The notes under the pieces were generated by a model. It was not told the DNA's origin. It did not search any database and worked only from the letters and a program-made list of their open reading frames with translations. A DNA stretch of 64,000 nucleotides from a virus, in IMG/VR virus record IMGVR_UViG_3300032257_000479, positions 96,001 through 160,000 of that record; one strand, given 5' to 3'. Shown piece after piece: positions 1 to 64,000 of the stretch. How positions within the stretch are numbered: position 1 is the stretch's first letter; the number at the start of each line of letters is the position of its first letter. Both the position numbers and the translations under genes were made by a program.

Positions 1-1894
1 GGTTTATCATTTTTTTAACATTAGTTGATGCAATCCTGCTATCATTGATATCTGGTTGCGTGTTATTTATCGGCACATTTGGTTGATTAACAGGTTGCTG
101 CATATCAGGAGCAGGTTGCTGCATATTATTATCTACAATATTTGGCAACTTAGGGGCCGGAACATTCTGTCCGATATCCATGTTCATTGCTCCCTCAAGA
201 GCCTTCATTGCTGCTGTTGCAGTTCTCTCTCCAATCTCGAACGCCGCTGTATCTCCGCCGTATCTATTTTTGGCATATTCAAATGCCAAATGGATATCAG
301 CAAAACCCTTACTATTGTTTTTCTTAGGGTTACTCTTTCTTCCTTGAGACTTCAGTTTTGATTCTTGATATTCATCAACAAGAACAAGCCATTCTGTTCC
401 TCTGTTTACTACAGGGATTGTTGATTGATCATCTGGGTTTACCATTGTTTCTGGGGTTGCAAATCCTGGTCTAGTTGTGGTTTGACCGGCTCCCATGTTT
501 TCTGTATTTGAAAATTTTGGACCAATAGTAATAGTATGGTATCCGCCAAGTTCAACTTGACCATGACCTCTCATTCTATCTATGTCGCCTCTAAGCATTC
601 TTAATGCAGCAATACTTGTTGGATTTGAATATGGGTCATTCTGGTCTCCCATTATTGCTTTTTTGGCTTTATTGCTTATTGACCATCTACCCATGTTTCC
701 TGAACCTGCTTTTTGATCTTTCTGCTCTTCTCTCATTTTTGGAGCTGCAACGCCTTGAGTTCCTCTTAGCATACTAGGGTTTATTATTTGTTCAACAATA
801 GCTTTTGATAATGGGGCCTCGTCTCCAGATTTTCTATTTTTCGCGAAAAAAGTTCCATCATCTGCAAGCATAAACTGCCAAAGAGTATTATCTTTTCTTG
901 CATCAAGAATGCTCTGGTTTTGATTTTCAATATGATTAATAATATCAGGGTTTTTCTCTTTGCCAGTATTTCTTATCTGTCTAGCATTTTGAACCCTTGA
1001 CCCTTGAGGGCCATCCGGTAATATAATATTAGTCGAGTTTGGCCTAAGACCGCCTCGACCGCCTGATATCCCTATTCCATGACCAACAAAAAACTTCTCC
1101 ATATTAGTGCCTGATTGATGACCAAGAAAGCTCATTAAGCCATCATCTCTCTTATAGAAATTGTTATAATTATTTACCTTTGATTGAGAATCAGTGTCAC
1201 CTTCTTCGGCTTCGCTTTGAGAATCAATATTCTCAAGCTGTCCTTTGCCGCCGCCAGATTCAGAATTGGTATCGATAAACAGACCAAACCCGCCAGACTG
1301 AGTTGGCGAAATAACAACAGGGCCAAATCCGATTGTCTTTGTTCTTGCCAATTCAGGATTTGTGATCGTACTAACTTTTGCGCTCTGACTAGCTCCAACA
1401 TCTTGTATATCTTCTCCAAACTGATCCTTCCAAGCATAAGCATGAAAACTTAACCAAAAATCAGTTCCTATTTGTTTGTCATCTTCTTTGTCATTAGATG
1501 TCAAAACAATATTGTTCTTTTTAGCAAAATCCAATGTCTTCTGCTGTTCAGGAGAAAGCTCTGATCCGTCAGGTAAATCATCCCCAATGAAGTTTGGAGC
1601 AAATGCGGTAAATATCATTCCCTTGAACGCTGTCAAAGTTTGATCTGTTGCTTTGTTTTTTGCGAACTGAGAAAAACTGTCTTTAAAAGTAGATCTTTGG
1701 TTAGATATCTGCGCAACCATATCTGATGGCAACTTAGAATTAGCAAAACTTCCATCTTGATACATTTGCCACTGAAGACCTCTTTCGGAAAGCTGTCCAC
1801 CCATCCCTGACCACATACCCATATCTGCTTGTTTGGCTAGGCCTGCCTGCTTTACAAGGTTTCTGTATAATGATTTTAAATTCTTATTATTCAT
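1..1894 (-). CDS. Large hypothetical head-region protein, 3' end runs off the window (>=631 aa; absent from the ORF track)
   Basis: Hand translation from ATG 1894 (MNNKNLKSLYRNLVKQAGLAKQADMG...), 3 nt after the stop of the upstream gene. Frame is open to position 1 in the stretches read. Q/P/N-rich distal end and KQA motifs like its neighbours. Confidence 0.85.
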   Translation of the reverse strand, partial: MNNKNLKSLYRNLVKQAGLAKQADMGMWSGMGGQLSERGLQWQMYQDGSFANSKLPSDMVAQISNQRSTFKDSFSQFAKNKATDQTLTAFKGMIFTAFAPNFIGDDLPDGSELSPEQQKTLDFAKKNNIVLTSNDKEDDKQIGTDFWLSFHAYAWKDQFGEDIQDVGASQSAKVSTITNPELARTKTIGFGPVVISPTQSGGFGLFIDTNSESGGGKGQLENIDSQSEAEEGDTDSQSKVNNYNNFYKRDDGLMSFLGHQSGTNMEKFFVGHGIGISGGRGGLRPNSTNIILPDGPQGSRVQNARQIRNTGKEKNPDIINHIENQNQSILDARKDNTLWQFMLADDGTFFAKNRKSGDEAPLSKAIVEQIINPSMLRGTQGVAAPKMREEQKDQKAGSGNMGRWSISNKAKKAIMGDQNDPYSNPTSIAALRMLRGDIDRMRGHGQVELGGYHTITIGPKFSNTENMGAGQTTTRPGFATPETMVNPDDQSTIPVVNRGTEWLVLVDEYQESKLKSQGRKSNPKKNNSKGFADIHLAFEYAKNRYGGDTAAFEIGERTATAAMKALEGAMNMDIGQNVPAPKLPNIVDNNMQQPAPDMQQPVNQPNVPINNTQPDINDSRIASTNVKKMIN

Positions 1895-1897
1895 CAA

Positions 1898-2341
1898 TTA
1901 CCCCTTAACGTGTCTCGGAATATCAACTGTCGCTAAATCATCAACAGTGTAATTTTGTAAGTCTCTTTTCATGGGAACTCCCCACTTCTCTGTAGCATAA
2001 GCATGAGCAGCTTTCATCGTCTTGAAGTACTCTCCATAAGGAGAATATGTCTTGCCTTCCCTTTCGCTTGGGGGAGGAAGTCTCTTAATACCTGCAAAAA
2101 ATCTTTTTCCCATACTTTTATGTATGGATGGCCCAAGAACAATATAATAATCTGAGTTCGTTGTATGGTCATGTCCCTCGTATCTTAAATATGAGCCTGT
2201 ACCTATCACCTTATCAAATTTCTCTTTCATATTTAGAGTTTTATCTTCATAAGACTCTTCCCAGCGTATGCCTCTGTCTTTAATTTTCTTCCTACCACCA
2301 GTATGTTCTGATTCTTTTTGTAGATTAAAGACTTCTTGCAT
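1898..2341 (-). CDS. Hypothetical head-cluster protein
   Basis: 147 aa, start overlaps the portal stop, N-terminal FNLQKES motif. Confidence 0.8.
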   Translation of the reverse strand: MQEVFNLQKESEHTGGRKKIKDRGIRWEESYEDKTLNMKEKFDKVIGTGSYLRYEGHDHTTNSDYYIVLGPSIHKSMGKRFFAGIKRLPPPSEREGKTYSPYGEYFKTMKAAHAYATEKWGVPMKRDLQNYTVDDLATVDIPRHVKG

Positions 2342-4605
2342 TATTCACCCTCAGCTATTGGACTGCTTTTTAATACACTACATTTAAACAGGTCCGTATG
2401 AACACTTGATGTTTTGTACTTATTTATAGTTGTTGCTGATTTTGAGTTCGTTTTCCTTCTTTGTTCCAGAGCCATCTGTATGTTCTCTGCTAACAAATTT
2501 TCAACTCCTGCAACATTCTCGTTCAAAGCGGTCTCTGATACCCTTATTACAGTCCAACCCATTTGAGCTAAATTCTTATCTCTATTTTGGTCGCCTGCAA
2601 CATCATCCTCTGATGAATGCCATTTCTCTCCATCAGCTTCAATGTTCAGTCCCAACTCAGGAAAAGCGAAATCTAACAAATAAGGCTGTTGTTGACCAGG
2701 GACCTGGTATTTATATTGAGCATAAATTTGATAAGGCAACCCCATGCCAGATAAGATTCTATAAACCTTAGCTTCAGGCTTTGTTAACTGAACCGATTGA
2801 GTTTTCATTGCTTCCTGAGCAGCCTCTTCTGCTTCTTTGGATGCTTTGTCATTACCTTTGCCTCTCTTAGTTACCCTCTGTGGATCAGCTCCTGCCGCTG
2901 CTGGCATTCCGCCAGGCATCGGTGCTCCGCCAGGCATTGGCGCTCCGCCTGCCATAGGATCGGCTCCCGGCATCCCTCCTGCCGCTGGATCTCCAGGCAT
3001 GCCTCCACCCATTGGTGCTCCGCCTGCCATAGGGTCAGCTCCTGGAGGTCCTCCTGCGGCTCCTCCTGGTGCTCCGCCTGCTACTGCTCCATTTGCCATT
3101 GTTTGAACTTGCTCTTCTCTAATTCTTTCTACCTCTTGATCATAATCAAGATCGAATAATTCAAGTAGCGTTTGAGTTGATATAGTTCCATTCTGATGAA
3201 GGTTCATTGCCATTTGCATTTTATTAGTAGGGTCTCTAAGTTTTAGATCATCCCATTTCATTTTTGGGTATAAATAAACTGTTTCGCCTGCAATCTCACT
3301 CTCTTCTTCATCTATGAATCCCTGCATTTTCGCAACCGGCAAAAAGATATTCTTTTCAACCCATTGCGAAAGTTCATTTCTCCATGATTCAAGACGACGA
3401 ATAAGCATTTCAACACCAACCTGAGCTGATGAATAACCACTCATCTCTCCGTTCAAAAGAGCTTGGTTAAGCATAAGCCCATCAAGTATTTCTTTTCCGA
3501 TTTGCTCTACTTCATTTGTTATGTTATGAATTTTACCTGTTGCTCCATACCATTCATATTCAAATGCATGGTGAGTAACAATTGTTAAGTTGGGATCATT
3601 CGCAACTGCACCCAATTGCTGTACAACATCAGCAATATCGTCCTCATTCGCTGGACGATTGGGTTCTCCAACTTTTACAACTCTAACAGGAAGTATAAGC
3701 CTTTCAGCGGTTATCCAGTTTGCTGTCATAAGTTTTGTCTTGTATGCCAAAACGGTAAACAGTCTTCTAAGAAGAGAGTCCCCGTAGGTTCCATATGGCG
3801 AACCGCCGTGCTTTATGTGACTTGTAACATTATTGGATAAACGAATAGGCCTTCCTGCTGCTACAAGTTTCTTTATGTTTTCTGGCAATCTTTTGTAAAC
3901 AGATTCCGGTTGTTTGGTCATAACAATTTTTTTCAACTCATCGTCAGGTAACATGACAATCTCAGGTTCGTCTGCTAACGGAGTTGTATATACTTCAACC
4001 CAATCTGGATTTAAGACCATCACTCTTTTAAATGTCCCATCAGCATGAGTGGGAGCTTCGCCTGGACCTAAATCTGTTTCGCCTCTTGTGTCAGGAGAAT
4101 CTATTTCCATAAATACGAAAACGTCTCCTAGCAGAAAGCGCTCATGACTAATAAGTCTGAGCCACTTAAACAGTTCAAGATTATCCGCCAATCTTTCATA
4201 GAATCTTGTAATATTCTTCTTTTTGCATTCCAGTTTAAATCCGTTTATCGGAAACTGTGAATAGAAATCTATACCTGCCGCAACCTTTGGCTCATTTTCG
4301 TAGTAAAATCGAGACCACTGATAAACCTCCCTTCTCTTACTAGCTATTTGCCAGTTCTGAGGAGTATGCAGCGGGGAAAAGAACATTGGCTGAGTCATCG
4401 TAACCGAAGCTCCACCACCAATAGCTTGAGCTGCTCTGGTTAAAGGAACAGATACAACATCTCCGTTACTATATGGCGCTGCAGCTCCATTTGAATTTAC
4501 TATTTTTGCGGCAGGCTTTACAACTGTTTGACCTTTCGCTGCTGCTTGAATCGCTTTAGTCTTCTTTGTTGGCATCTGCATTTTTATTGGCTTATTTTTT
4601 GCCAT
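2341..4605 (-). CDS. Portal protein fused via a G/A/P/M-rich linker to a C-terminal DUF559/Vsr-like PD-(D/E)XK nuclease domain
   Basis: Portal-like core (YYENEPKVAAGIDFY, GDVF, VLNPDWV, SPYGTYG, S.QTLLELFDLDYDQE.ERI.EE). C-terminal TKPEAKV...YLLDFAFPELGLNIEADGEKWH...DQNRDKNLAQMGWTVIRV is the DUF559 pattern. Same operon as TerL. Confidence 0.8.
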   Translation of the reverse strand: MAKNKPIKMQMPTKKTKAIQAAAKGQTVVKPAAKIVNSNGAAAPYSNGDVVSVPLTRAAQAIGGGASVTMTQPMFFSPLHTPQNWQIASKRREVYQWSRFYYENEPKVAAGIDFYSQFPINGFKLECKKKNITRFYERLADNLELFKWLRLISHERFLLGDVFVFMEIDSPDTRGETDLGPGEAPTHADGTFKRVMVLNPDWVEVYTTPLADEPEIVMLPDDELKKIVMTKQPESVYKRLPENIKKLVAAGRPIRLSNNVTSHIKHGGSPYGTYGDSLLRRLFTVLAYKTKLMTANWITAERLILPVRVVKVGEPNRPANEDDIADVVQQLGAVANDPNLTIVTHHAFEYEWYGATGKIHNITNEVEQIGKEILDGLMLNQALLNGEMSGYSSAQVGVEMLIRRLESWRNELSQWVEKNIFLPVAKMQGFIDEEESEIAGETVYLYPKMKWDDLKLRDPTNKMQMAMNLHQNGTISTQTLLELFDLDYDQEVERIREEQVQTMANGAVAGGAPGGAAGGPPGADPMAGGAPMGGGMPGDPAAGGMPGADPMAGGAPMPGGAPMPGGMPAAAGADPQRVTKRGKGNDKASKEAEEAAQEAMKTQSVQLTKPEAKVYRILSGMGLPYQIYAQYKYQVPGQQQPYLLDFAFPELGLNIEADGEKWHSSEDDVAGDQNRDKNLAQMGWTVIRVSETALNENVAGVENLLAENIQMALEQRRKTNSKSATTINKYKTSSVHTDLFKCSVLKSSPIAEGE
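2890..3100 (-). repeat. Low-complexity GADPMAGGAPM / GGMP repeat linker inside the portal gene
   Basis: GC-rich imperfect repeats (gctccgcctgccatagg twice, gctccgcc several times) in an AT-rich genome. Confidence 0.85.
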
Positions 4606-4620
4606 AATTGTTTATTCCTT

Positions 4621-4968
4621 TTATAGACCTAAATCATCTCCAGATTCCCGTATCTGTTGTAGTTGATTGTTATCTATTGAATCGACATTTTCGTCTGATA
4701 GTTCTTCGTGCAATGGGAATTTTTTAGTTCTTCTATTGAAGCTTTCAGGTATATCCATTTTCACTAATTTGTTATTAGTTGGCATATTTTGAGATGCTCT
4801 CCCCATTGGAGCAACAGAAACAAGCGGATTACCTTGTTTCCCCTTCTGAACAGGCGACTTATCTACCATTTGAGTGTTTCCGCCAAGCGAAGCTCCACAA
4901 CCTTGAGGGTTACAATGAGTTGCATTGGGGCTATTTGTTTTTCCGCATACAGGGCAAGTTTTCTTCAT
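4621..4968 (-). CDS. Zinc-ribbon protein, probably the -1 frameshift extension of 5094..6617
   Basis: CPVC...HC...GC motif. The frame stays open upstream to about 5110 and there is no SD before ATG 4968. Confidence 0.7.
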   Translation of the reverse strand: MKKTCPVCGKTNSPNATHCNPQGCGASLGGNTQMVDKSPVQKGKQGNPLVSVAPMGRASQNMPTNNKLVKMDIPESFNRRTKKFPLHEELSDENVDSIDNNQLQQIRESGDDLGL

Positions 4969-5093
4969 AGAAGGGGCCAGCGCCTTATTTGCCTCTCCAC
5001 CTGTTTGTCCTGGTTCACGCAGAAAAAGCGGCTCAATAGCGAATGGATCGCTTTTTGGCCGCCCGACTGTTCCTGGAGCTATATCAGCTACTT

Positions 5094-6617
5094 TTATATT
5101 TTTTTTTTTGAATCAGAAGATGCTGCAACATCCACATCTAAAGCTGTTTGTGATTGACCATTAAGTCCAATCATGTCTTCTTCGAATGGGCTCATTTCAT
5201 CTACAGCCATATCATATGTCAACAATAAAAGTGGTTGGCCATATTTTTTTGACATGTTTTCAGCTATTTGAACTGCCTCATTCTTATCTTTTGCATCTAT
5301 CTTTTGCAGTTCTTTCCCTGAATTAAGATCCTGAACAACATAAATTATTTTAGGTTCAATATCATCTGATAATTGAGCTGTCTTTATTTGTTTTTTTGCT
5401 TTCGCCTCTTTCGCCCAATTAAAGGGTTCAGAAGTATCATTGAACTCTTTGAGCTTATCGGTATTGTTTGCTCTCATGTGTTGCATGCGCGCTTCTGTTG
5501 ATCTAAACTCTGGCAAGTAATTGCGACGACGTTCGCCTGGCTTCAATTGATAGTTGTTGGTTGGAGGCATCCATTTGTCTACCTCAAATCTCTTCTCAAT
5601 ATATCCGCCAACATATTCTCCGTCTGAGTTTCTGTATGGACGGCTATATTTGTCCATAACATTTCCTCTCCAGACAGCTTCGTAATCGATGAATAAGGAA
5701 TCATCCATCTTGATTCCCCAACCCTTGTTTCTTTCATAGATATGCCAGTCATTAATTAATTGACCAGTAAATGCGTCTACCCTATTCCCTTCAGGTCCAT
5801 GCATAATAACATTTTCCATGCCTTTGTGCTGAGCTTCTTTCTTTAGGTTAAAAGGCTTGCTAGATGCTTGCTTAGTCTTATTGTATTGAGCAAGACTTTT
5901 TGCTAATCTACGAAGAACCTCGTTTGATTCTGCAACAACATGTTCAACTCCAGTAATCATAGCTTCTCCTTTATCGCTTTGAGGCATAACTTCAAACATT
6001 TTCATAGCTAGCTCTGTTCTTTTTTGCTTATCGTCAATTCTCATCGCATCAAGGTACTCTTGAATGGAATCTTTAATTACCTGCTTTGGGTTTGGTCCAA
6101 CAACTCCATCGTCGCTTATGGTTGGATCATTGTCAACCATTTCTGTAAGCTCCATTATTGTTGAATCTATATTCTCTGAATCTAGTAAATTCTCTTCAAG
6201 ATAATTAAACAAATCAAATCCTGATTCAAAGTTCTGAGATTGCTGCTCTGCCATTGGGTCTACCATTGGGTCAGACATCGGTGCTGCAGGCGGCATCGGT
6301 TCTGCCATTGGGTCTTGCCCCATTGGATCAATCCCCATTTGGGCTTCTTTTAGTAAATTAAAATAAGGAACAGTAGAGGCTGCAGGCATAAGAGAGTTAG
6401 CCTCTTCTGTTGCGTCATGTATTGCATCATTAACATTAAACAATGCTCCCATTTGTTCTTTTCCTAATTGCATTTGAGCAAGCATTCTTGCTCTAAACTC
6501 CTCTTGTTCATGAGGAGTCATGCCCTCTGGCATTTGCCCCATAGAATTATCTACAATGCTATCTAAAGCATCTTCATTTTGTTGCAAATAATTTGTGGCA
6601 TTTGGAGGTAAGGACAT
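5094..6617 (-). CDS. Putative head/internal protein with repeated FNL-x-KEAQ / KTAQ motifs
   Basis: 507 aa. DPM-rich low-complexity segment, conserved-looking W/Y-rich core, stop directly after an A11 run. Confidence 0.8.
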   Translation of the reverse strand: MSLPPNATNYLQQNEDALDSIVDNSMGQMPEGMTPHEQEEFRARMLAQMQLGKEQMGALFNVNDAIHDATEEANSLMPAASTVPYFNLLKEAQMGIDPMGQDPMAEPMPPAAPMSDPMVDPMAEQQSQNFESGFDLFNYLEENLLDSENIDSTIMELTEMVDNDPTISDDGVVGPNPKQVIKDSIQEYLDAMRIDDKQKRTELAMKMFEVMPQSDKGEAMITGVEHVVAESNEVLRRLAKSLAQYNKTKQASSKPFNLKKEAQHKGMENVIMHGPEGNRVDAFTGQLINDWHIYERNKGWGIKMDDSLFIDYEAVWRGNVMDKYSRPYRNSDGEYVGGYIEKRFEVDKWMPPTNNYQLKPGERRRNYLPEFRSTEARMQHMRANNTDKLKEFNDTSEPFNWAKEAKAKKQIKTAQLSDDIEPKIIYVVQDLNSGKELQKIDAKDKNEAVQIAENMSKKYGQPLLLLTYDMAVDEMSPFEEDMIGLNGQSQTALDVDVAASSDSKKKI

Positions 6618-7390
6618 TATTTTTCCTGCTGACCATTGAGAACATCGAACAATCTATCTGTTGCGTTCTGGTTTCTGTTTTTATATTCTGAATTCAATGC
6701 CGAATCAGATAAGCGATCAATCATGTCGCTTTGCTTATCCTGAACAGTTTCAGCTTTTTTTGCATGTCTCCATGAATCATCTTTGCTTGCAACTCTTCTT
6801 TCAATATTTTCGCCAACGCTATCTTCTATTCTTTCAAAATCAGAATTATCAAACATGCTAATTGCGTTTTGAGGTGTCCATTGACGACGATTGGCCTCTA
6901 TCGATCTTGACTCTAATTCCAAAGAACTCTTTCTGTCCATGAATTCAGATTCTGTTTCCCCAACGTGCATTTGTGATTCAGTCTTCCATTCTTGAGACTT
7001 TTGATCTCTAAGATCATTTGCTGTTTTCTTTTCAGCTATTGTTTGCTCTTTATTTGACTGACTCTCCGCCAATCTAGACAAAACTTCTGAATCAAAAATA
7101 CTATTCTTTCCAGCTACTCCAAAACCATTTTCGGAACCACCCTCGTTGGTTATTCCTTCTGTGGAGCATCTAGCAGATCGAATGCTATTTCCTTTTCTTC
7201 CCAAATCTACAACATCAGGAGTGTTGTGAGAAAGAGTTGGAGCTTTTGAAGCCTCAACCCAAGACCTATCTTTTTCTTTTACCACTGGTTGTTTCATTTC
7301 AGGCTGCCTGTCTTTTAAAGGCTCTTGCTTACTAGCAATAACATCAAAAACGCTTAGCGTATTCTCATTTGAGATTTTTTGAATTTTCAT
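6617..7390 (-). CDS. Hypothetical head-cluster protein
   Basis: 257 aa, hydrophilic, start/stop overlaps with both neighbours. Confidence 0.8.
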   Translation of the reverse strand: MKIQKISNENTLSVFDVIASKQEPLKDRQPEMKQPVVKEKDRSWVEASKAPTLSHNTPDVVDLGRKGNSIRSARCSTEGITNEGGSENGFGVAGKNSIFDSEVLSRLAESQSNKEQTIAEKKTANDLRDQKSQEWKTESQMHVGETESEFMDRKSSLELESRSIEANRRQWTPQNAISMFDNSDFERIEDSVGENIERRVASKDDSWRHAKKAETVQDKQSDMIDRLSDSALNSEYKNRNQNATDRLFDVLNGQQEK

Positions 7391-8106
7391 TTTGTCTCCC
7401 TTTGTTTTGCGAATTGTTCGAGTAAAGATTCCAACAATAAGCTTCTGCCTGATTCCTTAATAAAAGAATGTTGGCTCGCTGCAGCTATCTGCTGTCCGCC
7501 CATATCTGACTCATCTAGCATGTCAGCATAATCTCCTTCGATTTGCTGAGCGTTTGGATCTTCTGTTTGAGTTTCAAATTCAAGCTTCCAATAATCAATA
7601 ACTTTCTTGCCGCTCTTACCAGTATTTTGGTGAGGCTTAAGCGAAGTAAGAGTAAATCCATTTTTTGCAATAATCGGAGCAAAGACAGATTTTACTTGAG
7701 TTATAGGAACATTATCTTTAGCTGGAACAAGAAATTCTCCTGCCAGAATGTCTTCTGCAGGATTTTTATAACCTATACTTAAAGCTCTCTTTGCAACAAG
7801 TCTTGCTCTCTCTGGATCTACATCGACTTGTGCCAATGCGTCAATAAGCTCATTTCTCATAGCACCTATTTCACTATCATCCAAAGGGCCTTGATCGTTC
7901 ATTCCAGACATGTCTGGAACTTCAACATTTTCAGCCGGAGCATTCAGATTGTTCTGCAATTGCTCAAAATTGGATGCAGGACCACTAGATGCAGGATCGG
8001 TTGATGCAACTTCTTGCGAAACCTCACTTCCATCTAATCCTGTATTTTGATACATCAAACTTTGAGCCGTAGCTCTCCGTTTTCCGCTAGGTATAATAGA
8101 CATCAA
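7387..8106 (-). CDS. Hypothetical head-cluster protein
   Basis: 239 aa with a GGAGG SD upstream. Confidence 0.8.
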   Translation of the reverse strand: MMSIIPSGKRRATAQSLMYQNTGLDGSEVSQEVASTDPASSGPASNFEQLQNNLNAPAENVEVPDMSGMNDQGPLDDSEIGAMRNELIDALAQVDVDPERARLVAKRALSIGYKNPAEDILAGEFLVPAKDNVPITQVKSVFAPIIAKNGFTLTSLKPHQNTGKSGKKVIDYWKLEFETQTEDPNAQQIEGDYADMLDESDMGGQQIAAASQHSFIKESGRSLLLESLLEQFAKQRETK

Positions 8107-8128
8107 TTAACCTCCAAGATTGTTATAA

Positions 8129-8872
8129 TTATTTATCCTGAGTAAGAGCATCTGCATAGCTCTCTGGGTGATAACGATGGAAGTATTCTTTTAATCTCTT
8201 CTTCTCTTGTGGCTTAAGGTTTGCAATTTTCTGAAGATTTGCCTTGCTGCTTGCGCTGCATTCCTTGTCTTCTTCGCATTCTTCTGAATCATCATCAGAA
8301 TCTTCGCTTGCTTCTTTGACTTCAGATTCAGTTGAAGCTGCTGCAACATCTGCTCCGCCTTCTTCTTGAGCTTCTTGCTTAGGCTCAAACCCATCAGGGA
8401 ACTTACCTGTGCTTACGCCGTCCTGATCATCGCCATCGCCTGCGTCTGAAGCGACTTTTACTTCGTCTTCAGTGTTGCATTCCACGGTTTTGTTCTCGCC
8501 ATCTTCTTCAGCTTCGCCGTTCTGATCTTTAGGAGATCCTTCTCCATGATGAACATCTGTTCTTACGCAGTCTTCATCAGAATCGTCGCATTCAGCAACA
8601 ACAATTTTATCTTCCGAAGAAGCTTCTTTGTCGTCTATGCAGCAATCTTCATCTTCTGTATGATCACAGTCTTTGTCATCGCTGCCCTTGTCTTTGCCTT
8701 TAATCTTATCTTTGATAAAATCAGGAAGTTTTTCCTGGGCAGGAGAAAGACCTTCTTCAGCAGTCTTAACGGATGCCGTCTTTACTTGCTGATTGCTTCC
8801 TGCGACCTTTTCGATCAGGTCTTGAAAGCTACCGTTGTTGCTTGTTGCAATCTTATTTGTGAAAAATTTCAT
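8129..8872 (-). CDS. Highly acidic scaffold/core-like protein
   Basis: D/E-rich and disordered with about 8 K-x-A motifs, GGAGGAG SD, conserved-looking C-terminal helix. Scaffold role is inferred. Confidence 0.65.
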   Translation of the reverse strand: MKFFTNKIATSNNGSFQDLIEKVAGSNQQVKTASVKTAEEGLSPAQEKLPDFIKDKIKGKDKGSDDKDCDHTEDEDCCIDDKEASSEDKIVVAECDDSDEDCVRTDVHHGEGSPKDQNGEAEEDGENKTVECNTEDEVKVASDAGDGDDQDGVSTGKFPDGFEPKQEAQEEGGADVAAASTESEVKEASEDSDDDSEECEEDKECSASSKANLQKIANLKPQEKKRLKEYFHRYHPESYADALTQDK

Positions 8873-10440
8873 TTCTTTACTCCTCCATCAAGGACTTTAC
8901 TTAGGTTAAACTTTTTATTCGCTATCTTTTTTCCGGAAGAAACGTGAGCATACGATGCCCCAGCAATATCTCCGCTAAATGATTGATTATTAGTTCTCAA
9001 TTCTATCTCTTTCGACATTTCTTCATATATGGCCTGAATATCTATGGTTTTACCCATAGCTTTTAGTCCATTTAAATACTCTTCAACAGTTTGTTGCGGT
9101 TGTCCTTCATTATTCTGAGGATCCATCGCTATCTTGTCCATTTTATTGCCCTCAGAAGTCGAACCAGCATAGCTTTCATCTAAGGCTTGTTCATTCCTGT
9201 CTTGAACAAAGCTGTTGCCTTGCTGAACTGTTTGTTGAGACGATCTTGTATCGTTTAGCAAATGTTTGAACATCGCATCCAAAGATGCCTTATCTGTAGC
9301 TCTTCTTCTTATTTCGTTTATAATGGAAGGCGGATGAGCCTCAAGTGTTCCATTATAAGCTTGATTCTGCTCAGGCTGTTGCTGATATATCTCTCCGCTC
9401 ATGGGATCATTTGGTCCTGATATATTTGAAGGAGCCGTTACTGGCTGTTGACCTATACCCTGTCCAGACTGCTGTCCCCAAAAATCTCTTGAGTTTTGAG
9501 CTTTCTCTGCACCCTGCTGTTGCTGCTCATTTGCCCAATTTAGGCCTCTTTGTATAGCATTGCCTTTTTCCCCACCAGTTTCTCTGTTATTTATTTGTCC
9601 CGCGAAATTATTAACTGACGTAACTCCATTTGTTAATTGTTCGAAGGTTGATTGAGGTAAATTAGAATCTATTTGATTAGCAAAATCGTTTAAACCAGCC
9701 TTCTGAGCCATATTTATTAGATTTGCTTTTTCCTCAAAAGCGGTCCCAATCGCTTGAGTTAGCCTATTTATCGAGTTGTTCATTTCAACTTGACTGCCTG
9801 AATCTATAACTGCAGGATTCCATTTTTGCTTCAAAGCCTTACCTGGCTGAGACATGTCTTGCATCCTTCTTTTCCACCATTGAGCTTCTTTTACTAACTC
9901 TTCTCCAACGCTTGCTATTTTAACAGCAGACTGAGGGTCGCTTTCAAACAAAGAAGAGGCTAATGTGAATGTTTGTTCGCTAGCTTCTATTAGCTGATCA
10001 TAAGGACGCATGTTCATTTCGTCAATTGCTGCAAATATAGCATGCCCTCTTTCCATTCCGCTATCGATATGTGATTCAATAGTTTTAGCAAAGGCTATAT
10101 CAAAGTCCGATATTTTATCTTCTTTTGAGCTTGCATACTTATCCCAAGATGCATTTGATTTTCCTTGATTCGTATTGTTTATAGAATCAACATATTCATC
10201 ATGACAAGATTCCCAAACTTTTTGAGCTGGCATTTCTGGGTTGTTTGCCCTTTTTTGTCTATAGCAATTTCCCCAGCATCGAGAGTTTCGTATCCAATAG
10301 CCCTGAGATCCAACATATTGAGCTGTTTTTATATTAACAAGGTTTTTTGCAACTAAATCTAAAGAATCAGCAGTTCCACTGTTTCCTTTTGAGTCCAGCT
10401 TATTTGCTATTTTTGTAATATTTTTAATAATAGAATCCAT
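8869..10440 (-). CDS. Putative head internal protein (KIANKLD, KTAQ, KEAQ motifs; small Cys-containing domain)
   Basis: 523 aa, GAGG SD, Q/N-rich segments. Confidence 0.75.
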   Translation of the reverse strand: MDSIIKNITKIANKLDSKGNSGTADSLDLVAKNLVNIKTAQYVGSQGYWIRNSRCWGNCYRQKRANNPEMPAQKVWESCHDEYVDSINNTNQGKSNASWDKYASSKEDKISDFDIAFAKTIESHIDSGMERGHAIFAAIDEMNMRPYDQLIEASEQTFTLASSLFESDPQSAVKIASVGEELVKEAQWWKRRMQDMSQPGKALKQKWNPAVIDSGSQVEMNNSINRLTQAIGTAFEEKANLINMAQKAGLNDFANQIDSNLPQSTFEQLTNGVTSVNNFAGQINNRETGGEKGNAIQRGLNWANEQQQQGAEKAQNSRDFWGQQSGQGIGQQPVTAPSNISGPNDPMSGEIYQQQPEQNQAYNGTLEAHPPSIINEIRRRATDKASLDAMFKHLLNDTRSSQQTVQQGNSFVQDRNEQALDESYAGSTSEGNKMDKIAMDPQNNEGQPQQTVEEYLNGLKAMGKTIDIQAIYEEMSKEIELRTNNQSFSGDIAGASYAHVSSGKKIANKKFNLSKVLDGGVKK

Positions 10441-10451
10441 TTTTTACCTCG

Positions 10452-11375
10452 TTATATCCTAAATTTAGGTTCAAATTTATCGTCAAGAAGAGCAAACGCC
10501 TTTATGTTTTTCATAATAAAAGCCCTAATACCTCCCACTGTTCGGTCATAAGTTACAAGAATCTCATTACCCGTGCTATCTGCATGAAAGGTTCCATGAG
10601 GCTCAACTTCTCTTGCAACCTGCTTTCCATCCTTTGTTGTATACTCAATTCTCATTGGATTTCCCATAAACCCATTATCTATTTTCGGTTTAGCAAAATC
10701 TTCTATTGCATCAAAAACATTTTCAAATTCAGGGACTCCAATTTGCTCTTCTGCTGGAAATAAGTCTTGCTCCGGAATGATTGGTTCAGGTATATCTGAT
10801 GGCTGATCAACAATCTGTTGAGTCTCTTCTTCGAATTCTTGATCTACTAATGAGTTACCAATATCTTCTGGTCCAATGAGAGGTAGTGCTTCATACTTTG
10901 ATCTAGCGTCTTCTTTCTCAAATTCTTGTGGATCAGAAATATAATCAGTATCCATAAGTTGAGATTTCTTTATTTGTTGATTACCTTTTACTACTGCCGA
11001 TTTTATTTCTTTTTGAAAAACTAAACAAGTATCATTGTTGTCATCGGAAAGCTTTACTTTATCTCCGACTTTTATATTGTTTTCTTCAAAAAAACCAGCA
11101 TTTGCTTCTACTGCATATAAACAATGACCATTGCTTTTTACTGGTTTTTTATTCAAAGGAGATATCATATCTATGTTTTTAATAAGGCCATCAGAATTAA
11201 CAAAAGCTATATCTAGTGGTATTAAGGTATTTTCTCCCCAAAAACTTAATTGACGAGATCTAGAAAAAGTAAAAAGCATACCCTCGTTCTGTGGCATATT
11301 TTTTACAAACATAAGACCGCGAGCCTGCTTTGCAGGAGTGTCAGCTAATTGCACATATAATCTTGGTTCATTCAT
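10452..11375 (-). CDS. DUF192 domain + acidic linker + C-terminal WYL-like domain
   Basis: LADTP..QARGLMF...GMLF.F...FW..NT.IPLDIAF...YAVEANAGFF is DUF192. RIEYT.KDG...REVEP...LVTYDRTVGGIRAF.MKNI is the WYL pattern. Confidence 0.8.
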   Translation of the reverse strand: MNEPRLYVQLADTPAKQARGLMFVKNMPQNEGMLFTFSRSRQLSFWGENTLIPLDIAFVNSDGLIKNIDMISPLNKKPVKSNGHCLYAVEANAGFFEENNIKVGDKVKLSDDNNDTCLVFQKEIKSAVVKGNQQIKKSQLMDTDYISDPQEFEKEDARSKYEALPLIGPEDIGNSLVDQEFEEETQQIVDQPSDIPEPIIPEQDLFPAEEQIGVPEFENVFDAIEDFAKPKIDNGFMGNPMRIEYTTKDGKQVAREVEPHGTFHADSTGNEILVTYDRTVGGIRAFIMKNIKAFALLDDKFEPKFRI

Positions 11376-11586
11376 TTTCTATTATCTTTAATTTCTCATA
11401 ATAATTATTGTCTTCTGATAAATGATCCATAGCTATCTCTCTCGCTATTTTCTCATCGTTAGTGTGTTCTAACTCTATCTTTATCCCTGCTTTTAACTTT
11501 TCTTTATCAAAATCAGATGGACTTAACTCATCAGCAATTCCGCCGTTCATTCTATCTTTATAATTTTGAGATTGTATTATTTTCAT
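11368..11586 (-). CDS. DUF5661-like small phage protein
   Basis: LKAGIKIELEHT.D..IAREIAMDHL.E...YY.KL pattern. Confidence 0.7.
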   Translation of the reverse strand: MKIIQSQNYKDRMNGGIADELSPSDFDKEKLKAGIKIELEHTNDEKIAREIAMDHLSEDNNYYEKLKIIENE

Positions 11587-11957
11587 TGCTTGTTGTATTT
11601 AAAACCTTTTCTATCTAAAGCATACTCAAAATAATCTGTATTATGCTTATCTACATTAACCGCTACGCCCCTGTTGCTGCTTTCTTCTAGGTTTATTTGA
11701 GCGCCATATCTTGATCCATAATTCTTAAGCCACTCTTCTATCTCTTTTGTATTTGACATTAACTCGTATTTTACCGTGTAAATATCTTCAACTTTAGGAA
11801 CTAACTTGTTTTTCCTTATATCAAAAAATGGAACTATTTTTCCACCCTCAAACTCCAGCATTTTATTATTGTCTGAATCATACCATAAAAGCTTATTATT
11901 CACCTTCTCTTTGATAGGTGTTTGCTTTTTTGATATATCAATAATATAGGTTGTCAC
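11583..11957 (-). CDS. Hypothetical protein
   Basis: 124 aa, GTG start overlapping the upstream stop. Confidence 0.75.
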   Translation of the reverse strand: MTTYIIDISKKQTPIKEKVNNKLLWYDSDNNKMLEFEGGKIVPFFDIRKNKLVPKVEDIYTVKYELMSNTKEIEEWLKNYGSRYGAQINLEESSNRGVAVNVDKHNTDYFEYALDRKGFKYNKQ

Positions 11958-12391
11958 TACGAGTCTCTTTGTCTTGTATACCAGTTTTTGCTTACTTTAA
12001 TGTTTTTTTGAGCTGTCTTTATTGAGCTTTTAGAAGATAAGGCAGAGGATGACGCAGACTTTTCAAAAGAAGATTTTTCTGTATTAAGAATTATCTCTTT
12101 TATAGCGTTTGCTCCTTTTGTTGTAACTTTCAAGTATTTCCCTTGAACCTCAACAAAACCTGAAGATTCCATCTTAGAAACTTCAGCTTGACTTAATTTT
12201 GGTGGTCTGCTAAATTTTCTATCTGATATTTTATTCTCCATATCAGACCACATACTATACAGCGTTTGAGCCGTTGGGTTATTTGATGAGCTAGGATTAA
12301 TCATTATCCTCATGTCACCAAGTTCTGGCATTGCGTCCATTAAAAAGTCTAATAACGATGTTTGTGCTTGCTTATTCATTATGAGTTCCAA
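11957..12391 (-). CDS. Hypothetical protein, possible winged-helix segment; KQAQ, KTAQ and terminal NWY motifs
   Basis: MESSGFVEVQGKYLKVTTKG resembles a wHTH wing. Real start may be MNKQAQ at 12379. Confidence 0.7.
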   Translation of the reverse strand: MELIMNKQAQTSLLDFLMDAMPELGDMRIMINPSSSNNPTAQTLYSMWSDMENKISDRKFSRPPKLSQAEVSKMESSGFVEVQGKYLKVTTKGANAIKEIILNTEKSSFEKSASSSALSSKSSIKTAQKNIKVSKNWYTRQRDS

Positions 12392-13110
12392 AGTAAGTCC
12401 CTGTGTGGGTATGGGTTTCCATCTTTATCATCGAATAGATATGGTTCATTTCTTATTTCTCTCCAGTAATAACCTTCATTTGGAGAATTGTCTTTAACAT
12501 TATCTAAACCCATTCTATAGCGACTTTGATCCATTTTATCCGATTGTCTACCTGATGTCTCTTCCGCCACATCACCCCATTCAAAAACTCTTTCTTCCAT
12601 AGGTAGATCAAGTCTTCCCCATGGACCTCCAAATCCTTTTGCGAACGTTCTTCTTTTTCGCTTGGAATGTTCTATGTATTTTTTCATGGTTGACATTATG
12701 TACATGTCTTTTCTTATTAAATGAATCAACCACTGCAAACCAAGATTAAAATCAACTATTTTTAACATAAACTTAGAAGAAAATTTTCCGCTATCAGAGT
12801 TCACGATGTTCTTTATTGCCTTCATTATAGGTAAAGGACATTTTGCATCAAGAGAAATGTCATAAAGACTTAAAACGGCATGCGAGAAAACTCTTTTCAC
12901 TTGTCTATCCGAGTCTCCTGCTACAGGATTTTGAAGATCAACCAAAAGGTCTTTGTATATTTTTTTGACCAATTTGTCATTTTTCTTTATTCTGCCATCC
13001 AGTAAATTGAACACTTCACTAAAAGAAGACCTCTCATTATGATAAATAAGCATTCCGTTTTCAAACGAAACGCCATTCATGGCCAATTCTTTTATAAGAA
13101 GATTAATCAA
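12379..13110 (-). CDS. Hypothetical head-cluster protein
   Basis: 243 aa, TTG start overlapping the TGA of 13107..13274. Confidence 0.75.
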   Translation of the reverse strand: MINLLIKELAMNGVSFENGMLIYHNERSSFSEVFNLLDGRIKKNDKLVKKIYKDLLVDLQNPVAGDSDRQVKRVFSHAVLSLYDISLDAKCPLPIMKAIKNIVNSDSGKFSSKFMLKIVDFNLGLQWLIHLIRKDMYIMSTMKKYIEHSKRKRRTFAKGFGGPWGRLDLPMEERVFEWGDVAEETSGRQSDKMDQSRYRMGLDNVKDNSPNEGYYWREIRNEPYLFDDKDGNPYPHRDLLWNS

Positions 13111-13274
13111 TTCTTCTTCCTCTTCTTTTTATCTTTCTTTGGTTTTTCATTTGGATCATAAACAAGAGCTGCCGCAAAATCTCCGCCCTCAAGAAGGGAC
13201 CAATAGTTCGTCATCAAAGATTTATCTTTATCACTTAAACGAGACTCAACAGACTTGGATATTATACATTTCAT
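13107..13274 (-). CDS. Small 55-aa basic protein (below the ORF-track cutoff), similar to the C-terminal helix of 8129..8872
   Basis: MKCIISKSVESRLSDKDKSLMTNYWSLLEGGDFAAALVYDPNEKPKKDKKKRKKN. Fills the gap between 13281 and 13110 exactly. Confidence 0.75.
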   Translation of the reverse strand: MKCIISKSVESRLSDKDKSLMTNYWSLLEGGDFAAALVYDPNEKPKKDKKKRKKN

Positions 13275-13280
13275 GAATTA

Positions 13281-14162
13281 TCATTCAACCTCTATATTGT
13301 TATCAAAAACATCATTTATAATAATACCATTTTTTGCTGCTCGCTCCTTTGTTTGCTCGTTATCAACAAAACTTAGGTCTTCGCTTTTATCTGTTCCATC
13401 AATAAAAATGCTATCACTAGATTTTACAGCTTTCGGAGCGGAACCCTTTCTTACTGTAGATCCCTCTCCGGTTGGATCGTGGGCATACATGCCATCAGGG
13501 ACATCTGTGCTTGTTCCTTTTGGGATACTATGAGTTTTTTGCAAAGACCCCATATCACTTTCTTCTGGAGAAGAACCAACAGAAACGCTAATCTCTTCAG
13601 ACAATGCATCGCCATCTGATCTACCTATTTTCTTTATTTTTTTTGAAGACTTTTTTTTTGATATTCTTTTAGTTGAAGATTTTTTCTTAGCTGTTTTCTT
13701 TTTTGATACTCTTTTAGTTGAAGGCTTCTTCTTGGAAACTCTCTTTGTTTTCGGTTTCTCTGTTTCGACTATTTCAAAATCTTTTAGCTCCTCTACATCA
13801 ACCACCTCTATTGTAGACTCTTCGTCCTTAACCTCTTCTATATATCCAAGATCTAAAGCATTGTCTATTTCTGCTCCAAACAAATCATCTGAAACAAAAA
13901 AGGTTCCTCCTGAAGGTATGCTTCTTTTTATGCACTTAAATGAAAGAGAGTTTTTGTAATTGTTGATGTATTTTGAGCCAGTCGCCCTTATAGCTTCCGC
14001 TCCATCAACTGCTTCAAGATATCCTGCCTGAATTGCAGCTTGAGTTGCTGAATCCTCAAACTGCTCCAATGTTAACATTACTTTTGAACCTGATCTTATT
14101 GTTTTGTTTATTGCCCTAATAAACAGTTCACCTTTTGCTTTTTTTGTAACTTGAACTTTCAT
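13281..14162 (-). CDS. Protein with a histone-H1-like lysine-rich repeat
   Basis: TKR(V/I)SKKK three times plus KKKSS tracts between acidic regions. Confidence 0.75.
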   Translation of the reverse strand: MKVQVTKKAKGELFIRAINKTIRSGSKVMLTLEQFEDSATQAAIQAGYLEAVDGAEAIRATGSKYINNYKNSLSFKCIKRSIPSGGTFFVSDDLFGAEIDNALDLGYIEEVKDEESTIEVVDVEELKDFEIVETEKPKTKRVSKKKPSTKRVSKKKTAKKKSSTKRISKKKSSKKIKKIGRSDGDALSEEISVSVGSSPEESDMGSLQKTHSIPKGTSTDVPDGMYAHDPTGEGSTVRKGSAPKAVKSSDSIFIDGTDKSEDLSFVDNEQTKERAAKNGIIINDVFDNNIEVE

Positions 14163-14173
14163 CTATTCCCTTT

Positions 14174-14734
14174 CTATTGATTGTTTCTTATCCTATCGAA
14201 AATTCCTTTTCGAGTAGAATTATTGAACGGCTTATTCCTCTGAGTCATGTCCCCAGTCCCTGTTGGTCTATCCATGTTATTATCGTCCATCATGCGGCCA
14301 ACCGTTTCATGAATACCCATAGGACTGTCTCCTCCAGGCTCTTGATCGTCCATTAAAGCTTGTCCAAAGTCTGTATTTAAACCAGTTCCATATTCTGTTT
14401 CGCTATTATCTTTTCCCTTTTCTCTAAATGGATCATCTGGATCATGACCTGTGGGAGTCTTATTTCTTCTAGTGTTAGCATCTTCATCATTTGTTGCGGA
14501 TGGAATATCCGGAGCCTCTGCTGTCCACGATCTTCCGAATTCAGGTGCTGCTATATCAGGAGCTTGCCCAGGCATGCCTTGGCTACCAGGCGTAACGAGA
14601 TTATATCCCTCTCCATCTCCTGGATGTCTTGTTCTGTCATACGGATCTCCACGCATAACTTGCGGCTGAAAAGCCGTAGGAGCTTCCTCTCCCCTTTTTG
14701 CTTCTTTGTATAGTTTCAAATTAAAAGAACCCAT
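14174..14734 (-). CDS. Disordered D/G/P-rich head-cluster protein
   Basis: N-terminus MGSFNLKLYKEAK, GAGG SD. Confidence 0.75.
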   Translation of the reverse strand: MGSFNLKLYKEAKRGEEAPTAFQPQVMRGDPYDRTRHPGDGEGYNLVTPGSQGMPGQAPDIAAPEFGRSWTAEAPDIPSATNDEDANTRRNKTPTGHDPDDPFREKGKDNSETEYGTGLNTDFGQALMDDQEPGGDSPMGIHETVGRMMDDNNMDRPTGTGDMTQRNKPFNNSTRKGIFDRIRNNQ

Positions 14735-14743
14735 AAGTAAACC

Positions 14744-15460
14744 TCACTCAGAAGATAGTAATTCAGTTTTTGCTATCGTTAACTCATCGATTTTTTTGTT
14801 TTCTTCGCTTGTTAATTCTCTATTAGATGAAGATGCTTTATAAAACAATTGGAATATCTGCTCATCTATTTTTTGCAAAGATGAGGCCATAACCATTTTT
14901 TCATCATTCTTTACAGCAGAATCACTGTGTGATGGATCGATTCCGTCTGCCGTTTCTCTTTCTTTTGTTGACTTAAATCTATCCGGGTGATTCTGCAGTT
15001 GACTTCCATTTGCTGGAACCTGAGAAACAATTGTCGTTTTCTCACCTGAAAGCTGAACACCAATTTCTTTATCCCAAAATTCAGTGCTTTGAGCATCATC
15101 TGCGTCTGCAAATTTTGCATAATATGACTGATCATAAGATTCTGCTAACAGATCATTTGGCTTGATATGAGGTCTAGGCTCATCATTTTGTCTGTGAGGA
15201 TAATATGATTTTCTGTTATCAATTTGATTTTCAGAAACTTTTTCAGGAGAACCTGATCTAGCTTCATCCATTCTATTTTCATGTGTAGTTATATTTTTTT
15301 CATCTTTTCTGTTTTCAGATAGCTTTCCTTGAATGGTCTCAACCTTTGCTGTAGAATCCACAGTATGGCCTCTGTCATCATTTTGAGATGACAGTCTCTT
15401 TGGGTAAGACTTTGATATCTCGTCTTTCTTTGCTTGTTTTCTTAAGTTAAACTTAGCCAT
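14744..15460 (-). CDS. Hypothetical head-cluster protein
   Basis: N-terminus MAKFNLRKQAK, AGGAG SD, directly downstream of terL. Confidence 0.8.
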   Translation of the reverse strand: MAKFNLRKQAKKDEISKSYPKRLSSQNDDRGHTVDSTAKVETIQGKLSENRKDEKNITTHENRMDEARSGSPEKVSENQIDNRKSYYPHRQNDEPRPHIKPNDLLAESYDQSYYAKFADADDAQSTEFWDKEIGVQLSGEKTTIVSQVPANGSQLQNHPDRFKSTKERETADGIDPSHSDSAVKNDEKMVMASSLQKIDEQIFQLFYKASSSNRELTSEENKKIDELTIAKTELLSSE

Positions 15461-15502
15461 TTATGTCTCCTTGTCGAGAGCGTCCTCTCTTGTTTTTTTG
15501 TT

Positions 15503-17398
15503 TTAATTAGACCTATTTTTCATTTGGTCAGCAACCTTTTGTCCCGAACCATAACCGTATGGCGTTCCTTGCATAGATCTCCAAACCTGATTACCACTAT
15601 TTGGTGATACTGGCATATTGACCATTTTTCCTTGAGGGAGTTTGCTTATAGTTCTATCTATTGCATTAAAGCATGCTCCTGCAACTGCATCGCATATATC
15701 GTCTGAATTCACATCCGCATCAACCTTCGGCAATACCTTATACCCATTTTCTGTCCATTTTCTTTGCAAATTCTTCATTTCATGGTATAATAATTTATGT
15801 TCCGGTATTAATATTTTTTGATTTATAACTAATTGATAAAAATTATCATATATCTGTTGCTTATAGCTTCTTGAGAATGGAGTCTCTTTCGCTGGAACCC
15901 CATTTTTTCTCAAATTGTTAACACTAGCCTTACTATTCCATTGATCATATGTAACTAATCCAAAATGGAATCTCTTATGCATCTCTATCATATAGTTATC
16001 AATTTCTTGCACATTGATTGGATTATCACCAGTTGGTGTCCAATAATGAATATGATCCATTATTATTCTAAAATCTCTTTTTCCAGTCCCGCTATTAACA
16101 AACATCTCTTGATGACATATCGCTAAAGCATAATTGTGACTAGATGTAGCAGGGTCCAAGTGAGCAAAGTATGTAACGCCTGGAAGCCCATGCATCACTT
16201 TTTTTACTCTCTTTGATCTAAAGCATTTTTCAACATCATCTGCTGAAAAGAACGATTCGCCTGCAGTTCCTGAGAACTCCGCTCCAAACTCCATCGCAAA
16301 CTTAGTGTCGCTCATGTTGGAATATTTTTCAAGAAGCATACTTTCAGTAACTCTCGGGTTAACGACCCAAGTTGGAGCTTTCATCATAAAAGCTGTGCTA
16401 TTATCAGGAGCTTGGATGTAAAGGTCAAACAATATGCCCTCTTTGCCACGGGGTGTTGAAATACATATAACCTTACCGTCAATTATTCGTTTTATGACTT
16501 TTTCTCCGTCACTATCAAGTTCAGGTTCACCCTGATCATCAAGAACTTCTACTTGTCTAATGTAAGTCATCGTAGCAGGAACAAGGTTGTGATAGAGTTG
16601 ATCGCCAGAAGAAGATCCCGCTGACTGCTTATATGTTCCGATTTCATCAAACAAAACAGCAAAACAAGAAAGACCAACAAGTGAGTTCGAGTTTGAGTGA
16701 CCGGCAAAAATCTCAACAGAACCATGATTCTGTGTTAAACCTTTTTCTTTTAATATTTCGTTATTCTTTTTGTCTTCTGGTGTTCGCAAAAATATCTTAT
16801 TATCTGTTGAATGGCCTATTTTGTCCGAAAAATATGGAGACTTATTTGCTTTATCCTTTATCTCTCTAAACAAAATTTTCGCCTGACCAGAAGAGTTAGC
16901 TATAGTAAGTATAGTTATAGGAGAAGCGGAACCAATTTTATATGTTGCATAAGGGTCTCCTCCTGGAGTTTCAAGAAGCCTCATAGCTTCATATAATGCC
17001 ATAATGGAAACGATAAAGTCTTTACCTGATCTTCGTCCCCAAATAAGAACAAGCTCGCTGAAAATTTCTTTATTCTCATACTTTTTGAGCATTCCGCCAT
17101 TATCATCTTCATCTAGCCCAAAATCTTTTATTAACTGTATCTCTTTTTCGTCTAATTCTAAATCCTCATTTCCTGGACTGCCTCTGTAAAAACATTTCAG
17201 CAATATCTTCTGCATAGGAAAAAGAGTTATTGGTTGGGGATAGTATTTCATCCCTAACCATTTTTCATCTTCAATAAACTCAATGATACTAGGAAGGTTG
17301 TCGCTAAAACTTTTACTTATATTATCAGCTTTAACTTCATCTTTTAGATTACGAAGTAGTTCAGATAATTCTCCAGATTTTATCTTTTTCTTTGCCAT
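15503..17398 (-). CDS. terL: Terminase large subunit
   Basis: Q motif (LFPMQK), Walker A GRRSGK, Walker B VLFDE, motif III ISTP.G, nuclease HLDPA...YDQWN...DDICDAVAG. Confidence 0.93.
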   Translation of the reverse strand: MAKKKIKSGELSELLRNLKDEVKADNISKSFSDNLPSIIEFIEDEKWLGMKYYPQPITLFPMQKILLKCFYRGSPGNEDLELDEKEIQLIKDFGLDEDDNGGMLKKYENKEIFSELVLIWGRRSGKDFIVSIMALYEAMRLLETPGGDPYATYKIGSASPITILTIANSSGQAKILFREIKDKANKSPYFSDKIGHSTDNKIFLRTPEDKKNNEILKEKGLTQNHGSVEIFAGHSNSNSLVGLSCFAVLFDEIGTYKQSAGSSSGDQLYHNLVPATMTYIRQVEVLDDQGEPELDSDGEKVIKRIIDGKVICISTPRGKEGILFDLYIQAPDNSTAFMMKAPTWVVNPRVTESMLLEKYSNMSDTKFAMEFGAEFSGTAGESFFSADDVEKCFRSKRVKKVMHGLPGVTYFAHLDPATSSHNYALAICHQEMFVNSGTGKRDFRIIMDHIHYWTPTGDNPINVQEIDNYMIEMHKRFHFGLVTYDQWNSKASVNNLRKNGVPAKETPFSRSYKQQIYDNFYQLVINQKILIPEHKLLYHEMKNLQRKWTENGYKVLPKVDADVNSDDICDAVAGACFNAIDRTISKLPQGKMVNMPVSPNSGNQVWRSMQGTPYGYGSGQKVADQMKNRSN

Positions 17399-17979
17399 TA
17401 AATCGCACTTAAGTTCTGAGCAACAACTTCCCCAAACCAGTATGGAGATGATCCATCATCTACATAAGTTATTTTAAATATATCTGTTGCATTGAGGGTT
17501 TGCGTAACAGTTGGTCCTGTTCCGCCAGCCCAAAGAGAACCTGTTGGCCACGTTATATCTGCCGTTCCGCCAGCTTCAGTTTGTTTTACTATCAATAAGA
17601 CTTCCTTAAAACGACCGTCCGTTGAATCAACTCCCGGTGGCTCATTTTGAATATCTAAAGTTGTTATATTGGTATCTAGGTTTATCTGAAAAGTCTCAGC
17701 AAGAGTTAGATCGATTGAAAGCGTCCCCACTGGACTCTCGATAACGCTTACGCTGCCAAGATTGGAATGAAGACTCCTGGAGTCTCTAAGAAGAGGTCTT
17801 CTCAGTACTCCATCATTCATATCCGCTTGAACCTGAGTTGTTGAAACATATATAGTTGTTCCTGTCCCATCTCCGCCAGTCACTCTTCTCAAAGTAGAAT
17901 CCAACCCAACTCCGGCATTAATTAGGCGGAATAGGTCTTTAAAAGTATCTGCAGGCGTTGTCCCTTGTAAATCTGTCAT
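17398..17979 (-). CDS. Virion structural protein with a tail-fibre-type C-terminal beta domain
   Basis: SIDL...F.INL...LLIVKQ..GG...ITWP....WAGG..PT.T......DIF pattern typical of phage fibre modules. Confidence 0.6.
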   Translation of the reverse strand: MTDLQGTTPADTFKDLFRLINAGVGLDSTLRRVTGGDGTGTTIYVSTTQVQADMNDGVLRRPLLRDSRSLHSNLGSVSVIESPVGTLSIDLTLAETFQINLDTNITTLDIQNEPPGVDSTDGRFKEVLLIVKQTEAGGTADITWPTGSLWAGGTGPTVTQTLNATDIFKITYVDDGSSPYWFGEVVAQNLSAI

Positions 17980-18432
17980 TTAAAAATTACTCCATCCAAG
18001 CTTATCCCAAGCAATGTTTATATCTTCCCAATTATCGTCAATATCCTGCCATTGAGCAGCCTTTGTTCCGGAAAGCGTAACTGTATATCCTAGAAACCTT
18101 GATATTGAAGCAAACGTTGGGTCCACCTCTAAATATTGGTCAACGAGAAATTCATCTATTGTGTCGTATCCATAATTAGTTAAAACATGCTGATTCAGTG
18201 CATTTACAGCCTTTATCATTGGCTGATTCAAATTAGCGTGTTTATTTGCAACAAGAGAATATGTTGAAACAATGCTGTTAAAAAACACGTTTCTATATCT
18301 TTCTGATGACGCAATGTCCATACTTTGCAGGTTTGTTATCATGCAGTTAAAAGGCTCTAGGGCATCTGACCCCAATCTTTGGGACTCTCCTAGTATGTCC
18401 GAAATAACCTTATAGCTAACTGTTCCTATCAT
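17980..18432 (-). CDS. Hypothetical protein with a C-terminal Trp heptad (W-x6-W-x6-W)
   Basis: 150 aa, coupled to both neighbours. Confidence 0.7.
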   Translation of the reverse strand: MIGTVSYKVISDILGESQRLGSDALEPFNCMITNLQSMDIASSERYRNVFFNSIVSTYSLVANKHANLNQPMIKAVNALNQHVLTNYGYDTIDEFLVDQYLEVDPTFASISRFLGYTVTLSGTKAAQWQDIDDNWEDINIAWDKLGWSNF

Positions 18433-20435
18433 CTGTAAATAACCTCTCGAAAAATTCTATACGGGAAATTTGTCAACTGATCCTTCTGTCTTAATCTAAA
18501 GTAATAATACTTACCTCTACTAAGTTGCTCTCCATCTCTGCTTTCATATTTTATTCTCAATCCCGCGAAATTGGATGTTACCCCATTTGAACTCATTGCT
18601 TCAAAATTGTTTTTCGATTTCTCAAAAAACCAATTTTGATCATCGTTAAAAGTATCAAAACTGTATATTATTTCATTAAAGTCTTGATCAGCGGATACAT
18701 CTAACTCAAAATGATAAAAAGCAAATGTTCCCTGCTCATGCTCTAAATCAAATGTAAATTCCCATGTTCCTTCTTCATACAAAAACTCTTCAGATATTGT
18801 TTCTTTTACATCCTCATTAATAATAGCGTCTACCGTTATTTCAGGTATTACAGTATTCGTTCTCTCTAAATAGTCATTTATTCTTGGATAGAATGAGCTA
18901 TAGTTTGTTTGGTTTCTTATTACAGCTAAGTTGAACATAGCGTTAGCCAAGTTAACATAATCATTTTTCCAATCTGGTTCTTCAAATATTTTTCCGAGAC
19001 GATTAAAGACAACAGCCAAATCAAGAGAGACATCAGGATCATCGCCTGAAACGATTAAGTCTCTTGCCTGTTTTAGTATCACGTTTTTTCTGAAAATATT
19101 AATGCAAGATTTCGCAAAACACTCATTTATATTTGACCAAGCCTGGTCTTGAGGAATTAGTTCCCTTCCATCAAAAACTAAAGGGAAAACAAATCTGCTT
19201 AATGGGTCCCCAAAACAAGAAATTGGAGTATTCAATCTAGGCTGAGAGAACATAAAAGCTTCCCCCATCGTTGCCCCTCTGAATAGTGCCTGAAAAAACG
19301 GTTCTGGTCTAATGAAGTTTTCTACGCCAGGGTCTGACATCGATCCTGCTGTTGCAATATAACCTTGTCTTATTGCTAACACAGGCCATGCTCTTGAATC
19401 TATATCTCGAATACTGCTCGCTCCATCAAAATCAGCATTGTAGAAAAATCCCCTAATGTTTGCTGATGAATCAAAAAAGCTTAATGATCCTCTGTCTGCT
19501 CCCCATCCCCAAAAGAATGAATCATTCTGAACTTTTGATATCAAAGCATCTTTATACGGATCAACTCGAACTGTTTCTTTTACATTTAAACCGACATCGT
19601 TGAGCAGGCCATTTCTAAATTCAAGCAACTCTGATTCATAATCAATAGCCTGACTTCCTTGGTAAGCGGAATACGCATCAAAGAAAAAGTCCCCGTTTAT
19701 TAATAGCTGACTATTTGCTAGTTCAATATTATCAAACCATGTGCTTGTTATTGACGCTAATGGAGAATCTATTCTAGTGACTATGAAAGAAAAATCTGAA
19801 TCAGCTCTATCAAACCTTTTGAATACTTTTCTGTCATAAAGAGGATTCTCTAAATATTTTTCGTCTGAATCAAATGTAAAAAACATTCTAGATAATCTTG
19901 ATGTAGAAGATATGACATCATCACCATCATCAAAACCGCCAGGAACTTTTGGCATTAAGACAATCGCATAAATTGTTCTATCTAACAATACAGAAGACGA
20001 TGAGCTAATGGCTTCAATTATAGGGTTCTCTACTTCAGTCTCAAATTCAGAATAACTATCGAGTATCTCCCTGGCTGAACATGGAATTGGAACTAACTGA
20101 TCATCAGATAAACTGTGCATTGACTTATATCTATTTGCAGCATCTTCTGATTCGCTGTCTGCGTCTCTATATACAACTATGACATTCTGCGGCCCAATAG
20201 AGCCAATGTTAACAGTTGTATCAGATGACTGATACGTTATAGATATAGGGTCTGATGGATCAGATTCGTTTCCTCCAACATCAACACTTGTTATCTGATA
20301 GAAATAAGTGTTGCCTGGAACGGCGGTAGTATCTTCAAATGCTGTCGTTTCAGATGACGACAAAAAGACATACGTTCCGCCAAATGAATCGGATCGATAT
20401 ACATTATAATGAGAAAAATCTGATGGGCCTGCCAT
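18429..20435 (-). CDS. Fn3 domain + TIGR03790-like protein
   Basis: N-terminal YNVYRS...F.D...PG.TY.Y.ITSVD..GNES.PS (Fn3). NVIVVY...S..AA..Y, NP.Y, VTRID, G.T.GEAF..S, GDPL match TIGR03790. Confidence 0.75.
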   Translation of the reverse strand: MAGPSDFSHYNVYRSDSFGGTYVFLSSSETTAFEDTTAVPGNTYFYQITSVDVGGNESDPSDPISITYQSSDTTVNIGSIGPQNVIVVYRDADSESEDAANRYKSMHSLSDDQLVPIPCSAREILDSYSEFETEVENPIIEAISSSSSVLLDRTIYAIVLMPKVPGGFDDGDDVISSTSRLSRMFFTFDSDEKYLENPLYDRKVFKRFDRADSDFSFIVTRIDSPLASITSTWFDNIELANSQLLINGDFFFDAYSAYQGSQAIDYESELLEFRNGLLNDVGLNVKETVRVDPYKDALISKVQNDSFFWGWGADRGSLSFFDSSANIRGFFYNADFDGASSIRDIDSRAWPVLAIRQGYIATAGSMSDPGVENFIRPEPFFQALFRGATMGEAFMFSQPRLNTPISCFGDPLSRFVFPLVFDGRELIPQDQAWSNINECFAKSCINIFRKNVILKQARDLIVSGDDPDVSLDLAVVFNRLGKIFEEPDWKNDYVNLANAMFNLAVIRNQTNYSSFYPRINDYLERTNTVIPEITVDAIINEDVKETISEEFLYEEGTWEFTFDLEHEQGTFAFYHFELDVSADQDFNEIIYSFDTFNDDQNWFFEKSKNNFEAMSSNGVTSNFAGLRIKYESRDGEQLSRGKYYYFRLRQKDQLTNFPYRIFREVIYR

Positions 20436-20485
20436 TTATACCAACGTTTGTAATTATACTATTAAGATAATAGAATATACATCAG

Positions 20486-20493
20486 TAATCGGC
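20486..20493 (-). promoter_or_regulatory. sigma28-like -10 element GCCGATTA heading the structural operon
   Basis: 7/8 match to the FliA consensus GCCGATAA, in the gap upstream of 20435. Confidence 0.6.
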
Positions 20494-20518
20494 AAAAATC
20501 CTTGATTAACTGCAGATA

Positions 20519-20974
20519 TTATGAACCTGTTGAACCAAAGCCTCCGTCGCCTCGTTCTGAGTTAGTCAATTTATCTACTTCAATAAAATTAGCTCTTATC
20601 GTTTTCCGAACAACCAACTGAGCGATTCTATCGCCTTTTGAATATGCCACTGGATGAGCCATAGCCGGAGAAGCTGACTTGAATCTTACTACAACCTCTC
20701 CCCTGTATCCTTCATCTACTAATCCAATACTATTCGCTAAAAACACGTTAGTTTTTGTTACGCTTGATCTTGGAAACAATTCTGTGTGGTATCCTTCGTC
20801 AGGCTGTATTGCTATGCCAGTTCTATATTGAATATATAAAACATTGCCAAACTCATCCTTTTTAACTGTCCCATCATCAATTGCAACCATATCCCATCCT
20901 GCATCCGTTCCGGTTGCTCTAACAGGTATGACTGCATTTTCGTGCAATTTTAAAACTCTTACATTCATGCTCAT
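20519..20974 (-). CDS. dut: Trimeric dUTPase
   Basis: DAGWD, PRSS, GLVDEGYRGE, RIAQLV, RGDGGFGSTG. Confidence 0.97.
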   Translation of the reverse strand: MSMNVRVLKLHENAVIPVRATGTDAGWDMVAIDDGTVKKDEFGNVLYIQYRTGIAIQPDEGYHTELFPRSSVTKTNVFLANSIGLVDEGYRGEVVVRFKSASPAMAHPVAYSKGDRIAQLVVRKTIRANFIEVDKLTNSERGDGGFGSTGS

Positions 20975-20989
20975 TTTACTACTTCTTTC

Positions 20990-23500
20990 TTAGTTACAAA
21001 AACTTGTTCCATCTTCGAGGCATTTTACGCAACCCTCTGAGAATACATAAGTCTTCTCGTCATCGCCAAATCCTGTTGCCTCTGCCCCATCAACAATAAA
21101 TTTCTTTAAAACTCTTGCTACAACTTTTCCGAATCCCATCATATCTCCAGGAACGCTTTGCAATGACAATACTGCATACTTAACATCAACGCCATGCCTC
21201 AACGAAAGAGAAAGCAATCGAGTTATAGATGCTTCTTCGTCTGTTATGTGCTCGCCAAGGTTCTCAACTATATCACCATTATCCATATGAGCCCTATAGT
21301 GGCCTCTTTTTACCTTTTCGACAACGCAGTCTTTTGTTGAACCTGCTATAAATCCGTTGTGACCGGCAAAAACTTCATACGGAATATCATCCAGTATTCC
21401 AACTATAACAAAATAAGGTTGTCCCTTATAGCTTGTGTGGAACACTTTTGCATCCATTTTCTTTTCTCTTTTAGGTGCATCATGAAGTCTTGTCTCTTGC
21501 TTCTTCTCTGTGTCCTTTTTAACAAGAACACCTGTTCTTGACCCATCACGATATACCGTAATGCCTTTACATCCGCTCTTCCATGCTGTAAGATAAATAT
21601 CCTTAACATCATCAATAGTGGCTTCATTTGGTATATTAACAGTGCTTGAAATGGAGTGATCCACATGCTGTTGCGCTGTTGCTTGTATTTTAACTCTCTT
21701 TTTCCAATCCAAATCTGGAGCGCACGAACCCTGCCATGGAGATTTCTCTATATCTGTTTCTCCGGTAATGTCCATCCATGTTTTTAATTTAGGCTTTATT
21801 ACATCAAAGTGCATCCAGTGGTCTCCGCTGTCATCAATGGAGTCTGTTCTAAAGTCTTTGTCGCTTGGGTTCCCCTTTACCTTTCTTACATATGGGATAA
21901 TAGAATACTCTGGCTCGATTCCGCCAGACGTTTGAGTCATCATTGATACAGTTCCGGTTGGAGCAGTTGTTAATAACGCAATGTTTCTTCTTCCATATTT
22001 TTTCATATCTCTATATAGAGATGGATCTTCCTCTTTTATTCTGAGAAGGTATGGATTCTTCTTTTCTAGATCATAATCCCAAATTTCAAAGGCCCCAAGC
22101 TCTTTAGCCATATCAACTGAAGACCTATATGCATTCAACTTAAGGGTTTTATATATATTGTCTGTCATGTTTATGCCTTTTGTTGAATCATACTTGATTC
22201 CGCAAGCAGCAATAGCATCACCAATGCCCGTTATACCTGTCCCTGTCCTTCTTCCTCTTTCGCATGTTCTGTGTATCTTTTTCCAAAGCTCTATTTCAAC
22301 AGACTTTGTCTCAGAGTCTTCTGGATCTGATTTGATTTTACTTAAAATGCCATTTATCATCTCAAGCTCAAGGTCAATCATGTCATCCATTAGTCTTTGA
22401 GTTATTTGAGCATGCTTACCATATAGTTCGTAATCAAAATAGGATTTCTTCTCAAATGGGTTTATAACATATGAATATAGGTTTTGAACCATTAATCGAC
22501 ATGAATCATATGCGCTAAGAGGAACTTCTCCACAAGGGTTGCTGGATATTGTTTTATAACCAAGATGGCTATAGCAGTCTGCTGGAGATTCTGATATGAT
22601 ATTGTCCCAAAAGAAAATACCGGGTTCCGCTACTTTCCATGCATTTTCGCAAATAGCATCCCAAACACTTCTTGCTGAAAGGGTGTCCTTCATTATTGGT
22701 TCTTTTGAATCTACCGGGAATCTTATTTCGTAATCAGCATTATTATCAACAGCAGATAAGAATTCATCTGTAAGCTTGGTTGAAATGTTAGCTCCAGTAA
22801 GTTGAGTTAAATCATTCTTTACTGTAATGAACTCCATAATGTCTGGATGATGAACGCTTGTTGACTCCATCAAAGCTCCACGGCGACCCTCTTGACCAAT
22901 TTCTCTTGTGGTTCTTGAAAATCTTTCCGCGAAAGAAATTGATCCTGTTGAGGTTTTTGCTGCATTATGAGTTGGAGTATGCTTTGGTCTAAGAGATTCA
23001 ATGCTAACTCCACATCCGCCCCTTCTTTTGAATATCTGAGCAAGCTCCTGATCAGACTTCATTATGCCAGAAATACTATCGCTAGGAGAATCAATAACAA
23101 AACAGTTTGATAAAGTTATATATGTATAAGGGTTTCCAATTCCATACATAGGGCTTCCTTGAGGAACAATGTACTTGAATTGATCAAAGAGATTGAAGAT
23201 TTTCTCATATGACATTGGTTCTTTGAACTTCTTCCGTTCGATACGGAAAAACTCAAACGCCATTCTGTGGTGCATTGCTTCTGGGGTACTTTCAGTGTAC
23301 ATACCGCTTGGCTTGCACAACGCATATTTATCAGCAAAACCCTTCGCAGCGAGATCGTCACCATCGAAGTATTCTAGCGATGCTGCTCGAACTTCATTAT
23401 ATGTATACTCTGGTTGTGTATCATAAAAATCTCGGAGTGCTGAAAAATATTTCTCTCCTGTCAACTTTGCCATCTTCATTGGAAACTTTGGTACTAACAA
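20990..23500 (-). CDS. nrdJ: Class II (adenosylcobalamin) ribonucleotide reductase
   Basis: SNCFV, RRGGCG, GRRGALM, NPCGE, R.TG.GITG, APTGT, DHSISSTVN, KGITVYRDGSR, C-terminal TSCPD-like domain. No beta-subunit gene nearby. Confidence 0.93.
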   Translation of the reverse strand: MLVPKFPMKMAKLTGEKYFSALRDFYDTQPEYTYNEVRAASLEYFDGDDLAAKGFADKYALCKPSGMYTESTPEAMHHRMAFEFFRIERKKFKEPMSYEKIFNLFDQFKYIVPQGSPMYGIGNPYTYITLSNCFVIDSPSDSISGIMKSDQELAQIFKRRGGCGVSIESLRPKHTPTHNAAKTSTGSISFAERFSRTTREIGQEGRRGALMESTSVHHPDIMEFITVKNDLTQLTGANISTKLTDEFLSAVDNNADYEIRFPVDSKEPIMKDTLSARSVWDAICENAWKVAEPGIFFWDNIISESPADCYSHLGYKTISSNPCGEVPLSAYDSCRLMVQNLYSYVINPFEKKSYFDYELYGKHAQITQRLMDDMIDLELEMINGILSKIKSDPEDSETKSVEIELWKKIHRTCERGRRTGTGITGIGDAIAACGIKYDSTKGINMTDNIYKTLKLNAYRSSVDMAKELGAFEIWDYDLEKKNPYLLRIKEEDPSLYRDMKKYGRRNIALLTTAPTGTVSMMTQTSGGIEPEYSIIPYVRKVKGNPSDKDFRTDSIDDSGDHWMHFDVIKPKLKTWMDITGETDIEKSPWQGSCAPDLDWKKRVKIQATAQQHVDHSISSTVNIPNEATIDDVKDIYLTAWKSGCKGITVYRDGSRTGVLVKKDTEKKQETRLHDAPKREKKMDAKVFHTSYKGQPYFVIVGILDDIPYEVFAGHNGFIAGSTKDCVVEKVKRGHYRAHMDNGDIVENLGEHITDEEASITRLLSLSLRHGVDVKYAVLSLQSVPGDMMGFGKVVARVLKKFIVDGAEATGFGDDEKTYVFSEGCVKCLEDGTSFCN

Positions 23501-23522
23501 TCTTCTCTCCTGGTTCTTTCGT

Positions 23523-23551
23523 AAAAATTACCGCCTCATTAAGACGGTAAT
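23523..23551 (-). terminator. Stem-loop with U-tract upstream of nrdJ (terminator or attenuator)
   Basis: ATTACCGTCTT-AAT-GAGGCGGTAAT followed by TTTT on the minus strand. Confidence 0.55.
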
Positions 23552-23780
23552 GGCATATCGGTTAAAACGATATTTTTCTTGTTTCAAATTTTAAAAAATT
23601 ACTTGTCAAACATATCTCGTTAATCTTATTTTTAGCAAATCTCATTCTTCATTCATCCCCAAATAAGTCAACGTAGAAATAAATATTCGACCATCTGCAT
23701 TTTAAACCTTCTCTTGTTCACTGATCATTTTTGACATCTGTTAATTTTTTGAAATCTTCAAGAAATGAGAAGGAGTAAAC

Positions 23781-25169
23781 TTATAGCAAAGCATCATCGT
23801 CATCCGCTATTTTTTGGGCAAAACCAAAAGATTCTCCCTTATCTGACTTTGATTTTGTCTCAATATATGATGACATATTTTTATTTTTTACTTCTTCCCA
23901 AGCATCTTTAAAATGACTTTCTTTTAAGATCAAGGTTTTCTCGTCCTTTGAAAAGGACTTATCTCTAACTGCATAAATCGCAGATGTTTTACAGAACTCT
24001 TTTACATGAGCGCCGGAAAGGTCTTTTAGCGTATTTGTTACTTTCGATAGATTTACCCCAGATATATCCCATTTTTTACAGAAAGATATAATCATGTTCT
24101 TTATCTCTTCTTTTTCTGGGTACCCAATTTCTATGAGTCTATCGAATCTTCCTGGTCTATTGCTTACAGCGTCCTCTAAATCATCTTTTTTGTTTGTTGT
24201 GCCAATAGTTATAATATCTCCAAATGCTTCAATGCCATCCATCTGGTTCATTAATTCCATGACAAAACCAGCCCTGCCAGCCTCTCTATCCATTGCTATC
24301 CAGTCCATGTCCTCAATTATTAAAATGCATGGAGCCAAATCTTTTGCAATATTAGTGACCGCTCTTACTCCTGCTGTTCCTTTTTGAAAATCTGTAGGCA
24401 AAGCATATAGAACAGAGCATTCCGCTTCATCAGCTAAAGCTCTGCATATTTGAGTCTTTCCGGTTCCTGGATCTCCGTAAAGAATTATCCCTCTCTGTAT
24501 TGTTATTCCAAACTTTTTCAATGTTTCTGAATTATTGAAAATGTCATTAACTGACTCTTTTATTATCTTCTTTTTATCATCTGATATAATAACATCATCC
24601 CACGTTGTTTTACTAAGATCAAGAATTCTACAGCCAACATCTATTTTTTGGCCTTTATAAAAATTCTTCTCGTCTGCCATTTTTGTCCATTTGGCAAACA
24701 TTCCACTATTTTCTTCCTTGTTGCATTGTATTTCATAATGCATACCGCCTGAATTCCAGTTCTCAGTTATAGTAACAATAACTCTATCTCTTTTTGCGTC
24801 TTTGCAACCTGTTTTTTCAAAGTAGATTACCGCATCTTCGTACCCTTGAAAAGTTTCATCTTTAGCTTTTTGTATTTCTTGTTTTTTTGGAGGTCTGGAG
24901 TATAGTTGTCCATAACTAACCTCTCTTACTAATTTATATTTTTCGCCTTTAAAAAAATCACTCATCACCCATTGAAGTTTGTTGTGCTGGTAATCACTAA
25001 TAGCTCCGCAATTATTGCGAAAATAGGTTTCTCTGCTAAAGAACTCTCTCGCCTCATTTTCACTCAAGGAATTCATTTCCACAGTTTTCATTGCATAAGT
25101 GAATTGATCTAAGTTTGATTCCTGAAGAGATATCTTGCTTAGGTCATAGCTATTATTTTCTGAACTCAT
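23781..25169 (-). CDS. Classical AAA+ ATPase
   Basis: GIILYGDPGTGKT, IIEDMD, TTN, RPGRFDR. Confidence 0.92.
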   Translation of the reverse strand: MSSENNSYDLSKISLQESNLDQFTYAMKTVEMNSLSENEAREFFSRETYFRNNCGAISDYQHNKLQWVMSDFFKGEKYKLVREVSYGQLYSRPPKKQEIQKAKDETFQGYEDAVIYFEKTGCKDAKRDRVIVTITENWNSGGMHYEIQCNKEENSGMFAKWTKMADEKNFYKGQKIDVGCRILDLSKTTWDDVIISDDKKKIIKESVNDIFNNSETLKKFGITIQRGIILYGDPGTGKTQICRALADEAECSVLYALPTDFQKGTAGVRAVTNIAKDLAPCILIIEDMDWIAMDREAGRAGFVMELMNQMDGIEAFGDIITIGTTNKKDDLEDAVSNRPGRFDRLIEIGYPEKEEIKNMIISFCKKWDISGVNLSKVTNTLKDLSGAHVKEFCKTSAIYAVRDKSFSKDEKTLILKESHFKDAWEEVKNKNMSSYIETKSKSDKGESFGFAQKIADDDDALL

Positions 25170-25190
25170 AAATATGTTTCTTTCCGAGAA

Positions 25191-26336
25191 TTATATGTTC
25201 TCTTTTTCTTCTTTTATCTTACTTGTATATGCTTCGAATATATGAGAAGTGTATTCTGAAAGGTGTCCATTATCGCCATGTTGCGATCTTATATGATCTA
25301 TCGTATCACAATGAATAAAGTCTAAAGGAATACACGCCCCTCCTGAACCCTTTCTTCCACCCACACCTTTCTTTCCGAAAACTTTTGTCATAAACTCTTT
25401 TGTGTTAATAGCTAACAATCCACTTCTAAATGAAGCAACAAGTTTTTTCTCTGTCTTCAAACCTTCGTCAACAATAGCCATAACTACTGATGTTTCGATT
25501 GATTCAATTTCCAGTATTTCTTCACATATTTCTGCAACAAGAGATCTTTGTTGAGGTGTAATTATTCCAACATGAGCAACCGCTAAAGTGCTTGTTGTTT
25601 GTATTTGCTTGTAAGCCCTTTTTCTCAAGTCCAACAATGCAGAAGGCTTTGGGTAGTTGAATATTTTCAAATATCTCTCTAGGTCTATTTTTTCTTTAAG
25701 CCACCCGTAAGATGAATGATCATTCTCTGTGGTTCCCTCCGCCTTCAAGTCTGACGTGTCTGTATTTATCCCAAGATAAAGAGCTGTTGCCAATATTCTT
25801 CCAACCTTAATATCTAACTGGCTTATCATTTCACAAAGAATGGTTGAACACGCTCCATAAGGTCTTCTTAGGTAAGTGCTTGAAGCCTTTACATTTGAAT
25901 CGTGATGATCTATAACCAGGTCTGGCTCTTTATCTTTTTCAACAAAATGCTTTATGCTTGTGCAATTCTCTTTCTTAAAATTAGAAGTATCAACAACAAT
26001 AATAAAGCTTTGCTCTATTGCTTCTATTATTGATTCTCTTGACTCTTCTTCATCATCTTTATCTAATTTGTTTAAAGAAATATCAAGAACATTGATCATG
26101 ATTCTGTTTTGAGTATGACCAATCTCTCCTCCATAGTATATTGTTGCTGTCTTATCAAAGCTTTCAACAATATATTTAATAGCCATCGCGCTAGCTAAAC
26201 AATCAGGGTCTGGCTGGTCGTGGCATATAATTGATACAGAATCTTTTTCCGTATTTTTTATTAAGTCTATATATTTTGAATAATCAAATTCTTTTGATTC
26301 TGTTTTAGTTGACTCTTGAGTCATATCTTTCTCCAA
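25191..26336 (-). CDS. DHH/DHHA1 phosphoesterase
   Basis: H..PDPDC, VVDTS, IDHH, GINTDT, SFRS, GG..GSGGA. Confidence 0.9.
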   Translation of the reverse strand: MEKDMTQESTKTESKEFDYSKYIDLIKNTEKDSVSIICHDQPDPDCLASAMAIKYIVESFDKTATIYYGGEIGHTQNRIMINVLDISLNKLDKDDEEESRESIIEAIEQSFIIVVDTSNFKKENCTSIKHFVEKDKEPDLVIDHHDSNVKASSTYLRRPYGACSTILCEMISQLDIKVGRILATALYLGINTDTSDLKAEGTTENDHSSYGWLKEKIDLERYLKIFNYPKPSALLDLRKRAYKQIQTTSTLAVAHVGIITPQQRSLVAEICEEILEIESIETSVVMAIVDEGLKTEKKLVASFRSGLLAINTKEFMTKVFGKKGVGGRKGSGGACIPLDFIHCDTIDHIRSQHGDNGHLSEYTSHIFEAYTSKIKEEKENI

Positions 26337-26410
26337 ACGGCAGCTTCTACTATATATGATTTTCGTCTTTCAAGCACTGGTGCTTAAACCTTGACACTCA
26401 ATATAATTAA

Positions 26411-27094
26411 CTACATTCGTTGTGATTCAGTATCCATCAAACTAGCAACCCGCTGTATCCTAGTTCTTTTACTTATATTTAATTCTTGAACAACGCCCTC
26501 TAGACCTCTTCTTTCCCATAATTCTGAATCAGAACACGAAATGATATCTATTGGACATTCTTTCTTAATAAACTTATACGCTTTCTTGAAATTTGCTAAT
26601 GTATGAGACTTATGTTCTAGATTGTCTCCATAGAAATCTGTTGTTTCTCCATATTGGCCATCCATTCCAAGGAGAACTAAGCACCCAGCGCCCATAGATA
26701 CGGCCAGTTGAGCAGCAAGAGCCCCTGTGCAGCCATGACCCCTAAGTCTGTTGGGAGTCACATCGAAGCTATACGCTCCCCTGTCGAGCTTAAATGAATT
26801 AAACTCGCTGTTGTCGTTAACCATATCTCTACACACTTTTATTGATGCCGATTTTCTTATATCTTCGATCCCATCATCCTTATACATTCCCCTATCCTGC
26901 CACATCAGTATCGTTGGATCAATGAGCTTGAAACATCTATTCATGCCTATAGTAAAACAGCCTTCTATTAATCCTAAATTTTGATCAATCAGTGATGGAG
27001 CATTTCCTATTAAAAAAGCAGGCTCTCCATTGAGAATATTTTTCCACTTCCTTAAATTATACTTTATTTCACTCATGACAACTTGCTTACCCAA
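26411..27094 (-). CDS. DUF115/MAF/MptE-like glycosyltransferase-related protein, paralog 1
   Basis: AFLIGNAPSL, TIGMNR, A.QLA..MG...LVLLGMD. Confidence 0.75.
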   Translation of the reverse strand: MGKQVVMSEIKYNLRKWKNILNGEPAFLIGNAPSLIDQNLGLIEGCFTIGMNRCFKLIDPTILMWQDRGMYKDDGIEDIRKSASIKVCRDMVNDNSEFNSFKLDRGAYSFDVTPNRLRGHGCTGALAAQLAVSMGAGCLVLLGMDGQYGETTDFYGDNLEHKSHTLANFKKAYKFIKKECPIDIISCSDSELWERRGLEGVVQELNISKRTRIQRVASLMDTESQRM

Positions 27095-27765
27095 TAAGCC
27101 CTATTGTAACAATGATTAGAACCAAGACTTTCAATTACTTTATTTAAGGGAGCATATTCAAATAAATCATTATCTTTTGAACAATTTATTATCTCTCTAT
27201 CATCCATGTTGTCAAAAGTTTCTTTTATCCATTCTAGTCCACCCCTACAATTATGTAAAGTATGAGCTTTATGGTGTCTGTTTCTTCCATAGAAATCTGT
27301 GTTTTGACCTCTCTTCTTTCCATCCATACCAAGCATTACAATTGGATTGCATCCCAAAATATAAGCCAGTTGAACAGCAAGAGGTCCAGTTGTGCCTGAT
27401 CCAAATAAGTGACCTGGATGCAAAGGTAGATCAAAGGCTCCTGTCTGTAATTTGTAATGAAAGAACCTGTTTTGTGGATCAGCAGTATTCCTGCAGACCT
27501 TTAAGGCGTTTGTCTTCATTATTCGCTTTCTTTCCGTGTACCACAATTCAATGTCTTGCCAAAAAAGAACCGTTGTATCCATTTTATAAAAAGCCCTATT
27601 GATCCCTATCGTAAAATAGGGGTTCAATAGGTCAAGATTTTCGTCTTCAAGCGCGGAAGAGTTCCCCAATATAAAAGCTGGCACACCCTCTAGTTTATTG
27701 TGCCATGATTTTATGCTTGTTTTATTCTTTACCGCAGAATATCTTATTTTTCTTTTTATAGCCAT
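27073..27765 (-). CDS. DUF115/MAF/MptE-like glycosyltransferase-related protein, paralog 2
   Basis: AFILGNSSAL, TIGINR, AVQLAYILGC.PIVMLGMD, INCS. Confidence 0.75.
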   Translation of the reverse strand: MAIKRKIRYSAVKNKTSIKSWHNKLEGVPAFILGNSSALEDENLDLLNPYFTIGINRAFYKMDTTVLFWQDIELWYTERKRIMKTNALKVCRNTADPQNRFFHYKLQTGAFDLPLHPGHLFGSGTTGPLAVQLAYILGCNPIVMLGMDGKKRGQNTDFYGRNRHHKAHTLHNCRGGLEWIKETFDNMDDREIINCSKDNDLFEYAPLNKVIESLGSNHCYNRAYWVSKLS

Positions 27766-27775
27766 TTAAAACAAT

Positions 27776-28402
27776 TCAGCCATTGGTCCAGTAATCCTCT
27801 GGACTCCATGCTTCTTTTCCTTTCAGGAATTTGTTCCAAGACTTAGGGTAATCGCTAGTCATAGCTATTCTTGAAAATTTAGAATAGACAGGGCTCCACT
27901 TCGGTTCAACTGGAACAGACAGCAGTTTGACTCCTGATTCAGAAGGAGTTCTGTCTGCTTTTTTTGAATTAACAGCGACTTCGCATATAACAACATTCTC
28001 CCAGTTATGAAGCCCGCCTCTAGACCTAGGAAAAACATGGTCTATAGTAGAGTTTTTTATGGACAACTTTTTTCCTGAATATTGACATCTAAAATTATCT
28101 CTAATTAAAAGATTTCTTCTATTCAACTTCACCTTCTTGTTCTTGAAATGAAAATGAGATTTCAAAACAAGTATTTCGGGAATGATCATATCGTTTCCAT
28201 TTGATACATGAATTGACCCCTCTCCCTCTTTGGGGTTCATAGATAACCATGATTCAAAATTATGAAGTCCGTAGTCTTTTGTATTTAAAAAGTAAGCATG
28301 TCCAGAACAAACTTTAACAATAGCCTTTTTGACAGAAAGAGCTGTTGTTGGGTTCCATTGACTATTCAGGACTAATACTGGTTTTGTTAGATTGCTCGTC
28401 AT
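27776..28402 (-). CDS. HNH endonuclease (McrA-like)
   Basis: VLVLN, RRN...RD.FRCQY, TIDHVFPRSRGG...WENVV...N.KK.DRTP. Confidence 0.9.
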   Translation of the reverse strand: MTSNLTKPVLVLNSQWNPTTALSVKKAIVKVCSGHAYFLNTKDYGLHNFESWLSMNPKEGEGSIHVSNGNDMIIPEILVLKSHFHFKNKKVKLNRRNLLIRDNFRCQYSGKKLSIKNSTIDHVFPRSRGGLHNWENVVICEVAVNSKKADRTPSESGVKLLSVPVEPKWSPVYSKFSRIAMTSDYPKSWNKFLKGKEAWSPEDYWTNG

Positions 28403-28925
28403 TTACTTTCTCTCTTTTTGCTTCAAGTGCTTCATGAAAAAGATTAATAAAATGTTCATTAATATCAACTACTGTTATTTTTATTTTAGGGGAATATTCC
28501 AACAAACATGTTGCCATTCTTTGAGCGACCTGTTTATTGTCCAACTGCCCTATCCCTGTTCCTAGCCCAGGAAATGCTATCGATTCTACGCCTTCGCTGA
28601 TGGCTTTATTGCAAGCAGATTTTATGGCTTTAAGTATATCATCTATGGAAGATTGAGTGCCCGGATACTTCATTGTTACAGCATGGTAAACACTTTGTAT
28701 CCCAAGATTCTTCATCATTCCTGATTCTGTCGTATATACACTGCCTGCTTCAAATGGACCGCTCAATTGAGCATACATTCTTACTTCCTTTTGAAACTTT
28801 TCTCCGCCTGATCTCGCAATTGCTCCTGCAACACCAGCTCCCATGACACCTATCCCATTAGCTGCGTTAACTATCACTTCAACATCTCTTAGTTTCGTTA
28901 TATCTCCAACAAGCGTGCGAATCAT
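28362..28925 (-). CDS. Macro domain protein (ADP-ribose binding/hydrolase)
   Basis: GDIT, IVNAAN..G.MG.GVAGAI, YHAV, SIAFPGLGTGIG. Confidence 0.93.
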   Translation of the reverse strand: MIRTLVGDITKLRDVEVIVNAANGIGVMGAGVAGAIARSGGEKFQKEVRMYAQLSGPFEAGSVYTTESGMMKNLGIQSVYHAVTMKYPGTQSSIDDILKAIKSACNKAISEGVESIAFPGLGTGIGQLDNKQVAQRMATCLLEYSPKIKITVVDINEHFINLFHEALEAKREKVNDEQSNKTSISPE

Positions 28926-29749
28926 GATTGTAGCATCCTTTGTAAGTCTTGGGCGTATTCTGGGTTTCTTTCCACTTTTTTCTTCAACCTTCTGATAATA
29001 TCCGCATGCATTTGACTTATTCTTGACTCAGAAAAGCCTGTGTTCTCAGCTATTTCTTTCATGGTTAAATTCTCGTAATAATGAAGGTAAACTATTTTTC
29101 TTTCAGGTTTTGTGAAATTCTTACCCAAAAGCTTTTTATACATCTCTTCTCTAAGCATTGTTGATCCAACTTTTTCAGTATTTGTTTCAGCAATCATGCT
29201 TCCTATTTCATCATAGTCATCTCCATCGCCTCCTGGCTTTGAATTCATGCTTGTTTGAGATACTGGTGTGGATTTTTCTAATAGCTCAGAAAATTCTTCT
29301 ATCGACATACCCATTTCTTTTGCGACCTCTTGATCGCTAACAATACCATCCAGAGCTTCCATTCTGTTTCTAATTTTTTTCATCTTGTTATTTCTTTGTC
29401 TAACAAGTCTGGGAACCCAATCTGACTTCCTTATATTATCAATAACAGAACCTCTAATTCTAATCGTTGCCCATGTTTTAAATTTAACATCTCTATTAGG
29501 GTCATATGAGTCGATTGCATCCATTAACCCATCAACACCGAATGAAGCTATTTCTGATGCTTCTATTTCTTTTAGCTTGTAAGACATTTTAGTGCTTATG
29601 TCTACAACTATTTGATAGTAAAATACCATCAAATCATTTCTTGCTAAAATATATTTGCTATTCGTATCAGGAAGGTCTCTTATCTTATTAAATTCTTCCC
29701 ATAGAATCTTTTCTCTCTGAGCTTCTTGCTCTTTGTCTAATTGCTGCAT
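28922..29749 (-). CDS. fliA: FliA/WhiG (sigma28-family) RNA polymerase sigma factor
   Basis: GLMDAID.YDP.R.VKF.TWA.IRIRG..ID.IR..DWVPRLVR and YYENLTMKEI....SESRISQMH. Confidence 0.92.
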   Translation of the reverse strand: MQQLDKEQEAQREKILWEEFNKIRDLPDTNSKYILARNDLMVFYYQIVVDISTKMSYKLKEIEASEIASFGVDGLMDAIDSYDPNRDVKFKTWATIRIRGSVIDNIRKSDWVPRLVRQRNNKMKKIRNRMEALDGIVSDQEVAKEMGMSIEEFSELLEKSTPVSQTSMNSKPGGDGDDYDEIGSMIAETNTEKVGSTMLREEMYKKLLGKNFTKPERKIVYLHYYENLTMKEIAENTGFSESRISQMHADIIRRLKKKVERNPEYAQDLQRMLQS

Positions 29750-29761
29750 CTTCTACCCTTG

Positions 29762-30838
29762 TTAAAATGACGGTCTCTCTGAGCTTGCGTCATATATGTA
29801 ATCTTGATTGTTGGCTCTCACCCCATTTGGTGTATTGGGGAATCGAGCCACTTGTCTTTCCGTTGGAGCTAGATCGAATTTTCTTTTCTTCTCGCCGTTT
29901 CGTCTAACCTGTCTGATCATTTTCTTAGTTGTTCCAGATTGGACCTGATCAGCAATGCCAGGTTCTGCTCCTCTTCCATAGATGTGATCTCTAGCCTCTT
30001 GTGTAAGATAGTCTTTTGCTACCTCGTTTGTTTGTATAAGTTCATCAACTGATTTATTATTTCCTATTATACTGTATCCTAGATACACCAGTATGCCAAC
30101 AACAGCAACTGCAGCGATAGCAATTGTTATCCAACCAATCTGTGTCATATATAAAGACACGGCGATGGAAACACCAAGAGTTATAACAAATCCAACAGCA
30201 ATAACTGTAGCGACCATGCTTCTAGTAACAAAAGCTAAAATGATCGATGCTCCAATACCAAACACTGAAACAACGCCTATCCACGCCATCTTTGACTTGA
30301 ATTCTCTGGCTGCTTCATCTCTTAATTCTTGATTTTCTTGTTTTAAGTCTTCAACTTCTGAGACGGATGTTTTTGCTGCCGATTCCAATAAGTCAATTTT
30401 ATCTTGTTCCTCAGAAAGAAGGTTTCTAGTTTCGTCCAAATCTGACTGAATCGATTTTAATGCTTCGCTTGACACTCTCAAGTCTCTTGTTTCATTATCA
30501 ATGGCGTCCAGATTGGGTTTTATAACTGTGGCTATCTCTCCATCTGTGTTAGATCTTATTGTTTCGGTTTCATTGTCGATAGCATCCGCAGACTCCGCTA
30601 CATCCTCGGAAACTTCTTCTATGTCTTTTGCTGAATCTTTTATCTTATCTTTTCCTGCAGAAAGGTTTGGGACCTCAACAGCATCCCCTATGGTTCTGCT
30701 TTTATCTCTCTTTGGCCAAGACCAGGAGCAGCCTGACATCTGTATTAAGTAACCAGTTGAGCCAATCAACATTATCGCAATAAAAACAATTCTGTTTATA
30801 TTAATCTTGTTTATCTTCCAAAATTTCGGAATCTTCAT
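29762..30838 (-). CDS. Predicted lipoprotein with long coiled coil and three C-terminal TM helices (envelope/lysis candidate)
   Basis: Hydrophobic signal ending MSGC, acidic heptad region, hydrophobic helices at about aa 186-258. Confidence 0.6.
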   Translation of the reverse strand: MKIPKFWKINKININRIVFIAIMLIGSTGYLIQMSGCSWSWPKRDKSRTIGDAVEVPNLSAGKDKIKDSAKDIEEVSEDVAESADAIDNETETIRSNTDGEIATVIKPNLDAIDNETRDLRVSSEALKSIQSDLDETRNLLSEEQDKIDLLESAAKTSVSEVEDLKQENQELRDEAAREFKSKMAWIGVVSVFGIGASIILAFVTRSMVATVIAVGFVITLGVSIAVSLYMTQIGWITIAIAAVAVVGILVYLGYSIIGNNKSVDELIQTNEVAKDYLTQEARDHIYGRGAEPGIADQVQSGTTKKMIRQVRRNGEKKRKFDLAPTERQVARFPNTPNGVRANNQDYIYDASSERPSF

Positions 30839-31154
30839 CCTCTTCTCCCTTGTCTGATTGTTCTATGGTATCTAACAATTGGTAAAACATCCATATTATT
30901 CCGGATGCAGCAAACCCTGTTAAAGGCCATAGGAAGTAATTCCCAGATGTAGCTATTAATAGAAATATATCTACGACAAGCGCTGACCAAAAGGCTGTGC
31001 AGACTGAGCATTCAAGCATGCTTGGCATTTTTGGGTGAACTGTCTTTAAAATATCTTCAATAATTGGGTTTATTTTAACAATGGGCCAATCTTCGCTTTT
31101 TTCAACGAGCACAAGAGCAAGACCTATTGCTGACAATATTGATATCCAAAACAT
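30801..31154 (-). CDS. DUF1360-like membrane protein
   Basis: Three hydrophobic segments and an LECSVCTAFW (C-x2-C-x3-W) motif. Confidence 0.6.
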   Translation of the reverse strand: MFWISILSAIGLALVLVEKSEDWPIVKINPIIEDILKTVHPKMPSMLECSVCTAFWSALVVDIFLLIATSGNYFLWPLTGFAASGIIWMFYQLLDTIEQSDKGEEDEDSEILEDKQD

Positions 31155-31220
31155 AAATATTTATCCTATAAAGACACAATGGTATCTATTTTAGTACCAT
31201 ATAACAGAGATAAGTCCTTC

Positions 31221-31547
31221 TTACCTATTGGCTCTACCCATAACCTTTTCCCATTTAGATAGCTTTCTTTTCTCTGAATTAGGATGTTCTGCTTCCCACC
31301 TAAGATGCCTGAATCTAGTCATAGCAATCATTCTTCGGTAAATAATGAGGTTTTCCGGTTTATCTATAGGATAATCCTCCAGCCACCCCCATTCTTCTAG
31401 TTCATTCCAAATTATCAGAGATTCACCGCTAAGACTTGTGTGAGGATTATGATATGAGTCAATTATTTCCTCCATTGTTCGATTTGCTTCTTCCATAGAT
31501 TTTACTTTTAATTCCGACAATTTTGTTTCTGATATTGGCATGATCAC
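31221..31547 (-). CDS. Hypothetical protein
   Basis: 108 aa, AAGGAG SD, GACGATAA promoter element at 31566-31573. Confidence 0.75.
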   Translation of the reverse strand: MIMPISETKLSELKVKSMEEANRTMEEIIDSYHNPHTSLSGESLIIWNELEEWGWLEDYPIDKPENLIIYRRMIAMTRFRHLRWEAEHPNSEKRKLSKWEKVMGRANR

Positions 31548-31637
31548 TCTCCTTTAACTCCTTTATTATCGTCTAATTACAAAAAAAGAATATGGAATCA
31601 CAAAAGGACTCTTGAAAAAAATAACCGAAAAAGAAGT

Positions 31638-32411
31638 ATGAACTGGTACCAAACAATTACGGCAGAGCAAAAAATAGCATTCGATTATCGAGGTTCTATA
31701 AAAGGGTTACTTGGCGGGGCCATTCTAGGAACACCGCTAGCTTTAATGATTATAGTTAACTCTCTTAACACAACACCTCAGCAAGCTCAGCAAATAATAG
31801 ATCAAGAACCTCAAAGGGCTCAGCAAATAATAGATCAAGCTCCAGATGAGATTGTCGAAAAATCACAACAAGAAATTGGGCCTGAAGAAAATATTAATAA
31901 TGAACCTGCTCAACAACAAGCCGCAGCAATATCAATAGAAGCTCTTGCTCCTTTTGTTGCTCAATGGGAAGGTAAAGAGCCTTATGCTTATGTTGATGGA
32001 GATAGCAAATCAGTCGGTTATGGCTTCTACCTAGGAAACGCAAGCTCAAGGGAAACACTAGAATCAGTTGGAGCAAACTTTGATGCCGTATTCTCCGGAC
32101 AGCAACCACTCAATGATCCGCAAATGAACAGGCTTCTTCAGATAGGATGTCAAAGAGCAATACATGACGCAAAGTCTGCAATCCCTAGTTTTAATTCACA
32201 ACCTCTTTTGGTTCAAACTATTATGGCAGACATGGCATATACTCTTGGAAATAAAATTAGCGGATTTTCAAAAATGCTAAAAGCTCTTGAAATTCGAGAT
32301 TACAATAAAGTCGCGGAAGAGATGGAAGATTCCAAATGGTTTAGCGATATTGGAAACAGATCAAAAAGTCATATAAACCAAATAAAATCTTTGGCTTCTC
32401 AAAATCCTTGA
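31638..32411 (+). CDS. GH24 (T4-like) lysozyme with MNWY leader and TM segment
   Basis: WEG....AY.D....SVGYG, DMAY.LG...F.KML.AL...DY...A.EM.DSKW...G.R. 22-bp direct repeat at 31785/31818 encoding AQQIIDQ twice. Confidence 0.85.
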   Translation: MNWYQTITAEQKIAFDYRGSIKGLLGGAILGTPLALMIIVNSLNTTPQQAQQIIDQEPQRAQQIIDQAPDEIVEKSQQEIGPEENINNEPAQQQAAAISIEALAPFVAQWEGKEPYAYVDGDSKSVGYGFYLGNASSRETLESVGANFDAVFSGQQPLNDPQMNRLLQIGCQRAIHDAKSAIPSFNSQPLLVQTIMADMAYTLGNKISGFSKMLKALEIRDYNKVAEEMEDSKWFSDIGNRSKSHINQIKSLASQNP

Positions 32412-32980
32412 AGTAATAACTTGGCTATCTTATGAGAATTGATTGCATCAGATAAAGCTCTGTGTTGCTCGCCTTCCCAATCAAGACCCTCTCTCTCAAC
32501 AGCTTCTCTTAATCCGCACTCTACGCCTCTCATCTCTTTATACAAAGTTTTAAGACATATGTGTTCATTAAACGGAACAGGTATTCCGTGTCTGTAGCAA
32601 TCATTAATAATACAACCCTTATCCCATTTTCCCCATGATGCCCAGTTTATTTTAGATATGTTTACAGAATGTTCAACCTTTGCCCACTCTTTTAAATTTA
32701 AAACTACTTCTTCTAAATTTTGCGCCGAATTTACATCTTCTTGATCGATCTTAGTTAGCCTCCTGCAAAAAGGAGACATCTTTATATTAACGCATGGCTT
32801 TATAAATGATTGAAATTTTCCTATCATTTCGCCCTTTGTATTACACAGGACAACACCGAGTTCTATTATCTCGTTCATATCCTTTACATTACGGCGTTCC
32901 CAGCAAGTTGCCTCAAGATCGACTAGCAAAAATAATTTAGCCCCTTGGAGCCTTTGTCCAAATCTGGTATGTATACTCAT
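32399..32980 (-). CDS. ERI-1-like DEDDh 3'-5' exonuclease
   Basis: VDLEATCW, EIIE.G, FC..LT.I.Q, SWG.WD, HRAL.DA. Confidence 0.92.
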   Translation of the reverse strand: MSIHTRFGQRLQGAKLFLLVDLEATCWERRNVKDMNEIIELGVVLCNTKGEMIGKFQSFIKPCVNIKMSPFCRRLTKIDQEDVNSAQNLEEVVLNLKEWAKVEHSVNISKINWASWGKWDKGCIINDCYRHGIPVPFNEHICLKTLYKEMRGVECGLREAVEREGLDWEGEQHRALSDAINSHKIAKLLLQGF

Positions 32981-33449
32981 ATTTGTTATAAATATCTGAT
33001 TTATTATGTTTTTCCTCTATTAGATTCCATTCTTCTGGTATCTTAAAGAAAACATCTCCATCTGTTTCTGTATGTATTACTGTTCTTAATATTCTATCTG
33101 CTATAGGTAAGAACAGGTTGTATATTTCTGATCCGCCTATTACATAAAAATCTTTATTATGTCCATAAGCTTCTTCTATTGCTTTTTCAACAGAATTAAC
33201 AACGGTTGTATTGTTGATTCCGCAGAAATTTTGCCCCTGACCAATTTCACCACTCCTTGTTAAAACAATTTGATGGCGACGATCTAGATCAAAAGGAATA
33301 CTATTATACGTTTTCCTGCCCATAATGACAGGGTAGTCTATTGTGTTTTTTCTAAAAGACTTCATATCGTCTTTTTGATTAGTCCATGGCAATTCCCCAT
33401 TGACTCCAATGACATCGTTATTCGTTGTTGCTACAATTATATTAATCAT
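32937..33449 (-). CDS. folA: Dihydrofolate reductase
   Basis: [29 protein letters not shown]; adjacent to thyA. Confidence 0.95.
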
Positions 33450-34255
33450 ACTGATATCGGTGCCGAAATTCTTGGGTGAGGATCATATCCCTCTATTGTT
33501 ATATCTTCGTACTTGAAATCATAAATACTATCAACATCTTTTCTTAATGTTAATTTTGGAAATGATCTAGGCTCTCTTATTATTTGCTTGTCAACCTGAT
33601 CGAAATGATTTAAGTATACATGACAATCTCCGCCTGTCCAAACAAAGTTTCCAACCTCTAACCCGCACACATGAGCCATCATGTGAGTAAGAAGGGCATA
33701 TGATGCAATATTAAAAGGAACCCCCAAGAACATATCACAGCTTCTTTGATAAAGCTGACAAGATAATCTTTCGTTCGCTACATAGAATTGAAACAAACAA
33801 TGACAAGGAGGTAGAGCCATTGATGGAATATCTACAGGATTCCACGCCGTAACAATGTGGCGACGAGAGTCAGGATTGTTTTTTATAGACTCAATAACCT
33901 CAGTTATTTGATCTATGCCAAAATAATCTCTCCACTGTTTTCCGTACACTTTTCCTAAGTCGCCGTTTTCATCTGCCCAAGCATCCCAAATTTTAACACC
34001 ATTGTCTTGCAAATACTTGACATTTGTGTCACCCTGAAGAAACCAGAGCAATTCGTGAAAGATTGATCGGGTATGCAATTTCTTTGTTGTCAATAATGGA
34101 AACCCTTTTTGAAGATTGAACCTCATCTGGTGACCAAATATTGCTTTAGTGCCTGTCCCTGTTCGATCAGTCTTGTGGTCGCCGATCTCTTTTATCTGCT
34201 GAAGAAAATCCAAATACTGGCTTTCTTCTCGATTAGAAAATGAATCCGTCGTCAT
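33446..34255 (-). CDS. thyA: Thymidylate synthase
   Basis: [40 protein letters not shown]. Confidence 0.98.
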
Positions 34256-34652
34256 TATAGCCTTCTTTCCATTCCTGTCCCTCTCCCCAAGTATCGTCTA
34301 TATCTTCTTCATCATTAAACTCTACACTTATTTCGTCTACGCTTCTTAGCTCAAAAATTATGCCCTGAAGTTTTTTGTCAGCAATTTCTTGCATTGGGGC
34401 TATTGAATCGACTATCTTGACTCTCTCTAATTGATCTATCTTTCTGATTTTTTCTTTGAGTATATTCCATCTTCGAATAATGCAATACACATCTCTTTCG
34501 TATTCTGAGATATAATCATCTAACTTCATTGGGTAATAGCTTTTTGCTTTTTTCTTGCATTCAATCTGAGACTCAAGCAGAGTATCTAGTGTTACCTCGT
34601 AAGCTATTACTGCATCTTCTATCTTTTTCTCTATACCTGTAATGTTATCCAT
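34233..34652 (-). CDS. Hypothetical protein
   Basis: 139 aa, first gene after a sigma70 promoter. Confidence 0.7.
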
Positions 34653-34697
34653 AAAATTATCAAATCCTTATCTAAAACACTCAGTGTTTGATATATC

Positions 34698-34726
34698 ATT
34701 ATACCATAAAGCAATTACACTTTCAA
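34698..34726 (-). promoter_or_regulatory. sigma70-type promoter for the thyA-folA-exonuclease operon
   Basis: TTGAAA-N17-TATAAT with extended TG. Confidence 0.8.
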
Positions 34727-34733
34727 GCAAGTG

Positions 34734-34760
34734 AAGGCCATTAATCAAAAATGCCGAAAA
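34734..34760 (+). promoter_or_regulatory. Phage sigma28-like promoter (AAGG ... GCCGAAAA)
   Basis: AAGG lies 17 nt before CGA, the same spacing as at 23684-23710 and 59429-59455. Confidence 0.55.
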
Positions 34761-34804
34761 CATAAAAGAAGGAAAATCGTGAATGATTGGATTATTTAAT
34801 TAGT

Positions 34805-35425
34805 ATGAGCTGGTACGATAGAATTATGCCCACCATAAAAGAGCTTGAACCAAAAGTTTTGGCAAGCGCTGAATCTATATGCTTAATACCTGGCGTTAAG
34901 TCTGTTCACTCATGGGGAAACTACGCAGATTGTTTCAACAAAAAAGATACACCAATAAGAGAAGTCGATCTTCTTGTCTTAAGTTCATTTAACTCTGGCG
35001 ACCTCTTAGCAATAGACAGAGGCCCTATGGGGCCATTCAATATCGCCAAAGACGAACTCGAAGACTTGGGCTTTAACCCTCAAGCTGTAGCTTTCACGAA
35101 ACACCTTCTCAAAAAATGTGAATTCAAAACAGAATTCTGGACATTGTCTTCTGATAAAAAACTTTTACATTGGGGACCTGTATCTGATACTATAGAAGAA
35201 TGGAAAGAACTAAGGATACAAGCCGAAACAGAAGCAGAAGAAAAAACTGGATTTTGTCGAAAAACATTAAAGAAAGCTGATCAGCAAAAAGCCAAAGAGT
35301 GGATAGAGTCTTACGAAAACTCTCTTCAGTCATTCATTAACAAAGGCCCGCTAGGTTGGTACGAATCGACTTATTCGGAAAGCAATGACCTATATGAATC
35401 ATCAGAATGTCTCGCAAAAAACTAA
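34805..35425 (+). CDS. Degenerate Pol-beta-type nucleotidyltransferase-like protein beginning MSWY
   Basis: GVKSVHSWGNYA...REVDLLV resembles the minimal NTase motif. ATG 34805 preferred over the track TTG at 34787. Confidence 0.6.
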   Translation: MSWYDRIMPTIKELEPKVLASAESICLIPGVKSVHSWGNYADCFNKKDTPIREVDLLVLSSFNSGDLLAIDRGPMGPFNIAKDELEDLGFNPQAVAFTKHLLKKCEFKTEFWTLSSDKKLLHWGPVSDTIEEWKELRIQAETEAEEKTGFCRKTLKKADQQKAKEWIESYENSLQSFINKGPLGWYESTYSESNDLYESSECLAKN

Positions 35426-36080
35426 TTGCCCTATATGTAACTCTGAAACAAAAGATAAAAACGTTCATTTTTACAAATACAGAGACTGCTTATCTTGTGG
35501 TCACTCTTTTTCTTCTATAAATGAAAAAGCATCAACCAAACATTATCATAATGTTCATTTAAGAGAAATGAAAAGCAACGGAGAGCTTATGCAGCAAGCC
35601 GTTACAATGAATCATATTAAAAGAATGAACAAAATCGCTCAAGAAAAGAGAGAGCTGCTAACAATGTTCTCTCTTCATGGAAAGAGAATACTTGATTTAG
35701 AAGCTGAAACAGGAATGCTTAATGAGGATGATGGCGACATTACATCTTTGACTCAAATACCTCATATAAAAATAAATCTACTATCATCTAAATTCGACAC
35801 TATATACAATACAACTGGATTGTTTGATGCTATAATATCTTTTAACTATATAGAACATCAAAAAGATGTATTCAAAGATGCTCCGTTTATTTTAAACAAA
35901 TTAAATAAAAACGGAAAATGGATTGTCTCAATACCAATAGATAATGATCCATCAAAAAAATATACAGGAAGAATCCACGAATTTACTAATCATAGTTCCA
36001 TACTCTTTGCTAGCGAAATAAATTATGATTTCGAAATATTCAACAAAGGCGATTCAGTCGTCTTCGTCTTCTCCAAATAA
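35385..36080 (+). CDS. Zn-ribbon + degenerate class I methyltransferase-like protein
   Basis: CPIC...C.SCGH, RILDL...G, FDAIISFNYIEH, L..NG..I.S.P. Confidence 0.6.
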   Translation: MTYMNHQNVSQKTNCPICNSETKDKNVHFYKYRDCLSCGHSFSSINEKASTKHYHNVHLREMKSNGELMQQAVTMNHIKRMNKIAQEKRELLTMFSLHGKRILDLEAETGMLNEDDGDITSLTQIPHIKINLLSSKFDTIYNTTGLFDAIISFNYIEHQKDVFKDAPFILNKLNKNGKWIVSIPIDNDPSKKYTGRIHEFTNHSSILFASEINYDFEIFNKGDSVVFVFSK

Positions 36081-36437
36081 ATAATACTTTCCATCTTCTT
36101 CATCGTAGATAAATAATTCCGGATGCTCTTCTGACACATAGTGTAGTATCTCGTTATTTATAAAATCCATAAACTCAGCAAAAGTAATATTTCCGTCTAT
36201 TTTTCTTATAGGTATAATAGGTCTTCTGTAATCAAAATAAGCCAACAGTAAATCTTCTATTAAGGTGTATTTGTCGCCAATCTTATCGCTAGGAAGAACC
36301 TCTTTGTTAAGCATTCTCTCTTCATAGGTATCCCTAAAAAGAACGAAGAAACCGCAACTGATTTCTTCGTGACGATCCTGTGACATATATTCAAAATTTT
36401 CCATATGATCCATACTGTTTAAAAAATTATTATTCAT
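36054..36437 (-). CDS. Hypothetical acidic protein
   Basis: 127 aa, coupled to guaC. Confidence 0.7.
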   Translation of the reverse strand: MNNNFLNSMDHMENFEYMSQDRHEEISCGFFVLFRDTYEERMLNKEVLPSDKIGDKYTLIEDLLLAYFDYRRPIIPIRKIDGNITFAEFMDFINNEILHYVSEEHPELFIYDEEDGKYYLFGEDEDD

Positions 36438-37450
36438 TATTCATTTATTTCTGAGTTTCTCTCAAAAACACCATTCAATTGACGATTAACTCTAACAAAA
36501 GTTGTTCGCTTTGGTAGTTCTTTCAACCTCTCAGCTCCACAATATGCGCAACAAGAGCGAAGACCTCCCAATATATCATTTATAGTATTTTTGATTTGAC
36601 CTCTGTAAGGAAGGAGAACCTCTCTGCCTTCGGATGATCTGTAATCTTTAATCCCACCGTTGTGTCGTTCTTGGGCTAAATGAGAAGACATTCCATAGAA
36701 CTCTTTATATTTCTTGCCATTCTTTAGAATTACATCTCCTGGGCTCTCATCATGGCCAGCAAGCATACCTCCAAGCATAACAAAATCAGCTCCTGCTCCG
36801 AATGCTTTGCAAACATCCGCTGGAGACCTACAGCCTCCGTCTGCCATAACAAAGCCTTTCAACCCATGAGCAGCATCAGCGCATTCTATAATGGCTGACA
36901 ATTGAGGATAGCCAACACCAGCCTTCATCCTAGTAGTGCATCCGCTTCCTCCGCCAATTCCAACTTTAACAATATCTGCTCCCTCTAGAATCAATCTTTC
37001 TGTCGCCTCTGGGGTGCAAACATTGCCAGCAACAATAATTGTGTCAGGAAATGCTTCTCTTGCTCTTTTTACAAGTTTAAAAAATTTATCCATATAACCG
37101 TTTGCAACATCTAAGCATAACATGTTTGGATGTTTAGATGTATCTTCTGGAAAATCTTTGTAGCCCATTGTCATAAATGAATGATTATGAACACTAGCGT
37201 TTTGCCAATATTTAGCATCTTTAGGCAAAGCCGTCATCATGCTACTTTTTGCCATTATTTCAGAAATATTAATGCTAGAAACAGAAGCCATGTTCGCTGC
37301 AACAACAGGTATGCAGTCTAATTTCTTGTTGGAATACAAAAAAGAGAATTCTCTCTTTAATCCAACTTCGCTTCTTGAATCCAGCAAACTTTGCTTAGGA
37401 CACATTAGAACATCATCAAAATCTAATTTTATGTCATCTTGTATTCTCAT
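36437..37450 (-). CDS. guaC: GMP reductase
   Basis: MRI..DIKLDF.DVL, DVANGY, AGNV.T, KVGIG.GS.CTTR, GVGYPQLSA, YRSSEG. Confidence 0.95.
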   Translation of the reverse strand: MRIQDDIKLDFDDVLMCPKQSLLDSRSEVGLKREFSFLYSNKKLDCIPVVAANMASVSSINISEIMAKSSMMTALPKDAKYWQNASVHNHSFMTMGYKDFPEDTSKHPNMLCLDVANGYMDKFFKLVKRAREAFPDTIIVAGNVCTPEATERLILEGADIVKVGIGGGSGCTTRMKAGVGYPQLSAIIECADAAHGLKGFVMADGGCRSPADVCKAFGAGADFVMLGGMLAGHDESPGDVILKNGKKYKEFYGMSSHLAQERHNGGIKDYRSSEGREVLLPYRGQIKNTINDILGGLRSCCAYCGAERLKELPKRTTFVRVNRQLNGVFERNSEINE

Positions 37451-37494
37451 AACATACTAATCGACAATGATGGAAGACAAGGCTAACTAGGCAC

Positions 37495-37518
37495 GAAAAA
37501 AGCCCCAAAAAATGGAGC
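37495..37518 (-). terminator. Intrinsic terminator after ligA
   Basis: GCTCCA stem pairing with TGGGGC across a T loop, followed by a T6 tract on the minus strand. Confidence 0.7.
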
Positions 37519-37519
37519 C

Positions 37520-37579
37520 ATGATCGATAAGTGAATTATTTATCGCTCAAAATAGAGCAGAATATGATCGATAAGTGAA

Positions 37580-37582
<3 letters not shown>
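37520..37582. repeat. 19-bp perfect direct repeat ATGATCGATAAGTGAATTA (37520-37538, 37564-37582)
   Basis: Read directly; 44-bp period; the second copy overlaps the ligA stop. Confidence 0.9.
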
Positions 37583-39577
<1,995 letters not shown>

Positions 39578-40237
39578 TTACTCAGGAAAGAACCTAAACG
39601 ATGGTTTTATTCCCAATTCTCTGTAGAATACAGCTACGCTGTCATAAACAGCCTTCCTTATTTCATCATATCCAACAGGTAAATGTTTTTTAACAAGAAC
39701 TGTTGAAGTTTTTATGTATCTCATATCCAGTTTGTATTTTACAAAATCTTCATCATTTACTTTAGATGGATGAACTCCACAAAGAATAACTATCTCGCTG
39801 GTATCAGAAAAGAAGGATAATGCTCCGAGAGCAATCTTTTCAGGCTGGTCAATAACAAGTAAATCTGTTTGTTTGAAGAAGTTTTTAACTCTTCCGTACA
39901 ATTCATTTAGTTCTAAACTTTCTTTTCCAGTAATAACTGAATCGTTGTATACAGGAAATACTTTAGGATAAAACTCAGCTTTAGGATTTAAATGTGATAC
40001 ATTTTCATCAAAACGAGACTGTTCAAAATCTACAGACATAAATCTATCTACATTGTTGTGCAAGAAAGCTGATGTCTTGGGAGAAGATCCTAAAACAAGG
40101 ACAGAGCCTGGCTTGAAAGAGTTTTCTATTCCTTTTACGATACCTAAATTAGATTCTTTCTTAAGACGATCAATAGCATGAGCTATTTTTGTTCCTCTTG
40201 AATCGTTTGCTATAGCCATAGTATTATTTACCTCCAA
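39578..40237 (-). CDS. Hypothetical protein, possible degenerate methyltransferase fold
   Basis: SVLVLGS...T..FL and DLLVID. Likely start ATG 40219 after GGAGG. Confidence 0.6.
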   Translation of the reverse strand: MEVNNTMAIANDSRGTKIAHAIDRLKKESNLGIVKGIENSFKPGSVLVLGSSPKTSAFLHNNVDRFMSVDFEQSRFDENVSHLNPKAEFYPKVFPVYNDSVITGKESLELNELYGRVKNFFKQTDLLVIDQPEKIALGALSFFSDTSEIVILCGVHPSKVNDEDFVKYKLDMRYIKTSTVLVKKHLPVGYDEIRKAVYDSVAVFYRELGIKPSFRFFPE

Positions 40238-40324
40238 AAATACATTTTGCTGTAATCAAATACTTATTTGAACAGGCAGAGTCCTTTGTTTTGACACTTT
40301 TTTGATGTACCTTGGCATTGGGGA

Positions 40325-41020
40325 AAGGCTGTATTTCTATTGCTCTTTATTATATTTCATATATAATGGGCTTTTAATGCTGCGGTCTATCGACCTTGCA
40401 TTCGATACAAACCTCTGCGAGGTCCGTATCGTATTATTTTTTATTCTTTTCTTTTTTATCTTATCTGGGCTTAATGTTTATGCACAAGGACACTTTTCAG
40501 CCAAATGTTGTCTTGTTTGATAAACAGTAGAACATAGGCTGCTCCGCATAGTAGGTACTAATATAGAATTAGAAAATACTATGGCGTTGCTGGGTTTGAT
40601 TTTTTAAGGTCGGGTTCACCCAGCTTTCAGCCAGTCACCGCTTCGATTCGCTTAGATACAAGATGAAAAGTGTTCAAAAGCCCTGTAAATAGCTATCTCC
40701 TGCTAAAGGAGAAAGAGAGATGAGTCATGATGCTTCCTTTGACTCATACCATGTATATCCGAAGATATGATGTATTTTGTCGCTTAATACAAACGCTCGA
40801 CGTAAAGCAACCGAGAATGCTACCCAATTTATGCTTCGTATACAAAGGTTGCGGCCCACCTATTTCCTTCTCGCATTCATGGAGTAAGCTAAGCAATAGC
40901 AAACCATGAACTATGTCACTAGGGTACATCGTTCCGTTTCTCTTTATAAATGTACTCTTACACGAAAAAACCGCCTCCAGGTTACACATTAGGAGAGCGG
41001 CAAGGATTAATTCCTTGAAA
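40325..41020 (+). ncRNA. Candidate large structured non-coding RNA (~700 nt)
   Basis: At least 12 helices including nested long-range stems; wobble pairs are G-U on the + strand; no credible ORF. Ends are approximate. Confidence 0.55.
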
Positions 41021-41560
41021 ACAAATGCAAGTTAGTGGGCTTAAAAATAAAGCATTGTTTTCTTATATCTATTATTCGTCATATTGGTCACTGTTAAAAG
41101 AAGCGTACACGAAAAACCCTAAAACCTGCAATCTATTAATTATAATTATAAAGCATAATAAGAATTGGGCATATTGGGAATTTCTAAAAATATACTGCCA
41201 AAATATAGCATAAATCAATCGAATATTGAGCTATTTGATACTTATTGGGTAAATAGTGCTAGATTTTAGAAAACAACCCCTAGTTAATACTTACTTTAAA
41301 ATACGTTATTAGTATATCTAGATTCCAGCTAAAATATAGAGCTTTATGGCCATATCTAGCAGATTTTGTGTCAAATCAGCCTTAATTGAGCGATTTTCTA
41401 ACTTCATTTCTTGTTTTTCTTCTAAAATCCGGCAAAATAAGCTATACTTAAGTCATTTTATTAATTATAATAAATAAACCCCATTTAAATGCTTTAAACA
41501 GGGTTTATCGATTTGAATGCTCAATATATGGCTAATAATGGGTATTTTTTACTGGTTATT
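41020..41560. other. Very AT-rich non-coding tract (possible origin or regulatory region)
   Basis: No credible ORF, repeated AAAATATA, inverted repeat ATAAACCC/GGGTTTAT at 41474-41508. Confidence 0.35.
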
Positions 41561-41567
41561 AAATACT

Positions 41568-42071
41568 TTAATGATTCTTACTGATAAAATTATGATAAAA
41601 TATCTGGAAGGGCTCATCTTCGCTTAAAACATCTATTGGAGAAACAGAATTAATAAACCAACCGAAAAGGCCAGGACTATATAAAGACTCTACAACAACA
41701 ACCGAGTTCGAGTCAGCATATTTAGCGTCAATTATGGCTTCATTTACAATGTAGCAGAAATCATTTTCTATGACACCCTTATGCCCCTTGTTCATTTTGC
41801 TTGCTCTATACATTACACATGGGACATTTTTACCAATATTGTTATTGATCCAAATAAAGCCTTCAGCCGCTGCCGCTTCATCTAATATTATAGACTCTAA
41901 TTGTCCTAGCTTATTTGGTTTTTCTTTCGATAAAATGAAATGAACATTTATTCCACATATATTGAACACTTTTTCCCGCGGAGAAAAAAGGCTCAAAGAC
42001 AGCTTCCATTTATCTAATATTGATAGTTTGTTATTCAATAGAATTCGCCACAACAATGGAAACCTGAACAT
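41568..42071 (-). CDS. Hypothetical protein
   Basis: 167 aa, contains IILDEAA. Confidence 0.6.
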   Translation of the reverse strand: MFRFPLLWRILLNNKLSILDKWKLSLSLFSPREKVFNICGINVHFILSKEKPNKLGQLESIILDEAAAAEGFIWINNNIGKNVPCVMYRASKMNKGHKGVIENDFCYIVNEAIIDAKYADSNSVVVVESLYSPGLFGWFINSVSPIDVLSEDEPFQIFYHNFISKNH

Positions 42072-42453
42072 CTCCGCTACTCTTAAACTCTCTTTCGATT
42101 ATATGGACATCTAATCTGGAAAAAGCAAAAGAGTTAACGAAATTATTAATAACTCTTTCAACTAATTTGTCAGAAGATATTTTTCCAATAACTGTTTGTT
42201 GAAGATTTGTCGTAAAAAAATAATAACACTCTTTATTGTAATCATCTTCATCTGTAGATAACATATTTTTTGTTAATATTTTTGATTCAATAGTATCCAT
42301 AGATGTTGTCATGCATACATATCTGGTTTTTTCATCTAATTTTATAAATGAATCTTTTTCATCGTGATAAAAAGTGTTTATAATAGATCCATTGTACTCT
42401 CTTATTGAGGACATTGATCTTATCCACAGGTTTATTCTTTCATTCTGATTCAT
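42031..42453 (-). CDS. Hypothetical protein
   Basis: 140 aa, overlaps its neighbours. Confidence 0.65.
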   Translation of the reverse strand: MNQNERINLWIRSMSSIREYNGSIINTFYHDEKDSFIKLDEKTRYVCMTTSMDTIESKILTKNMLSTDEDDYNKECYYFFTTNLQQTVIGKISSDKLVERVINNFVNSFAFSRLDVHIIEREFKSSGDVQVSIVVANSIE

Positions 42454-43069
42454 TTACATCAACTGGCGAAACAACACACCCATAATTATTAATAACTGAT
42501 CCATCGCTTATTTTTACGGTTTTACCAATGGCTGCAAAAAACAGTGACAATTGATGCTCAAGAACACCTATATTTTTAGAGCTTGAGCTATCGATAGATA
42601 TTATTTCAATCTTCTCTCCGAGAGCAGACAAAAATAGCGAACATTCGTTATTTTCTTTTTGTGAATCATACTCTGAAAATATGGAGATCTCTATATTATT
42701 AGACATAAAATTGTGTAGTGATAATATTTTTTCGGAATCGCTTTCATTAAAAATATAGCTTGAATCGCTTTTCTTTATTTCAAAACCACAAGCCGTAAAG
42801 ATTATAGATATTTGATGCAAAACCTTTTCAACACAATCTTCACTAAAGTCAAATAAAGAAATGATGCTAAGCGGTTTACTTTTAGCGGGATTAGACAATA
42901 TTACTGTGAATATTCTTTTACTATACTTTAATTCCTGAACCGATTCAAGAGACAAATATTCCGACATGTAAACATAATCGTTTATTATCTGTATGGCATT
43001 TTGAGCCGTTTGTTCAACGTGCTCCCGTAAAGCGTCCATAGCTTTTTGTGTATCTTCTTTTGAGTCCAT
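42440..43069 (-). CDS. Hypothetical protein
   Basis: Start moved to ATG 43069 (MDSKED), 6 nt after a GACGAAAT promoter element. Confidence 0.7.
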   Translation of the reverse strand: MDSKEDTQKAMDALREHVEQTAQNAIQIINDYVYMSEYLSLESVQELKYSKRIFTVILSNPAKSKPLSIISLFDFSEDCVEKVLHQISIIFTACGFEIKKSDSSYIFNESDSEKILSLHNFMSNNIEISIFSEYDSQKENNECSLFLSALGEKIEIISIDSSSSKNIGVLEHQLSLFFAAIGKTVKISDGSVINNYGCVVSPVDVNESE

Positions 43070-43117
43070 AATAGTATTTCGTCTACTATTCAAAGTTTCA
43101 TTTAGTCAACCACACTA

Positions 43118-44014
43118 TCAGTGAGTAAAGTTCTGACCCTTCACCTCAGGAACATTATGGAGACAAGATTCCCCATATTTTTCTTTTACATGATCTATCA
43201 TGGTTCCGCTGTGACTTGTCACCAAGAATTGTTTGTCAGGAAATGATTCAATGAGCTTATCTATCATTTTTGCATGTCTTTCAAAATAAACATGCATTTC
43301 TATATTGTCAACAAGTATAATGTTTGCCTGATTTATTATAGATGGATCACATAACTGTCTAAGAAGGGTCGCTATTTTTCGCTCTCCATCAGACATGCTT
43401 TTGAAGTGAACTTTCGAATCACCCTTATCTATAACAACATCTTGATAAAAATCTACACGTTCCCCAACTCCTTCTCCATCAGAATCCTCTCCCTCAAAAG
43501 TTGAAACAGAAATACCTAGCTCTACATCGTAACCATAAACAATGCGAGCCATATCAAGAAATAGTTCTGCTCCATCAGCAGGCAATTGAAATTTTTGCCT
43601 ATTTATTTGGTGATCAGCATCAACAAAAACGCATACATTTCTGTCGTTGACTTCGTTTTCAACAACACCATCAGGTTCGTGGTCTGAGTTTATTCTCGCA
43701 ACCTTTTCGTTTCCATCGTCGTCAACAAAGATTGCTTCAACCTTCATTGGGTTATCGTTTATCATAAAATGAGGTAAATGCGGGTCATAATCTGGATGAA
43801 AAATAAGCTTCCTGAATAGGAGATCATTCTTTCTATTCTTTAGCCAACCTATATTTCCAATAAGCCTCATCGCATGCAAGTTTGTTGACTTGCCGCATCC
43901 ATTCGGTCCAAAAAATATTGATATTGGATTTATGTCTCCATTGTCATTCGTAAAATTGAATGTGGCTTCTTTGTATCCGGTATAATTAGATAAATATAAT
44001 TGTTTCAGTTTCAT
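43118..44014 (-). CDS. Stand-alone ABC-type (AAA_21/SMC-like) ATPase
   Basis: L.L.NY.GY, GPNGCGKS, MSDGE signature, LVDNIEMH Walker B, QF.VTSHS H-loop. Confidence 0.85.
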   Translation of the reverse strand: MKLKQLYLSNYTGYKEATFNFTNDNGDINPISIFFGPNGCGKSTNLHAMRLIGNIGWLKNRKNDLLFRKLIFHPDYDPHLPHFMINDNPMKVEAIFVDDDGNEKVARINSDHEPDGVVENEVNDRNVCVFVDADHQINRQKFQLPADGAELFLDMARIVYGYDVELGISVSTFEGEDSDGEGVGERVDFYQDVVIDKGDSKVHFKSMSDGERKIATLLRQLCDPSIINQANIILVDNIEMHVYFERHAKMIDKLIESFPDKQFLVTSHSGTMIDHVKEKYGESCLHNVPEVKGQNFTH

Positions 44015-44064
44015 TGATAATCCTTAAAGCATAATGCTATAGGGATTATCGACAAAAAAGCTAA

Positions 44065-44466
44065 TCAAGAAGAGATTGACCAGTTACCGGATTCATCTTG
44101 CCCCCAATATTTCCAGGCAAAAGGAATGTAATGCACGTTAGAAAAACCAGCATCCTCAAGAATACCTTTCATTATCAATCCGCCAACATTGTTTAAAGAA
44201 TGTATAACAATGGTTTTGTCGGAATAACTTTTAATTGTAGAAAGATGGCGAGCAACGGTTCTTCCGTCCTCTTCGTCATCATTTAACTGATTGTTTGTTT
44301 CCCAATTTAAATCATGATCCAAAAATACAACATCATAATCATCATTATTGTCTAAAAGATCAATAGCTTCTTGAGCGGTAAACGCATTGTCCACATGACA
44401 ACCTATAGCGTTTGGCCTAAATACATTGTGCCTATTTTGATCATCATCTAAAAATAAAACTTTCAT
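44065..44466 (-). CDS. Cyclic-phosphate processing receiver (cREC-like) domain protein
   Basis: VLFLDD...R, DVVFLDHDL, G..VA, IVIHS.N..G..M. Confidence 0.8.
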   Translation of the reverse strand: MKVLFLDDDQNRHNVFRPNAIGCHVDNAFTAQEAIDLLDNNDDYDVVFLDHDLNWETNNQLNDDEEDGRTVARHLSTIKSYSDKTIVIHSLNNVGGLIMKGILEDAGFSNVHYIPFAWKYWGQDESGNWSISS

Positions 44467-45224
44467 AACAGCCTTTCTTTCAAAAAATCAACAACATCAT
44501 TTGCGATTATCTCGTAATACAATTCATCAACCGCCTCTTGATTTAAGTGTTCTTGCAAATTATTATTTTCTATAGCAAATAATAATTCCTTGTCCAGCCT
44601 TTCTACTTCTTTTTCAACAAGATCAAAAGATATTTTTCCCTCTCTTATATCAACAAGAAGGTCTGCTTCTGGCCTAGGAAAAGTCATAGATCCAGTTTTT
44701 GCTAATTCGATACCTTGACTCAAGAGTCGAACTGCGTGATATGCATTTTTTACGGAGTATCCATATTTTTTGTAAGAATCTTTTCTTTTGGCTCCAACAA
44801 CTCTTTTGCTGTGATAAATATCTCCTGTCTCCTTGTTCTTTGTCTTTAACTGAGCTTTTAACCACTCTGACATAGCAAATCCTGAAAAAGGCATTAGCTG
44901 AGACTTTGTCACAAACAAATTTTTGTTATCTATGATTTTTCTTCCATTTTCTGAGCATGTTAAAACATGAGATTCAGGAGCAAAAAGGATCTCAAAAGTA
45001 TTGGGGGTTCCCTTTACCAGTTGATTAAGAAACTTTACAAGTCCCCAGATCACAACATCATTAACCTTATCTTCGTGTTGTTCAAATCTTCTTCTGCCAA
45101 GAAAGCAGTTTGCTGGCTCAACAACAAAACCTCTTAAGTCATCATCAGATGATGGAGTAGAGCACCCATACAGCCTGCTGCCTGTTCGGATAAGTAAGTC
45201 TGGTTTTTCCCAAAAGTTTTCCAT
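44463..45224 (-). CDS. RlaP/YcgL-type Pol-beta superfamily nucleotidyltransferase
   Basis: GSRLYG..TP.SD.DLRG, G.PN..E.LF, G.KR......GY..K.AYHA.RLL..G.E. Start moved to ATG 45224 because the track extension is the tRNA. Confidence 0.88.
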   Translation of the reverse strand: MENFWEKPDLLIRTGSRLYGCSTPSSDDDLRGFVVEPANCFLGRRRFEQHEDKVNDVVIWGLVKFLNQLVKGTPNTFEILFAPESHVLTCSENGRKIIDNKNLFVTKSQLMPFSGFAMSEWLKAQLKTKNKETGDIYHSKRVVGAKRKDSYKKYGYSVKNAYHAVRLLSQGIELAKTGSMTFPRPEADLLVDIREGKISFDLVEKEVERLDKELLFAIENNNLQEHLNQEAVDELYYEIIANDVVDFLKERLL

Positions 45225-45226
45225 AA

Positions 45227-45300
45227 TTCCCCGCAGTGGATTTGAACCACTAGCCTTCGATCCCAAAAAATCAATGCTCTTCCAATTGAGCTAACGGGGA
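45227..45300 (-). tRNA. tRNA (Gln-like, U1:A72) with an 8-nt anticodon loop UUUUUGGG; no encoded CCA
   Basis: TCCCCGT/GCGGGGA acceptor, GCTC-AATTGGAA-GAGC D arm, TTGAT/ATCGA anticodon stem, AGTGG-TTCAAAT-CCACT T arm. Confidence 0.88.
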
Positions 45301-45437
45301 ACTAGGTAGCCATAACTGTATAATGCCTTTTCTTCGCGACCTACCAATAGAAGCAAAAAGGCAAATATGTACTACCTAGATTTATTTATTTTCGACCAAT
45401 TATAGGCCTCATGAAATGTAAACACACGTGAATTCTT

Positions 45438-46130
45438 CTAAATGTCCTCAAAATTACTCAAGTCCTTATCAGGAAAATCTTCATGACCAGGTGTAATGAA
45501 TTCTCCAAATGTTAAGCTAGGGGAATGATAAGGAACAAGAGCCCATCTGCATGATCCTTTTTCTGTGTAGAAAAATCTAACGGTATCATGAAGACTGTCA
45601 TTAGTTGATGCAAGAATTATAGTTGGAGTAATAACGTCTCTTATTAAAATAGAGAACAATGATTGAGAATGAGTCCAACCAGTTTCTTCCATTATCTTTA
45701 TCAGTATTACAGATAAAACTCTATCTGAATCTCTTTTTGTTAGCCCATGATTTATTTGAAACAATATTTCACTAATAAAAGAGAAGCTATCTCTCATGCC
45801 AAGCAATACTACAGTGTTCTGCAAGTCAAGGCTCAATTTTGATTTGCATGCGATTTTAGGATCATTTGATTCATACGAGGTCTCTTCTCCGGTTTTTGAG
45901 TTGACAACAGTTTTATCTACTATCTTTATTTCTGGCATAATAAAAAGATTTTCTGTTCCAACTTCAACCTTTTCAAAATCCATGTATTCAATTTTTTCGG
46001 GAAAAGAAAAAACCTCTTTATCAAAACGAGGGAAAAGATTGATTATTTCTTCTGGTGAAAAACTTTTAGCTTTATCTTCAAAGTCAAAGTCAATTTCATC
46101 TGAAGAATGCCTTAAAGCCATTCTCTTCAT
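45438..46130 (-). CDS. Hypothetical protein; frame open about 50 codons further upstream
   Basis: 230-aa track ORF with an open upstream frame to about 46286. Confidence 0.75.
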   Translation of the reverse strand: MKRMALRHSSDEIDFDFEDKAKSFSPEEIINLFPRFDKEVFSFPEKIEYMDFEKVEVGTENLFIMPEIKIVDKTVVNSKTGEETSYESNDPKIACKSKLSLDLQNTVVLLGMRDSFSFISEILFQINHGLTKRDSDRVLSVILIKIMEETGWTHSQSLFSILIRDVITPTIILASTNDSLHDTVRFFYTEKGSCRWALVPYHSPSLTFGEFITPGHEDFPDKDLSNFEDI

Positions 46131-46317
46131 GTCTGTAGGCGATATTTTGTTAACAGGTGCTACGTCTTCTTTTGTTTCAATGATTTCTTCTACTGCATCA
46201 GATACCCTTTCAAGAATTTTTCTTGCGATATTTTTAGCTCTGTGAAGAAAATTTTTGTTGTAATTATTGATATTAAACCTCCATACTCATTAACAATATC
46301 GACATTATATCTTTAAT

Positions 46318-46345
46318 TAAATTTCGCTCCACTAATTGCCGATAC
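46318..46345 (+). promoter_or_regulatory. sigma28-like promoter TAAA-N16-GCCGATAC for the glycan operon
   Basis: Near-consensus FliA promoter, back to back with GTCGATAT (46296-46303, minus). Confidence 0.65.
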
Positions 46346-46383
46346 CTTTATGGGATATACAATATTAATCAGGAATACCATCT

Positions 46384-46749
46384 ATGACCGAAGGAACAGA
46401 CCCAAGAGATATGCTAAAGAAGTATATGGATTCTCAAAACGAGAATACATATCATCACAAGCCATTAGGAGAGCATATGTTTGGTTGTTTTTTCGAACTA
46501 ATAGGTAAATTGTTGTTTTGTCCCAGCGCTTGCGGACAGATTGTTGTTTCTGCTGGATCCCAGGAATTGTTTATTAAAACATGTTTTACTCCTTCTGAAG
46601 TATATATATCTATAGGGGAAACTGAAGGAAAACCAGGCTGCGGCCCTATATCAGATTCATTTGATATAAAGTATGTTCCAAAAGGATTTATATTAAAAAG
46701 CAAAACAAACAGCCCAAGAAGGAAAATAAAATGGAAAGCAATAGGCTGA
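46384..46749 (+). CDS. Hypothetical protein
   Basis: 121 aa, first gene of the plus-strand operon. Confidence 0.6.
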   Translation: MTEGTDPRDMLKKYMDSQNENTYHHKPLGEHMFGCFFELIGKLLFCPSACGQIVVSAGSQELFIKTCFTPSEVYISIGETEGKPGCGPISDSFDIKYVPKGFILKSKTNSPRRKIKWKAIG

Positions 46750-47729
46750 TAAACGTAATAGGGTGGTATGATAAAAACAACATAGGAGATGAAGCATACA
46801 AGATTTCTTTTAAAAAAATATGGCCAAATGCCAATTTTGTTTTTTCAGATATCCCAATAGAATCAGCAGATGAATATGTTATAGGAGGAGGAGATGTTGT
46901 TTCATCTTCTCTTTTAAATAGTGTTTCTAAAATAAAAAACAATAAAAATATGATGAGTATATCTTTCCCAGACAGTGTTAGCGATAATCACTTTGATGAA
47001 TTTCAGAGAGTTTGGGTTAGGGATCAATATTCCCTTGATAACGCAGTTAAATTTGGGCTTAAGAATGCAGAAATAGTGCCTGACTTTGCTTTCTCGCTAA
47101 ACGCTGATCAAAGAAAGGGAGATCAAATACTAAAAGGGATTTTTAAGAAAGAAAAACTTGATCTTTATTCAAACAGAATTGGTATTATAGTAAACGCCCA
47201 CATGATGACTGGACATAATTGTTCAGCAGTTAAGTCTTCTTTGTTTGAAAAATTTACATGGGAACTTTCGTCTTTTTGTGATAATTATTCCGCGAGCTTT
47301 ATTTTCATTCCATTCGGAACATCATTTCCATGGGATGACAGAGCAGCAGCATCATCCGTTGCCTCAAAATGTAAATTCTGGAAAAAGAATTGCGTAATTT
47401 ACGACAGAATGACGGTTCAAGATACGCTTGATTTGGTTTCATCTCTCGATGTTTTGATTAGTACAAGATTGCATGGATCAATATTTTCAACGATAGGGAC
47501 AACCCCATTTGTTGATATAACACATAATCACAAAAATATAAATTTCCTCAAAACAATAAACGAAGAAAGAAACGCCATCAGTTATTCTTCATTTCAAAAA
47601 GAAGAACTAAAAAATATGATTGATGAAAGAATTATTTGTAAAAACAAATACTCAGCAGACCTAAAAGAGAAAAGAGATGAACAAAAAAGAATTATCAAAA
47701 GATACTCAGACACAATATCTTTCCTATGA
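46731..47729 (+). CDS. Polysaccharide pyruvyl transferase family protein
   Basis: GWY...N.GDEA, IGGG, VRD..S, VPD.AF, IS.RLHG.I. Confidence 0.9.
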   Translation: MESNRLINVIGWYDKNNIGDEAYKISFKKIWPNANFVFSDIPIESADEYVIGGGDVVSSSLLNSVSKIKNNKNMMSISFPDSVSDNHFDEFQRVWVRDQYSLDNAVKFGLKNAEIVPDFAFSLNADQRKGDQILKGIFKKEKLDLYSNRIGIIVNAHMMTGHNCSAVKSSLFEKFTWELSSFCDNYSASFIFIPFGTSFPWDDRAAASSVASKCKFWKKNCVIYDRMTVQDTLDLVSSLDVLISTRLHGSIFSTIGTTPFVDITHNHKNINFLKTINEERNAISYSSFQKEELKNMIDERIICKNKYSADLKEKRDEQKRIIKRYSDTISFL

Positions 47730-48999
47730 TAAAAATTATATAATTAGATCTGTTTCAACTTCTCCAATAATAGCGGAAGGACAGAGAACAAAGCTAGTAG
47801 TAAGTGATAGTGATCTAAAACATTTTGTTGGAAAAAAGGTTGTTTACGATATGCTTGATTCAAAAGATATTAATAAAAAAGAAATTAATGAATTAAAGGT
47901 TGCCATAGTTTGTAACTGGAATGACAAATGCGGCATATCAACATATACTGGATACTTAGCAGGAGCAATAGCTCCCAAAATAAAAGAAATGAGAATATTT
48001 TCGGAAACTACAGAAGATAAAACTTTTGAAGACGAAGATTTTGTTGATAGGTGCTGGACAAGGGGAGAAAGCCTTCTTCCTCTCGCTCAAAAAATACTAG
48101 ATTGGGAACCTGATTTAATTATTGTTCAACATGAATATGGCATTTTCCCAAATGCGTTTCGATTTATGCAGTTTATGGAAGCTCTAGATGGAACACCATA
48201 TGTTGTCGCCATGCACTCTGTTTATGAGCATTTAGATAAACTCGTTTACACAGAAGCTTGCAAAAACATAATAGTCCATTCTGATGAAGCAAAGAACACC
48301 CTCAAAAGACTAGGAAATACAAGAAATATAGACGTTATACATCACGGTTGCGTTTCGGTTCAAGAGACAGAAGAATTATGGAATATCATGCAAAATCCAT
48401 ACACTGTAATGCAATTTGGATTTGGTTTTAGTTATAAAGGTGTAGATAGGGCAATTAAAGCAATATCTCACTTAAAGAAAACAGACCCTAAATTTGAAAA
48501 TATATTCTATTTTTACCTATGTTCAACAAACTCTCACAACCTAATTGCTCAAAATGAATACTACGAAGAGCTTGTTCAATTAGCTGAAGAAGAAGGGGTT
48601 AGAGATAATATTGCAATCGTAAGAAAATATCAAAGCGAAATGATGCTTAGCCTCTATCTTAGATTAGCAAAACTTATTGTTTTCCCATATGTTGTAAATG
48701 GAGACAACAAAGTATATGGAGCGTCAGGGGCCATACGAGTAGCAATGGCTCATGGCAAACCCGTTGTAGCATCCGATTCTCATTTGTTTGATGATCTTGA
48801 AGGTATTATACCAAGACCAAACAGTTCGCTTGCTTTGGCTGAAGAGATAGACAAAATTTTCAGTAGCGATGAAGAAAGAAATGAAATAATTAACTCTGGC
48901 TTAAACTATGTCCAAACACACACATGGGATTATGCTGCAGATCAGTATTTGGCTTGTTACGAAAAAGTTTTGAAGCAAAATATAGTTTCAAGTGATTGA
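47677..48999 (+). CDS. GT4-family (GT-B) glycosyltransferase
   Basis: CGI.TY, VQHEYG.F, IIVHS, FGF...YKG, VFPY...SGA...AMA.GKPVV.SD. Confidence 0.9.
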   Translation: MNKKELSKDTQTQYLSYDKNYIIRSVSTSPIIAEGQRTKLVVSDSDLKHFVGKKVVYDMLDSKDINKKEINELKVAIVCNWNDKCGISTYTGYLAGAIAPKIKEMRIFSETTEDKTFEDEDFVDRCWTRGESLLPLAQKILDWEPDLIIVQHEYGIFPNAFRFMQFMEALDGTPYVVAMHSVYEHLDKLVYTEACKNIIVHSDEAKNTLKRLGNTRNIDVIHHGCVSVQETEELWNIMQNPYTVMQFGFGFSYKGVDRAIKAISHLKKTDPKFENIFYFYLCSTNSHNLIAQNEYYEELVQLAEEEGVRDNIAIVRKYQSEMMLSLYLRLAKLIVFPYVVNGDNKVYGASGAIRVAMAHGKPVVASDSHLFDDLEGIIPRPNSSLALAEEIDKIFSSDEERNEIINSGLNYVQTHTWDYAADQYLACYEKVLKQNIVSSD

Positions 49000-49031
49000 T
49001 TGTTTGTTTATAAAAAACTGTCCGATATATA

Positions 49032-49123
49032 GGTAGCTGCTTCCGATTGATGCGAATCTCGGAGACAGTCCCTTCCCGCAGCCCCGTCAGATTTTACTCC
49101 TATTAGATCTGGCGGGGTATTTT
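49032..49123 (+). ncRNA. Candidate ~90-nt small RNA with own promoter and terminator
   Basis: TCCGATAT element at 49021-49028, stem CTGCTTCCGA/TCGGAGACAG capped by GAT-GCGA-ATC, then a terminator hairpin. Confidence 0.5.
49082..49123 (+). terminator. Strong hairpin terminator between convergent operons
   Basis: CCCCGTCAGAT...ATCTGGCGGGG followed by TATTTTT. Confidence 0.75.
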
Positions 49124-49800
49124 TACCAACCCACAAACGCTTTATCTTTTATGTCTTTTATGCTACCGGATTCTATCATAGAATATGGTATATCTTGGAA
49201 CCATTTGTTGTTTGCATGCACAAATATGTTAAACGAAGCGATTAAAGCGCTCTCCCCATATGCTTCGTATAATCCATCAGATATTTTCTTTAGGTCACCC
49301 CTGGACAAAGTGTATGTTTCCACATTTTGTCCAGCAAGTCTTTTCCATCCCCAATTTTCTTTTGCATACAAAACAGCGTCCCCGTGACCAGATGCAACAT
49401 CTGCCTCTTTTCCGCTCGCTCCGTTTATTTTCAATATGTCAGATAGGACAGTATTATTTACAGCTATTTCAAAAAAAGTTTCGCCATTATTAATGGGTGA
49501 GCCATTGTTCATATTATGAAGAGCCAATTGTCTTTCTTCTTCAGGTATAAAACCTTCTATCCTTATCATGTGTTCAACTATGCTTGCCCAATCTTGTTGA
49601 ATATAGCTTTCTATAAATTCGGAACTTGAAGGATCATCAAATTCATTTAAATCTAAATAGGTTTCAACAATATGTCGAAGAACATAACCTTCGTGATTAA
49701 TATCTCCAACATCTCCATCTGCATAATGAGCATTGCCAAATTGGTCAATCCAATATTCACCTTGAATCTGAGCCATTTTTATTAATTGATACCAATTCAC
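49123..49800 (-). CDS. MNWY-leader protein (MNWYQLIKMAQ), unknown domain
   Basis: GTG start, 225 aa. Confidence 0.8.
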   Translation of the reverse strand: MNWYQLIKMAQIQGEYWIDQFGNAHYADGDVGDINHEGYVLRHIVETYLDLNEFDDPSSSEFIESYIQQDWASIVEHMIRIEGFIPEEERQLALHNMNNGSPINNGETFFEIAVNNTVLSDILKINGASGKEADVASGHGDAVLYAKENWGWKRLAGQNVETYTLSRGDLKKISDGLYEAYGESALIASFNIFVHANNKWFQDIPYSMIESGSIKDIKDKAFVGW

Positions 49801-49802
49801 TA

Positions 49803-50141
49803 TTAACTTCCCAATAATTCGCAGTTTTCAAGAATTGCTTGTCTAACTGTTATTTCACTATTTTGATGATAAGGATCTCCGTTTATAATATCTTGATCCG
49901 AAAAAGAATATGTAAGAAGCATATCTTGATCTTCTGTTAATCCAGAATAGTAATCAGTGCAGAATTTTTTAGATGTTCCAAGATAAACTCCATTACCTCC
50001 CATTTCAGCAGAAGCACCTATTGTGGTGTTTATTACTTGATTAGCGTCATACAAAGATCTGGCTGATTGACCATCCCAGGCTACAATTTTGTAGCCGAAC
50101 AGTTTTTGCTGAGATGTTTTTAGTAAACCAAACCAATTCAT
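49803..50141 (-). CDS. MNWF-leader protein (MNWFGLLKTSQ), possible ADP-ribosyltransferase-like fold
   Basis: GYK...GNGVYLGTS.....YY...LL.Y...SEI resembles an ART core; weak. Confidence 0.7.
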   Translation of the reverse strand: MNWFGLLKTSQQKLFGYKIVAWDGQSARSLYDANQVINTTIGASAEMGGNGVYLGTSKKFCTDYYSGLTEDQDMLLTYSFSDQDIINGDPYHQNSEITVRQAILENCELLGS

Positions 50142-50143
50142 TA

Positions 50144-50365
50144 TTAAGCTAACCTTTGTTGCATTAGATTTATAACAGATTGCTCATCATATCCTTTTGA
50201 AATATAATCAACAGCTTCATCTATAAGATGTTGTTGTTGACTCGCATCCAGATTGCGACTTCTCGATAAGCCTTTTATCATTTGAACAATTCTGCTTTTA
50301 GATTTTTGATCATCTTGATAACCAATAAAACTGTCTGCTTTTTTAATTTGAGAATACCAGTTCAA
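50144..50365 (-). CDS. MNWY-leader small helical protein (MNWYSQIKKAD)
   Basis: TTG start after AAGGAG, promoter element GACGATAA at 50410-50417. Confidence 0.8.
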   Translation of the reverse strand: MNWYSQIKKADSFIGYQDDQKSKSRIVQMIKGLSRSRNLDASQQQHLIDEAVDYISKGYDEQSVINLMQQRLA

Positions 50366-50444
50366 TTAATAGCTCCTTATCTGTAAAAAAATGCCAAGAT
50401 AGATAATATTTATCGTCTTGGCATCAAAATCCTTCTTATTCTTA

Positions 50445-51125
50445 TTAGCTGCTGAATTCGTTCCTAAAACTTTCGTCATATTCATTGCTAAATTTCAGTA
50501 GTTTTAGCATTGCCAATTTGGGGTCTCCATCATTATTTATTCCAACAAAAGCATCTATCTTCTTTTTGTTTTTATAAAACCATTTCTTTTCGCTATCCCA
50601 CAAAGAAAGACCATCCTCATCTTGATTTATATACAATTTTAAAAAAGAAGATTTTATTCCAGCGACTATTGCGTTATCTGTTTCTCTTTCTTCTAATAAT
50701 GCGTTTGCAGTTTTTATTGTCCACGGCGAAGTGTTTGGGCAATGCTTATCCAAATATTCTAAGTCTGCTGCAATAGTCTTTTTCGCCTGTCTTCTTCCTG
50801 CCCCTTTGCTTTTTGGGTTTTCGACAAGGCCCATTGCTGATTCTTTATCATACCATAGCTGAAGTCTATCAACAAGGAGCTGCAATTCATTTTCTCTCAT
50901 GGAAGAGGATTCTAAAGATACAACTTTTTGCCACATATCATAGCACTCTTGGCCAGCTTTAGATTTCTTTTCCCAGTAAGCTGTCTCTACCCTTTTGTCT
51001 TGAGTGTCCGCCATTCTAGCCAAATTTGTGAACATATCCCATGTATAATGGACTGCTCCCATCTTTTTCGCAAACAAAGGCATTAATTCCGTGTCAAATA
51101 TTTCTTCTGCTTTTTTTGTACTCAT
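50445..51125 (-). CDS. Hypothetical protein
   Basis: 226 aa, ATG 6 nt after GTCGATAA. Confidence 0.8.
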   Translation of the reverse strand: MSTKKAEEIFDTELMPLFAKKMGAVHYTWDMFTNLARMADTQDKRVETAYWEKKSKAGQECYDMWQKVVSLESSSMRENELQLLVDRLQLWYDKESAMGLVENPKSKGAGRRQAKKTIAADLEYLDKHCPNTSPWTIKTANALLEERETDNAIVAGIKSSFLKLYINQDEDGLSLWDSEKKWFYKNKKKIDAFVGINNDGDPKLAMLKLLKFSNEYDESFRNEFSS

Positions 51126-51169
51126 AATAATTTATCGACTCATAACAATAAATTGTTACAAACAAACAC

Positions 51170-51379
51170 TTATATGGGATAATCTGTAGGGTCAGGCTCT
51201 GCTGGAACATCATCAGCATCCATGAAAAATGATCTTATTTTTGCAAGCCTATTCATTTTCACCCAAGCTCTATGGTGAATGTTAAAATCGGCCCAATCGC
51301 CAGTTGGGGGAACTATCTTGCCTGCAATAATAGAGGCCATAATTTCTTCTTCAACATATGCTGGATCTGGTTCAGGCAT
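51170..51379 (-). CDS. Small hypothetical protein
   Basis: GGAG SD, EPDP motif at both ends. Confidence 0.65.
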   Translation of the reverse strand: MPEPDPAYVEEEIMASIIAGKIVPPTGDWADFNIHHRAWVKMNRLAKIRSFFMDADDVPAEPDPTDYPI

Positions 51380-51397
51380 TTTATTCTCCCATTATAC

Positions 51398-51904
51398 TTA
51401 ATAGCCGCTTCTTTGCTTCTCCAGAAAAGCGTCAGTTTCTGGTCTTTCTTTTGAATCATAAAAAGATGGCTCAGTTTGAATAGATGAAAAATCAAGAACA
51501 ATCAAAGCAGGAAAAGATTTGAATCCCATTTGAATTAAAGAATCAAACCTATGAGCACCCTCAAGCAAATAAGGATAAGGCTCTTCATCATAAACAATTA
51601 TCAAAGGCTCTATCGATTGATTCTGCTGAATCTCCTGACCCAAAGAATGTAAATAATCTTTTTCCGACTGATTATTCGCGGAAGAAGAAAGATTCTCAAA
51701 AACAGAAAATGGAACCTCTCTAACGCCAGGCAAAGATTCCCATTTAGTAAAACTAGCATCAAGAGAAGACATGGAATTACCAATAGGTCTAATAGCCATG
51801 CTGCCAAAAGAACTTATAGAAGGAAAACTATTCGCAACCTGATAATTAGGATGCGATTGAATTCCGACCTCTTGAGCAATTTTTATTTGCCTATACCAAT
51901 TCAT
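51398..51904 (-). CDS. MNWY-leader ParB/Srx-like domain protein (MNWYRQIKIAQ)
   Basis: L.QEI.....IEPLII......LLEGAHR...L...G....PALI. Confidence 0.8.
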   Translation of the reverse strand: MNWYRQIKIAQEVGIQSHPNYQVANSFPSISSFGSMAIRPIGNSMSSLDASFTKWESLPGVREVPFSVFENLSSSANNQSEKDYLHSLGQEIQQNQSIEPLIIVYDEEPYPYLLEGAHRFDSLIQMGFKSFPALIVLDFSSIQTEPSFYDSKERPETDAFLEKQRSGY

Positions 51905-53508
51905 ACAACTCGAATCCTTATTTTTGTTATTCTGCTTTTTATATTTGGATTCAACTTATTGTAAACCCTTGCCTTAATAACAGTATTATCAGAACCAGTT
52001 AAGTTTCTATTTAAGACAAGTGGACCAGAATACAATTTACTCTTACTTGTTGGATTCTTACCATTTGTAGTATATCGAACCTCATGGTTCGAGTCAGTTT
52101 CTTCCAAAACAATAGTTGCAGGCCTTGATACAGGAAGCTCCAATGGCATCTCTTCAATATCATGACCAGATCTCCTTGTTGAATAAGAATTGTTCTTTAT
52201 GCTAAAGGATGGAGAAGCTATAGCTGAAGGAGGAGTTGTTGTTCCTATAACTCTTGTTGTCGCAGGATCTAGCACCCAGTTCTCCTCCTGAAAATGCCAT
52301 TCAATATCTTTCGCAAACGCTATCGCATCTTTCGCCGCATTTGGGTGAACGCCTACATCTAATTCAATACCATCTGTAACAACTGTTCCGTCAAGTTGAG
52401 TAGCTCTTCCATCTGGAGTTAATCCGTCGTAAGAATCCCACATACTTATATAGCCGTAAGTATTTTCGGTGCAAATATCAAGAAGATCGCTAGCTTTTGA
52501 TGCGGTCATTGCATGAGAGACATCAGCATTCCAAGGGGCAATACATAAAACATCAGGTGACGAATATCCATTATCTGTATGAGCATCTTTCCATGTATCT
52601 ATGAGGGACTCCATGTTCGCTTTATAAGCACCAGAGTCTTCAGCATTATGTCCAGTCATGAATATAATCAAATCATAACCCTCTGCAACATCAATTAATG
52701 ACTTTCTTGCTGCAACGCTTTGCCTGTTTACCAAATCATAAGCAGACCAAGAAGACCTTGCTGTATTTGTTAGAACAAGTCCTGTGCTAGGGAATGTTTC
52801 TCCGGATGGGGAGTTGTAGATGAGAGAGCCTAGAATCTGAAGCTCCCTATTCGTATCATTGTTATTAGAATCTTTTACTACGATACCGACCGGAGAAGAA
52901 CCAGAACCGGGGAATGTCGCCTCATTTCGAATGGGCCAGTTCAATATTCTTAACGCATCCGATGCATCAAATACAACAGGGTCTCCGCCTATACCGAAAT
53001 CTTCCGAAGCTCCATTTGATGTTCCTCGTCTTTCTGCGATCCTCATTCTTGCAAAAGTTCCAGCGGCATCCCTAAGAATGGTTCTACTGTTTTTGCGAGC
53101 ATCCAAGTCAATAGCATTTGTGTGTCCTCCAACAGCCCACTGATAAGTTCCTAAGTTAGAAAAGTTAGGACTTATAGTGCCTGCAACATCCCATGAACGG
53201 CTATGCTGAATGTGATCGCTTGTATTTCCATCTCCCCAGTTAGTTTGTTGGATAAGCGAAGTTCTGGTAATCGTTGCTCCAAAATCGCTTGAATCAGGAT
53301 TTGCCGAATGAGATTGCCCAACAGCGGCATTTCCTACTCCATGAATAAAAGCTCCAACATGCTGTATTGCCCATTTCTGAGTTTGACCAACCCATCTCTC
53401 CTCTGTTCTAAGAGATTGGGAATCTCCAACAATGAGAACCTTCGTTAATGAAGAAGAAGCTCTTGTTGGTAAAACTATTTTATCTAAATTTTTATTTAAT
53501 TGAGCCAT
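51901..53508 (-). CDS. SGNH-hydrolase-like protein with C-terminal Fn3-associated (CHB_HEX_C-type) module
   Basis: IVGDSQS, MTGHN, VHPN; tail EVRYTTNGKNPTSKS.LY.....IKAR. Confidence 0.75.
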   Translation of the reverse strand: MAQLNKNLDKIVLPTRASSSLTKVLIVGDSQSLRTEERWVGQTQKWAIQHVGAFIHGVGNAAVGQSHSANPDSSDFGATITRTSLIQQTNWGDGNTSDHIQHSRSWDVAGTISPNFSNLGTYQWAVGGHTNAIDLDARKNSRTILRDAAGTFARMRIAERRGTSNGASEDFGIGGDPVVFDASDALRILNWPIRNEATFPGSGSSPVGIVVKDSNNNDTNRELQILGSLIYNSPSGETFPSTGLVLTNTARSSWSAYDLVNRQSVAARKSLIDVAEGYDLIIFMTGHNAEDSGAYKANMESLIDTWKDAHTDNGYSSPDVLCIAPWNADVSHAMTASKASDLLDICTENTYGYISMWDSYDGLTPDGRATQLDGTVVTDGIELDVGVHPNAAKDAIAFAKDIEWHFQEENWVLDPATTRVIGTTTPPSAIASPSFSIKNNSYSTRRSGHDIEEMPLELPVSRPATIVLEETDSNHEVRYTTNGKNPTSKSKLYSGPLVLNRNLTGSDNTVIKARVYNKLNPNIKSRITKIRIRVV

Positions 53509-53516
53509 AATATTCC

Positions 53517-53999
53517 TTAAATATAATTATCACCCGATTCGTGATCATCGTAACCATCGTTGTAAAGTTCTTCCTGAGGTTCCTGATGTTTTATTATTGA
53601 ATCTCTAACAAAATTCATCATAGTTGCAGGTACTGCGTTTTGAGATTGAAAGATTTGACTGCCCACAATCTGAGAATCAGTCAGAACAGAAACATTTGCT
53701 CTCAATAAATTCTGAGAAGGCTGATTGTTTACGCCCTTCAAAGTTCCAGTCCCCATTTCCCCAAAAGTTGAACCCTGAACCATTTCTGAAAATTGTAATT
53801 GAATACGACAAGCGTAATTTACATTATTAAATATTGAATTGAAACGAAAACTGACATTTCTTCCGTCGTTTATGGAACTTGCCCTTGGATCAAAAATTAC
53901 GCCAGCGTCCTTCAAAATAAAATCCGCGGTATTGGAAAGATGATCGTAAAAACGAACCCACCAATCTGTCTCAAGTTGAGCTATTTTATACCAATTCAT
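53517..53999 (-). CDS. MNWY-leader protein (MNWYKIAQ), unknown domain
   Basis: 160 aa, ATGA overlap with the upstream gene. Confidence 0.8.
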   Translation of the reverse strand: MNWYKIAQLETDWWVRFYDHLSNTADFILKDAGVIFDPRASSINDGRNVSFRFNSIFNNVNYACRIQLQFSEMVQGSTFGEMGTGTLKGVNNQPSQNLLRANVSVLTDSQIVGSQIFQSQNAVPATMMNFVRDSIIKHQEPQEELYNDGYDDHESGDNYI

Positions 54000-56320
54000 A
54001 CAATCCTTAATCTTATCTTAACTATTCTACTCTTAATGTTAGAGTTTAATCTATGATATATCCTTGCCTTAATAATAGTATTGTCAGAACCAGTTAAATT
54101 CCTTGTTATGGTTAATGGCTCTACATATAAGTTACTCTTACTTGTTGGATTCTTACCATTTACAGTGTAACGAACTTCATAATCAGGATGAACTGTCTCT
54201 AAAGTAACCGTTGAACTACCGCTAACATCAACCTGTTCAACCATTGACTCTATGTTTGCATCAACAAATCTTGTATCATATGAAGATCCGTCTACGCTAA
54301 AGGTAGGAGATGGAGTTGAACTTGGAGCAAGAAGAGTGCTTAATGATCTGCCAAAAGAGCCAGCAGACAACAAATTTGCCATAAAATTAGCTGTATACAA
54401 TCTATCGCCAGAACCATCTACCCCTAAGATAAAGTGGACATCATCATTAGACCCTAGATAATAATCAGTTATTGTATCATCAAATTCAGACCAAAATAAT
54501 AAGTCTGGCCTATTTTTACTAAGTAACATAGCTTTTACATTTGTGTTCAAGTAATCATAAGCATCATGGACATATGATTGCCAGTTTTGCCCTGATTCGC
54601 CTAGGGGCGGCTTGATCGCCTTACCTATCCATAAGGTTATATTATTTTCAATACAAGAATCAACTAATGTTTCCATTTTTGCAAATATCTCATCTCTAGT
54701 AGTTATAACGCTTCCTTCAATAGTCCTTACAGGAGATAAATCATTTATAATCCACTCAAGGACAACAAGCGAATGACCAGCGAACAATGGTAATGCCGCT
54801 GAGTTTTCATCTACAAAATCTGTTATTTCGTTTCCTGAACGACCAATTGTTGTAAATGCATAACCTGAAGATAAATCATATTCTCTTGCCAAGTAACCTG
54901 GGAAAAGGTTGCTCGACCAAGCTCTAGGAAAAGCAGCCCAAGTTCTATTAAACATGTGTTGAGTTGGAGCTGCCAAGCCGCTTACGTCTGCGCCAACAAA
55001 GGATGATACCAATCCGGAGAATTCCTTAACCATTCCAGTAATCCCGTCAATTTCGCAGTCGTTAGCTATAAAATCAATGTTTTCATAATGAGATGAAGCT
55101 AATCCGCCAGAATTTGTTATATCGATATCTGCATATTGAATAGTTTCAGAGGTTTCGAAATTATTACTTAGATCTTCTAGGCCAACTCTTAATTTTCCAT
55201 CATAACGATTTAGCCTCAAACAATATCTTGAAGAATCGCTATAGGTCATAATGTTTTGAGCAGCATAAACTCCATGCTTAATTTTTACGTTCCCGTCTTC
55301 AAATATAATTCTACCAAGCTCAGAACCTGTTGTAAACACAATAGATAATGATCCTCCGCTATTTATAAGAAGGCCGTTTATCAAGACCATATTCATCCTG
55401 GTGGAATTTATTGTTTCAAATGGTTGCCTCAAAGAACCTGTTGATCCTGTAGAAGTTACAACAAATCTCCTTCTCGCTGGGTTCGTTCCGCCTGTAGCAT
55501 ATTTTACAGAAGTCACTTCTGCTGCATCTGACCATATCCAGAATCCTCGATCATTTTCAGTTTCCGATATGCCAACATCCGCAAATCTAAATATACAATC
55601 AGAATTTGCTTCTTCGCTATATTTTGGCAAGAACTCAAAGTCATCAGTTATTACTCGAATCATGCCATCGCGATCGCCATATATCCTGTAAGTAACCCTA
55701 TCATCTGGAACATCCGGTATTTTCCATTGAGCAATTCGATCAGCATTAATGCCTGACATTCCGTTTGCTCCAGAATCAACATTCGTATATTCAACTCCAT
55801 CTACAAACATCCTAACCCATCCTGGATCATCGAACTCACAATCAATGGCAAACTCATACAAAGTAGAAAATTTCAAACCTTCTGATGCATTAATCCCATC
55901 TTCAGTGGACGTTCCGCCAAACTCGGCTCCCTCAAACCTAAACCCTTCTCCGCTATAAAAATTTGTTCCATGACGCAAAGAGAAAATAGATCTTTCTCCG
56001 GAAACAGTATCAAAGAATCTTTCTCCCCCTCCAAGATCTGTGTAATCTATAGTCGAATTCTTAATTAACATAATGCCAGCCTGAATTCGAACTCTATCGC
56101 CAACCGAGCCAAATATGCTACCAGAATCGATAATATCTATTAAATCATCAGAACCTCCAGTATTGGCGTGCTCTATGTAATTTCCGTTAGAATCAGACCC
56201 GTGAGTCCAGTTTGCATCTAAACCGCCAATACCTGTAGCTGCTCCGCCTCTCGTCGAAAGCTCTGTAGCTGCTCCTGATGTTGCCCAAAGGCTTGTGTCT
56301 ATCTCTAATAGTGGTGCCAT
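53996..56320 (-). CDS. Beta-sandwich (LamG-like) + SGNH-like + Fn3-associated module protein
   Basis: VRMFVDGVE, IGRSGN, WIIND, DDVHF; shared C-terminal module. Confidence 0.7.
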   Translation of the reverse strand: MAPLLEIDTSLWATSGAATELSTRGGAATGIGGLDANWTHGSDSNGNYIEHANTGGSDDLIDIIDSGSIFGSVGDRVRIQAGIMLIKNSTIDYTDLGGGERFFDTVSGERSIFSLRHGTNFYSGEGFRFEGAEFGGTSTEDGINASEGLKFSTLYEFAIDCEFDDPGWVRMFVDGVEYTNVDSGANGMSGINADRIAQWKIPDVPDDRVTYRIYGDRDGMIRVITDDFEFLPKYSEEANSDCIFRFADVGISETENDRGFWIWSDAAEVTSVKYATGGTNPARRRFVVTSTGSTGSLRQPFETINSTRMNMVLINGLLINSGGSLSIVFTTGSELGRIIFEDGNVKIKHGVYAAQNIMTYSDSSRYCLRLNRYDGKLRVGLEDLSNNFETSETIQYADIDITNSGGLASSHYENIDFIANDCEIDGITGMVKEFSGLVSSFVGADVSGLAAPTQHMFNRTWAAFPRAWSSNLFPGYLAREYDLSSGYAFTTIGRSGNEITDFVDENSAALPLFAGHSLVVLEWIINDLSPVRTIEGSVITTRDEIFAKMETLVDSCIENNITLWIGKAIKPPLGESGQNWQSYVHDAYDYLNTNVKAMLLSKNRPDLLFWSEFDDTITDYYLGSNDDVHFILGVDGSGDRLYTANFMANLLSAGSFGRSLSTLLAPSSTPSPTFSVDGSSYDTRFVDANIESMVEQVDVSGSSTVTLETVHPDYEVRYTVNGKNPTSKSNLYVEPLTITRNLTGSDNTIIKARIYHRLNSNIKSRIVKIRLRIV

Positions 56321-56335
56321 TGTTTTTCCTTGTTA

Positions 56336-58279
56336 TTATATAGCGTTTATGTCCATTTTGGTTATTCTGCTATGAATGTTTGGATTTAATTTATGATATA
56401 TTCTTGCCTTAATAATAGTATTATCAGAGCCAGTAAGGTTCCTGTTTAAAACAATTGAACCAGAATATAATTTACTTTTACTTGTTGGGTTTTTACCATT
56501 CGTTGTGTATCGTATTTCATAGTCAGACCCAACATCTTCAAAAACAACAGAAACAGGCTTTGAGGCATTTCTTTTCTCAATTGTTGATTCAATATTTGGA
56601 TCAGTTAACCTTGTACCACAAGAACATGAATTTATGGTAAATGAAGGAGCAGGCGTATCTTTCGGAGCAACACTCGCATTAAGATTTCTTGCGCTGGAAA
56701 CAAAAGCTGTTCGCTTGCTCAATTCGGCCATCATCCACAAATGAGGTCTAACTGCCTCTGAATGTCCTATCATATTTGGGTGAGGCGTATTGCCTCTATA
56801 ACCCATTTCCCAAGAAGCCCAGTGGTCGCCTGCAAATTGAGACTCTAAAGCAAAACCTCCAGCAGTTGCCGTTTGAGCTAAAACAACATTGTCATAAAGT
56901 GTTTGTCCGCTTGAATATTTTTCATGTTGAGCATCGCCTGCATAATAGCCTTCAGTAGAAGTTGACTCAGCAAGAGTTGCGGTCATAAACGTTTCCATGT
57001 CCGCTGCTACAGATCCCTGATTTGCTAAATGAGCAATAAGAACTTTCATGTTAAGAATATTGCATAATTCTCCAAACCAAGAATTTCTAGGCCATGCCTC
57101 TAATTGATTTCCATATCCGTTTCCAGACCATCCAGCACCGCCAATAGCAAACCCGGTTATGTTTGTTCGTATAACGCTCATTCCTAGCATAAAATTCAAA
57201 CCAGTTGTATTTGTTATTCTTACACCTCTATACTCAGAGGCAGTTGTTGGCATTGTATAGGTTTCTTTTCCAATAGAATATGGCCCAAAATGAAGAACAT
57301 CTCCAGTGGTCGGAGCTGTTTCAAAATCCCATTTTACAACAAAGCTATCTGCGGTTTTTGATACAATAACTCCAATGCAAACAAAGCTTAATCCATCATC
57401 AACCATTACTGCATGGTCAACTTGAACATCAGCAAATCCAACAGGAGCAGAGTCAAAAGCAAATGTTTTTGTTCCAGAAGTATAAGAATCAGAAGCTGTC
57501 ATTGTGTGGTCTAAAACAGACCCGCTGTCAGCGTCTATTTCTATATTAACAGGATCTTCAGGAGCAAAGTTCCCCTGTTCGCTTGAAGCATCTGCCGTAA
57601 CATGTTCCCATCTCCAAGTACCAAAACCAGGTCCTTTCATATAAACAAGATTGCATTCAGCTTCTTCTGAATTAATAAGAAGAGAATCTCCCTCAAGAGG
57701 GTATCTCCCTTCGTGAAGACCGCCAGTGCCAAAAAGAGAATCAACTCCTGATGGCAAACTAGCTTCAACCATATTTCTTTGATATTGAGTGAAAGCATTT
57801 GCTCCTGTATCTAGAGCTACACCGCCTCCAGGTCCTCTTAGATTTGAATATCCCTGAAAACCAAAATGAGCTAAGTCATAATACCTTGAATCAGTTCTTG
57901 CATTTCCCACGTTAGCACCAAAAGTCCAAGGAGTTGCTGGAACATCAATGCCAAACCCTCTACGAGATAATATTTCAAAACCGCTAAATGAAACTCCGTT
58001 CAATCTAGGGTAAAGCCATCTTGCATATCCATTAGAAAGAGATCTTGACCAGAGTCTGTCATTGGAATCATTTGTTGCGCCTTCTCTAGAGTTTGCTGTT
58101 ACTATAATGCTTATAACAGAATTTGGAGCAGTTTGGTCCACATAATATTTTCCAATTTTCCACAAGTGCCTAGATGGAACATCAACATAGGTGTCTGCAG
58201 TTTGACCCACACCAGGAACAGGAACAGAATTAAAAAACGTAGATGACGGAAATACTTCAGGGGTTATTGTTTCACTCAT
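56336..58279 (-). CDS. SGNH-like + Fn3-associated module protein
   Basis: ANSRE, GWSGNG, HLANQG, HPNMIGH; shared C-terminal module. Confidence 0.7.
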   Translation of the reverse strand: MSETITPEVFPSSTFFNSVPVPGVGQTADTYVDVPSRHLWKIGKYYVDQTAPNSVISIIVTANSREGATNDSNDRLWSRSLSNGYARWLYPRLNGVSFSGFEILSRRGFGIDVPATPWTFGANVGNARTDSRYYDLAHFGFQGYSNLRGPGGGVALDTGANAFTQYQRNMVEASLPSGVDSLFGTGGLHEGRYPLEGDSLLINSEEAECNLVYMKGPGFGTWRWEHVTADASSEQGNFAPEDPVNIEIDADSGSVLDHTMTASDSYTSGTKTFAFDSAPVGFADVQVDHAVMVDDGLSFVCIGVIVSKTADSFVVKWDFETAPTTGDVLHFGPYSIGKETYTMPTTASEYRGVRITNTTGLNFMLGMSVIRTNITGFAIGGAGWSGNGYGNQLEAWPRNSWFGELCNILNMKVLIAHLANQGSVAADMETFMTATLAESTSTEGYYAGDAQHEKYSSGQTLYDNVVLAQTATAGGFALESQFAGDHWASWEMGYRGNTPHPNMIGHSEAVRPHLWMMAELSKRTAFVSSARNLNASVAPKDTPAPSFTINSCSCGTRLTDPNIESTIEKRNASKPVSVVFEDVGSDYEIRYTTNGKNPTSKSKLYSGSIVLNRNLTGSDNTIIKARIYHKLNPNIHSRITKMDINAI

Positions 58280-59151
58280 GATGGGTTCTCTCTGTATGGG
58301 TCAAAAAATCCTACCGGAGTAGTTGTATGTATGGTTGTGTCCGCCTCCCAAACATGTATAGTGTCGGTTTTTGCGACTCCAGTTTCGTATCTATATGTTA
58401 AAATGTCTTGAGGGTTTGTTAAAACATCTGTTATAATTGGCCCTTCAACATTTGAAGAGCTTCCTCTTTCTCCAACATTTGATCCCGGAAAATGAGGAAG
58501 AGCAAAAATTCCGTCATGAGATGGACCAGGCAAATTTCCAGAAGCCGCTTGAGTCCAAGGGTGAATATTTTTTGCATCCCATATTGTTGTTATGTCATCT
58601 TCATCTATTATAATATCATCCCAAAAACACAATGAACCCATTGCCCCATGCCAAACCTGAGCGCCTAAGCTTGCAAAAGTAGTGAATACCCTAAGCTCTC
58701 CATTAAGATTAACATCAGCGGAAGGAACAACGCTTGTTGGCCAAGCACTTGCATTTATTGCTGTTGGGTCATCATCTGTTTCATATATTGCCCATACCTT
58801 TGTATCAAGATTCAGTCCAGTAAGATCTATGTAACCTGCCCAAAGAGACCATTCTCCTGTGTTTACATTAAGATTAGAAGTTCCAGTTCCGCCTTGACGA
58901 TAGCTATAAGTTGTGCCGTCAGCTCTTAGTGTTGGAGCGCCAGCAGTTCCTGATACTCTTACTCCAAAATAATTGCTTGCATCTGTGTTTAATGTAAATA
59001 TATTGCGAAAAGTTCCTACGGCATCAGCTTTTCTATATACCCAAACCATAAAGCTGAATCTACTTGCATTATCTGTCATCCAGCTAGGTAAGTCTGAATT
59101 GTCGATTATGTACCCACCATCGCCTGTTGTATCTGAAAATTGTTTTAACAT
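58276..59151 (-). CDS. LamG/concanavalin-A-like domain protein
   Basis: FSFMVWV, GEW...A, WHGAMG.L.FWD..I...DI..IW. Confidence 0.7.
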   Translation of the reverse strand: MLKQFSDTTGDGGYIIDNSDLPSWMTDNASRFSFMVWVYRKADAVGTFRNIFTLNTDASNYFGVRVSGTAGAPTLRADGTTYSYRQGGTGTSNLNVNTGEWSLWAGYIDLTGLNLDTKVWAIYETDDDPTAINASAWPTSVVPSADVNLNGELRVFTTFASLGAQVWHGAMGSLCFWDDIIIDEDDITTIWDAKNIHPWTQAASGNLPGPSHDGIFALPHFPGSNVGERGSSSNVEGPIITDVLTNPQDILTYRYETGVAKTDTIHVWEADTTIHTTTPVGFFDPYRENPS

Positions 59152-59164
59152 AATTGCTCCTAAT

Positions 59165-59404
59165 TTATATTTTCTCTGGAGGATTAATCATTGGAACCTC
59201 ATCGCCCACTGATCCGTGAACTCTTTGGTATAACTCGCTAGCGGCTCTTTCTGCCGCTTCTTGTTCTGCTTGCGGATTCTCTGGTTGGGATTCGACTCTG
59301 ACCTCATAGATCATGACTCCCCTATATCTCGCCTGCTTTTCAGCGAATTGAGCAATCTTCTTTTTTGCATATGACCATGCTGGTATTTTGTTTGTGAAAT
59401 TCAT
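59165..59404 (-). CDS. Small protein with KKKIAQ motif, first gene of the 59.4-51 kb operon
   Basis: AGGGG SD and promoter upstream. Confidence 0.75.
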   Translation of the reverse strand: MNFTNKIPAWSYAKKKIAQFAEKQARYRGVMIYEVRVESQPENPQAEQEAAERAASELYQRVHGSVGDEVPMINPPEKI

Positions 59405-59428
59405 AATGACCCCTTTGTCTCTAACTGT

Positions 59429-59455
59429 ATTTCGACCAATTAGAAGGAATTCCTT
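59429..59455 (-). promoter_or_regulatory. Phage sigma28-like promoter (AAGG ... GTCGAAAT)
   Basis: Same spacing as 34734-34760. TAATTGGTCGAAA is identical to the site upstream of the tRNA (about 45390-45402). Confidence 0.6.
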
Positions 59456-59817
59456 GTCTAAATCTTGATTTCAGTTTTTCGAAGATTTGATTCGCAAAAT
59501 TTTTTTTTTTAAGACTCAGTACCAGTGCAAACACGAAAAACGACAGTAAAGCAATCATTACCAGAACATCACGCTAAAAAACGAACCTTTCCTAGCTATA
59601 ACAACTAAGAAACGAACGCTTCATAATAAACTTCTAAAAATAAAAACAGCCATCACCAAACGGTAATAGCTTTTATTAATCAATATATGCTATATTTTAG
59701 CAAAAACAAGACTGCCAAACAGACAGCTAACTTTTCGGTGAACGAATTAATTTTCGCGGAACAAGAATAGAAGCTCTACTCTTTTCCATTATTTCCAATA
59801 TGCTCTCAACAGTTTGC

Positions 59818-59979
59818 TTATCCTTTTCTCTTTAATTCAATTAACCCTTTTTCCGTCCACCCATCATCGTCTACCCAAAAGCCTTCGTCTCTCATTCGTT
59901 GCCAAAATGGTTTACAATTAGGACACTCTAAGCTCGCTTTAGAACCAGGATGGTTTATGCATTTCATGCTGCACTTCAT
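59818..59979 (-). CDS. Small 53-aa Cys-containing protein (not in track)
   Basis: MKCSMKCINHPGSKASLECPNCKPFWQRMRDEGFW..., ATGA overlap with 59976..60218. Confidence 0.65.
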   Translation of the reverse strand: MKCSMKCINHPGSKASLECPNCKPFWQRMRDEGFWVDDDGWTEKGLIELKRKG

Positions 59980-60218
59980 TTGCTTATCCTTTTCTCTAAT
60001 TCGACTTTCATTGCCTCAGCTTCCTTACCTGAACCATGACCGTTCCGCTCCAAGTAAGACAAAGTATTGTTTATATGGAGAAGGTCCATCTCATCCACCC
60101 ATAACTTCGTGCCCGACGAATACCAATAAGGACGCTTTGAGAACTCACGCTCCTCAGCATCAGACAAAGCCATATCTACCAATTGATGCTCACGATAATA
60201 ATCTGCTATGTCGCCCAT
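59976..60218 (-). CDS. Small phage protein (MGDIADY..., EM...HI.N)
   Basis: GGAGG SD, coupled to neighbours. Confidence 0.75.
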   Translation of the reverse strand: MGDIADYYREHQLVDMALSDAEEREFSKRPYWYSSGTKLWVDEMDLLHINNTLSYLERNGHGSGKEAEAMKVELEKRISK

Positions 60219-60589
60219 TACTTAACCTCCTTAATGGGACGGTAGAACCAGCGTCTACCATAGCCATCAGGGTGCCTTTCATACACGCCAAGCTCAACAA
60301 GCTCATCGCCATATCGGACAGCATCAGACTTAGCCATTGTATCAAACCACCCGAACCTGTCGCTTGACTCATCCGAAATCTCATCAGCTAATTCCAAAAA
60401 TAGGTCCTCAATAAGATCAGAACACCTATCCTTTAAAATAGAATTTTTATCAATAAGCTCTTGCCTTTCCTTAAAAGAAACACAAATAACAGCATTAGCA
60501 TAATCATGCCAATCAGCGCTGCTGATTGCCTGCGTCTCAGTTGCGAAACGAGCCAATTGCTCCATATTCATTCCCTTAAACTTACTCAT
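60218..60589 (-). CDS. Hypothetical protein
   Basis: 123 aa in a tightly packed array. Confidence 0.75.
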   Translation of the reverse strand: MSKFKGMNMEQLARFATETQAISSADWHDYANAVICVSFKERQELIDKNSILKDRCSDLIEDLFLELADEISDESSDRFGWFDTMAKSDAVRYGDELVELGVYERHPDGYGRRWFYRPIKEVK

Positions 60590-60592
60590 AAC

Positions 60593-60949
60593 TTAACCCC
60601 CTAAACACATACAATCAACAGAATGGGTCATGCCGCTGCTATCAGAACTGTGGAAGTATATATAAAGATGACCCTTATGGTAAATCGTATCAATACGCAA
60701 ATGGCCGTCAGAACTCCATATCTTGACAGTATCAATCAATACCGCTACATTATCTATAGCCGGAATAGCATTGACCTCTGTGACCTGTATATTTCCGCGG
60801 GGAAGAGAATGAGGATTGCTTCCTGCCTTTGCTTCATTTCCGCCATTAGGAGCCATAGCAATCAGAATCGCAATGCCCACAAAACAAAAAATCATAAGCC
60901 AACTTAGATATTTCGTATCCTTCATATCAATTCGCCTCCAAGCATGCAC
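60593..60949 (-). CDS. Membrane-anchored protein with C-terminal H-x3-C-x-C motif
   Basis: N-terminal TM, GHLY...THSVDCMC. Likely start MKDTK at 60925 after GGAGG. Confidence 0.7.
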   Translation of the reverse strand: MHAWRRIDMKDTKYLSWLMIFCFVGIAILIAMAPNGGNEAKAGSNPHSLPRGNIQVTEVNAIPAIDNVAVLIDTVKIWSSDGHLRIDTIYHKGHLYIYFHSSDSSGMTHSVDCMCLGG

Positions 60950-61190
60950 AACCAGGATGATGTATCATAGTTGGCCTATAGTCGTCGTTGAGAACAATAA
61001 TCAAATGACCATCATGATTCATCGTTATTAACTCAATGCCGCCAGCTTCTGTAGATGATACCCATTGAGATTTTTGAGTAGCTTTATTCTCTTCGTCGAT
61101 GCTGGTTATAATTCTAGCTATACCCAATAAACCTGCTCCTAACATAAGCATGCCTATAATGATTGTAACTATTGTAGCTTTTCCGCTCAT
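60927..61190 (-). CDS. Membrane-anchored protein with H-x3-C-x-C motif (paralog of 60593..60949)
   Basis: N-terminal TM, DGHL...IHHPGCAC. Confidence 0.75.
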   Translation of the reverse strand: MSGKATIVTIIIGMLMLGAGLLGIARIITSIDEENKATQKSQWVSSTEAGGIELITMNHDGHLIIVLNDDYRPTMIHHPGCACLEAN

Positions 61191-61468
61191 TTCTTCAATC
61201 CTTTATGCAAATCGTTTTTGTGAATTATTGGCAAAATGTCCTTCAGGTTCTTGTTGCCCTGAAAATAGAACCAACAAGACCTAATGCTGCCAGATTCAAC
61301 ATCTTTCTCAAATCTAGCCTTTTCTATTAACTGACGCTCGTTAAGCTTCGGTAAACGATTGAGTATGTATAAACGCTCCACAGTCGTTAAATACCCGCCA
61401 TACTCATTGTTGAGCGTGGGATACCTTGTGAGCTTTGCTCTTAAGATATTCTTTTCCTTATCCCTCAT
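61187..61468 (-). CDS. Hypothetical basic protein
   Basis: AGGAG SD, 93 aa. Confidence 0.7.
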   Translation of the reverse strand: MRDKEKNILRAKLTRYPTLNNEYGGYLTTVERLYILNRLPKLNERQLIEKARFEKDVESGSIRSCWFYFQGNKNLKDILPIIHKNDLHKGLKK

Positions 61469-61470
61469 GA

Positions 61471-61932
61471 CTACTCCTGATTAGGAATAGAAAGACTTGG
61501 ACCGGCGACCATGCTACCCGAATCATCGTTGCCGTTGTAAAAAGACAAAGAATCATATTCATCTTTACCCGCGAGAATCTTTAGCACCTTATCTAGGACC
61601 ATTACCTTCTCTTCCATGCTATCGCCGTCATGCTGCCCATTCCGCATAATCTCATGAATAGCATGCTCTATTCGCTCTTTGCGTATCTCAGAAGCCACTC
61701 CTGCTGCCCCTAGCTGCTCGAAGCTCTTCCAAGATGACCAATGAGGTCTATTGAGGTCAAAGCCCTTAGAGCAAGGATCAGGGTCGCTGGTGACCCTATA
61801 CGAGATAGTTCCCTCGATCTTATCTATGTGTTTTGCTCGAATGATACCATATTTAACTCTTTCGTAGGGATCACCCATAAGGTCTTCAGTATCGATAGGA
61901 CCCAAAATCATTGTCATGTCGCCGATTTCCAT
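61471..61932 (-). CDS. Hypothetical protein
   Basis: AAGGA SD with an extended -10 promoter upstream. Confidence 0.75.
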   Translation of the reverse strand: MEIGDMTMILGPIDTEDLMGDPYERVKYGIIRAKHIDKIEGTISYRVTSDPDPCSKGFDLNRPHWSSWKSFEQLGAAGVASEIRKERIEHAIHEIMRNGQHDGDSMEEKVMVLDKVLKILAGKDEYDSLSFYNGNDDSGSMVAGPSLSIPNQE

Positions 61933-61951
61933 AGTATTTTCCTTTCACTCA

Positions 61952-62036
61952 AGTATACCATTGGACTGATGCACCTGAAGCAGAGAAGCAAGATTTTTTC
62001 ATTCTCCGCGAATTTTTGTTTCCAAGGTATACCATT
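61952..62036 (-). promoter_or_regulatory. Two extended -10 elements (AATGGTATAC twice), host sigma70-type early promoters
   Basis: TGgTATACT at 61952-61960 and TGgTATACC at about 62026-62034. Confidence 0.5.
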
Positions 62037-62142
62037 CTTCGTATACATTTGTGTAAAAAAACATGAGCCAAACACTCCGGGTGAATGCTTCAGAGTGTAT
62101 AATAGGGCTTTTCCCATTAACCGTCTTAAAGGAGACAAAACC

Positions 62143-63090
62143 GTGACAACTCTCAATCGATTACCCAAAATAAACGTCCAAGCCATGCCAGTATCCCATT
62201 CAGCTCCATTAATCAATGGAATGATCCGAATGTTTGATGAAAATGGCATTTGGTATGATGCCCCACAAACAACCGAAATCGTTATTCGATCATTTTCGCC
62301 AGAACTTGCTCAAAAAATGGTTGATACCTACTCAAGACCAAATAGAACGGTTCGAACGCCAAGAGTAAAGAAATATCAAACCGCAATGGAAAGCGATCTA
62401 TGGCAACTCGCAAATACCATCCACTTCGATGTTGAAGGATTCCTCTGCGATGGACAACATCGAATGAGAGCAGTTGTTAAATCAGGTAAGACAGTCCCAT
62501 TCCTCGTACAGTTCGGAACAACACAAGCTCAACTCAATACGCTCGACGAGGGAGCCTCCCGATCAAGCAAAGACGTTGCAGCAGTTCGAGGAGTAGACCT
62601 GCGAGGATCTGTTATCTCGGCTCTCTCATACATCCTAGAGTTCTCTGAGATCAAGCGAATCACTCCAAGAGAACATATCAGCATCTTTGAGGATAGACAC
62701 CTTGATGCAGCAAATTGGGTATGCGATAGACTCAAGAAAAGTCCATACAACAGCAATGTCGTTGCGGCTCTTTGTATTCGAGGATACTACAGTTGCAAAG
62801 ACGATTGGAATGCATTAGAACGACTTGAAAGCTTCATCAATATCTTCCAAGGGACAGCCTTTGCTTCAGATGAGGACGATTCAGCCGCAAACGTATTCAA
62901 AGAGCATTTCCTTAACATGAAGAGACAGCGAAGCAGCGGACAGAATCGTAAAAAGATTCAGAGAAGCGGAGCTTACTGTCTCGATAAGTTCCTTAAGTAT
63001 CAACCAGCGAAGAATGTTCGAAAAGGCGATCCGGTTAAGTTGTTCCCGTTGCCCGAAGAAAAAGCAAACGATGGACGAATAGTTATCTGA
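62143..63090 (+). CDS. ParB-like (DGQHR) domain protein
   Basis: SPELAQ...NR......V.KY..AM....W.....I.FD..G.L.DGQHR..A.V.SG. GTG 62143 follows AAGGAG, with TATAAT at 62098. Confidence 0.85.
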   Translation: MTTLNRLPKINVQAMPVSHSAPLINGMIRMFDENGIWYDAPQTTEIVIRSFSPELAQKMVDTYSRPNRTVRTPRVKKYQTAMESDLWQLANTIHFDVEGFLCDGQHRMRAVVKSGKTVPFLVQFGTTQAQLNTLDEGASRSSKDVAAVRGVDLRGSVISALSYILEFSEIKRITPREHISIFEDRHLDAANWVCDRLKKSPYNSNVVAALCIRGYYSCKDDWNALERLESFINIFQGTAFASDEDDSAANVFKEHFLNMKRQRSSGQNRKKIQRSGAYCLDKFLKYQPAKNVRKGDPVKLFPLPEEKANDGRIVI

Positions 63091-63120
63091 TCCATCTTCC
63101 CGCGAAATTTAATTCCTCAT

Positions 63121-63142
63121 AAGCCCTTTGATGGGCTTTTTT
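63121..63142 (+). terminator. Intrinsic terminator after the ParB-like gene
   Basis: AAGCCC-TTTGAT-GGGCTT followed by T-run. Confidence 0.75.
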
Positions 63143-63426
63143 CATATCAATAGCATATCGTTGATATTGGCACTATCTAGTCTATAGCGTTGATTCCAAT
63201 GAATAATCAAAAAATAACGTTTCCTAAAATCCCAAAAAATAGCTGTGTCCATAAAAGCGAAATTTGGGTTTCCAGAACCATAGGAGTCCCTAAAAGCTAT
63301 AATTGGGGGTATGGGGAGGGTATGCTTTTTTAATAAGATGGGTGACCCCCATGCCCCTAGTATATAACAAAGCCCCAACTTATTATAAGTCAGGGCAATG
63401 TAATGTTATATGTTTGACTTGTTATA

Positions 63427-63750
63427 TTACTCGAACGCTACCAGCATACTGACCGCATCATCGTCCTGGCCTGTTGGCTCAATGTAATCGAGGACCAGCA
63501 TTTGAGCAGCCTCATCAGTCATTGATCTCCGCTCTCTGTTTTCTTGATCGGTCTCAATCTCTGCATTGATTACCTTGAATGATCGAGCTGTAAGCTGTTC
63601 GATGCTCTCCGCTCTTACTTGGAACTCTCCTGATCCATTGCTTGTTGATGTATCAAAGCGTTCTGTTGGATCGCCTTCGGGGAAGTCATCTTCCATAACT
63701 CTGGCTGGACATGATACGGATACGATGAGGGTTGGAACTAAAATTCGCAT
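63427..63750 (-). CDS. Hypothetical acidic protein
   Basis: AAGGAG SD, 107 aa. Confidence 0.75.
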   Translation of the reverse strand: MRILVPTLIVSVSCPARVMEDDFPEGDPTERFDTSTSNGSGEFQVRAESIEQLTARSFKVINAEIETDQENRERRSMTDEAAQMLVLDYIEPTGQDDDAVSMLVAFE

Positions 63751-63848
63751 GGTTTATCTCCTTTGTTATCTCTCATTGGGTATTGCTGTTCATCGGTGAT
63801 TACTGAGCACCCATCTTATTGTTGTGTTTCCCCTTTCGGGGTTGAGGT

Positions 63849-64000
63849 TTAGTCCTGTCCTACCCAATATACCGTGTTTCCCTTTTGGAGTTCTTCGAGG
63901 GTTGATTGGACTTGGTATGCTGAATCCCAATAAACTTTGCCGATTTTTGTGTAGTTTCCATCGTCGTCTTGCTCTCCCTCTTGAGTGATGATTGATCCAT
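63849..64000 (-). CDS. 3' end of a gene entering from beyond the window
   Basis: Open frame ...GSIITQEGEQDDDGNYTKIGKVYWDSAYQVQSTLEELQKGNTVYWVGQD*, followed by a CCCC-GAAA-GGGG hairpin (63830-63841). Confidence 0.55.
   Translation of the reverse strand, partial: GSIITQEGEQDDDGNYTKIGKVYWDSAYQVQSTLEELQKGNTVYWVGQD

Follow-up and report, generated by a model that had tools for sequence, protein, structure and literature searches.

A short peptide, MNW[Y/F] followed by K-x-A/S, heads a set of mutually unrelated proteins of an uncultivated huge phage. It occurs in excess over chance, is selected at the peptide level, is portable across more than 20 protein families and has spread through the clade of Bacillus phage G. 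Because the head-assembly proteins are saturated with the motif that forms its second half, the peptide most likely marks cargo for loading into the capsid and trimming there. The source is IMGVR_UViG_3300032257_000479 (G000), a 169.5-kb record. The window, i.e. the whole stretch of DNA analyzed (64,000 nucleotides), spans positions 96,001 to 160,000 of this record, and coordinates in the feature lists are window positions. Membership in the phage G clade is indicated by the MCP, which is 53% identical to that of phage G and 92% identical to that of a complete 488-kb relative (G001). The portal is 31.6% identical to the phage G portal. The uncultivated phages of this clade have genomes of 0.46-0.55 Mb.

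Six ORFs of the window begin with MNW[Y/F], with K-x-A/S following after 0 or 3 residues; start codons and sequences agree with the original prediction. A seventh MNW[YF] start lies outside the window (genome 72680, minus strand, MNWYRTIKES) and belongs to a 2H/Acb1-like protein. The members in the window, including two variants, are:

31638..32411, plus strand: tagged lysozyme-like protein, 257 aa, MNWYQTITAEQKIAF, ATG start; tag, helix, linker, lysozyme domain
34805..35425, plus strand: variant MSWYDRIMPTIKE protein, 206 aa from the ATG at 34805; weak member
49123..49800, minus strand: tagged cargo, 225 aa, GTG start, MNWYQLIKMAQ; family conserved across the clade
49803..50141, minus strand: tagged cargo, 112 aa, ATG start, MNWFGLLKTSQ
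50144..50365, minus strand: tagged cargo, 73 aa, TTG start, MNWYSQIKKAD
51398..51904, minus strand: tagged cargo, 168 aa, ATG start, MNWYRQIKIAQ; weakly ParB-like
53517..53999, minus strand: tagged cargo, 160 aa, ATG start, MNWYKIAQ (short form)
59165..59404, minus strand: 79-aa protein, displaced tag AWSYAKKKIAQ from residue 9

The two variants, originally listed beside the main set, are real but not as strong. The MSWY at 34805 sits 6 codons inside the longest ORF, and the ortholog in the 488-kb relative begins MRWYQR (MRWYQRALPTIG). This protein is a weak member because the aromatic pair is present but an adjacent K-x-A is absent. The G001 ortholog of the 79-aa protein begins MAWYRQIKAQ and that of the 160-aa cargo MNWWKKAQ. 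Behind its tag, the lysozyme-like protein has a hydrophobic helix (~aa 22-42), then a linker rich in Q and finally the lysozyme domain (PHROG tail lysozyme, 1.7e-7; Pfam Phage_lysozyme, E 0.003, below cut-off). Its G001 ortholog begins MSWYQHQ, without K-x-A. With a membrane helix right behind the tag, this protein could be an ordinary signal-anchor endolysin. The 168-aa cargo matches a PHROG ParB-like nuclease at E 0.0017. Neither Pfam nor PHROG matches were obtained for the 112-aa cargo, nor any homolog in G001, and three of the seven MNW[YF] proteins lack a homolog in that relative. In both G001 and L040, the homolog of the 73-aa cargo forms the C-terminal domain of a P-loop kinase, which carries the tag internally (..KANWYGKLKLAS.. 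and ..KSNWYKNLKQS..). The tag is predicted to be an unstructured extension in the confident model of one cargo protein, the 225-aa member (pLDDT 87.5): residues 1-13 average ~50 and have no secondary structure. A PDB search with this model gave no match.

Among the tripeptides that follow the start codon, NWY ranks first (6 cases in 378 ORFs of at least 60 aa), for an expectation from composition of 6e-5 per ORF, or ~0.02 in total. NW[YF] occurs only 9 times in the 54,050-aa proteome; 7 of these are tag N-termini and another lies at the conserved C-terminus of a head-module protein. Scanning the record and its relatives brought the collection to 7 plus 95 tags. Among the 95 tags of the relatives, codon usage is spread (AAC 53 / AAT 42; CAA 43 / CAG 9; for Ala, GCA 40 / GCT 14 / GCG 3 / GCC 2), and a search for conservation upstream of them revealed only a weak purine-rich stretch. 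Variable synonymous and start codons and the lack of upstream conservation place selection at the level of the peptide, as had been proposed from the window itself. The tagged genes are arranged in tandem, tightly packed and variable among relatives, which would fit a DNA-level feature with the peptide as by-product: a cassette recombination joint, a translational operator or an initiation enhancer. However, synonymous sites vary freely, four Ala codons and ATG, GTG and TTG starts are used, copies lie deep inside ORFs, and orthologs retain the peptide while their DNA diverges. The codon and upstream analysis thus largely refutes this explanation, which we consider highly improbable.

The tag had been described as an N-terminal leader and an independent address tag, but it is neither strictly a leader nor a one-off invention of this phage. 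Internal or C-terminal tags occur at domain junctions in L044, L017, L038, L043, L029 and P0007 as well as in the kinase fusion (G001, L040). Two of the internal copies are exact matches to NWY[KR].AQ, against an expectation of 0.0075. The tag is position-independent because N-terminal, internal and C-terminal copies exist. Moreover, the cultured phage G carries a cognate tag, MKRLIKKA/S, with at least 21 proteins starting MKRL[IVMF][KR]K[AS]. This diverged version with the same core indicates that the tag system predates the MNWY form. The relatives also include a paralog family in which K-x-A is followed by L/V-P instead of Q/S.

The Pfam cargo of 85 tagged proteins (more than 20 families) includes ART-PolyVal, PcfJ, Zeta-toxin-like, GNAT (four), AAA_33 kinase (three), methyltransferases, SLT, Tad6 and 2H/Acb1-like domains; the MuF family is absent from these matches. 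Judged by its domains, this repertoire resembles known injected proteins. Metabolic enzymes were originally reported to lack the leader. This is true inside the window but not elsewhere: a glucose-6-phosphate dehydrogenase (G6PD) of a relative carries the tag and a NUDIX hydrolase-annotated protein in phage G bears that phage's own version. Neither is an obvious injected effector.

The link with the capsid comes from the second half of the tag. The head module was delimited by gene position and four annotated anchors (MCP, portal, protease, terminase) and all its gapped tripeptides were scanned without bias. K.AS ranks first in the G000 head module (21 seen vs 3.0 expected, p 1e-11), ahead of VK.A, KTA, KIA and K.AQ, and fifth in that of G001 (14 vs 2.6). 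K.A[SQ] is found 31 times in the G000 head module for 5.6 expected, whereas the rest of the genome is at chance (15 vs 16.3, 4 of the 15 lying in tags). The tail/baseplate giants (2,500-3,200 aa) contain zero or one site each. KTA and K.AS are likewise in excess in the phage G head region. Proteins of the head module include:

1..1897, minus strand: head-module protein, 636 aa; start codon 13 nt before the window
1898..2341, minus strand: head-module protein, 147 aa, sister tag MQEVFNLQKESEH; F[NDE]L..K.A-type N-termini in 12 orthologs
2341..4605, minus strand: portal protein, 754 aa (PHROG portal, 1.8e-43)
5094..6617, minus strand: head-module protein, 507 aa; internal full-length tag look-alikes FNLLKEAQ and FNLKKEAQ
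8129..8872, minus strand: head-module protein, 247 aa; four V-K-x-A-S sites within acidic linkers
8869..10440, minus strand: head-module protein, 523 aa; ~40-aa N-terminal segment ending h-K-x-A-Q
11957..12391, minus strand: head-module protein, 144 aa; N-terminal K-Q-A-Q, internal K-x-A-S/Q, conserved C-terminal (N)W[YW]
14174..14734, minus strand: head-module protein, 186 aa, sister tag MGSFNLKLYKEAK, then a Gly/Pro-rich stretch
14744..15460, minus strand: head-module protein, 238 aa, sister tag MAKFNLRKQAKK; G001 ortholog begins MSFNLKNNKKVAQ
Genome 90238-95913, outside the window: protease-scaffold, 1,891 aa, directly downstream of the 636-aa protein

The K-x-A-S/Q sites form conserved islands within otherwise divergent head proteins. 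The second FNL.K.AQ site of the 507-aa protein is conserved in all 11 relatives. In the 523-aa protein, an invariant block YVG.QGYWIRN directly follows h-K-x-A-Q, an arrangement conserved in 10 of 11 relatives. The portal has an N-terminal island VP[LI]T[KR]x[AS]Q at ~aa 55-60; its C-terminus carries a DUF559/Vsr-like nuclease domain. Three conserved small head-module proteins begin with the sister tag M..FNL..K.A, and four orthologs of the 186-aa protein begin M(x)FNL..K.[AS].

The tag could instead bind another common partner unrelated to the capsid, such as a chaperone, a cytoskeletal or membrane site or a protease adaptor (as a degron), its likeness to the head motif then being coincidence or shared regulation. 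The basic-hydrophobic MKRLIKK-type N-termini of phage G, which resemble known ClpX N-terminal recognition signals, favor such a partner. So does the report of ClpP and ClpX in phage G particles (phage G paper). However, the complete relatives G001-G003 have tags and encode neither ClpP nor ClpX, the internal and C-terminal copies speak against an N-degron, and the motif excess is confined to the head module. A partner of this kind therefore appears unlikely.

The protease-scaffold is particularly rich in the motif, with 16 K-x-A-S/Q sites; all nine orthologs contain 6-16 sites (1.4-2.0 expected) and keep a scaffold island,.AQM.GGQM. Its N-terminus is itself tag-like (MTMYKKSS; MSLYKKAK or MSFTKRAS in other versions). 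NWY, the aromatic half of the tag, does not occur at the K-x-A-S/Q sites of the scaffold, and to call it an address is therefore guesswork. The protease domain matches PHROG 18299 head maturation protease (1.1e-10) and phrog_2774 (1.3e-31, aa 49-197), with Pfam Peptidase_S78_2 at E 0.094. It contains invariant His100 and His114 and a conserved G-T-S-M-G. A sequence search of the PDB returned no match. In a low-confidence model (pLDDT 49.8), the domain appears to resemble most closely herpesvirus assemblins and T4 gp21, to which all of the best 50 Foldseek matches belong, at E 3e-3 or worse and TM 0.2-0.4. Herpesvirus assemblin is a maturational protease that cleaves at Ala|Ser. In the motif of this phage, likewise, a small residue (A/S) precedes S/Q and a hydrophobic residue lies upstream. 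However, there is no sequence similarity to assemblin, and the scissile bond proposed here is putative.

By analogy with the capsid-targeting sequence (CTS) of T4 internal proteins, this two-part linear motif probably destines its carriers for the inside of the capsid during assembly, where they would be trimmed by the protease before leaving with the DNA. The aromatic half (N-W-Y; F-N-L in the head-module proteins; K-R-L in phage G) may serve as the address, docking the protein on the scaffold core or the shell interior. The hydrophobic-K-x-A-S/Q half would be recognized by the prohead protease that the phage itself encodes, putatively the N-terminal domain of the 1,891-aa protease-scaffold fusion. 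This protease would remove the tag and split multi-tag proteins into separate domains, probably cutting at A|S/Q as assemblin does at A|S, and the freed, mostly small enzymes would exit the head together with the DNA. Docking, cleavage, virion presence and injection are steps that we infer by analogy. The capsid-tag reading first put forward is partly supported: it keeps an indirect link to head assembly through K-x-A-Q/S, the tag-like start of the protease-scaffold, the sister tags and the cargo repertoire, but needs correction as to position, tagged enzymes and origin.

The tie of K-x-A-S/Q to head proteins would also fit a motif that the head protease cleaves or docks on in proteins that never reach the next host. 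The presence of the tag on metabolic enzymes such as G6PD, implausible as injected effectors, points the same way. The undelivered proteins could act inside the prohead, helping in assembly or DNA condensation, or the protease could turn them on or off in the infected cell. We nevertheless regard the absence of delivery as quite unlikely: the ART-PolyVal, PcfJ, Tad6, Acb1-like, SLT and Zeta-like cargo matches entry-acting proteins, and accessory, variable genes, of which three of seven have no G001 homolog, fit the usual pattern of arms-race effectors, not that of assembly factors. A broader version of the delivery reading, in which a position-independent address and cut-site code, shared from phage G to the 0.46-0.55-Mb phages, turns almost any enzyme into injected cargo, is possible, though the odds are somewhat against it. 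The cargo meant here, which the head protease would release, includes anti-defence proteins (Tad6, Acb1-like), ADP-ribosyltransferases and multi-effector polyproteins.

Several known systems share parts of this arrangement. Encapsulin cargo-loading peptides are short and portable and load unrelated enzymes into an HK97-fold shell, as is predicted here. However, they are usually C-terminal, bind the shell directly, remain uncleaved and serve nanocompartments of bacteria instead of virions. Phages and conjugative elements also have polyvalent proteins and polymorphic toxins fused to MuF, reportedly described by Iyer et al. (2017) and Jamet et al. (2017), which overlap in effector domains (ART-PolyVal, PcfJ, Zeta-toxin-like, methyltransferases, SLT) and in the idea of co-delivery with DNA. 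Those systems rely on covalent fusion to a MuF head anchor or on one giant polypeptide, whereas this phage has separate small genes, each with a peptide tag.

A close parallel in design is the T4 CTS, carried by the internal proteins IPI-III and Alt (Mullaney & Black 1996; reviewed in PMC9026906). Both are ~10-residue, two-part peptides on unrelated proteins. In the CTS, the initial residues serve targeting and the final ones processing, a division that the MNWY parts may share. The CTS ends in the cleavage motif of its own prohead protease and MNWY in the candidate site K-x-A-S/Q. In both phages the protease bears an N-terminus similar to the cargo peptide, and the T4 review suggests that the N-terminus of gp21 is tag-like (PMC9026906). 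Packaged Alt is an ART with propeptides at both ends (PMC9026906); an ADP-ribosyltransferase is also among the cargo of this clade, where multi-tag proteins would be the predicted counterpart of cargo processed at both ends. However, the sequences are unrelated (L/I-x-E logic with glutamate-ending sites in T4, NWY..K-x-A-S/Q here). Tests for homology to the T4 CTS and for a T4-like phage were negative, the phage being phage-G-like. Unlike T4, it has a small HK97-type MCP without delta domain and a protease fused to a giant scaffold, and unlike the CTS, the tag is borne by many more cargo families and also occurs inside proteins. In the giant phages phiKZ and SPN3US (gp245), internal head proteins are numerous, the protease is gp21-like, and the propeptides too are peppered with a short, recurring cleavage motif (PMC10052503, PMC5694885). 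According to those authors, however, these propeptides are long and protein-specific with another end motif, and their papers describe no shared portable N-terminal address.

If the capsid-label reading is true, the phage G lineage carries a readable, sequence-defined list of its head-packed proteins. A simple motif would then suffice to list injected proteins, counter-defence enzymes among them, from metagenomes, very large capsids would be partly accounted for as protein carriers, and an 8-residue tag would be available to load foreign proteins into a very large capsid. Because phage G can be grown and bears the cognate MKRLIKKA/S tag, the idea is directly testable by mass spectrometry of particles, and such data have already been collected from phage G.

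Unrelated ORFs with a common MNWY-type start, as described in the original prediction, were recovered: six MNW[Y/F] ORFs occur in the window and one more outside it. They begin with three different start codons. NWY is the commonest post-start tripeptide among 378 ORFs, for a chance expectation of about 0.02 such starts. The whole proteome of the studied record contains nine NW[YF] tripeptides, of which seven are tag N-termini and one forms the conserved C-terminal end of a head-module protein. Relatives were sampled with a degenerate DNA pattern for MNWYKxAQ, yielding 36 stretches from about 25 viral contigs, many of them 460-550 kb long. The scan of relatives proposed at the outset gave 95 ORFs starting MNW[YF] in these stretches. 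None of them varies at M, N or W, and 94 of the 95 have Y. The K-x-[A/S] element follows MNW[YF] at an offset of 0 in 69 tags and of 3 in 18, and almost never of 1 or 2. The next residue is most frequently Q (53 cases), and the A/S position is better conserved than this residue. Since synonymous codons are free to vary and the only upstream conservation is a weak ribosome-binding signal, selection acts on the peptide and not on the DNA, as had been proposed. Beyond the tag the proteins are indeed unrelated (mean column identity of 4% in an alignment of 85 tagged proteins). A DNA-level cassette or operator was also considered; the codon usage and upstream sequences exclude it. Papers retrieved for 'MNWY' were all unrelated (antibody and other).

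The window is bases 96,001-160,000 of an IMG/VR virus record of 169,505 bp. Among the products of the window are a portal (PHROG 1.8e-43), the large subunit of a terminase (PHROG 1.2e-28) and a major capsid protein of the small HK97 type (MCP; PHROG 3.7e-67). The record is collinear with G001, a complete genome of 488 kb with terminal repeats whose MCP is 92% identical. MCP identity is 81%, 81% and 74% in three more records (461-548 kb, rated 98-100% complete, one of them labelled provirus) and 53% with cultured Bacillus phage G. This collinearity and these identities therefore place the virus among the huge phages of the phage G lineage. The record's completeness estimate of 25% probably overstates the final genome size.

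The cargo domains, which the original prediction had suggested cataloguing, were assigned to Pfam families for the 85 tagged proteins. Several families occur more than once: GNAT (4), AAA_33 kinases (3), cREC_REC (2), DUF5661 (2) and methyltransferases (2). Families represented once include ART-PolyVal, PcfJ, Tad6 (Thoeris inhibitor), 2H/Acb1-like, PolyA_pol, HATPase_c, SLT, Zeta- and HicA-toxin-like proteins and one glucose-6-phosphate dehydrogenase. Tagged proteins are short (median 158 aa vs 201 aa for all G001 genes). The tagged genes of the window lie close together with three large paralogs, all in the same orientation.

Tagged proteins of the studied record and the associated paralogs
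Lysozyme with a membrane helix
Weakly ParB-like protein
2H/Acb1-like phosphoesterase (Pfam 3.9e-6 and 4e-5), start MNWYRTIKES, beyond the window; genome 72162-73072 (L006:10163-11073) spans it together with the gene coupled to it
Four proteins, no function assigned
Window 51901-58279, minus strand: three Fn3_assoc/CHB_HEX_C paralogs (535, 774 and 647 aa) with a shared C-terminal domain, in one operon interleaved with tagged genes

Three of these seven tagged proteins have no G001 homolog and so behave as accessory genes. Translation of the phosphoesterase gene is coupled to that of a 131-aa gene upstream, which begins MWFKEAL, another aromatic plus K-x-A start, without Asn. The three large paralogs had no PHROG match, and their Pfam matches were limited to Fn3_assoc/CHB_HEX_C and a weak GDSL-esterase match in one; they could be virion-associated glycan esterases, and may be virion fibres. 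The 225-aa cargo (window 49123-49800, minus strand) belongs to a family with the signature GE[YF]WI..ADGD[IV]GDYNHE..WGWKR. In its structural model (pLDDT 87.5) residues 1-13 are unstructured and the fold starts right after the tag. Neither Pfam nor PHROG gave a match for this protein, Atlas gave no usable one, and comparison of the model with the PDB gave none either (Foldseek best E 0.76; VIA-align wide best Z 4.3), suggesting that the predicted structure is possibly a new fold.

The motif had been presented as an N-terminal leader. It does occur at N-termini, but also inside proteins and at their ends. A 596-aa protein of the 461-kb relative starts MNWYLKNIFAQ; at residue 455 it has a perfect NWYKIAQ, followed by a second domain that elsewhere is encoded by a tagged gene of its own. 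Tags lie close to both ends of a 586-aa protein, and a 920-aa protein has the C-terminal end NWYKKVKNA-MV. For the 225-aa cargo, one database ortholog has the start MIKKSQ, with QNWYSIIKTSS ahead of its added C-terminal domain. In G001 and in L040, a stretch sampled here, the 73-aa tagged protein of the window (50144-50365, minus strand) corresponds to the C-terminal domain of a P-loop kinase; these kinases have an internal NWY..K.[AS] before that domain, with diverged flanks around a retained motif. Perfect internal NWY[KR].AQ matches number two for 0.0075 expected. Such copies argue against any role requiring a free N-terminus. They would be in keeping with a motif for docking and cleavage at which polyproteins are split as well.

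An unbiased scan of all gapped tripeptides, in which the motif was not presupposed, was applied to the head-module proteins from the MCP gene to a 144-aa gene.

Features of the head module in the window
2341-4605, minus strand: portal, with a C-terminal DUF559/Vsr-like endonuclease domain (about aa 594-740)
10452-11375, minus strand: DUF192 (COG1430) domain protein (Pfam 1e-28) whose C-terminus is weakly WYL-like, encoded midway through the head-morphogenesis genes
11957-12391, minus strand: 144-aa protein family

K.AS ranks first (21 vs 3.0 expected, p 1e-11), followed by VK.A, KTA, KIA and K.AQ, and K.AS and KTA are likewise near the top in the G001 head module. K-x-A-[S/Q] occurs 31 times in the head module for 5.6 expected, and 15 times for 16.3 expected in all other proteins of the record, four of these lying within tags. 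The tail/baseplate proteins (2,500-3,200 aa) have 0 or 1 site each. The 1,891-aa protease-scaffold protein, encoded outside the window, has 16, and its eight orthologs 6-15 (1.4-2.0 expected). In the head module K-x-A sites form conserved islands within otherwise diverged sequence. In 10 of 11 relatives the portal N-terminus has VP[LI]T[KR]x[AS]Q with a Gly-rich stretch behind it, and the protease-scaffold retains.AQM.GGQM in 9 of 9. A 523-aa protein has h-K-x-A-Q at about residue 40 with the invariant block YVG.QGYWIRN directly after, an arrangement that would be that of a removable propeptide. A 507-aa protein carries FNL.K.AQ twice, the second copy in 11 of 11 relatives, and both align with MNWYKxAQ residue for residue. 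An M..FNL..K.A start is found on three small conserved proteins; neither PHROG nor Pfam gave a match for the small FNL-tagged proteins or for a 291-aa protein. Members of the 144-aa family have a conserved C-terminal K-x-A-S .. (N/S)W[YW]x[RH], which comprises both tag halves in reversed order. Portal ORFs of other relatives (L048-L055) reach 1,100-1,849 aa vs about 755 aa, suggesting further insertions, e.g. inteins or homing elements.

No MNWY proteins were found in phage G (NC_023719.1), where at least 21 proteins start MKRL[IVMF][KR]K[AS], some only past a short mis-called extension. They include gp17, gp38, gp334, gp345, gp346, gp347 and gp351, and gp13 starts with the variant MKRLISKTA. 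The RefSeq annotation itself uses MKRL-type starts for gp334 (annotated NUDIX), gp345, gp346, gp347 and gp351. Several tagged proteins have (Y/F)HGT-type motifs further along, which make them candidate ART-like proteins. The phage G head region shows an excess of KTA (11 vs 2.2 expected), K.AS (12 vs 2.7) and RL.K (10 vs 2.0), and several small head-module proteins have RLKK-type starts. The MKRL tags and this excess thus point to a core h-K-x-A/S common to the lineage. Across these sequences the address half appears to have drifted from KRL to NWY or FNL with the core retained. Purified phage G particles were reportedly analysed by LC-MS/MS (Gonzalez et al. 2020; npj Viruses 2025;3:71). The phage G literature examined holds no description of the MKRL-type shared start. 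Particle proteomics exist for phage G, and the main text of one paper on them (10.1101/2024.12.16.628780) makes no mention of the gp336 multigene family or of packaged or injected proteins.

Residues 49-197 of the protease-scaffold match head maturation protease families. Its N-terminus is MTMYKKSS, and those of orthologs are MSLYKKAK or MSFTKRAS. The model is poor (pLDDT 49.8), and its 50 best Foldseek matches are solely herpesvirus assemblins and T4 gp21; a PDB sequence search with the protease domain gave no match. Assemblins cleave between Ala and Ser downstream of a hydrophobic residue. Because of this analogy the cut in the tag is placed after A, before S or Q, where it would be expected to fall. 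A complex prediction that paired the protease domain with residues 1-60 of the 225-aa cargo family (score 0.00, mark 0.32) speaks neither for nor against binding. Two relatives (L052:11244-18599 and L054:10500-17615) have an insertion in the protease domain, precisely at the conserved G-T-S-M-G block. It starts with C-F-P..D-A-P-V-L-M-S.G-T-E-K and looks like an intein within the putative active site.

In T4, internal protein propeptides have 10-19 residues, of which the first ones serve mostly for targeting and the last ones for processing; near the gp21 N-terminus lies a match to the protease's own logo, which may be how gp21 is targeted, the ADP-ribosyltransferase Alt is processed at both ends, and sequences like the capsid-targeting sequence (CTS), carried by varied small proteins, differ among T4 relatives (PMC9026906). 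Each of these points has a counterpart in the MNWY tag, although sequence, lineage and protease-scaffold architecture all differ. Given these counterparts, the MNWY system would work like the CTS system, and by analogy we regard it as CTS-like and not homologous to that of T4. We infer virion presence, cleavage and injection of the tagged proteins, together with the scissile bond and a receptor for the aromatic half. Three cases are at odds with a purely injected-effector view: the glucose-6-phosphate dehydrogenase that carries a tag, the phage G protein annotated as NUDIX, and the lysozyme with its membrane anchor, in whose ortholog the tag is degenerate. The tag might instead be a degron for a phage-encoded ClpXP. 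This is unlikely because neither ClpP nor ClpX was found in the studied record or in G001 and two further relatives, G002 and G003, the latter three being complete, tagged genomes.

A tRNA-like gene (window 45226-45301, minus strand), to which ARAGORN assigned no identity and a four-base anticodon (tttg), overlaps the 5' end of ORF 44463-45266. This call could be an artefact, or else a tRNA resembling frameshift suppressors.

What the first reader, a model, noticed from the sequence alone, without database searches (positions are those of the whole stretch)
40325..41020. Candidate novel ~700-nt highly structured ncRNA, opposite in strand to its neighbours
Seen helices: 40368-75/40676-83 (8 bp, long range) enclosing 40488-99/40664-75 (12 bp); 40392-400/40416-24; 40498-502/40537-41; 40547-53/40577-83; 40589-95/40618-24; 40696-701/40707-12; 40720-27/40740-47; 40807-12/40847-52; 40876-82/40904-10; 40921-29/40950-58; 40971-78/40992-41000; 41001-06/41012-17. 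Crossing pairings (40403-08/40426-31 and 40462-70/40650-58) suggest pseudoknots or alternative folds. The wobble positions I checked are G-U on + and would be A-C on -, which gives the strand. It sits in the largest gap of a dense genome. I see no tmRNA, RNase P, or group I/II hallmark. Established: phages carry large ncRNAs such as GOLLD and ROOL. Inference: a member of such a class or a new one.
Basis: partly seen in the sequence, partly recalled or inferred. Interest (0 to 1): 0.8.

Follow-up and report, generated by a model that had tools for sequence, protein, structure and literature searches.

The report
New large structured RNA, huge phages
The gene-free gap holds a real, conserved, pseudoknotted RNA element of about 0.77 kb that matches no known RNA family, lies on the same strand as its neighbours (not the opposite one), and sits just upstream of the DNA ligase gene in a small clade of roughly 470-490 kb marine phages.

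Summary
The structure is real. The strand call is wrong. Homologous non-coding blocks occur in five lineages of huge phage contigs, always upstream of a DNA ligase gene on the same strand. Base pairs covary: 40 of 129 pairs change on both sides against 23.7 in shuffles (0/500), and 34 of 75 in an 8-sequence core alignment. Intervals between invariant anchors fold on their own into the same hairpins with different sequences. A 10-12 bp pseudoknot (40675-40664 with 40499-40488) has both-side changes at five positions.

Four things place the RNA on the minus strand, co-oriented with its neighbours:
- wobble pairs: 18 G.U against 2 A.C in strand-neutral pairs;
- consensus folding energy: -107 against -81 kcal/mol;
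- a cUUCGg loop replaced by GUAA in another lineage;
- a hairpin plus U-run.

The element runs from about 41132 to about 40368, beyond the reported 40325-41020. No Rfam family matches the window or any homolog, and it is not coding. The RNA core is better conserved than the flanking genes (91.8% against 84% and about 61%).

I read it as a new family of large structured phage ncRNA. Its function is unknown. A giant cis-acting leader of the ligase operon is the main rival. The scan had noted this same stretch once before, from an overlapping window; nothing was noted on other DNA.

The parts
40368..41132 (-). Whole RNA element as inferred: about 765 nt, from the inferred 5' end to the end of the last covarying helix. 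Conserved motifs continue to about 40280.
   Evidence: Alignments A1, A3, A5 and A10, covariation, helix coordinates checked. Both ends are inferred, not measured.
41139..41144 (-). Candidate -10 hexamer (TATAAT; a second copy at 41145-41150) for the RNA
   Evidence: It lies 25 nt before the conserved UUCGUGUAC. L007 and L008 have TAGTAT 25 and 24 nt before the same motif. Inference only.
41105..41113 (-). Conserved 5' motif UUCGUGUAC; a second copy UUCGUGUA lies at 40959-40966
   Evidence: Invariant in the window group, L007 and L008. These are the only two copies in the window.
40854..41040 (-). 5' domain closed by P1 (41040-41034 with 40860-40854). It contains P2a (41016-41012/41006-41002), P2, and P3/P4 (P4 = 40910-40904/40882-40876).
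   Evidence: P1 keeps pairing through U.G or C-G changes; in L014 it reads UCCAUUU/GGGUGGG. P4 folds independently in every lineage with different sequence. This domain is much reduced in L017/L018.
40964..41001 (-). P2: 9-10 bp GC-rich hairpin (41001-40992/40978-40970) followed by a U-run; terminator-like, and internal to P1
   Evidence: Four pairs change on both sides. The U-run is kept in the window group, L007 and L008; the hairpin is weak in L014 and absent in L017/L018.
40696..40847 (-). Central hairpins: P5 (40847-43/40838-34), P6 (40815-10/40801-796), P7 (40791-86/40776-71), P8 (40768-64/40759-55, cUUCGg loop), P9 (40747-40/40727-20), P10 (40712-08/40700-696)
   Evidence: P7 differs at three pairs, all compensated, between the window and L002. 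The P8 loop is UUCG, UACGC, UGCGC or GUAA in different lineages.
40488..40694 (-). Universal core: P11 (40687-81/40663-57), pseudoknot PK (40675-64 with 40499-488), P13 (40624-18/40595-89) with a conserved 22-nt loop, P14 (40586-77/40553-45), invariant CAGCC (40541-37) facing two invariant GGCUGA copies (40632-28 and 40502-498), P16 (40535-31/40509-05)
   Evidence: Conserved in all lineages including L017/L018. PK duplex is 10-12 bp in each lineage. P11, P13, P14 and P16 covary.
40432..40462 (-). A-rich (purine-rich) single-stranded linker of about 30 nt
   Evidence: Present at the same place in every lineage with different sequence: AAG/AAA repeats in the window, AGA/GAA in L007, AAAAAC repeats in L017.
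40377..40431 (-). 3' hairpins P17 (40431-19/40415-03) and P18 (40401-398/40380-377 and 40395-92/40387-84). P18 has a GA/GA internal loop and a GAA loop in most lineages.
   Evidence: P17 is GACCUC/GAGGUC in L007 and GAGAUC/GAUCUC in L008. The P18 outer and inner stems differ in every lineage.
40304..40319 (-). Conserved 3' motif AAUGCCAAGGUACAUC (consensus CAAUGNNAAGGUNNAUC), either the 3' part of the element or part of the leader of the next gene
   Evidence: Found in all lineages including L017/L018. It occurs only once in the window, so it is not a general promoter motif.
40349..40377 (-). Sigma-70-like promoter match (TTAAAA-17-TATAAT) just after P18; candidate promoter of the downstream operon
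   Evidence: consensus scan only; 4 matches found against 9.4 expected in the region, so weak.
39578..40219 (-). Downstream gene: 213-aa protein with a class I SAM-methyltransferase fold (true ATG at 40219 after GGAGG)
   Evidence: No Pfam, PHROG or PADLOC hit. AF2 pLDDT 88. Foldseek top hits are COMT, TrmR and TrmK, TM about 0.5. The gene is absent in L017/L018.
37580..39526 (-). NAD-dependent DNA ligase gene, the constant downstream partner of the RNA
   Evidence: Pfam. A ligase follows the RNA in every lineage: NAD type in L002, L003, L017 and L018; ATP type in L004, L007, L008 and L013.
41178..41441 (.). Upstream spacer with five copies of a GC-N3-4-ATTTT-R-G motif in both orientations
   Evidence: Read. 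Not enriched elsewhere in the window. Similar triple arrays (GAGATTTTG, CCGGATTTT) lie upstream in L007 and L008.
41473..41509 (-). Terminator-like hairpin plus T-run ending the upstream operon

Best explanation
The gap encodes a previously undescribed family of large structured non-coding RNA. It is about 765 nt long (window about 41132 to 40368) and lies on the minus strand. It appears to have its own promoter and runs in the same direction as the genes around it.

The RNA has at least 18 helices. A 5' domain closed by a long-range helix (P1) is variable between lineages. A universal core of about 200 nt follows, built around a hairpin (P11) whose loop forms a 10-12 bp pseudoknot with a segment about 165 nt downstream. 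The core also holds a hairpin with a 22-nt invariant loop and two invariant GGCUGA segments that face a single CAGCC. After the core come an A-rich linker and two 3' hairpins.

Shown here: conservation, covariation, strand, non-coding nature, single copy, no match to known families, and constant position upstream of a DNA ligase gene in roughly 470-490 kb marine phages.

Inferred: that it accumulates as a stable RNA. It would then act in trans through its invariant loops and junctions, as a protein-binding scaffold or a self-assembling RNA in the manner of OLE, GOLLD or ROOL. A role tied to nucleic-acid metabolism during infection is a further inference.
For: Homologs:
- Window group: L002, L003 and L006.
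- L007 (487-kb Tara Oceans contig, with identical copies L009-L012), L008 and L014.
- L017 (complete 488-kb genome with terminal repeats) and L018.
- Sources.

Covariation:
- In A5, 40 of 129 pairs change on both sides against 23.7 +/- 2.9 in shuffles (0/500), and 5-15 when partners are slid. 93.9% of cells are paired against about 40% when slid.
- In A10 (8 sequences), 34 of 75 pairs, 0/500, 95.2% paired against 32-43%.
- Anchor-delimited intervals fold alone into the same hairpins in each lineage.
- The pseudoknot duplex is 10-12 bp in all lineages, with both-side changes at five positions.

Strand:
- Consensus folding energy is -146 against -115 kcal/mol and -107 against -81.
- In pairs predicted on both strands there are 18 G.U against 2 A.C.
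- UUCG and GNRA loops swap in P8.

Not coding:
- No ORF under three codes.
- Translated similarity appears in several frames on both strands.
- Substitutions show no 3-periodicity.

Conservation exceeds that of the flanking genes: core 91.8% against 84% (methyltransferase-like gene) and about 61% (ligase and upstream genes) for window against L002. Core G+C is 0.40 against 0.26-0.33 in the flanks.

No Rfam match at the gathering threshold or at E up to 10 or 1, for the window and for five homolog loci. ARAGORN finds no tmRNA. There is one copy in G000 and one in the complete genome G001. Long invariant loop and junction segments persist across lineages whose neighbouring protein is only about 50% identical. 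That pattern is typical of RNP or catalytic RNAs.
Against: Both ends, the promoter and the stability of the RNA are therefore inferred.

No terminator separates the RNA from the next gene, and conserved motifs continue to about 60 nt before its start codon. This fits a leader as well as a separate RNA.

Only five independent lineages exist, and three of the eight aligned sequences are close relatives. The consensus structures were derived from the same alignments on which pairs were counted, and A10 was fitted to the model. Per-sequence folding energies of single hairpins do not separate the strands. The function is unsupported by any direct test.
Confidence: 0.5

Rival explanations
1. It is a giant cis-acting leader. 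The RNA would be the 5' untranslated region of the (methyltransferase-like gene)-ligase operon and would control read-through, translation or stability. Candidate switches are the terminator-like P2 hairpin and the competition of two GGCUGA segments for one CAGCC.
For: It is always directly upstream of the ligase operon and co-oriented with it, with no intervening terminator. The P2 hairpin plus U-run lies about 130 nt after the inferred start. Two invariant GGCUGA copies could pair alternatively with CAGCC. Conserved motifs reach close to the start codon. A pyrimidine stretch at 40849-40844 can pair with the Shine-Dalgarno sequence (helix 7).
Against: A size of about 770 nt and more than 18 helices with a pseudoknot is far beyond known bacterial or phage leaders. 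P2 is weak in L014 and absent in L017/L018. The first downstream gene differs between lineages (methyltransferase-like, or a 65-aa ORF) while the RNA core stays. The anti-SD pairing is pyrimidine against purine with little informative variation. No known aptamer matches. A sigma-70-like promoter match lies between P18 and the next gene.
Confidence: 0.3
2. It is an origin-associated RNA. A transcript would fold into a defined shape to prime or open a replication origin (ColE1 RNA II style). The repeated motifs upstream would act as iterons and the A-rich tract as an unwinding element.
For: It is the largest gap in a dense genome, next to replication genes (ligase, thymidylate synthase nearby). 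There are arrays of 3-5 short repeats upstream in three lineages. An A-rich tract is present in all lineages.
Against: GC skew shows no inflection and there is no gene-strand switch at the locus. The repeat motif differs between lineages and its role is untested. Invariant loops and a conserved pseudoknot across about 200 nt are not needed for a primer. No origin-binding protein gene was identified next to it.
Confidence: 0.07
3. It is a ribozyme or intron-like mobile RNA, for example an ORF-less self-splicing or self-cleaving element.
For: Its size, pseudoknot and invariant junctions are in the range of large ribozymes.
Against: There is no match to group I, group II, RNase P or small-ribozyme models at E up to 10. 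It lies between complete genes with their own starts, not inside a gene. Position is fixed in all lineages and each genome has a single copy, unlike a mobile element.
Confidence: 0.05
4. One reading: the RNA is transcribed from the plus strand, antisense to the neighbouring genes.
For: In the window alone, local hairpins fold slightly better on plus (-56.3 against -51.6 kcal/mol) with more G.U pairs. On plus, the hairpin at 40403-40431 is followed by a T-run.
Against: Consensus folding favours minus by 26-31 kcal/mol. Wobble counts are 18 against 2. P1 in L014 would have four A.C mismatches on plus. UUCG and GUAA tetraloops exist only on minus. P2 plus U-run is on minus.
Confidence: 0.03
5. 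It is a decayed or unusually coded protein gene, or neutral spacer.
For: Gene callers placed 95-118-aa ORFs inside the region in L002 and L010.
Against: These ORFs are not conserved in length. Similarity appears in several frames on both strands, without codon periodicity. Indels are not multiples of three. The region is more conserved than the flanking genes.
Confidence: 0.02

Closest known systems
GOLLD and ROOL RNAs (large ornate RNAs often carried by phages and prophages)
   Same: Length of several hundred nucleotides, many helices plus pseudoknots, phage-borne, function unknown, found as an unusually long gene-free gap.
   Different: No match to either Rfam model. Not next to tRNA clusters. 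Restricted so far to one clade of marine phages of about 470-490 kb. Fixed position upstream of a DNA ligase gene. Self-assembly not tested.
OLE RNA with its partner protein genes
   Same: A large (about 600 nt) RNA embedded in an operon, co-oriented with and immediately upstream of protein genes, with long invariant loops. This is what the present RNA most resembles in genomic arrangement.
   Different: No sequence or model match. The host is a phage, not a Firmicute. The neighbouring genes are different (methyltransferase-like protein, ligase), and the methyltransferase-like gene is missing in two lineages. No membrane-protein partner was seen.
ColE1 RNA II (structured replication primer)
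   Same: A transcript of several hundred nucleotides with defined folding, near replication functions, with an A-rich stretch.
   Different: No skew inflection. Far more conserved loops and a pseudoknot. No antisense RNA I-like partner was detected.
Riboswitch-type or attenuator leaders
   Same: Upstream of and co-oriented with the genes that follow. Contains a terminator-like hairpin and possible alternative pairings.
   Different: Three to eight times larger than known leaders. No known aptamer. The terminator-like hairpin is not universal.

Membership tests
GOLLD RNA (Rfam) | Significant match to the family covariance model | tested here: not met
   No hit at the gathering score over the window, none at E up to 10 over 40150-41650, none at E up to 1 in five homolog loci.
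ROOL RNA (Rfam) | Significant match to the family covariance model | tested here: not met
   no hit.
OLE, HEARO/omega RNA, raiA and other large Rfam RNAs | Match to any of the 4227 Rfam 15 models | tested here: not met
   The only window hit is the tRNA at 45227-45300.
Group I / group II introns | Match to intron models, and insertion inside a host gene with exon continuity | tested here: not met
   No model match. The flanking genes are complete, with their own RBS and ATG conserved in all lineages.
tmRNA / RNase P RNA | tRNA-like domain and tag reading frame (tmRNA); conserved catalytic core (RNase P) | tested here: not met
   ARAGORN finds no tmRNA. No Rfam tmRNA or RNase P match.
Structured non-coding RNA (generic) | Base pairs maintained by compensatory changes beyond controls | tested here: met
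   0 of 500 shuffles reach the observed values, and slid controls are 3-7 times lower; independent folding of each lineage; pseudoknot.
Structured non-coding RNA (generic) | Evidence of transcription and defined ends | not testable with these tools
Promoter and ends are inferred from sequence only.
Structured non-coding RNA (generic) | Not protein-coding | tested here: met
Cis-regulatory leader / riboswitch | Conserved expression platform (terminator or SD sequestration) coupled to a sensor | tested here: inconclusive
   P2 plus U-run is present in four lineages but absent in L017/L018. Alternative GGCUGA/CAGCC pairings are invariant, so they are uninformative. No known aptamer.
Class I SAM-dependent methyltransferase (the 213-aa neighbour) | Rossmann-like methyltransferase fold; glycine-rich motif I; acidic residue after strand 2 | tested here: inconclusive
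   The fold matches COMT, TrmR and TrmK (TM about 0.5, E 2e-6). No Pfam hit. Motif I is LGSS rather than GxGxG, and D64 is nearly invariant. SAM binding was not tested.

The most novel reading that the evidence does not exclude
This is a new class of ornate RNA confined to marine huge phages. Its invariant pseudoknotted core would carry out a defined biochemical task of its own, such as catalysis, self-assembly into a multimer, or specific capture of a host or phage factor. That task would be linked to DNA joining or replication, which would explain why the RNA has stayed next to a ligase gene even where an NAD-type ligase was replaced by an ATP-type one.
Probability: 0.25. Interest if true: 0.9.

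Novelty: new variant of a known kind. Interest (0 to 1): 0.75.

Why it matters
Only a handful of bacterial or phage RNAs above 500 nt with complex conserved folds are known (OLE, GOLLD, ROOL, HEARO, raiA). Each has opened a line of structural or functional work. This one comes with a covariation-supported fold, a well-defined pseudoknotted core of about 200 nt, and a fixed genomic partner, the DNA ligase gene. It also occurs in complete genomes of about 488 kb from Tara Oceans samples. It can therefore be transcribed in vitro, probed, imaged and looked for in existing marine metatranscriptomes. It also shows that huge phages keep about 1 kb of non-coding sequence under stronger constraint than the adjacent enzymes.

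Tried and rejected
Searches that found no relatives:
- blastn of the gap and tblastn of the 213-aa neighbour found nothing among 50,697 phage records.
- The search for related loci with single neighbouring proteins, or with alignment A2, found nothing in viral contigs.
- Three exact patterns found nothing in viral contigs or genome contigs.
- The one genome contigs match (L015, an Allosphingosinicella MAG) shares only the 22-nt pattern inside coding sequence. About 0.5 such matches are expected by chance, so I discarded it.
L002, L007 and L008 records are not held.
- Literature searches found no description of this RNA or of contig MDSV01025388.

Ideas tested and dropped:
- Recoded ORFs.
- A conserved small protein inside the RNA.
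- A pairing of the 3' motif GGUACAUC with GAUGUACC at 40933-40926: it is perfect in the window, but a change in L008 is not compensated and L014 does not pair (read).
- A pairing of the P13 loop CCGACCU with the P17 3' strand: P17 changes in L008 while the loop does not.
- The TATATTTTAGC, GCCGGATTTTAG and ACAAAGGA motifs as genome-wide promoter elements: none is enriched in the window.
- GC-skew inflection at the locus.
- A MAFFT/RNAalifold helix joining 40767-40758 to the Shine-Dalgarno region: not kept in L007.
- Per-hairpin folding energies as a strand test: uninformative.

Full report
**Context.** The window is bases 96001-160000 of a 169.5-kb IMG/VR virus record that CheckV rates 25% complete. 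Genes are dense and almost all lie on the minus strand. The gap between the gene ending at 40219/40237 and the gene starting at 41568 is the largest in the window. The flanking genes are a 213-aa protein of no known family, an NAD-dependent DNA ligase and a GMP-reductase-like gene on one side. On the other side are three small unknown proteins, an ABC/PtuA-like ATPase, a cREC domain protein, an RlaP-type nucleotidyltransferase and a tRNA.

- The stretch 40325-41020 folds better than dinucleotide shuffles on both strands: z -3.7 on plus and -4.7 on minus, with 20 shuffles each.
- No long ORF exists under table 11, TAG=Q or table 4.
- Rfam gives nothing at gathering scores, and nothing related at E up to 10.
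- G+C rises to 0.38-0.42 inside the element, against 0.26-0.33 beside it.

**Homologs.** The 213-aa neighbour has few relatives. Their contigs, and contigs found through an upstream HD-phosphohydrolase gene and through a conserved RNA pattern, gave homologous non-coding blocks in these lineages:
- L002 (467-kb contig), L003 and L006, which are close to the window.
- L007, a 486,890-bp Tara Oceans contig, with identical copies L009-L012.
- L008, from a 130-kb contig.
- L014.
- L017 and L018 from IMG/VR, which are much more divergent. L017 lies in a complete 488,051-bp genome with terminal repeats.

L004, L005 and L013 hold only the 3' end.

For window against L002, the RNA core is 91.8% identical. 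The 213-aa gene is 84% identical, and the ligase and upstream genes about 61%. The core is still 64-65% identical to L007 and L008, where the neighbouring protein is only about 52% identical.

**Structure.**
- RNAalifold on six sequences predicts 129 pairs. 40 of them change on both sides, against 23.7 +/- 2.9 in column shuffles (0 of 500) and 5-15 when partners are slid by 1-3 columns. 93.9% of cells are standard pairs, against about 40% when slid.
- A covariance model of the core (R1) aligned eight sequences. 34 of 75 pairs change on both sides (0 of 500), with 95.2% paired against 32-43% when slid.
- These alignments fed the structure prediction, so I also cut each lineage at invariant anchors and folded each interval alone. 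P4, P5, P8, P9, P14 and P16 come out as the same hairpins with unrelated stem sequences.
- The loop of P11 (40675-40664) pairs with 40499-40488 in every lineage, over 10-12 bp. Loop positions 2, 3, 4, 7 and 8 changed together with their partners. For example, U-A becomes G-C only in L008, and three pairs differ between the window and L017/L018. P11 itself covaries and its strands bracket one strand of this duplex, so the arrangement is a pseudoknot.
- All helix coordinates were re-read from the window.

**Strand.** Comparative data say minus.
- The consensus folding energy is -146 against -115 kcal/mol with four sequences, and -107 against -81 with six.
- Among the 59 pairs predicted on both strands, 18 cells are G.U on minus and 2 are A.C.
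- P1 reads UCCAUUU/GGGUGGG in L014. That is four wobbles on minus and four mismatches on plus.
- The P8 loop is cUUCGg in the window group and GUAA in L014. That swap makes sense only on minus.
- P2 with its U-run is also on minus.
It is A-U, G-C or G.U elsewhere.
- Single-sequence hairpin energies do not discriminate between the strands.

**Extent and anatomy.** Conservation with L007 and L008 starts at UUCGUGUAC (41113-41105). A -10-like hexamer lies 24-25 nt upstream of that motif in all three lineages, so I infer a start near 41132.

The 5' domain is closed by P1 and holds a terminator-like hairpin, P2. It is variable, and is largely missing in L017/L018.

The parts shared by all lineages are:
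- P11 with the pseudoknot.
- P13 with a 22-nt conserved loop.
- P14.
- CAGCC facing two invariant GGCUGA copies.
- P16.
- An A-rich linker.
- P17 and P18. P18 has a GA/GA internal loop and a GAA loop.
- A 3' motif at 40319-40304.

These rest. A sigma-70-like match at 40377-40349 could start the downstream mRNA.

**Not coding.** ORFs called inside the region vary in length between lineages. Translated similarity appears in several frames on both strands. Mismatches are spread evenly over the three codon phases.

**Genomic linkage.** In the window group, L007, L008 and L014, the RNA is followed by the 213-aa gene. A ligase gene comes next wherever the contig reaches that far; L014 ends inside the 213-aa gene. 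In L017 and L018 the 213-aa gene is absent. There the RNA is followed by a 65-aa ORF and then an NAD-dependent ligase. The ligase is NAD-dependent in some lineages and ATP-dependent in others, at the same position. The upstream neighbour varies: a 148-167-aa protein, an HD phosphohydrolase with a small divergent ORF, or a TnpB insertion in L018. The constant feature is therefore RNA followed by a ligase operon on the same strand. The 213-aa protein models confidently (pLDDT 88). It has a COMT/TrmR-like methyltransferase fold with a degenerate motif I.

**What it is.** No Rfam 15 family matches the window or five homolog loci. ARAGORN finds no tmRNA. The literature searches found no description of it. 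One copy is present in G000 and one in the complete genome G001. No representative bacterial or archaeal genome carries the core motif, apart from one chance match. I read it as a new family of large structured phage RNA.

**How it works.** This part is inference. Long invariant loops and junctions, a pseudoknotted core and a possible promoter for the next gene favour a stable RNA acting through binding or assembly (about 0.5). The main rival is a giant cis-acting leader of the ligase operon (0.3). That rival fits the missing terminator, the P2 hairpin and the possible GGCUGA/CAGCC switch. Against it are the size of the element and the loss of P2 in two lineages. An origin-linked RNA is less likely because GC skew does not turn here.

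**Limits.** Only five independent lineages exist. MAFFT misaligns several variable hairpins, so the tool counts understate some helices (P5, P8, the pseudoknot). They may also include a few false ones, such as the helix to the Shine-Dalgarno region.

Noticed in passing
window 41178-41441; L007 2500-2800; L008 5790-6080: Arrays of three to five short repeats lie in the spacer upstream of the RNA in three lineages. In the window the motif is GC-N3-4-ATTTT-R-G in both orientations; in L007 it is GAGATTTTG and in L008 CCGGATTTT. The motif is not found elsewhere in the window. These could be operator or iteron sites.
   Followed up: partly
window 39578-40219: The 213-aa neighbour has no Pfam, PHROG or PADLOC hit but models as a COMT/TrmR-like class I methyltransferase fold. 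Motif I is LGSS instead of GxGxG. It has very few relatives in 1.8 billion representative proteins.
   Followed up: partly
window 37580-39526; L004 958-2019; L007 4743-5807; L008 8088-9149: The ligase gene at the same position after the RNA is NAD-dependent in the window group and in L017/L018, but ATP-dependent in L004, L007, L008 and L013. This is a non-orthologous replacement with position kept.
   Followed up: partly
L018 7443-8606: A TnpB (IS605 OrfB, Cas12f-like) gene is inserted just upstream of the small divergent ORF and the RNA in one phage. Homology to L017 resumes right after it, at L018 8649.
   Followed up: no
L007 2853-3122 (-); L008 about 6160-6400 (-); L017 about 395-611 (-): A small divergent ORF (about 70-89 aa, C-terminus EDVPDEPDP...) starts within about 40 nt of the RNA's 5' motif in three lineages. 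It is absent from the window group and has no Pfam hit.
   Followed up: partly
window 43118-45301; L002 972-3072; L008 779-2940: A block of tRNA, RlaP nucleotidyltransferase, cREC and a PtuA-like ABC ATPase is conserved 1.5-4 kb upstream of the RNA in several lineages. ARAGORN reads the tRNA with a four-base anticodon (tttg).
   Followed up: partly
L004, L005, L006, L013 (first 200-290 nt): Four independent Logan contigs end 200-290 nt upstream of the 213-aa gene, inside the RNA's 3' part or A-rich linker. This suggests a recurrent assembly break there.
   Followed up: no
window 40304-40319: The conserved 3' motif contains an AUG that opens short frames beginning M-x-x-Y-I in all lineages (21, 40, 27 and 5 codons). 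No Shine-Dalgarno sequence precedes it, and L014 has a stop after 5 codons. It is probably RNA-level conservation rather than a peptide.
   Followed up: partly
L015 3034-3055: The single match in 185,579 representative genomes (an Allosphingosinicella MAG) shares only the 22-nt pattern, within coding sequence. I judged it a chance match.
   Followed up: yes
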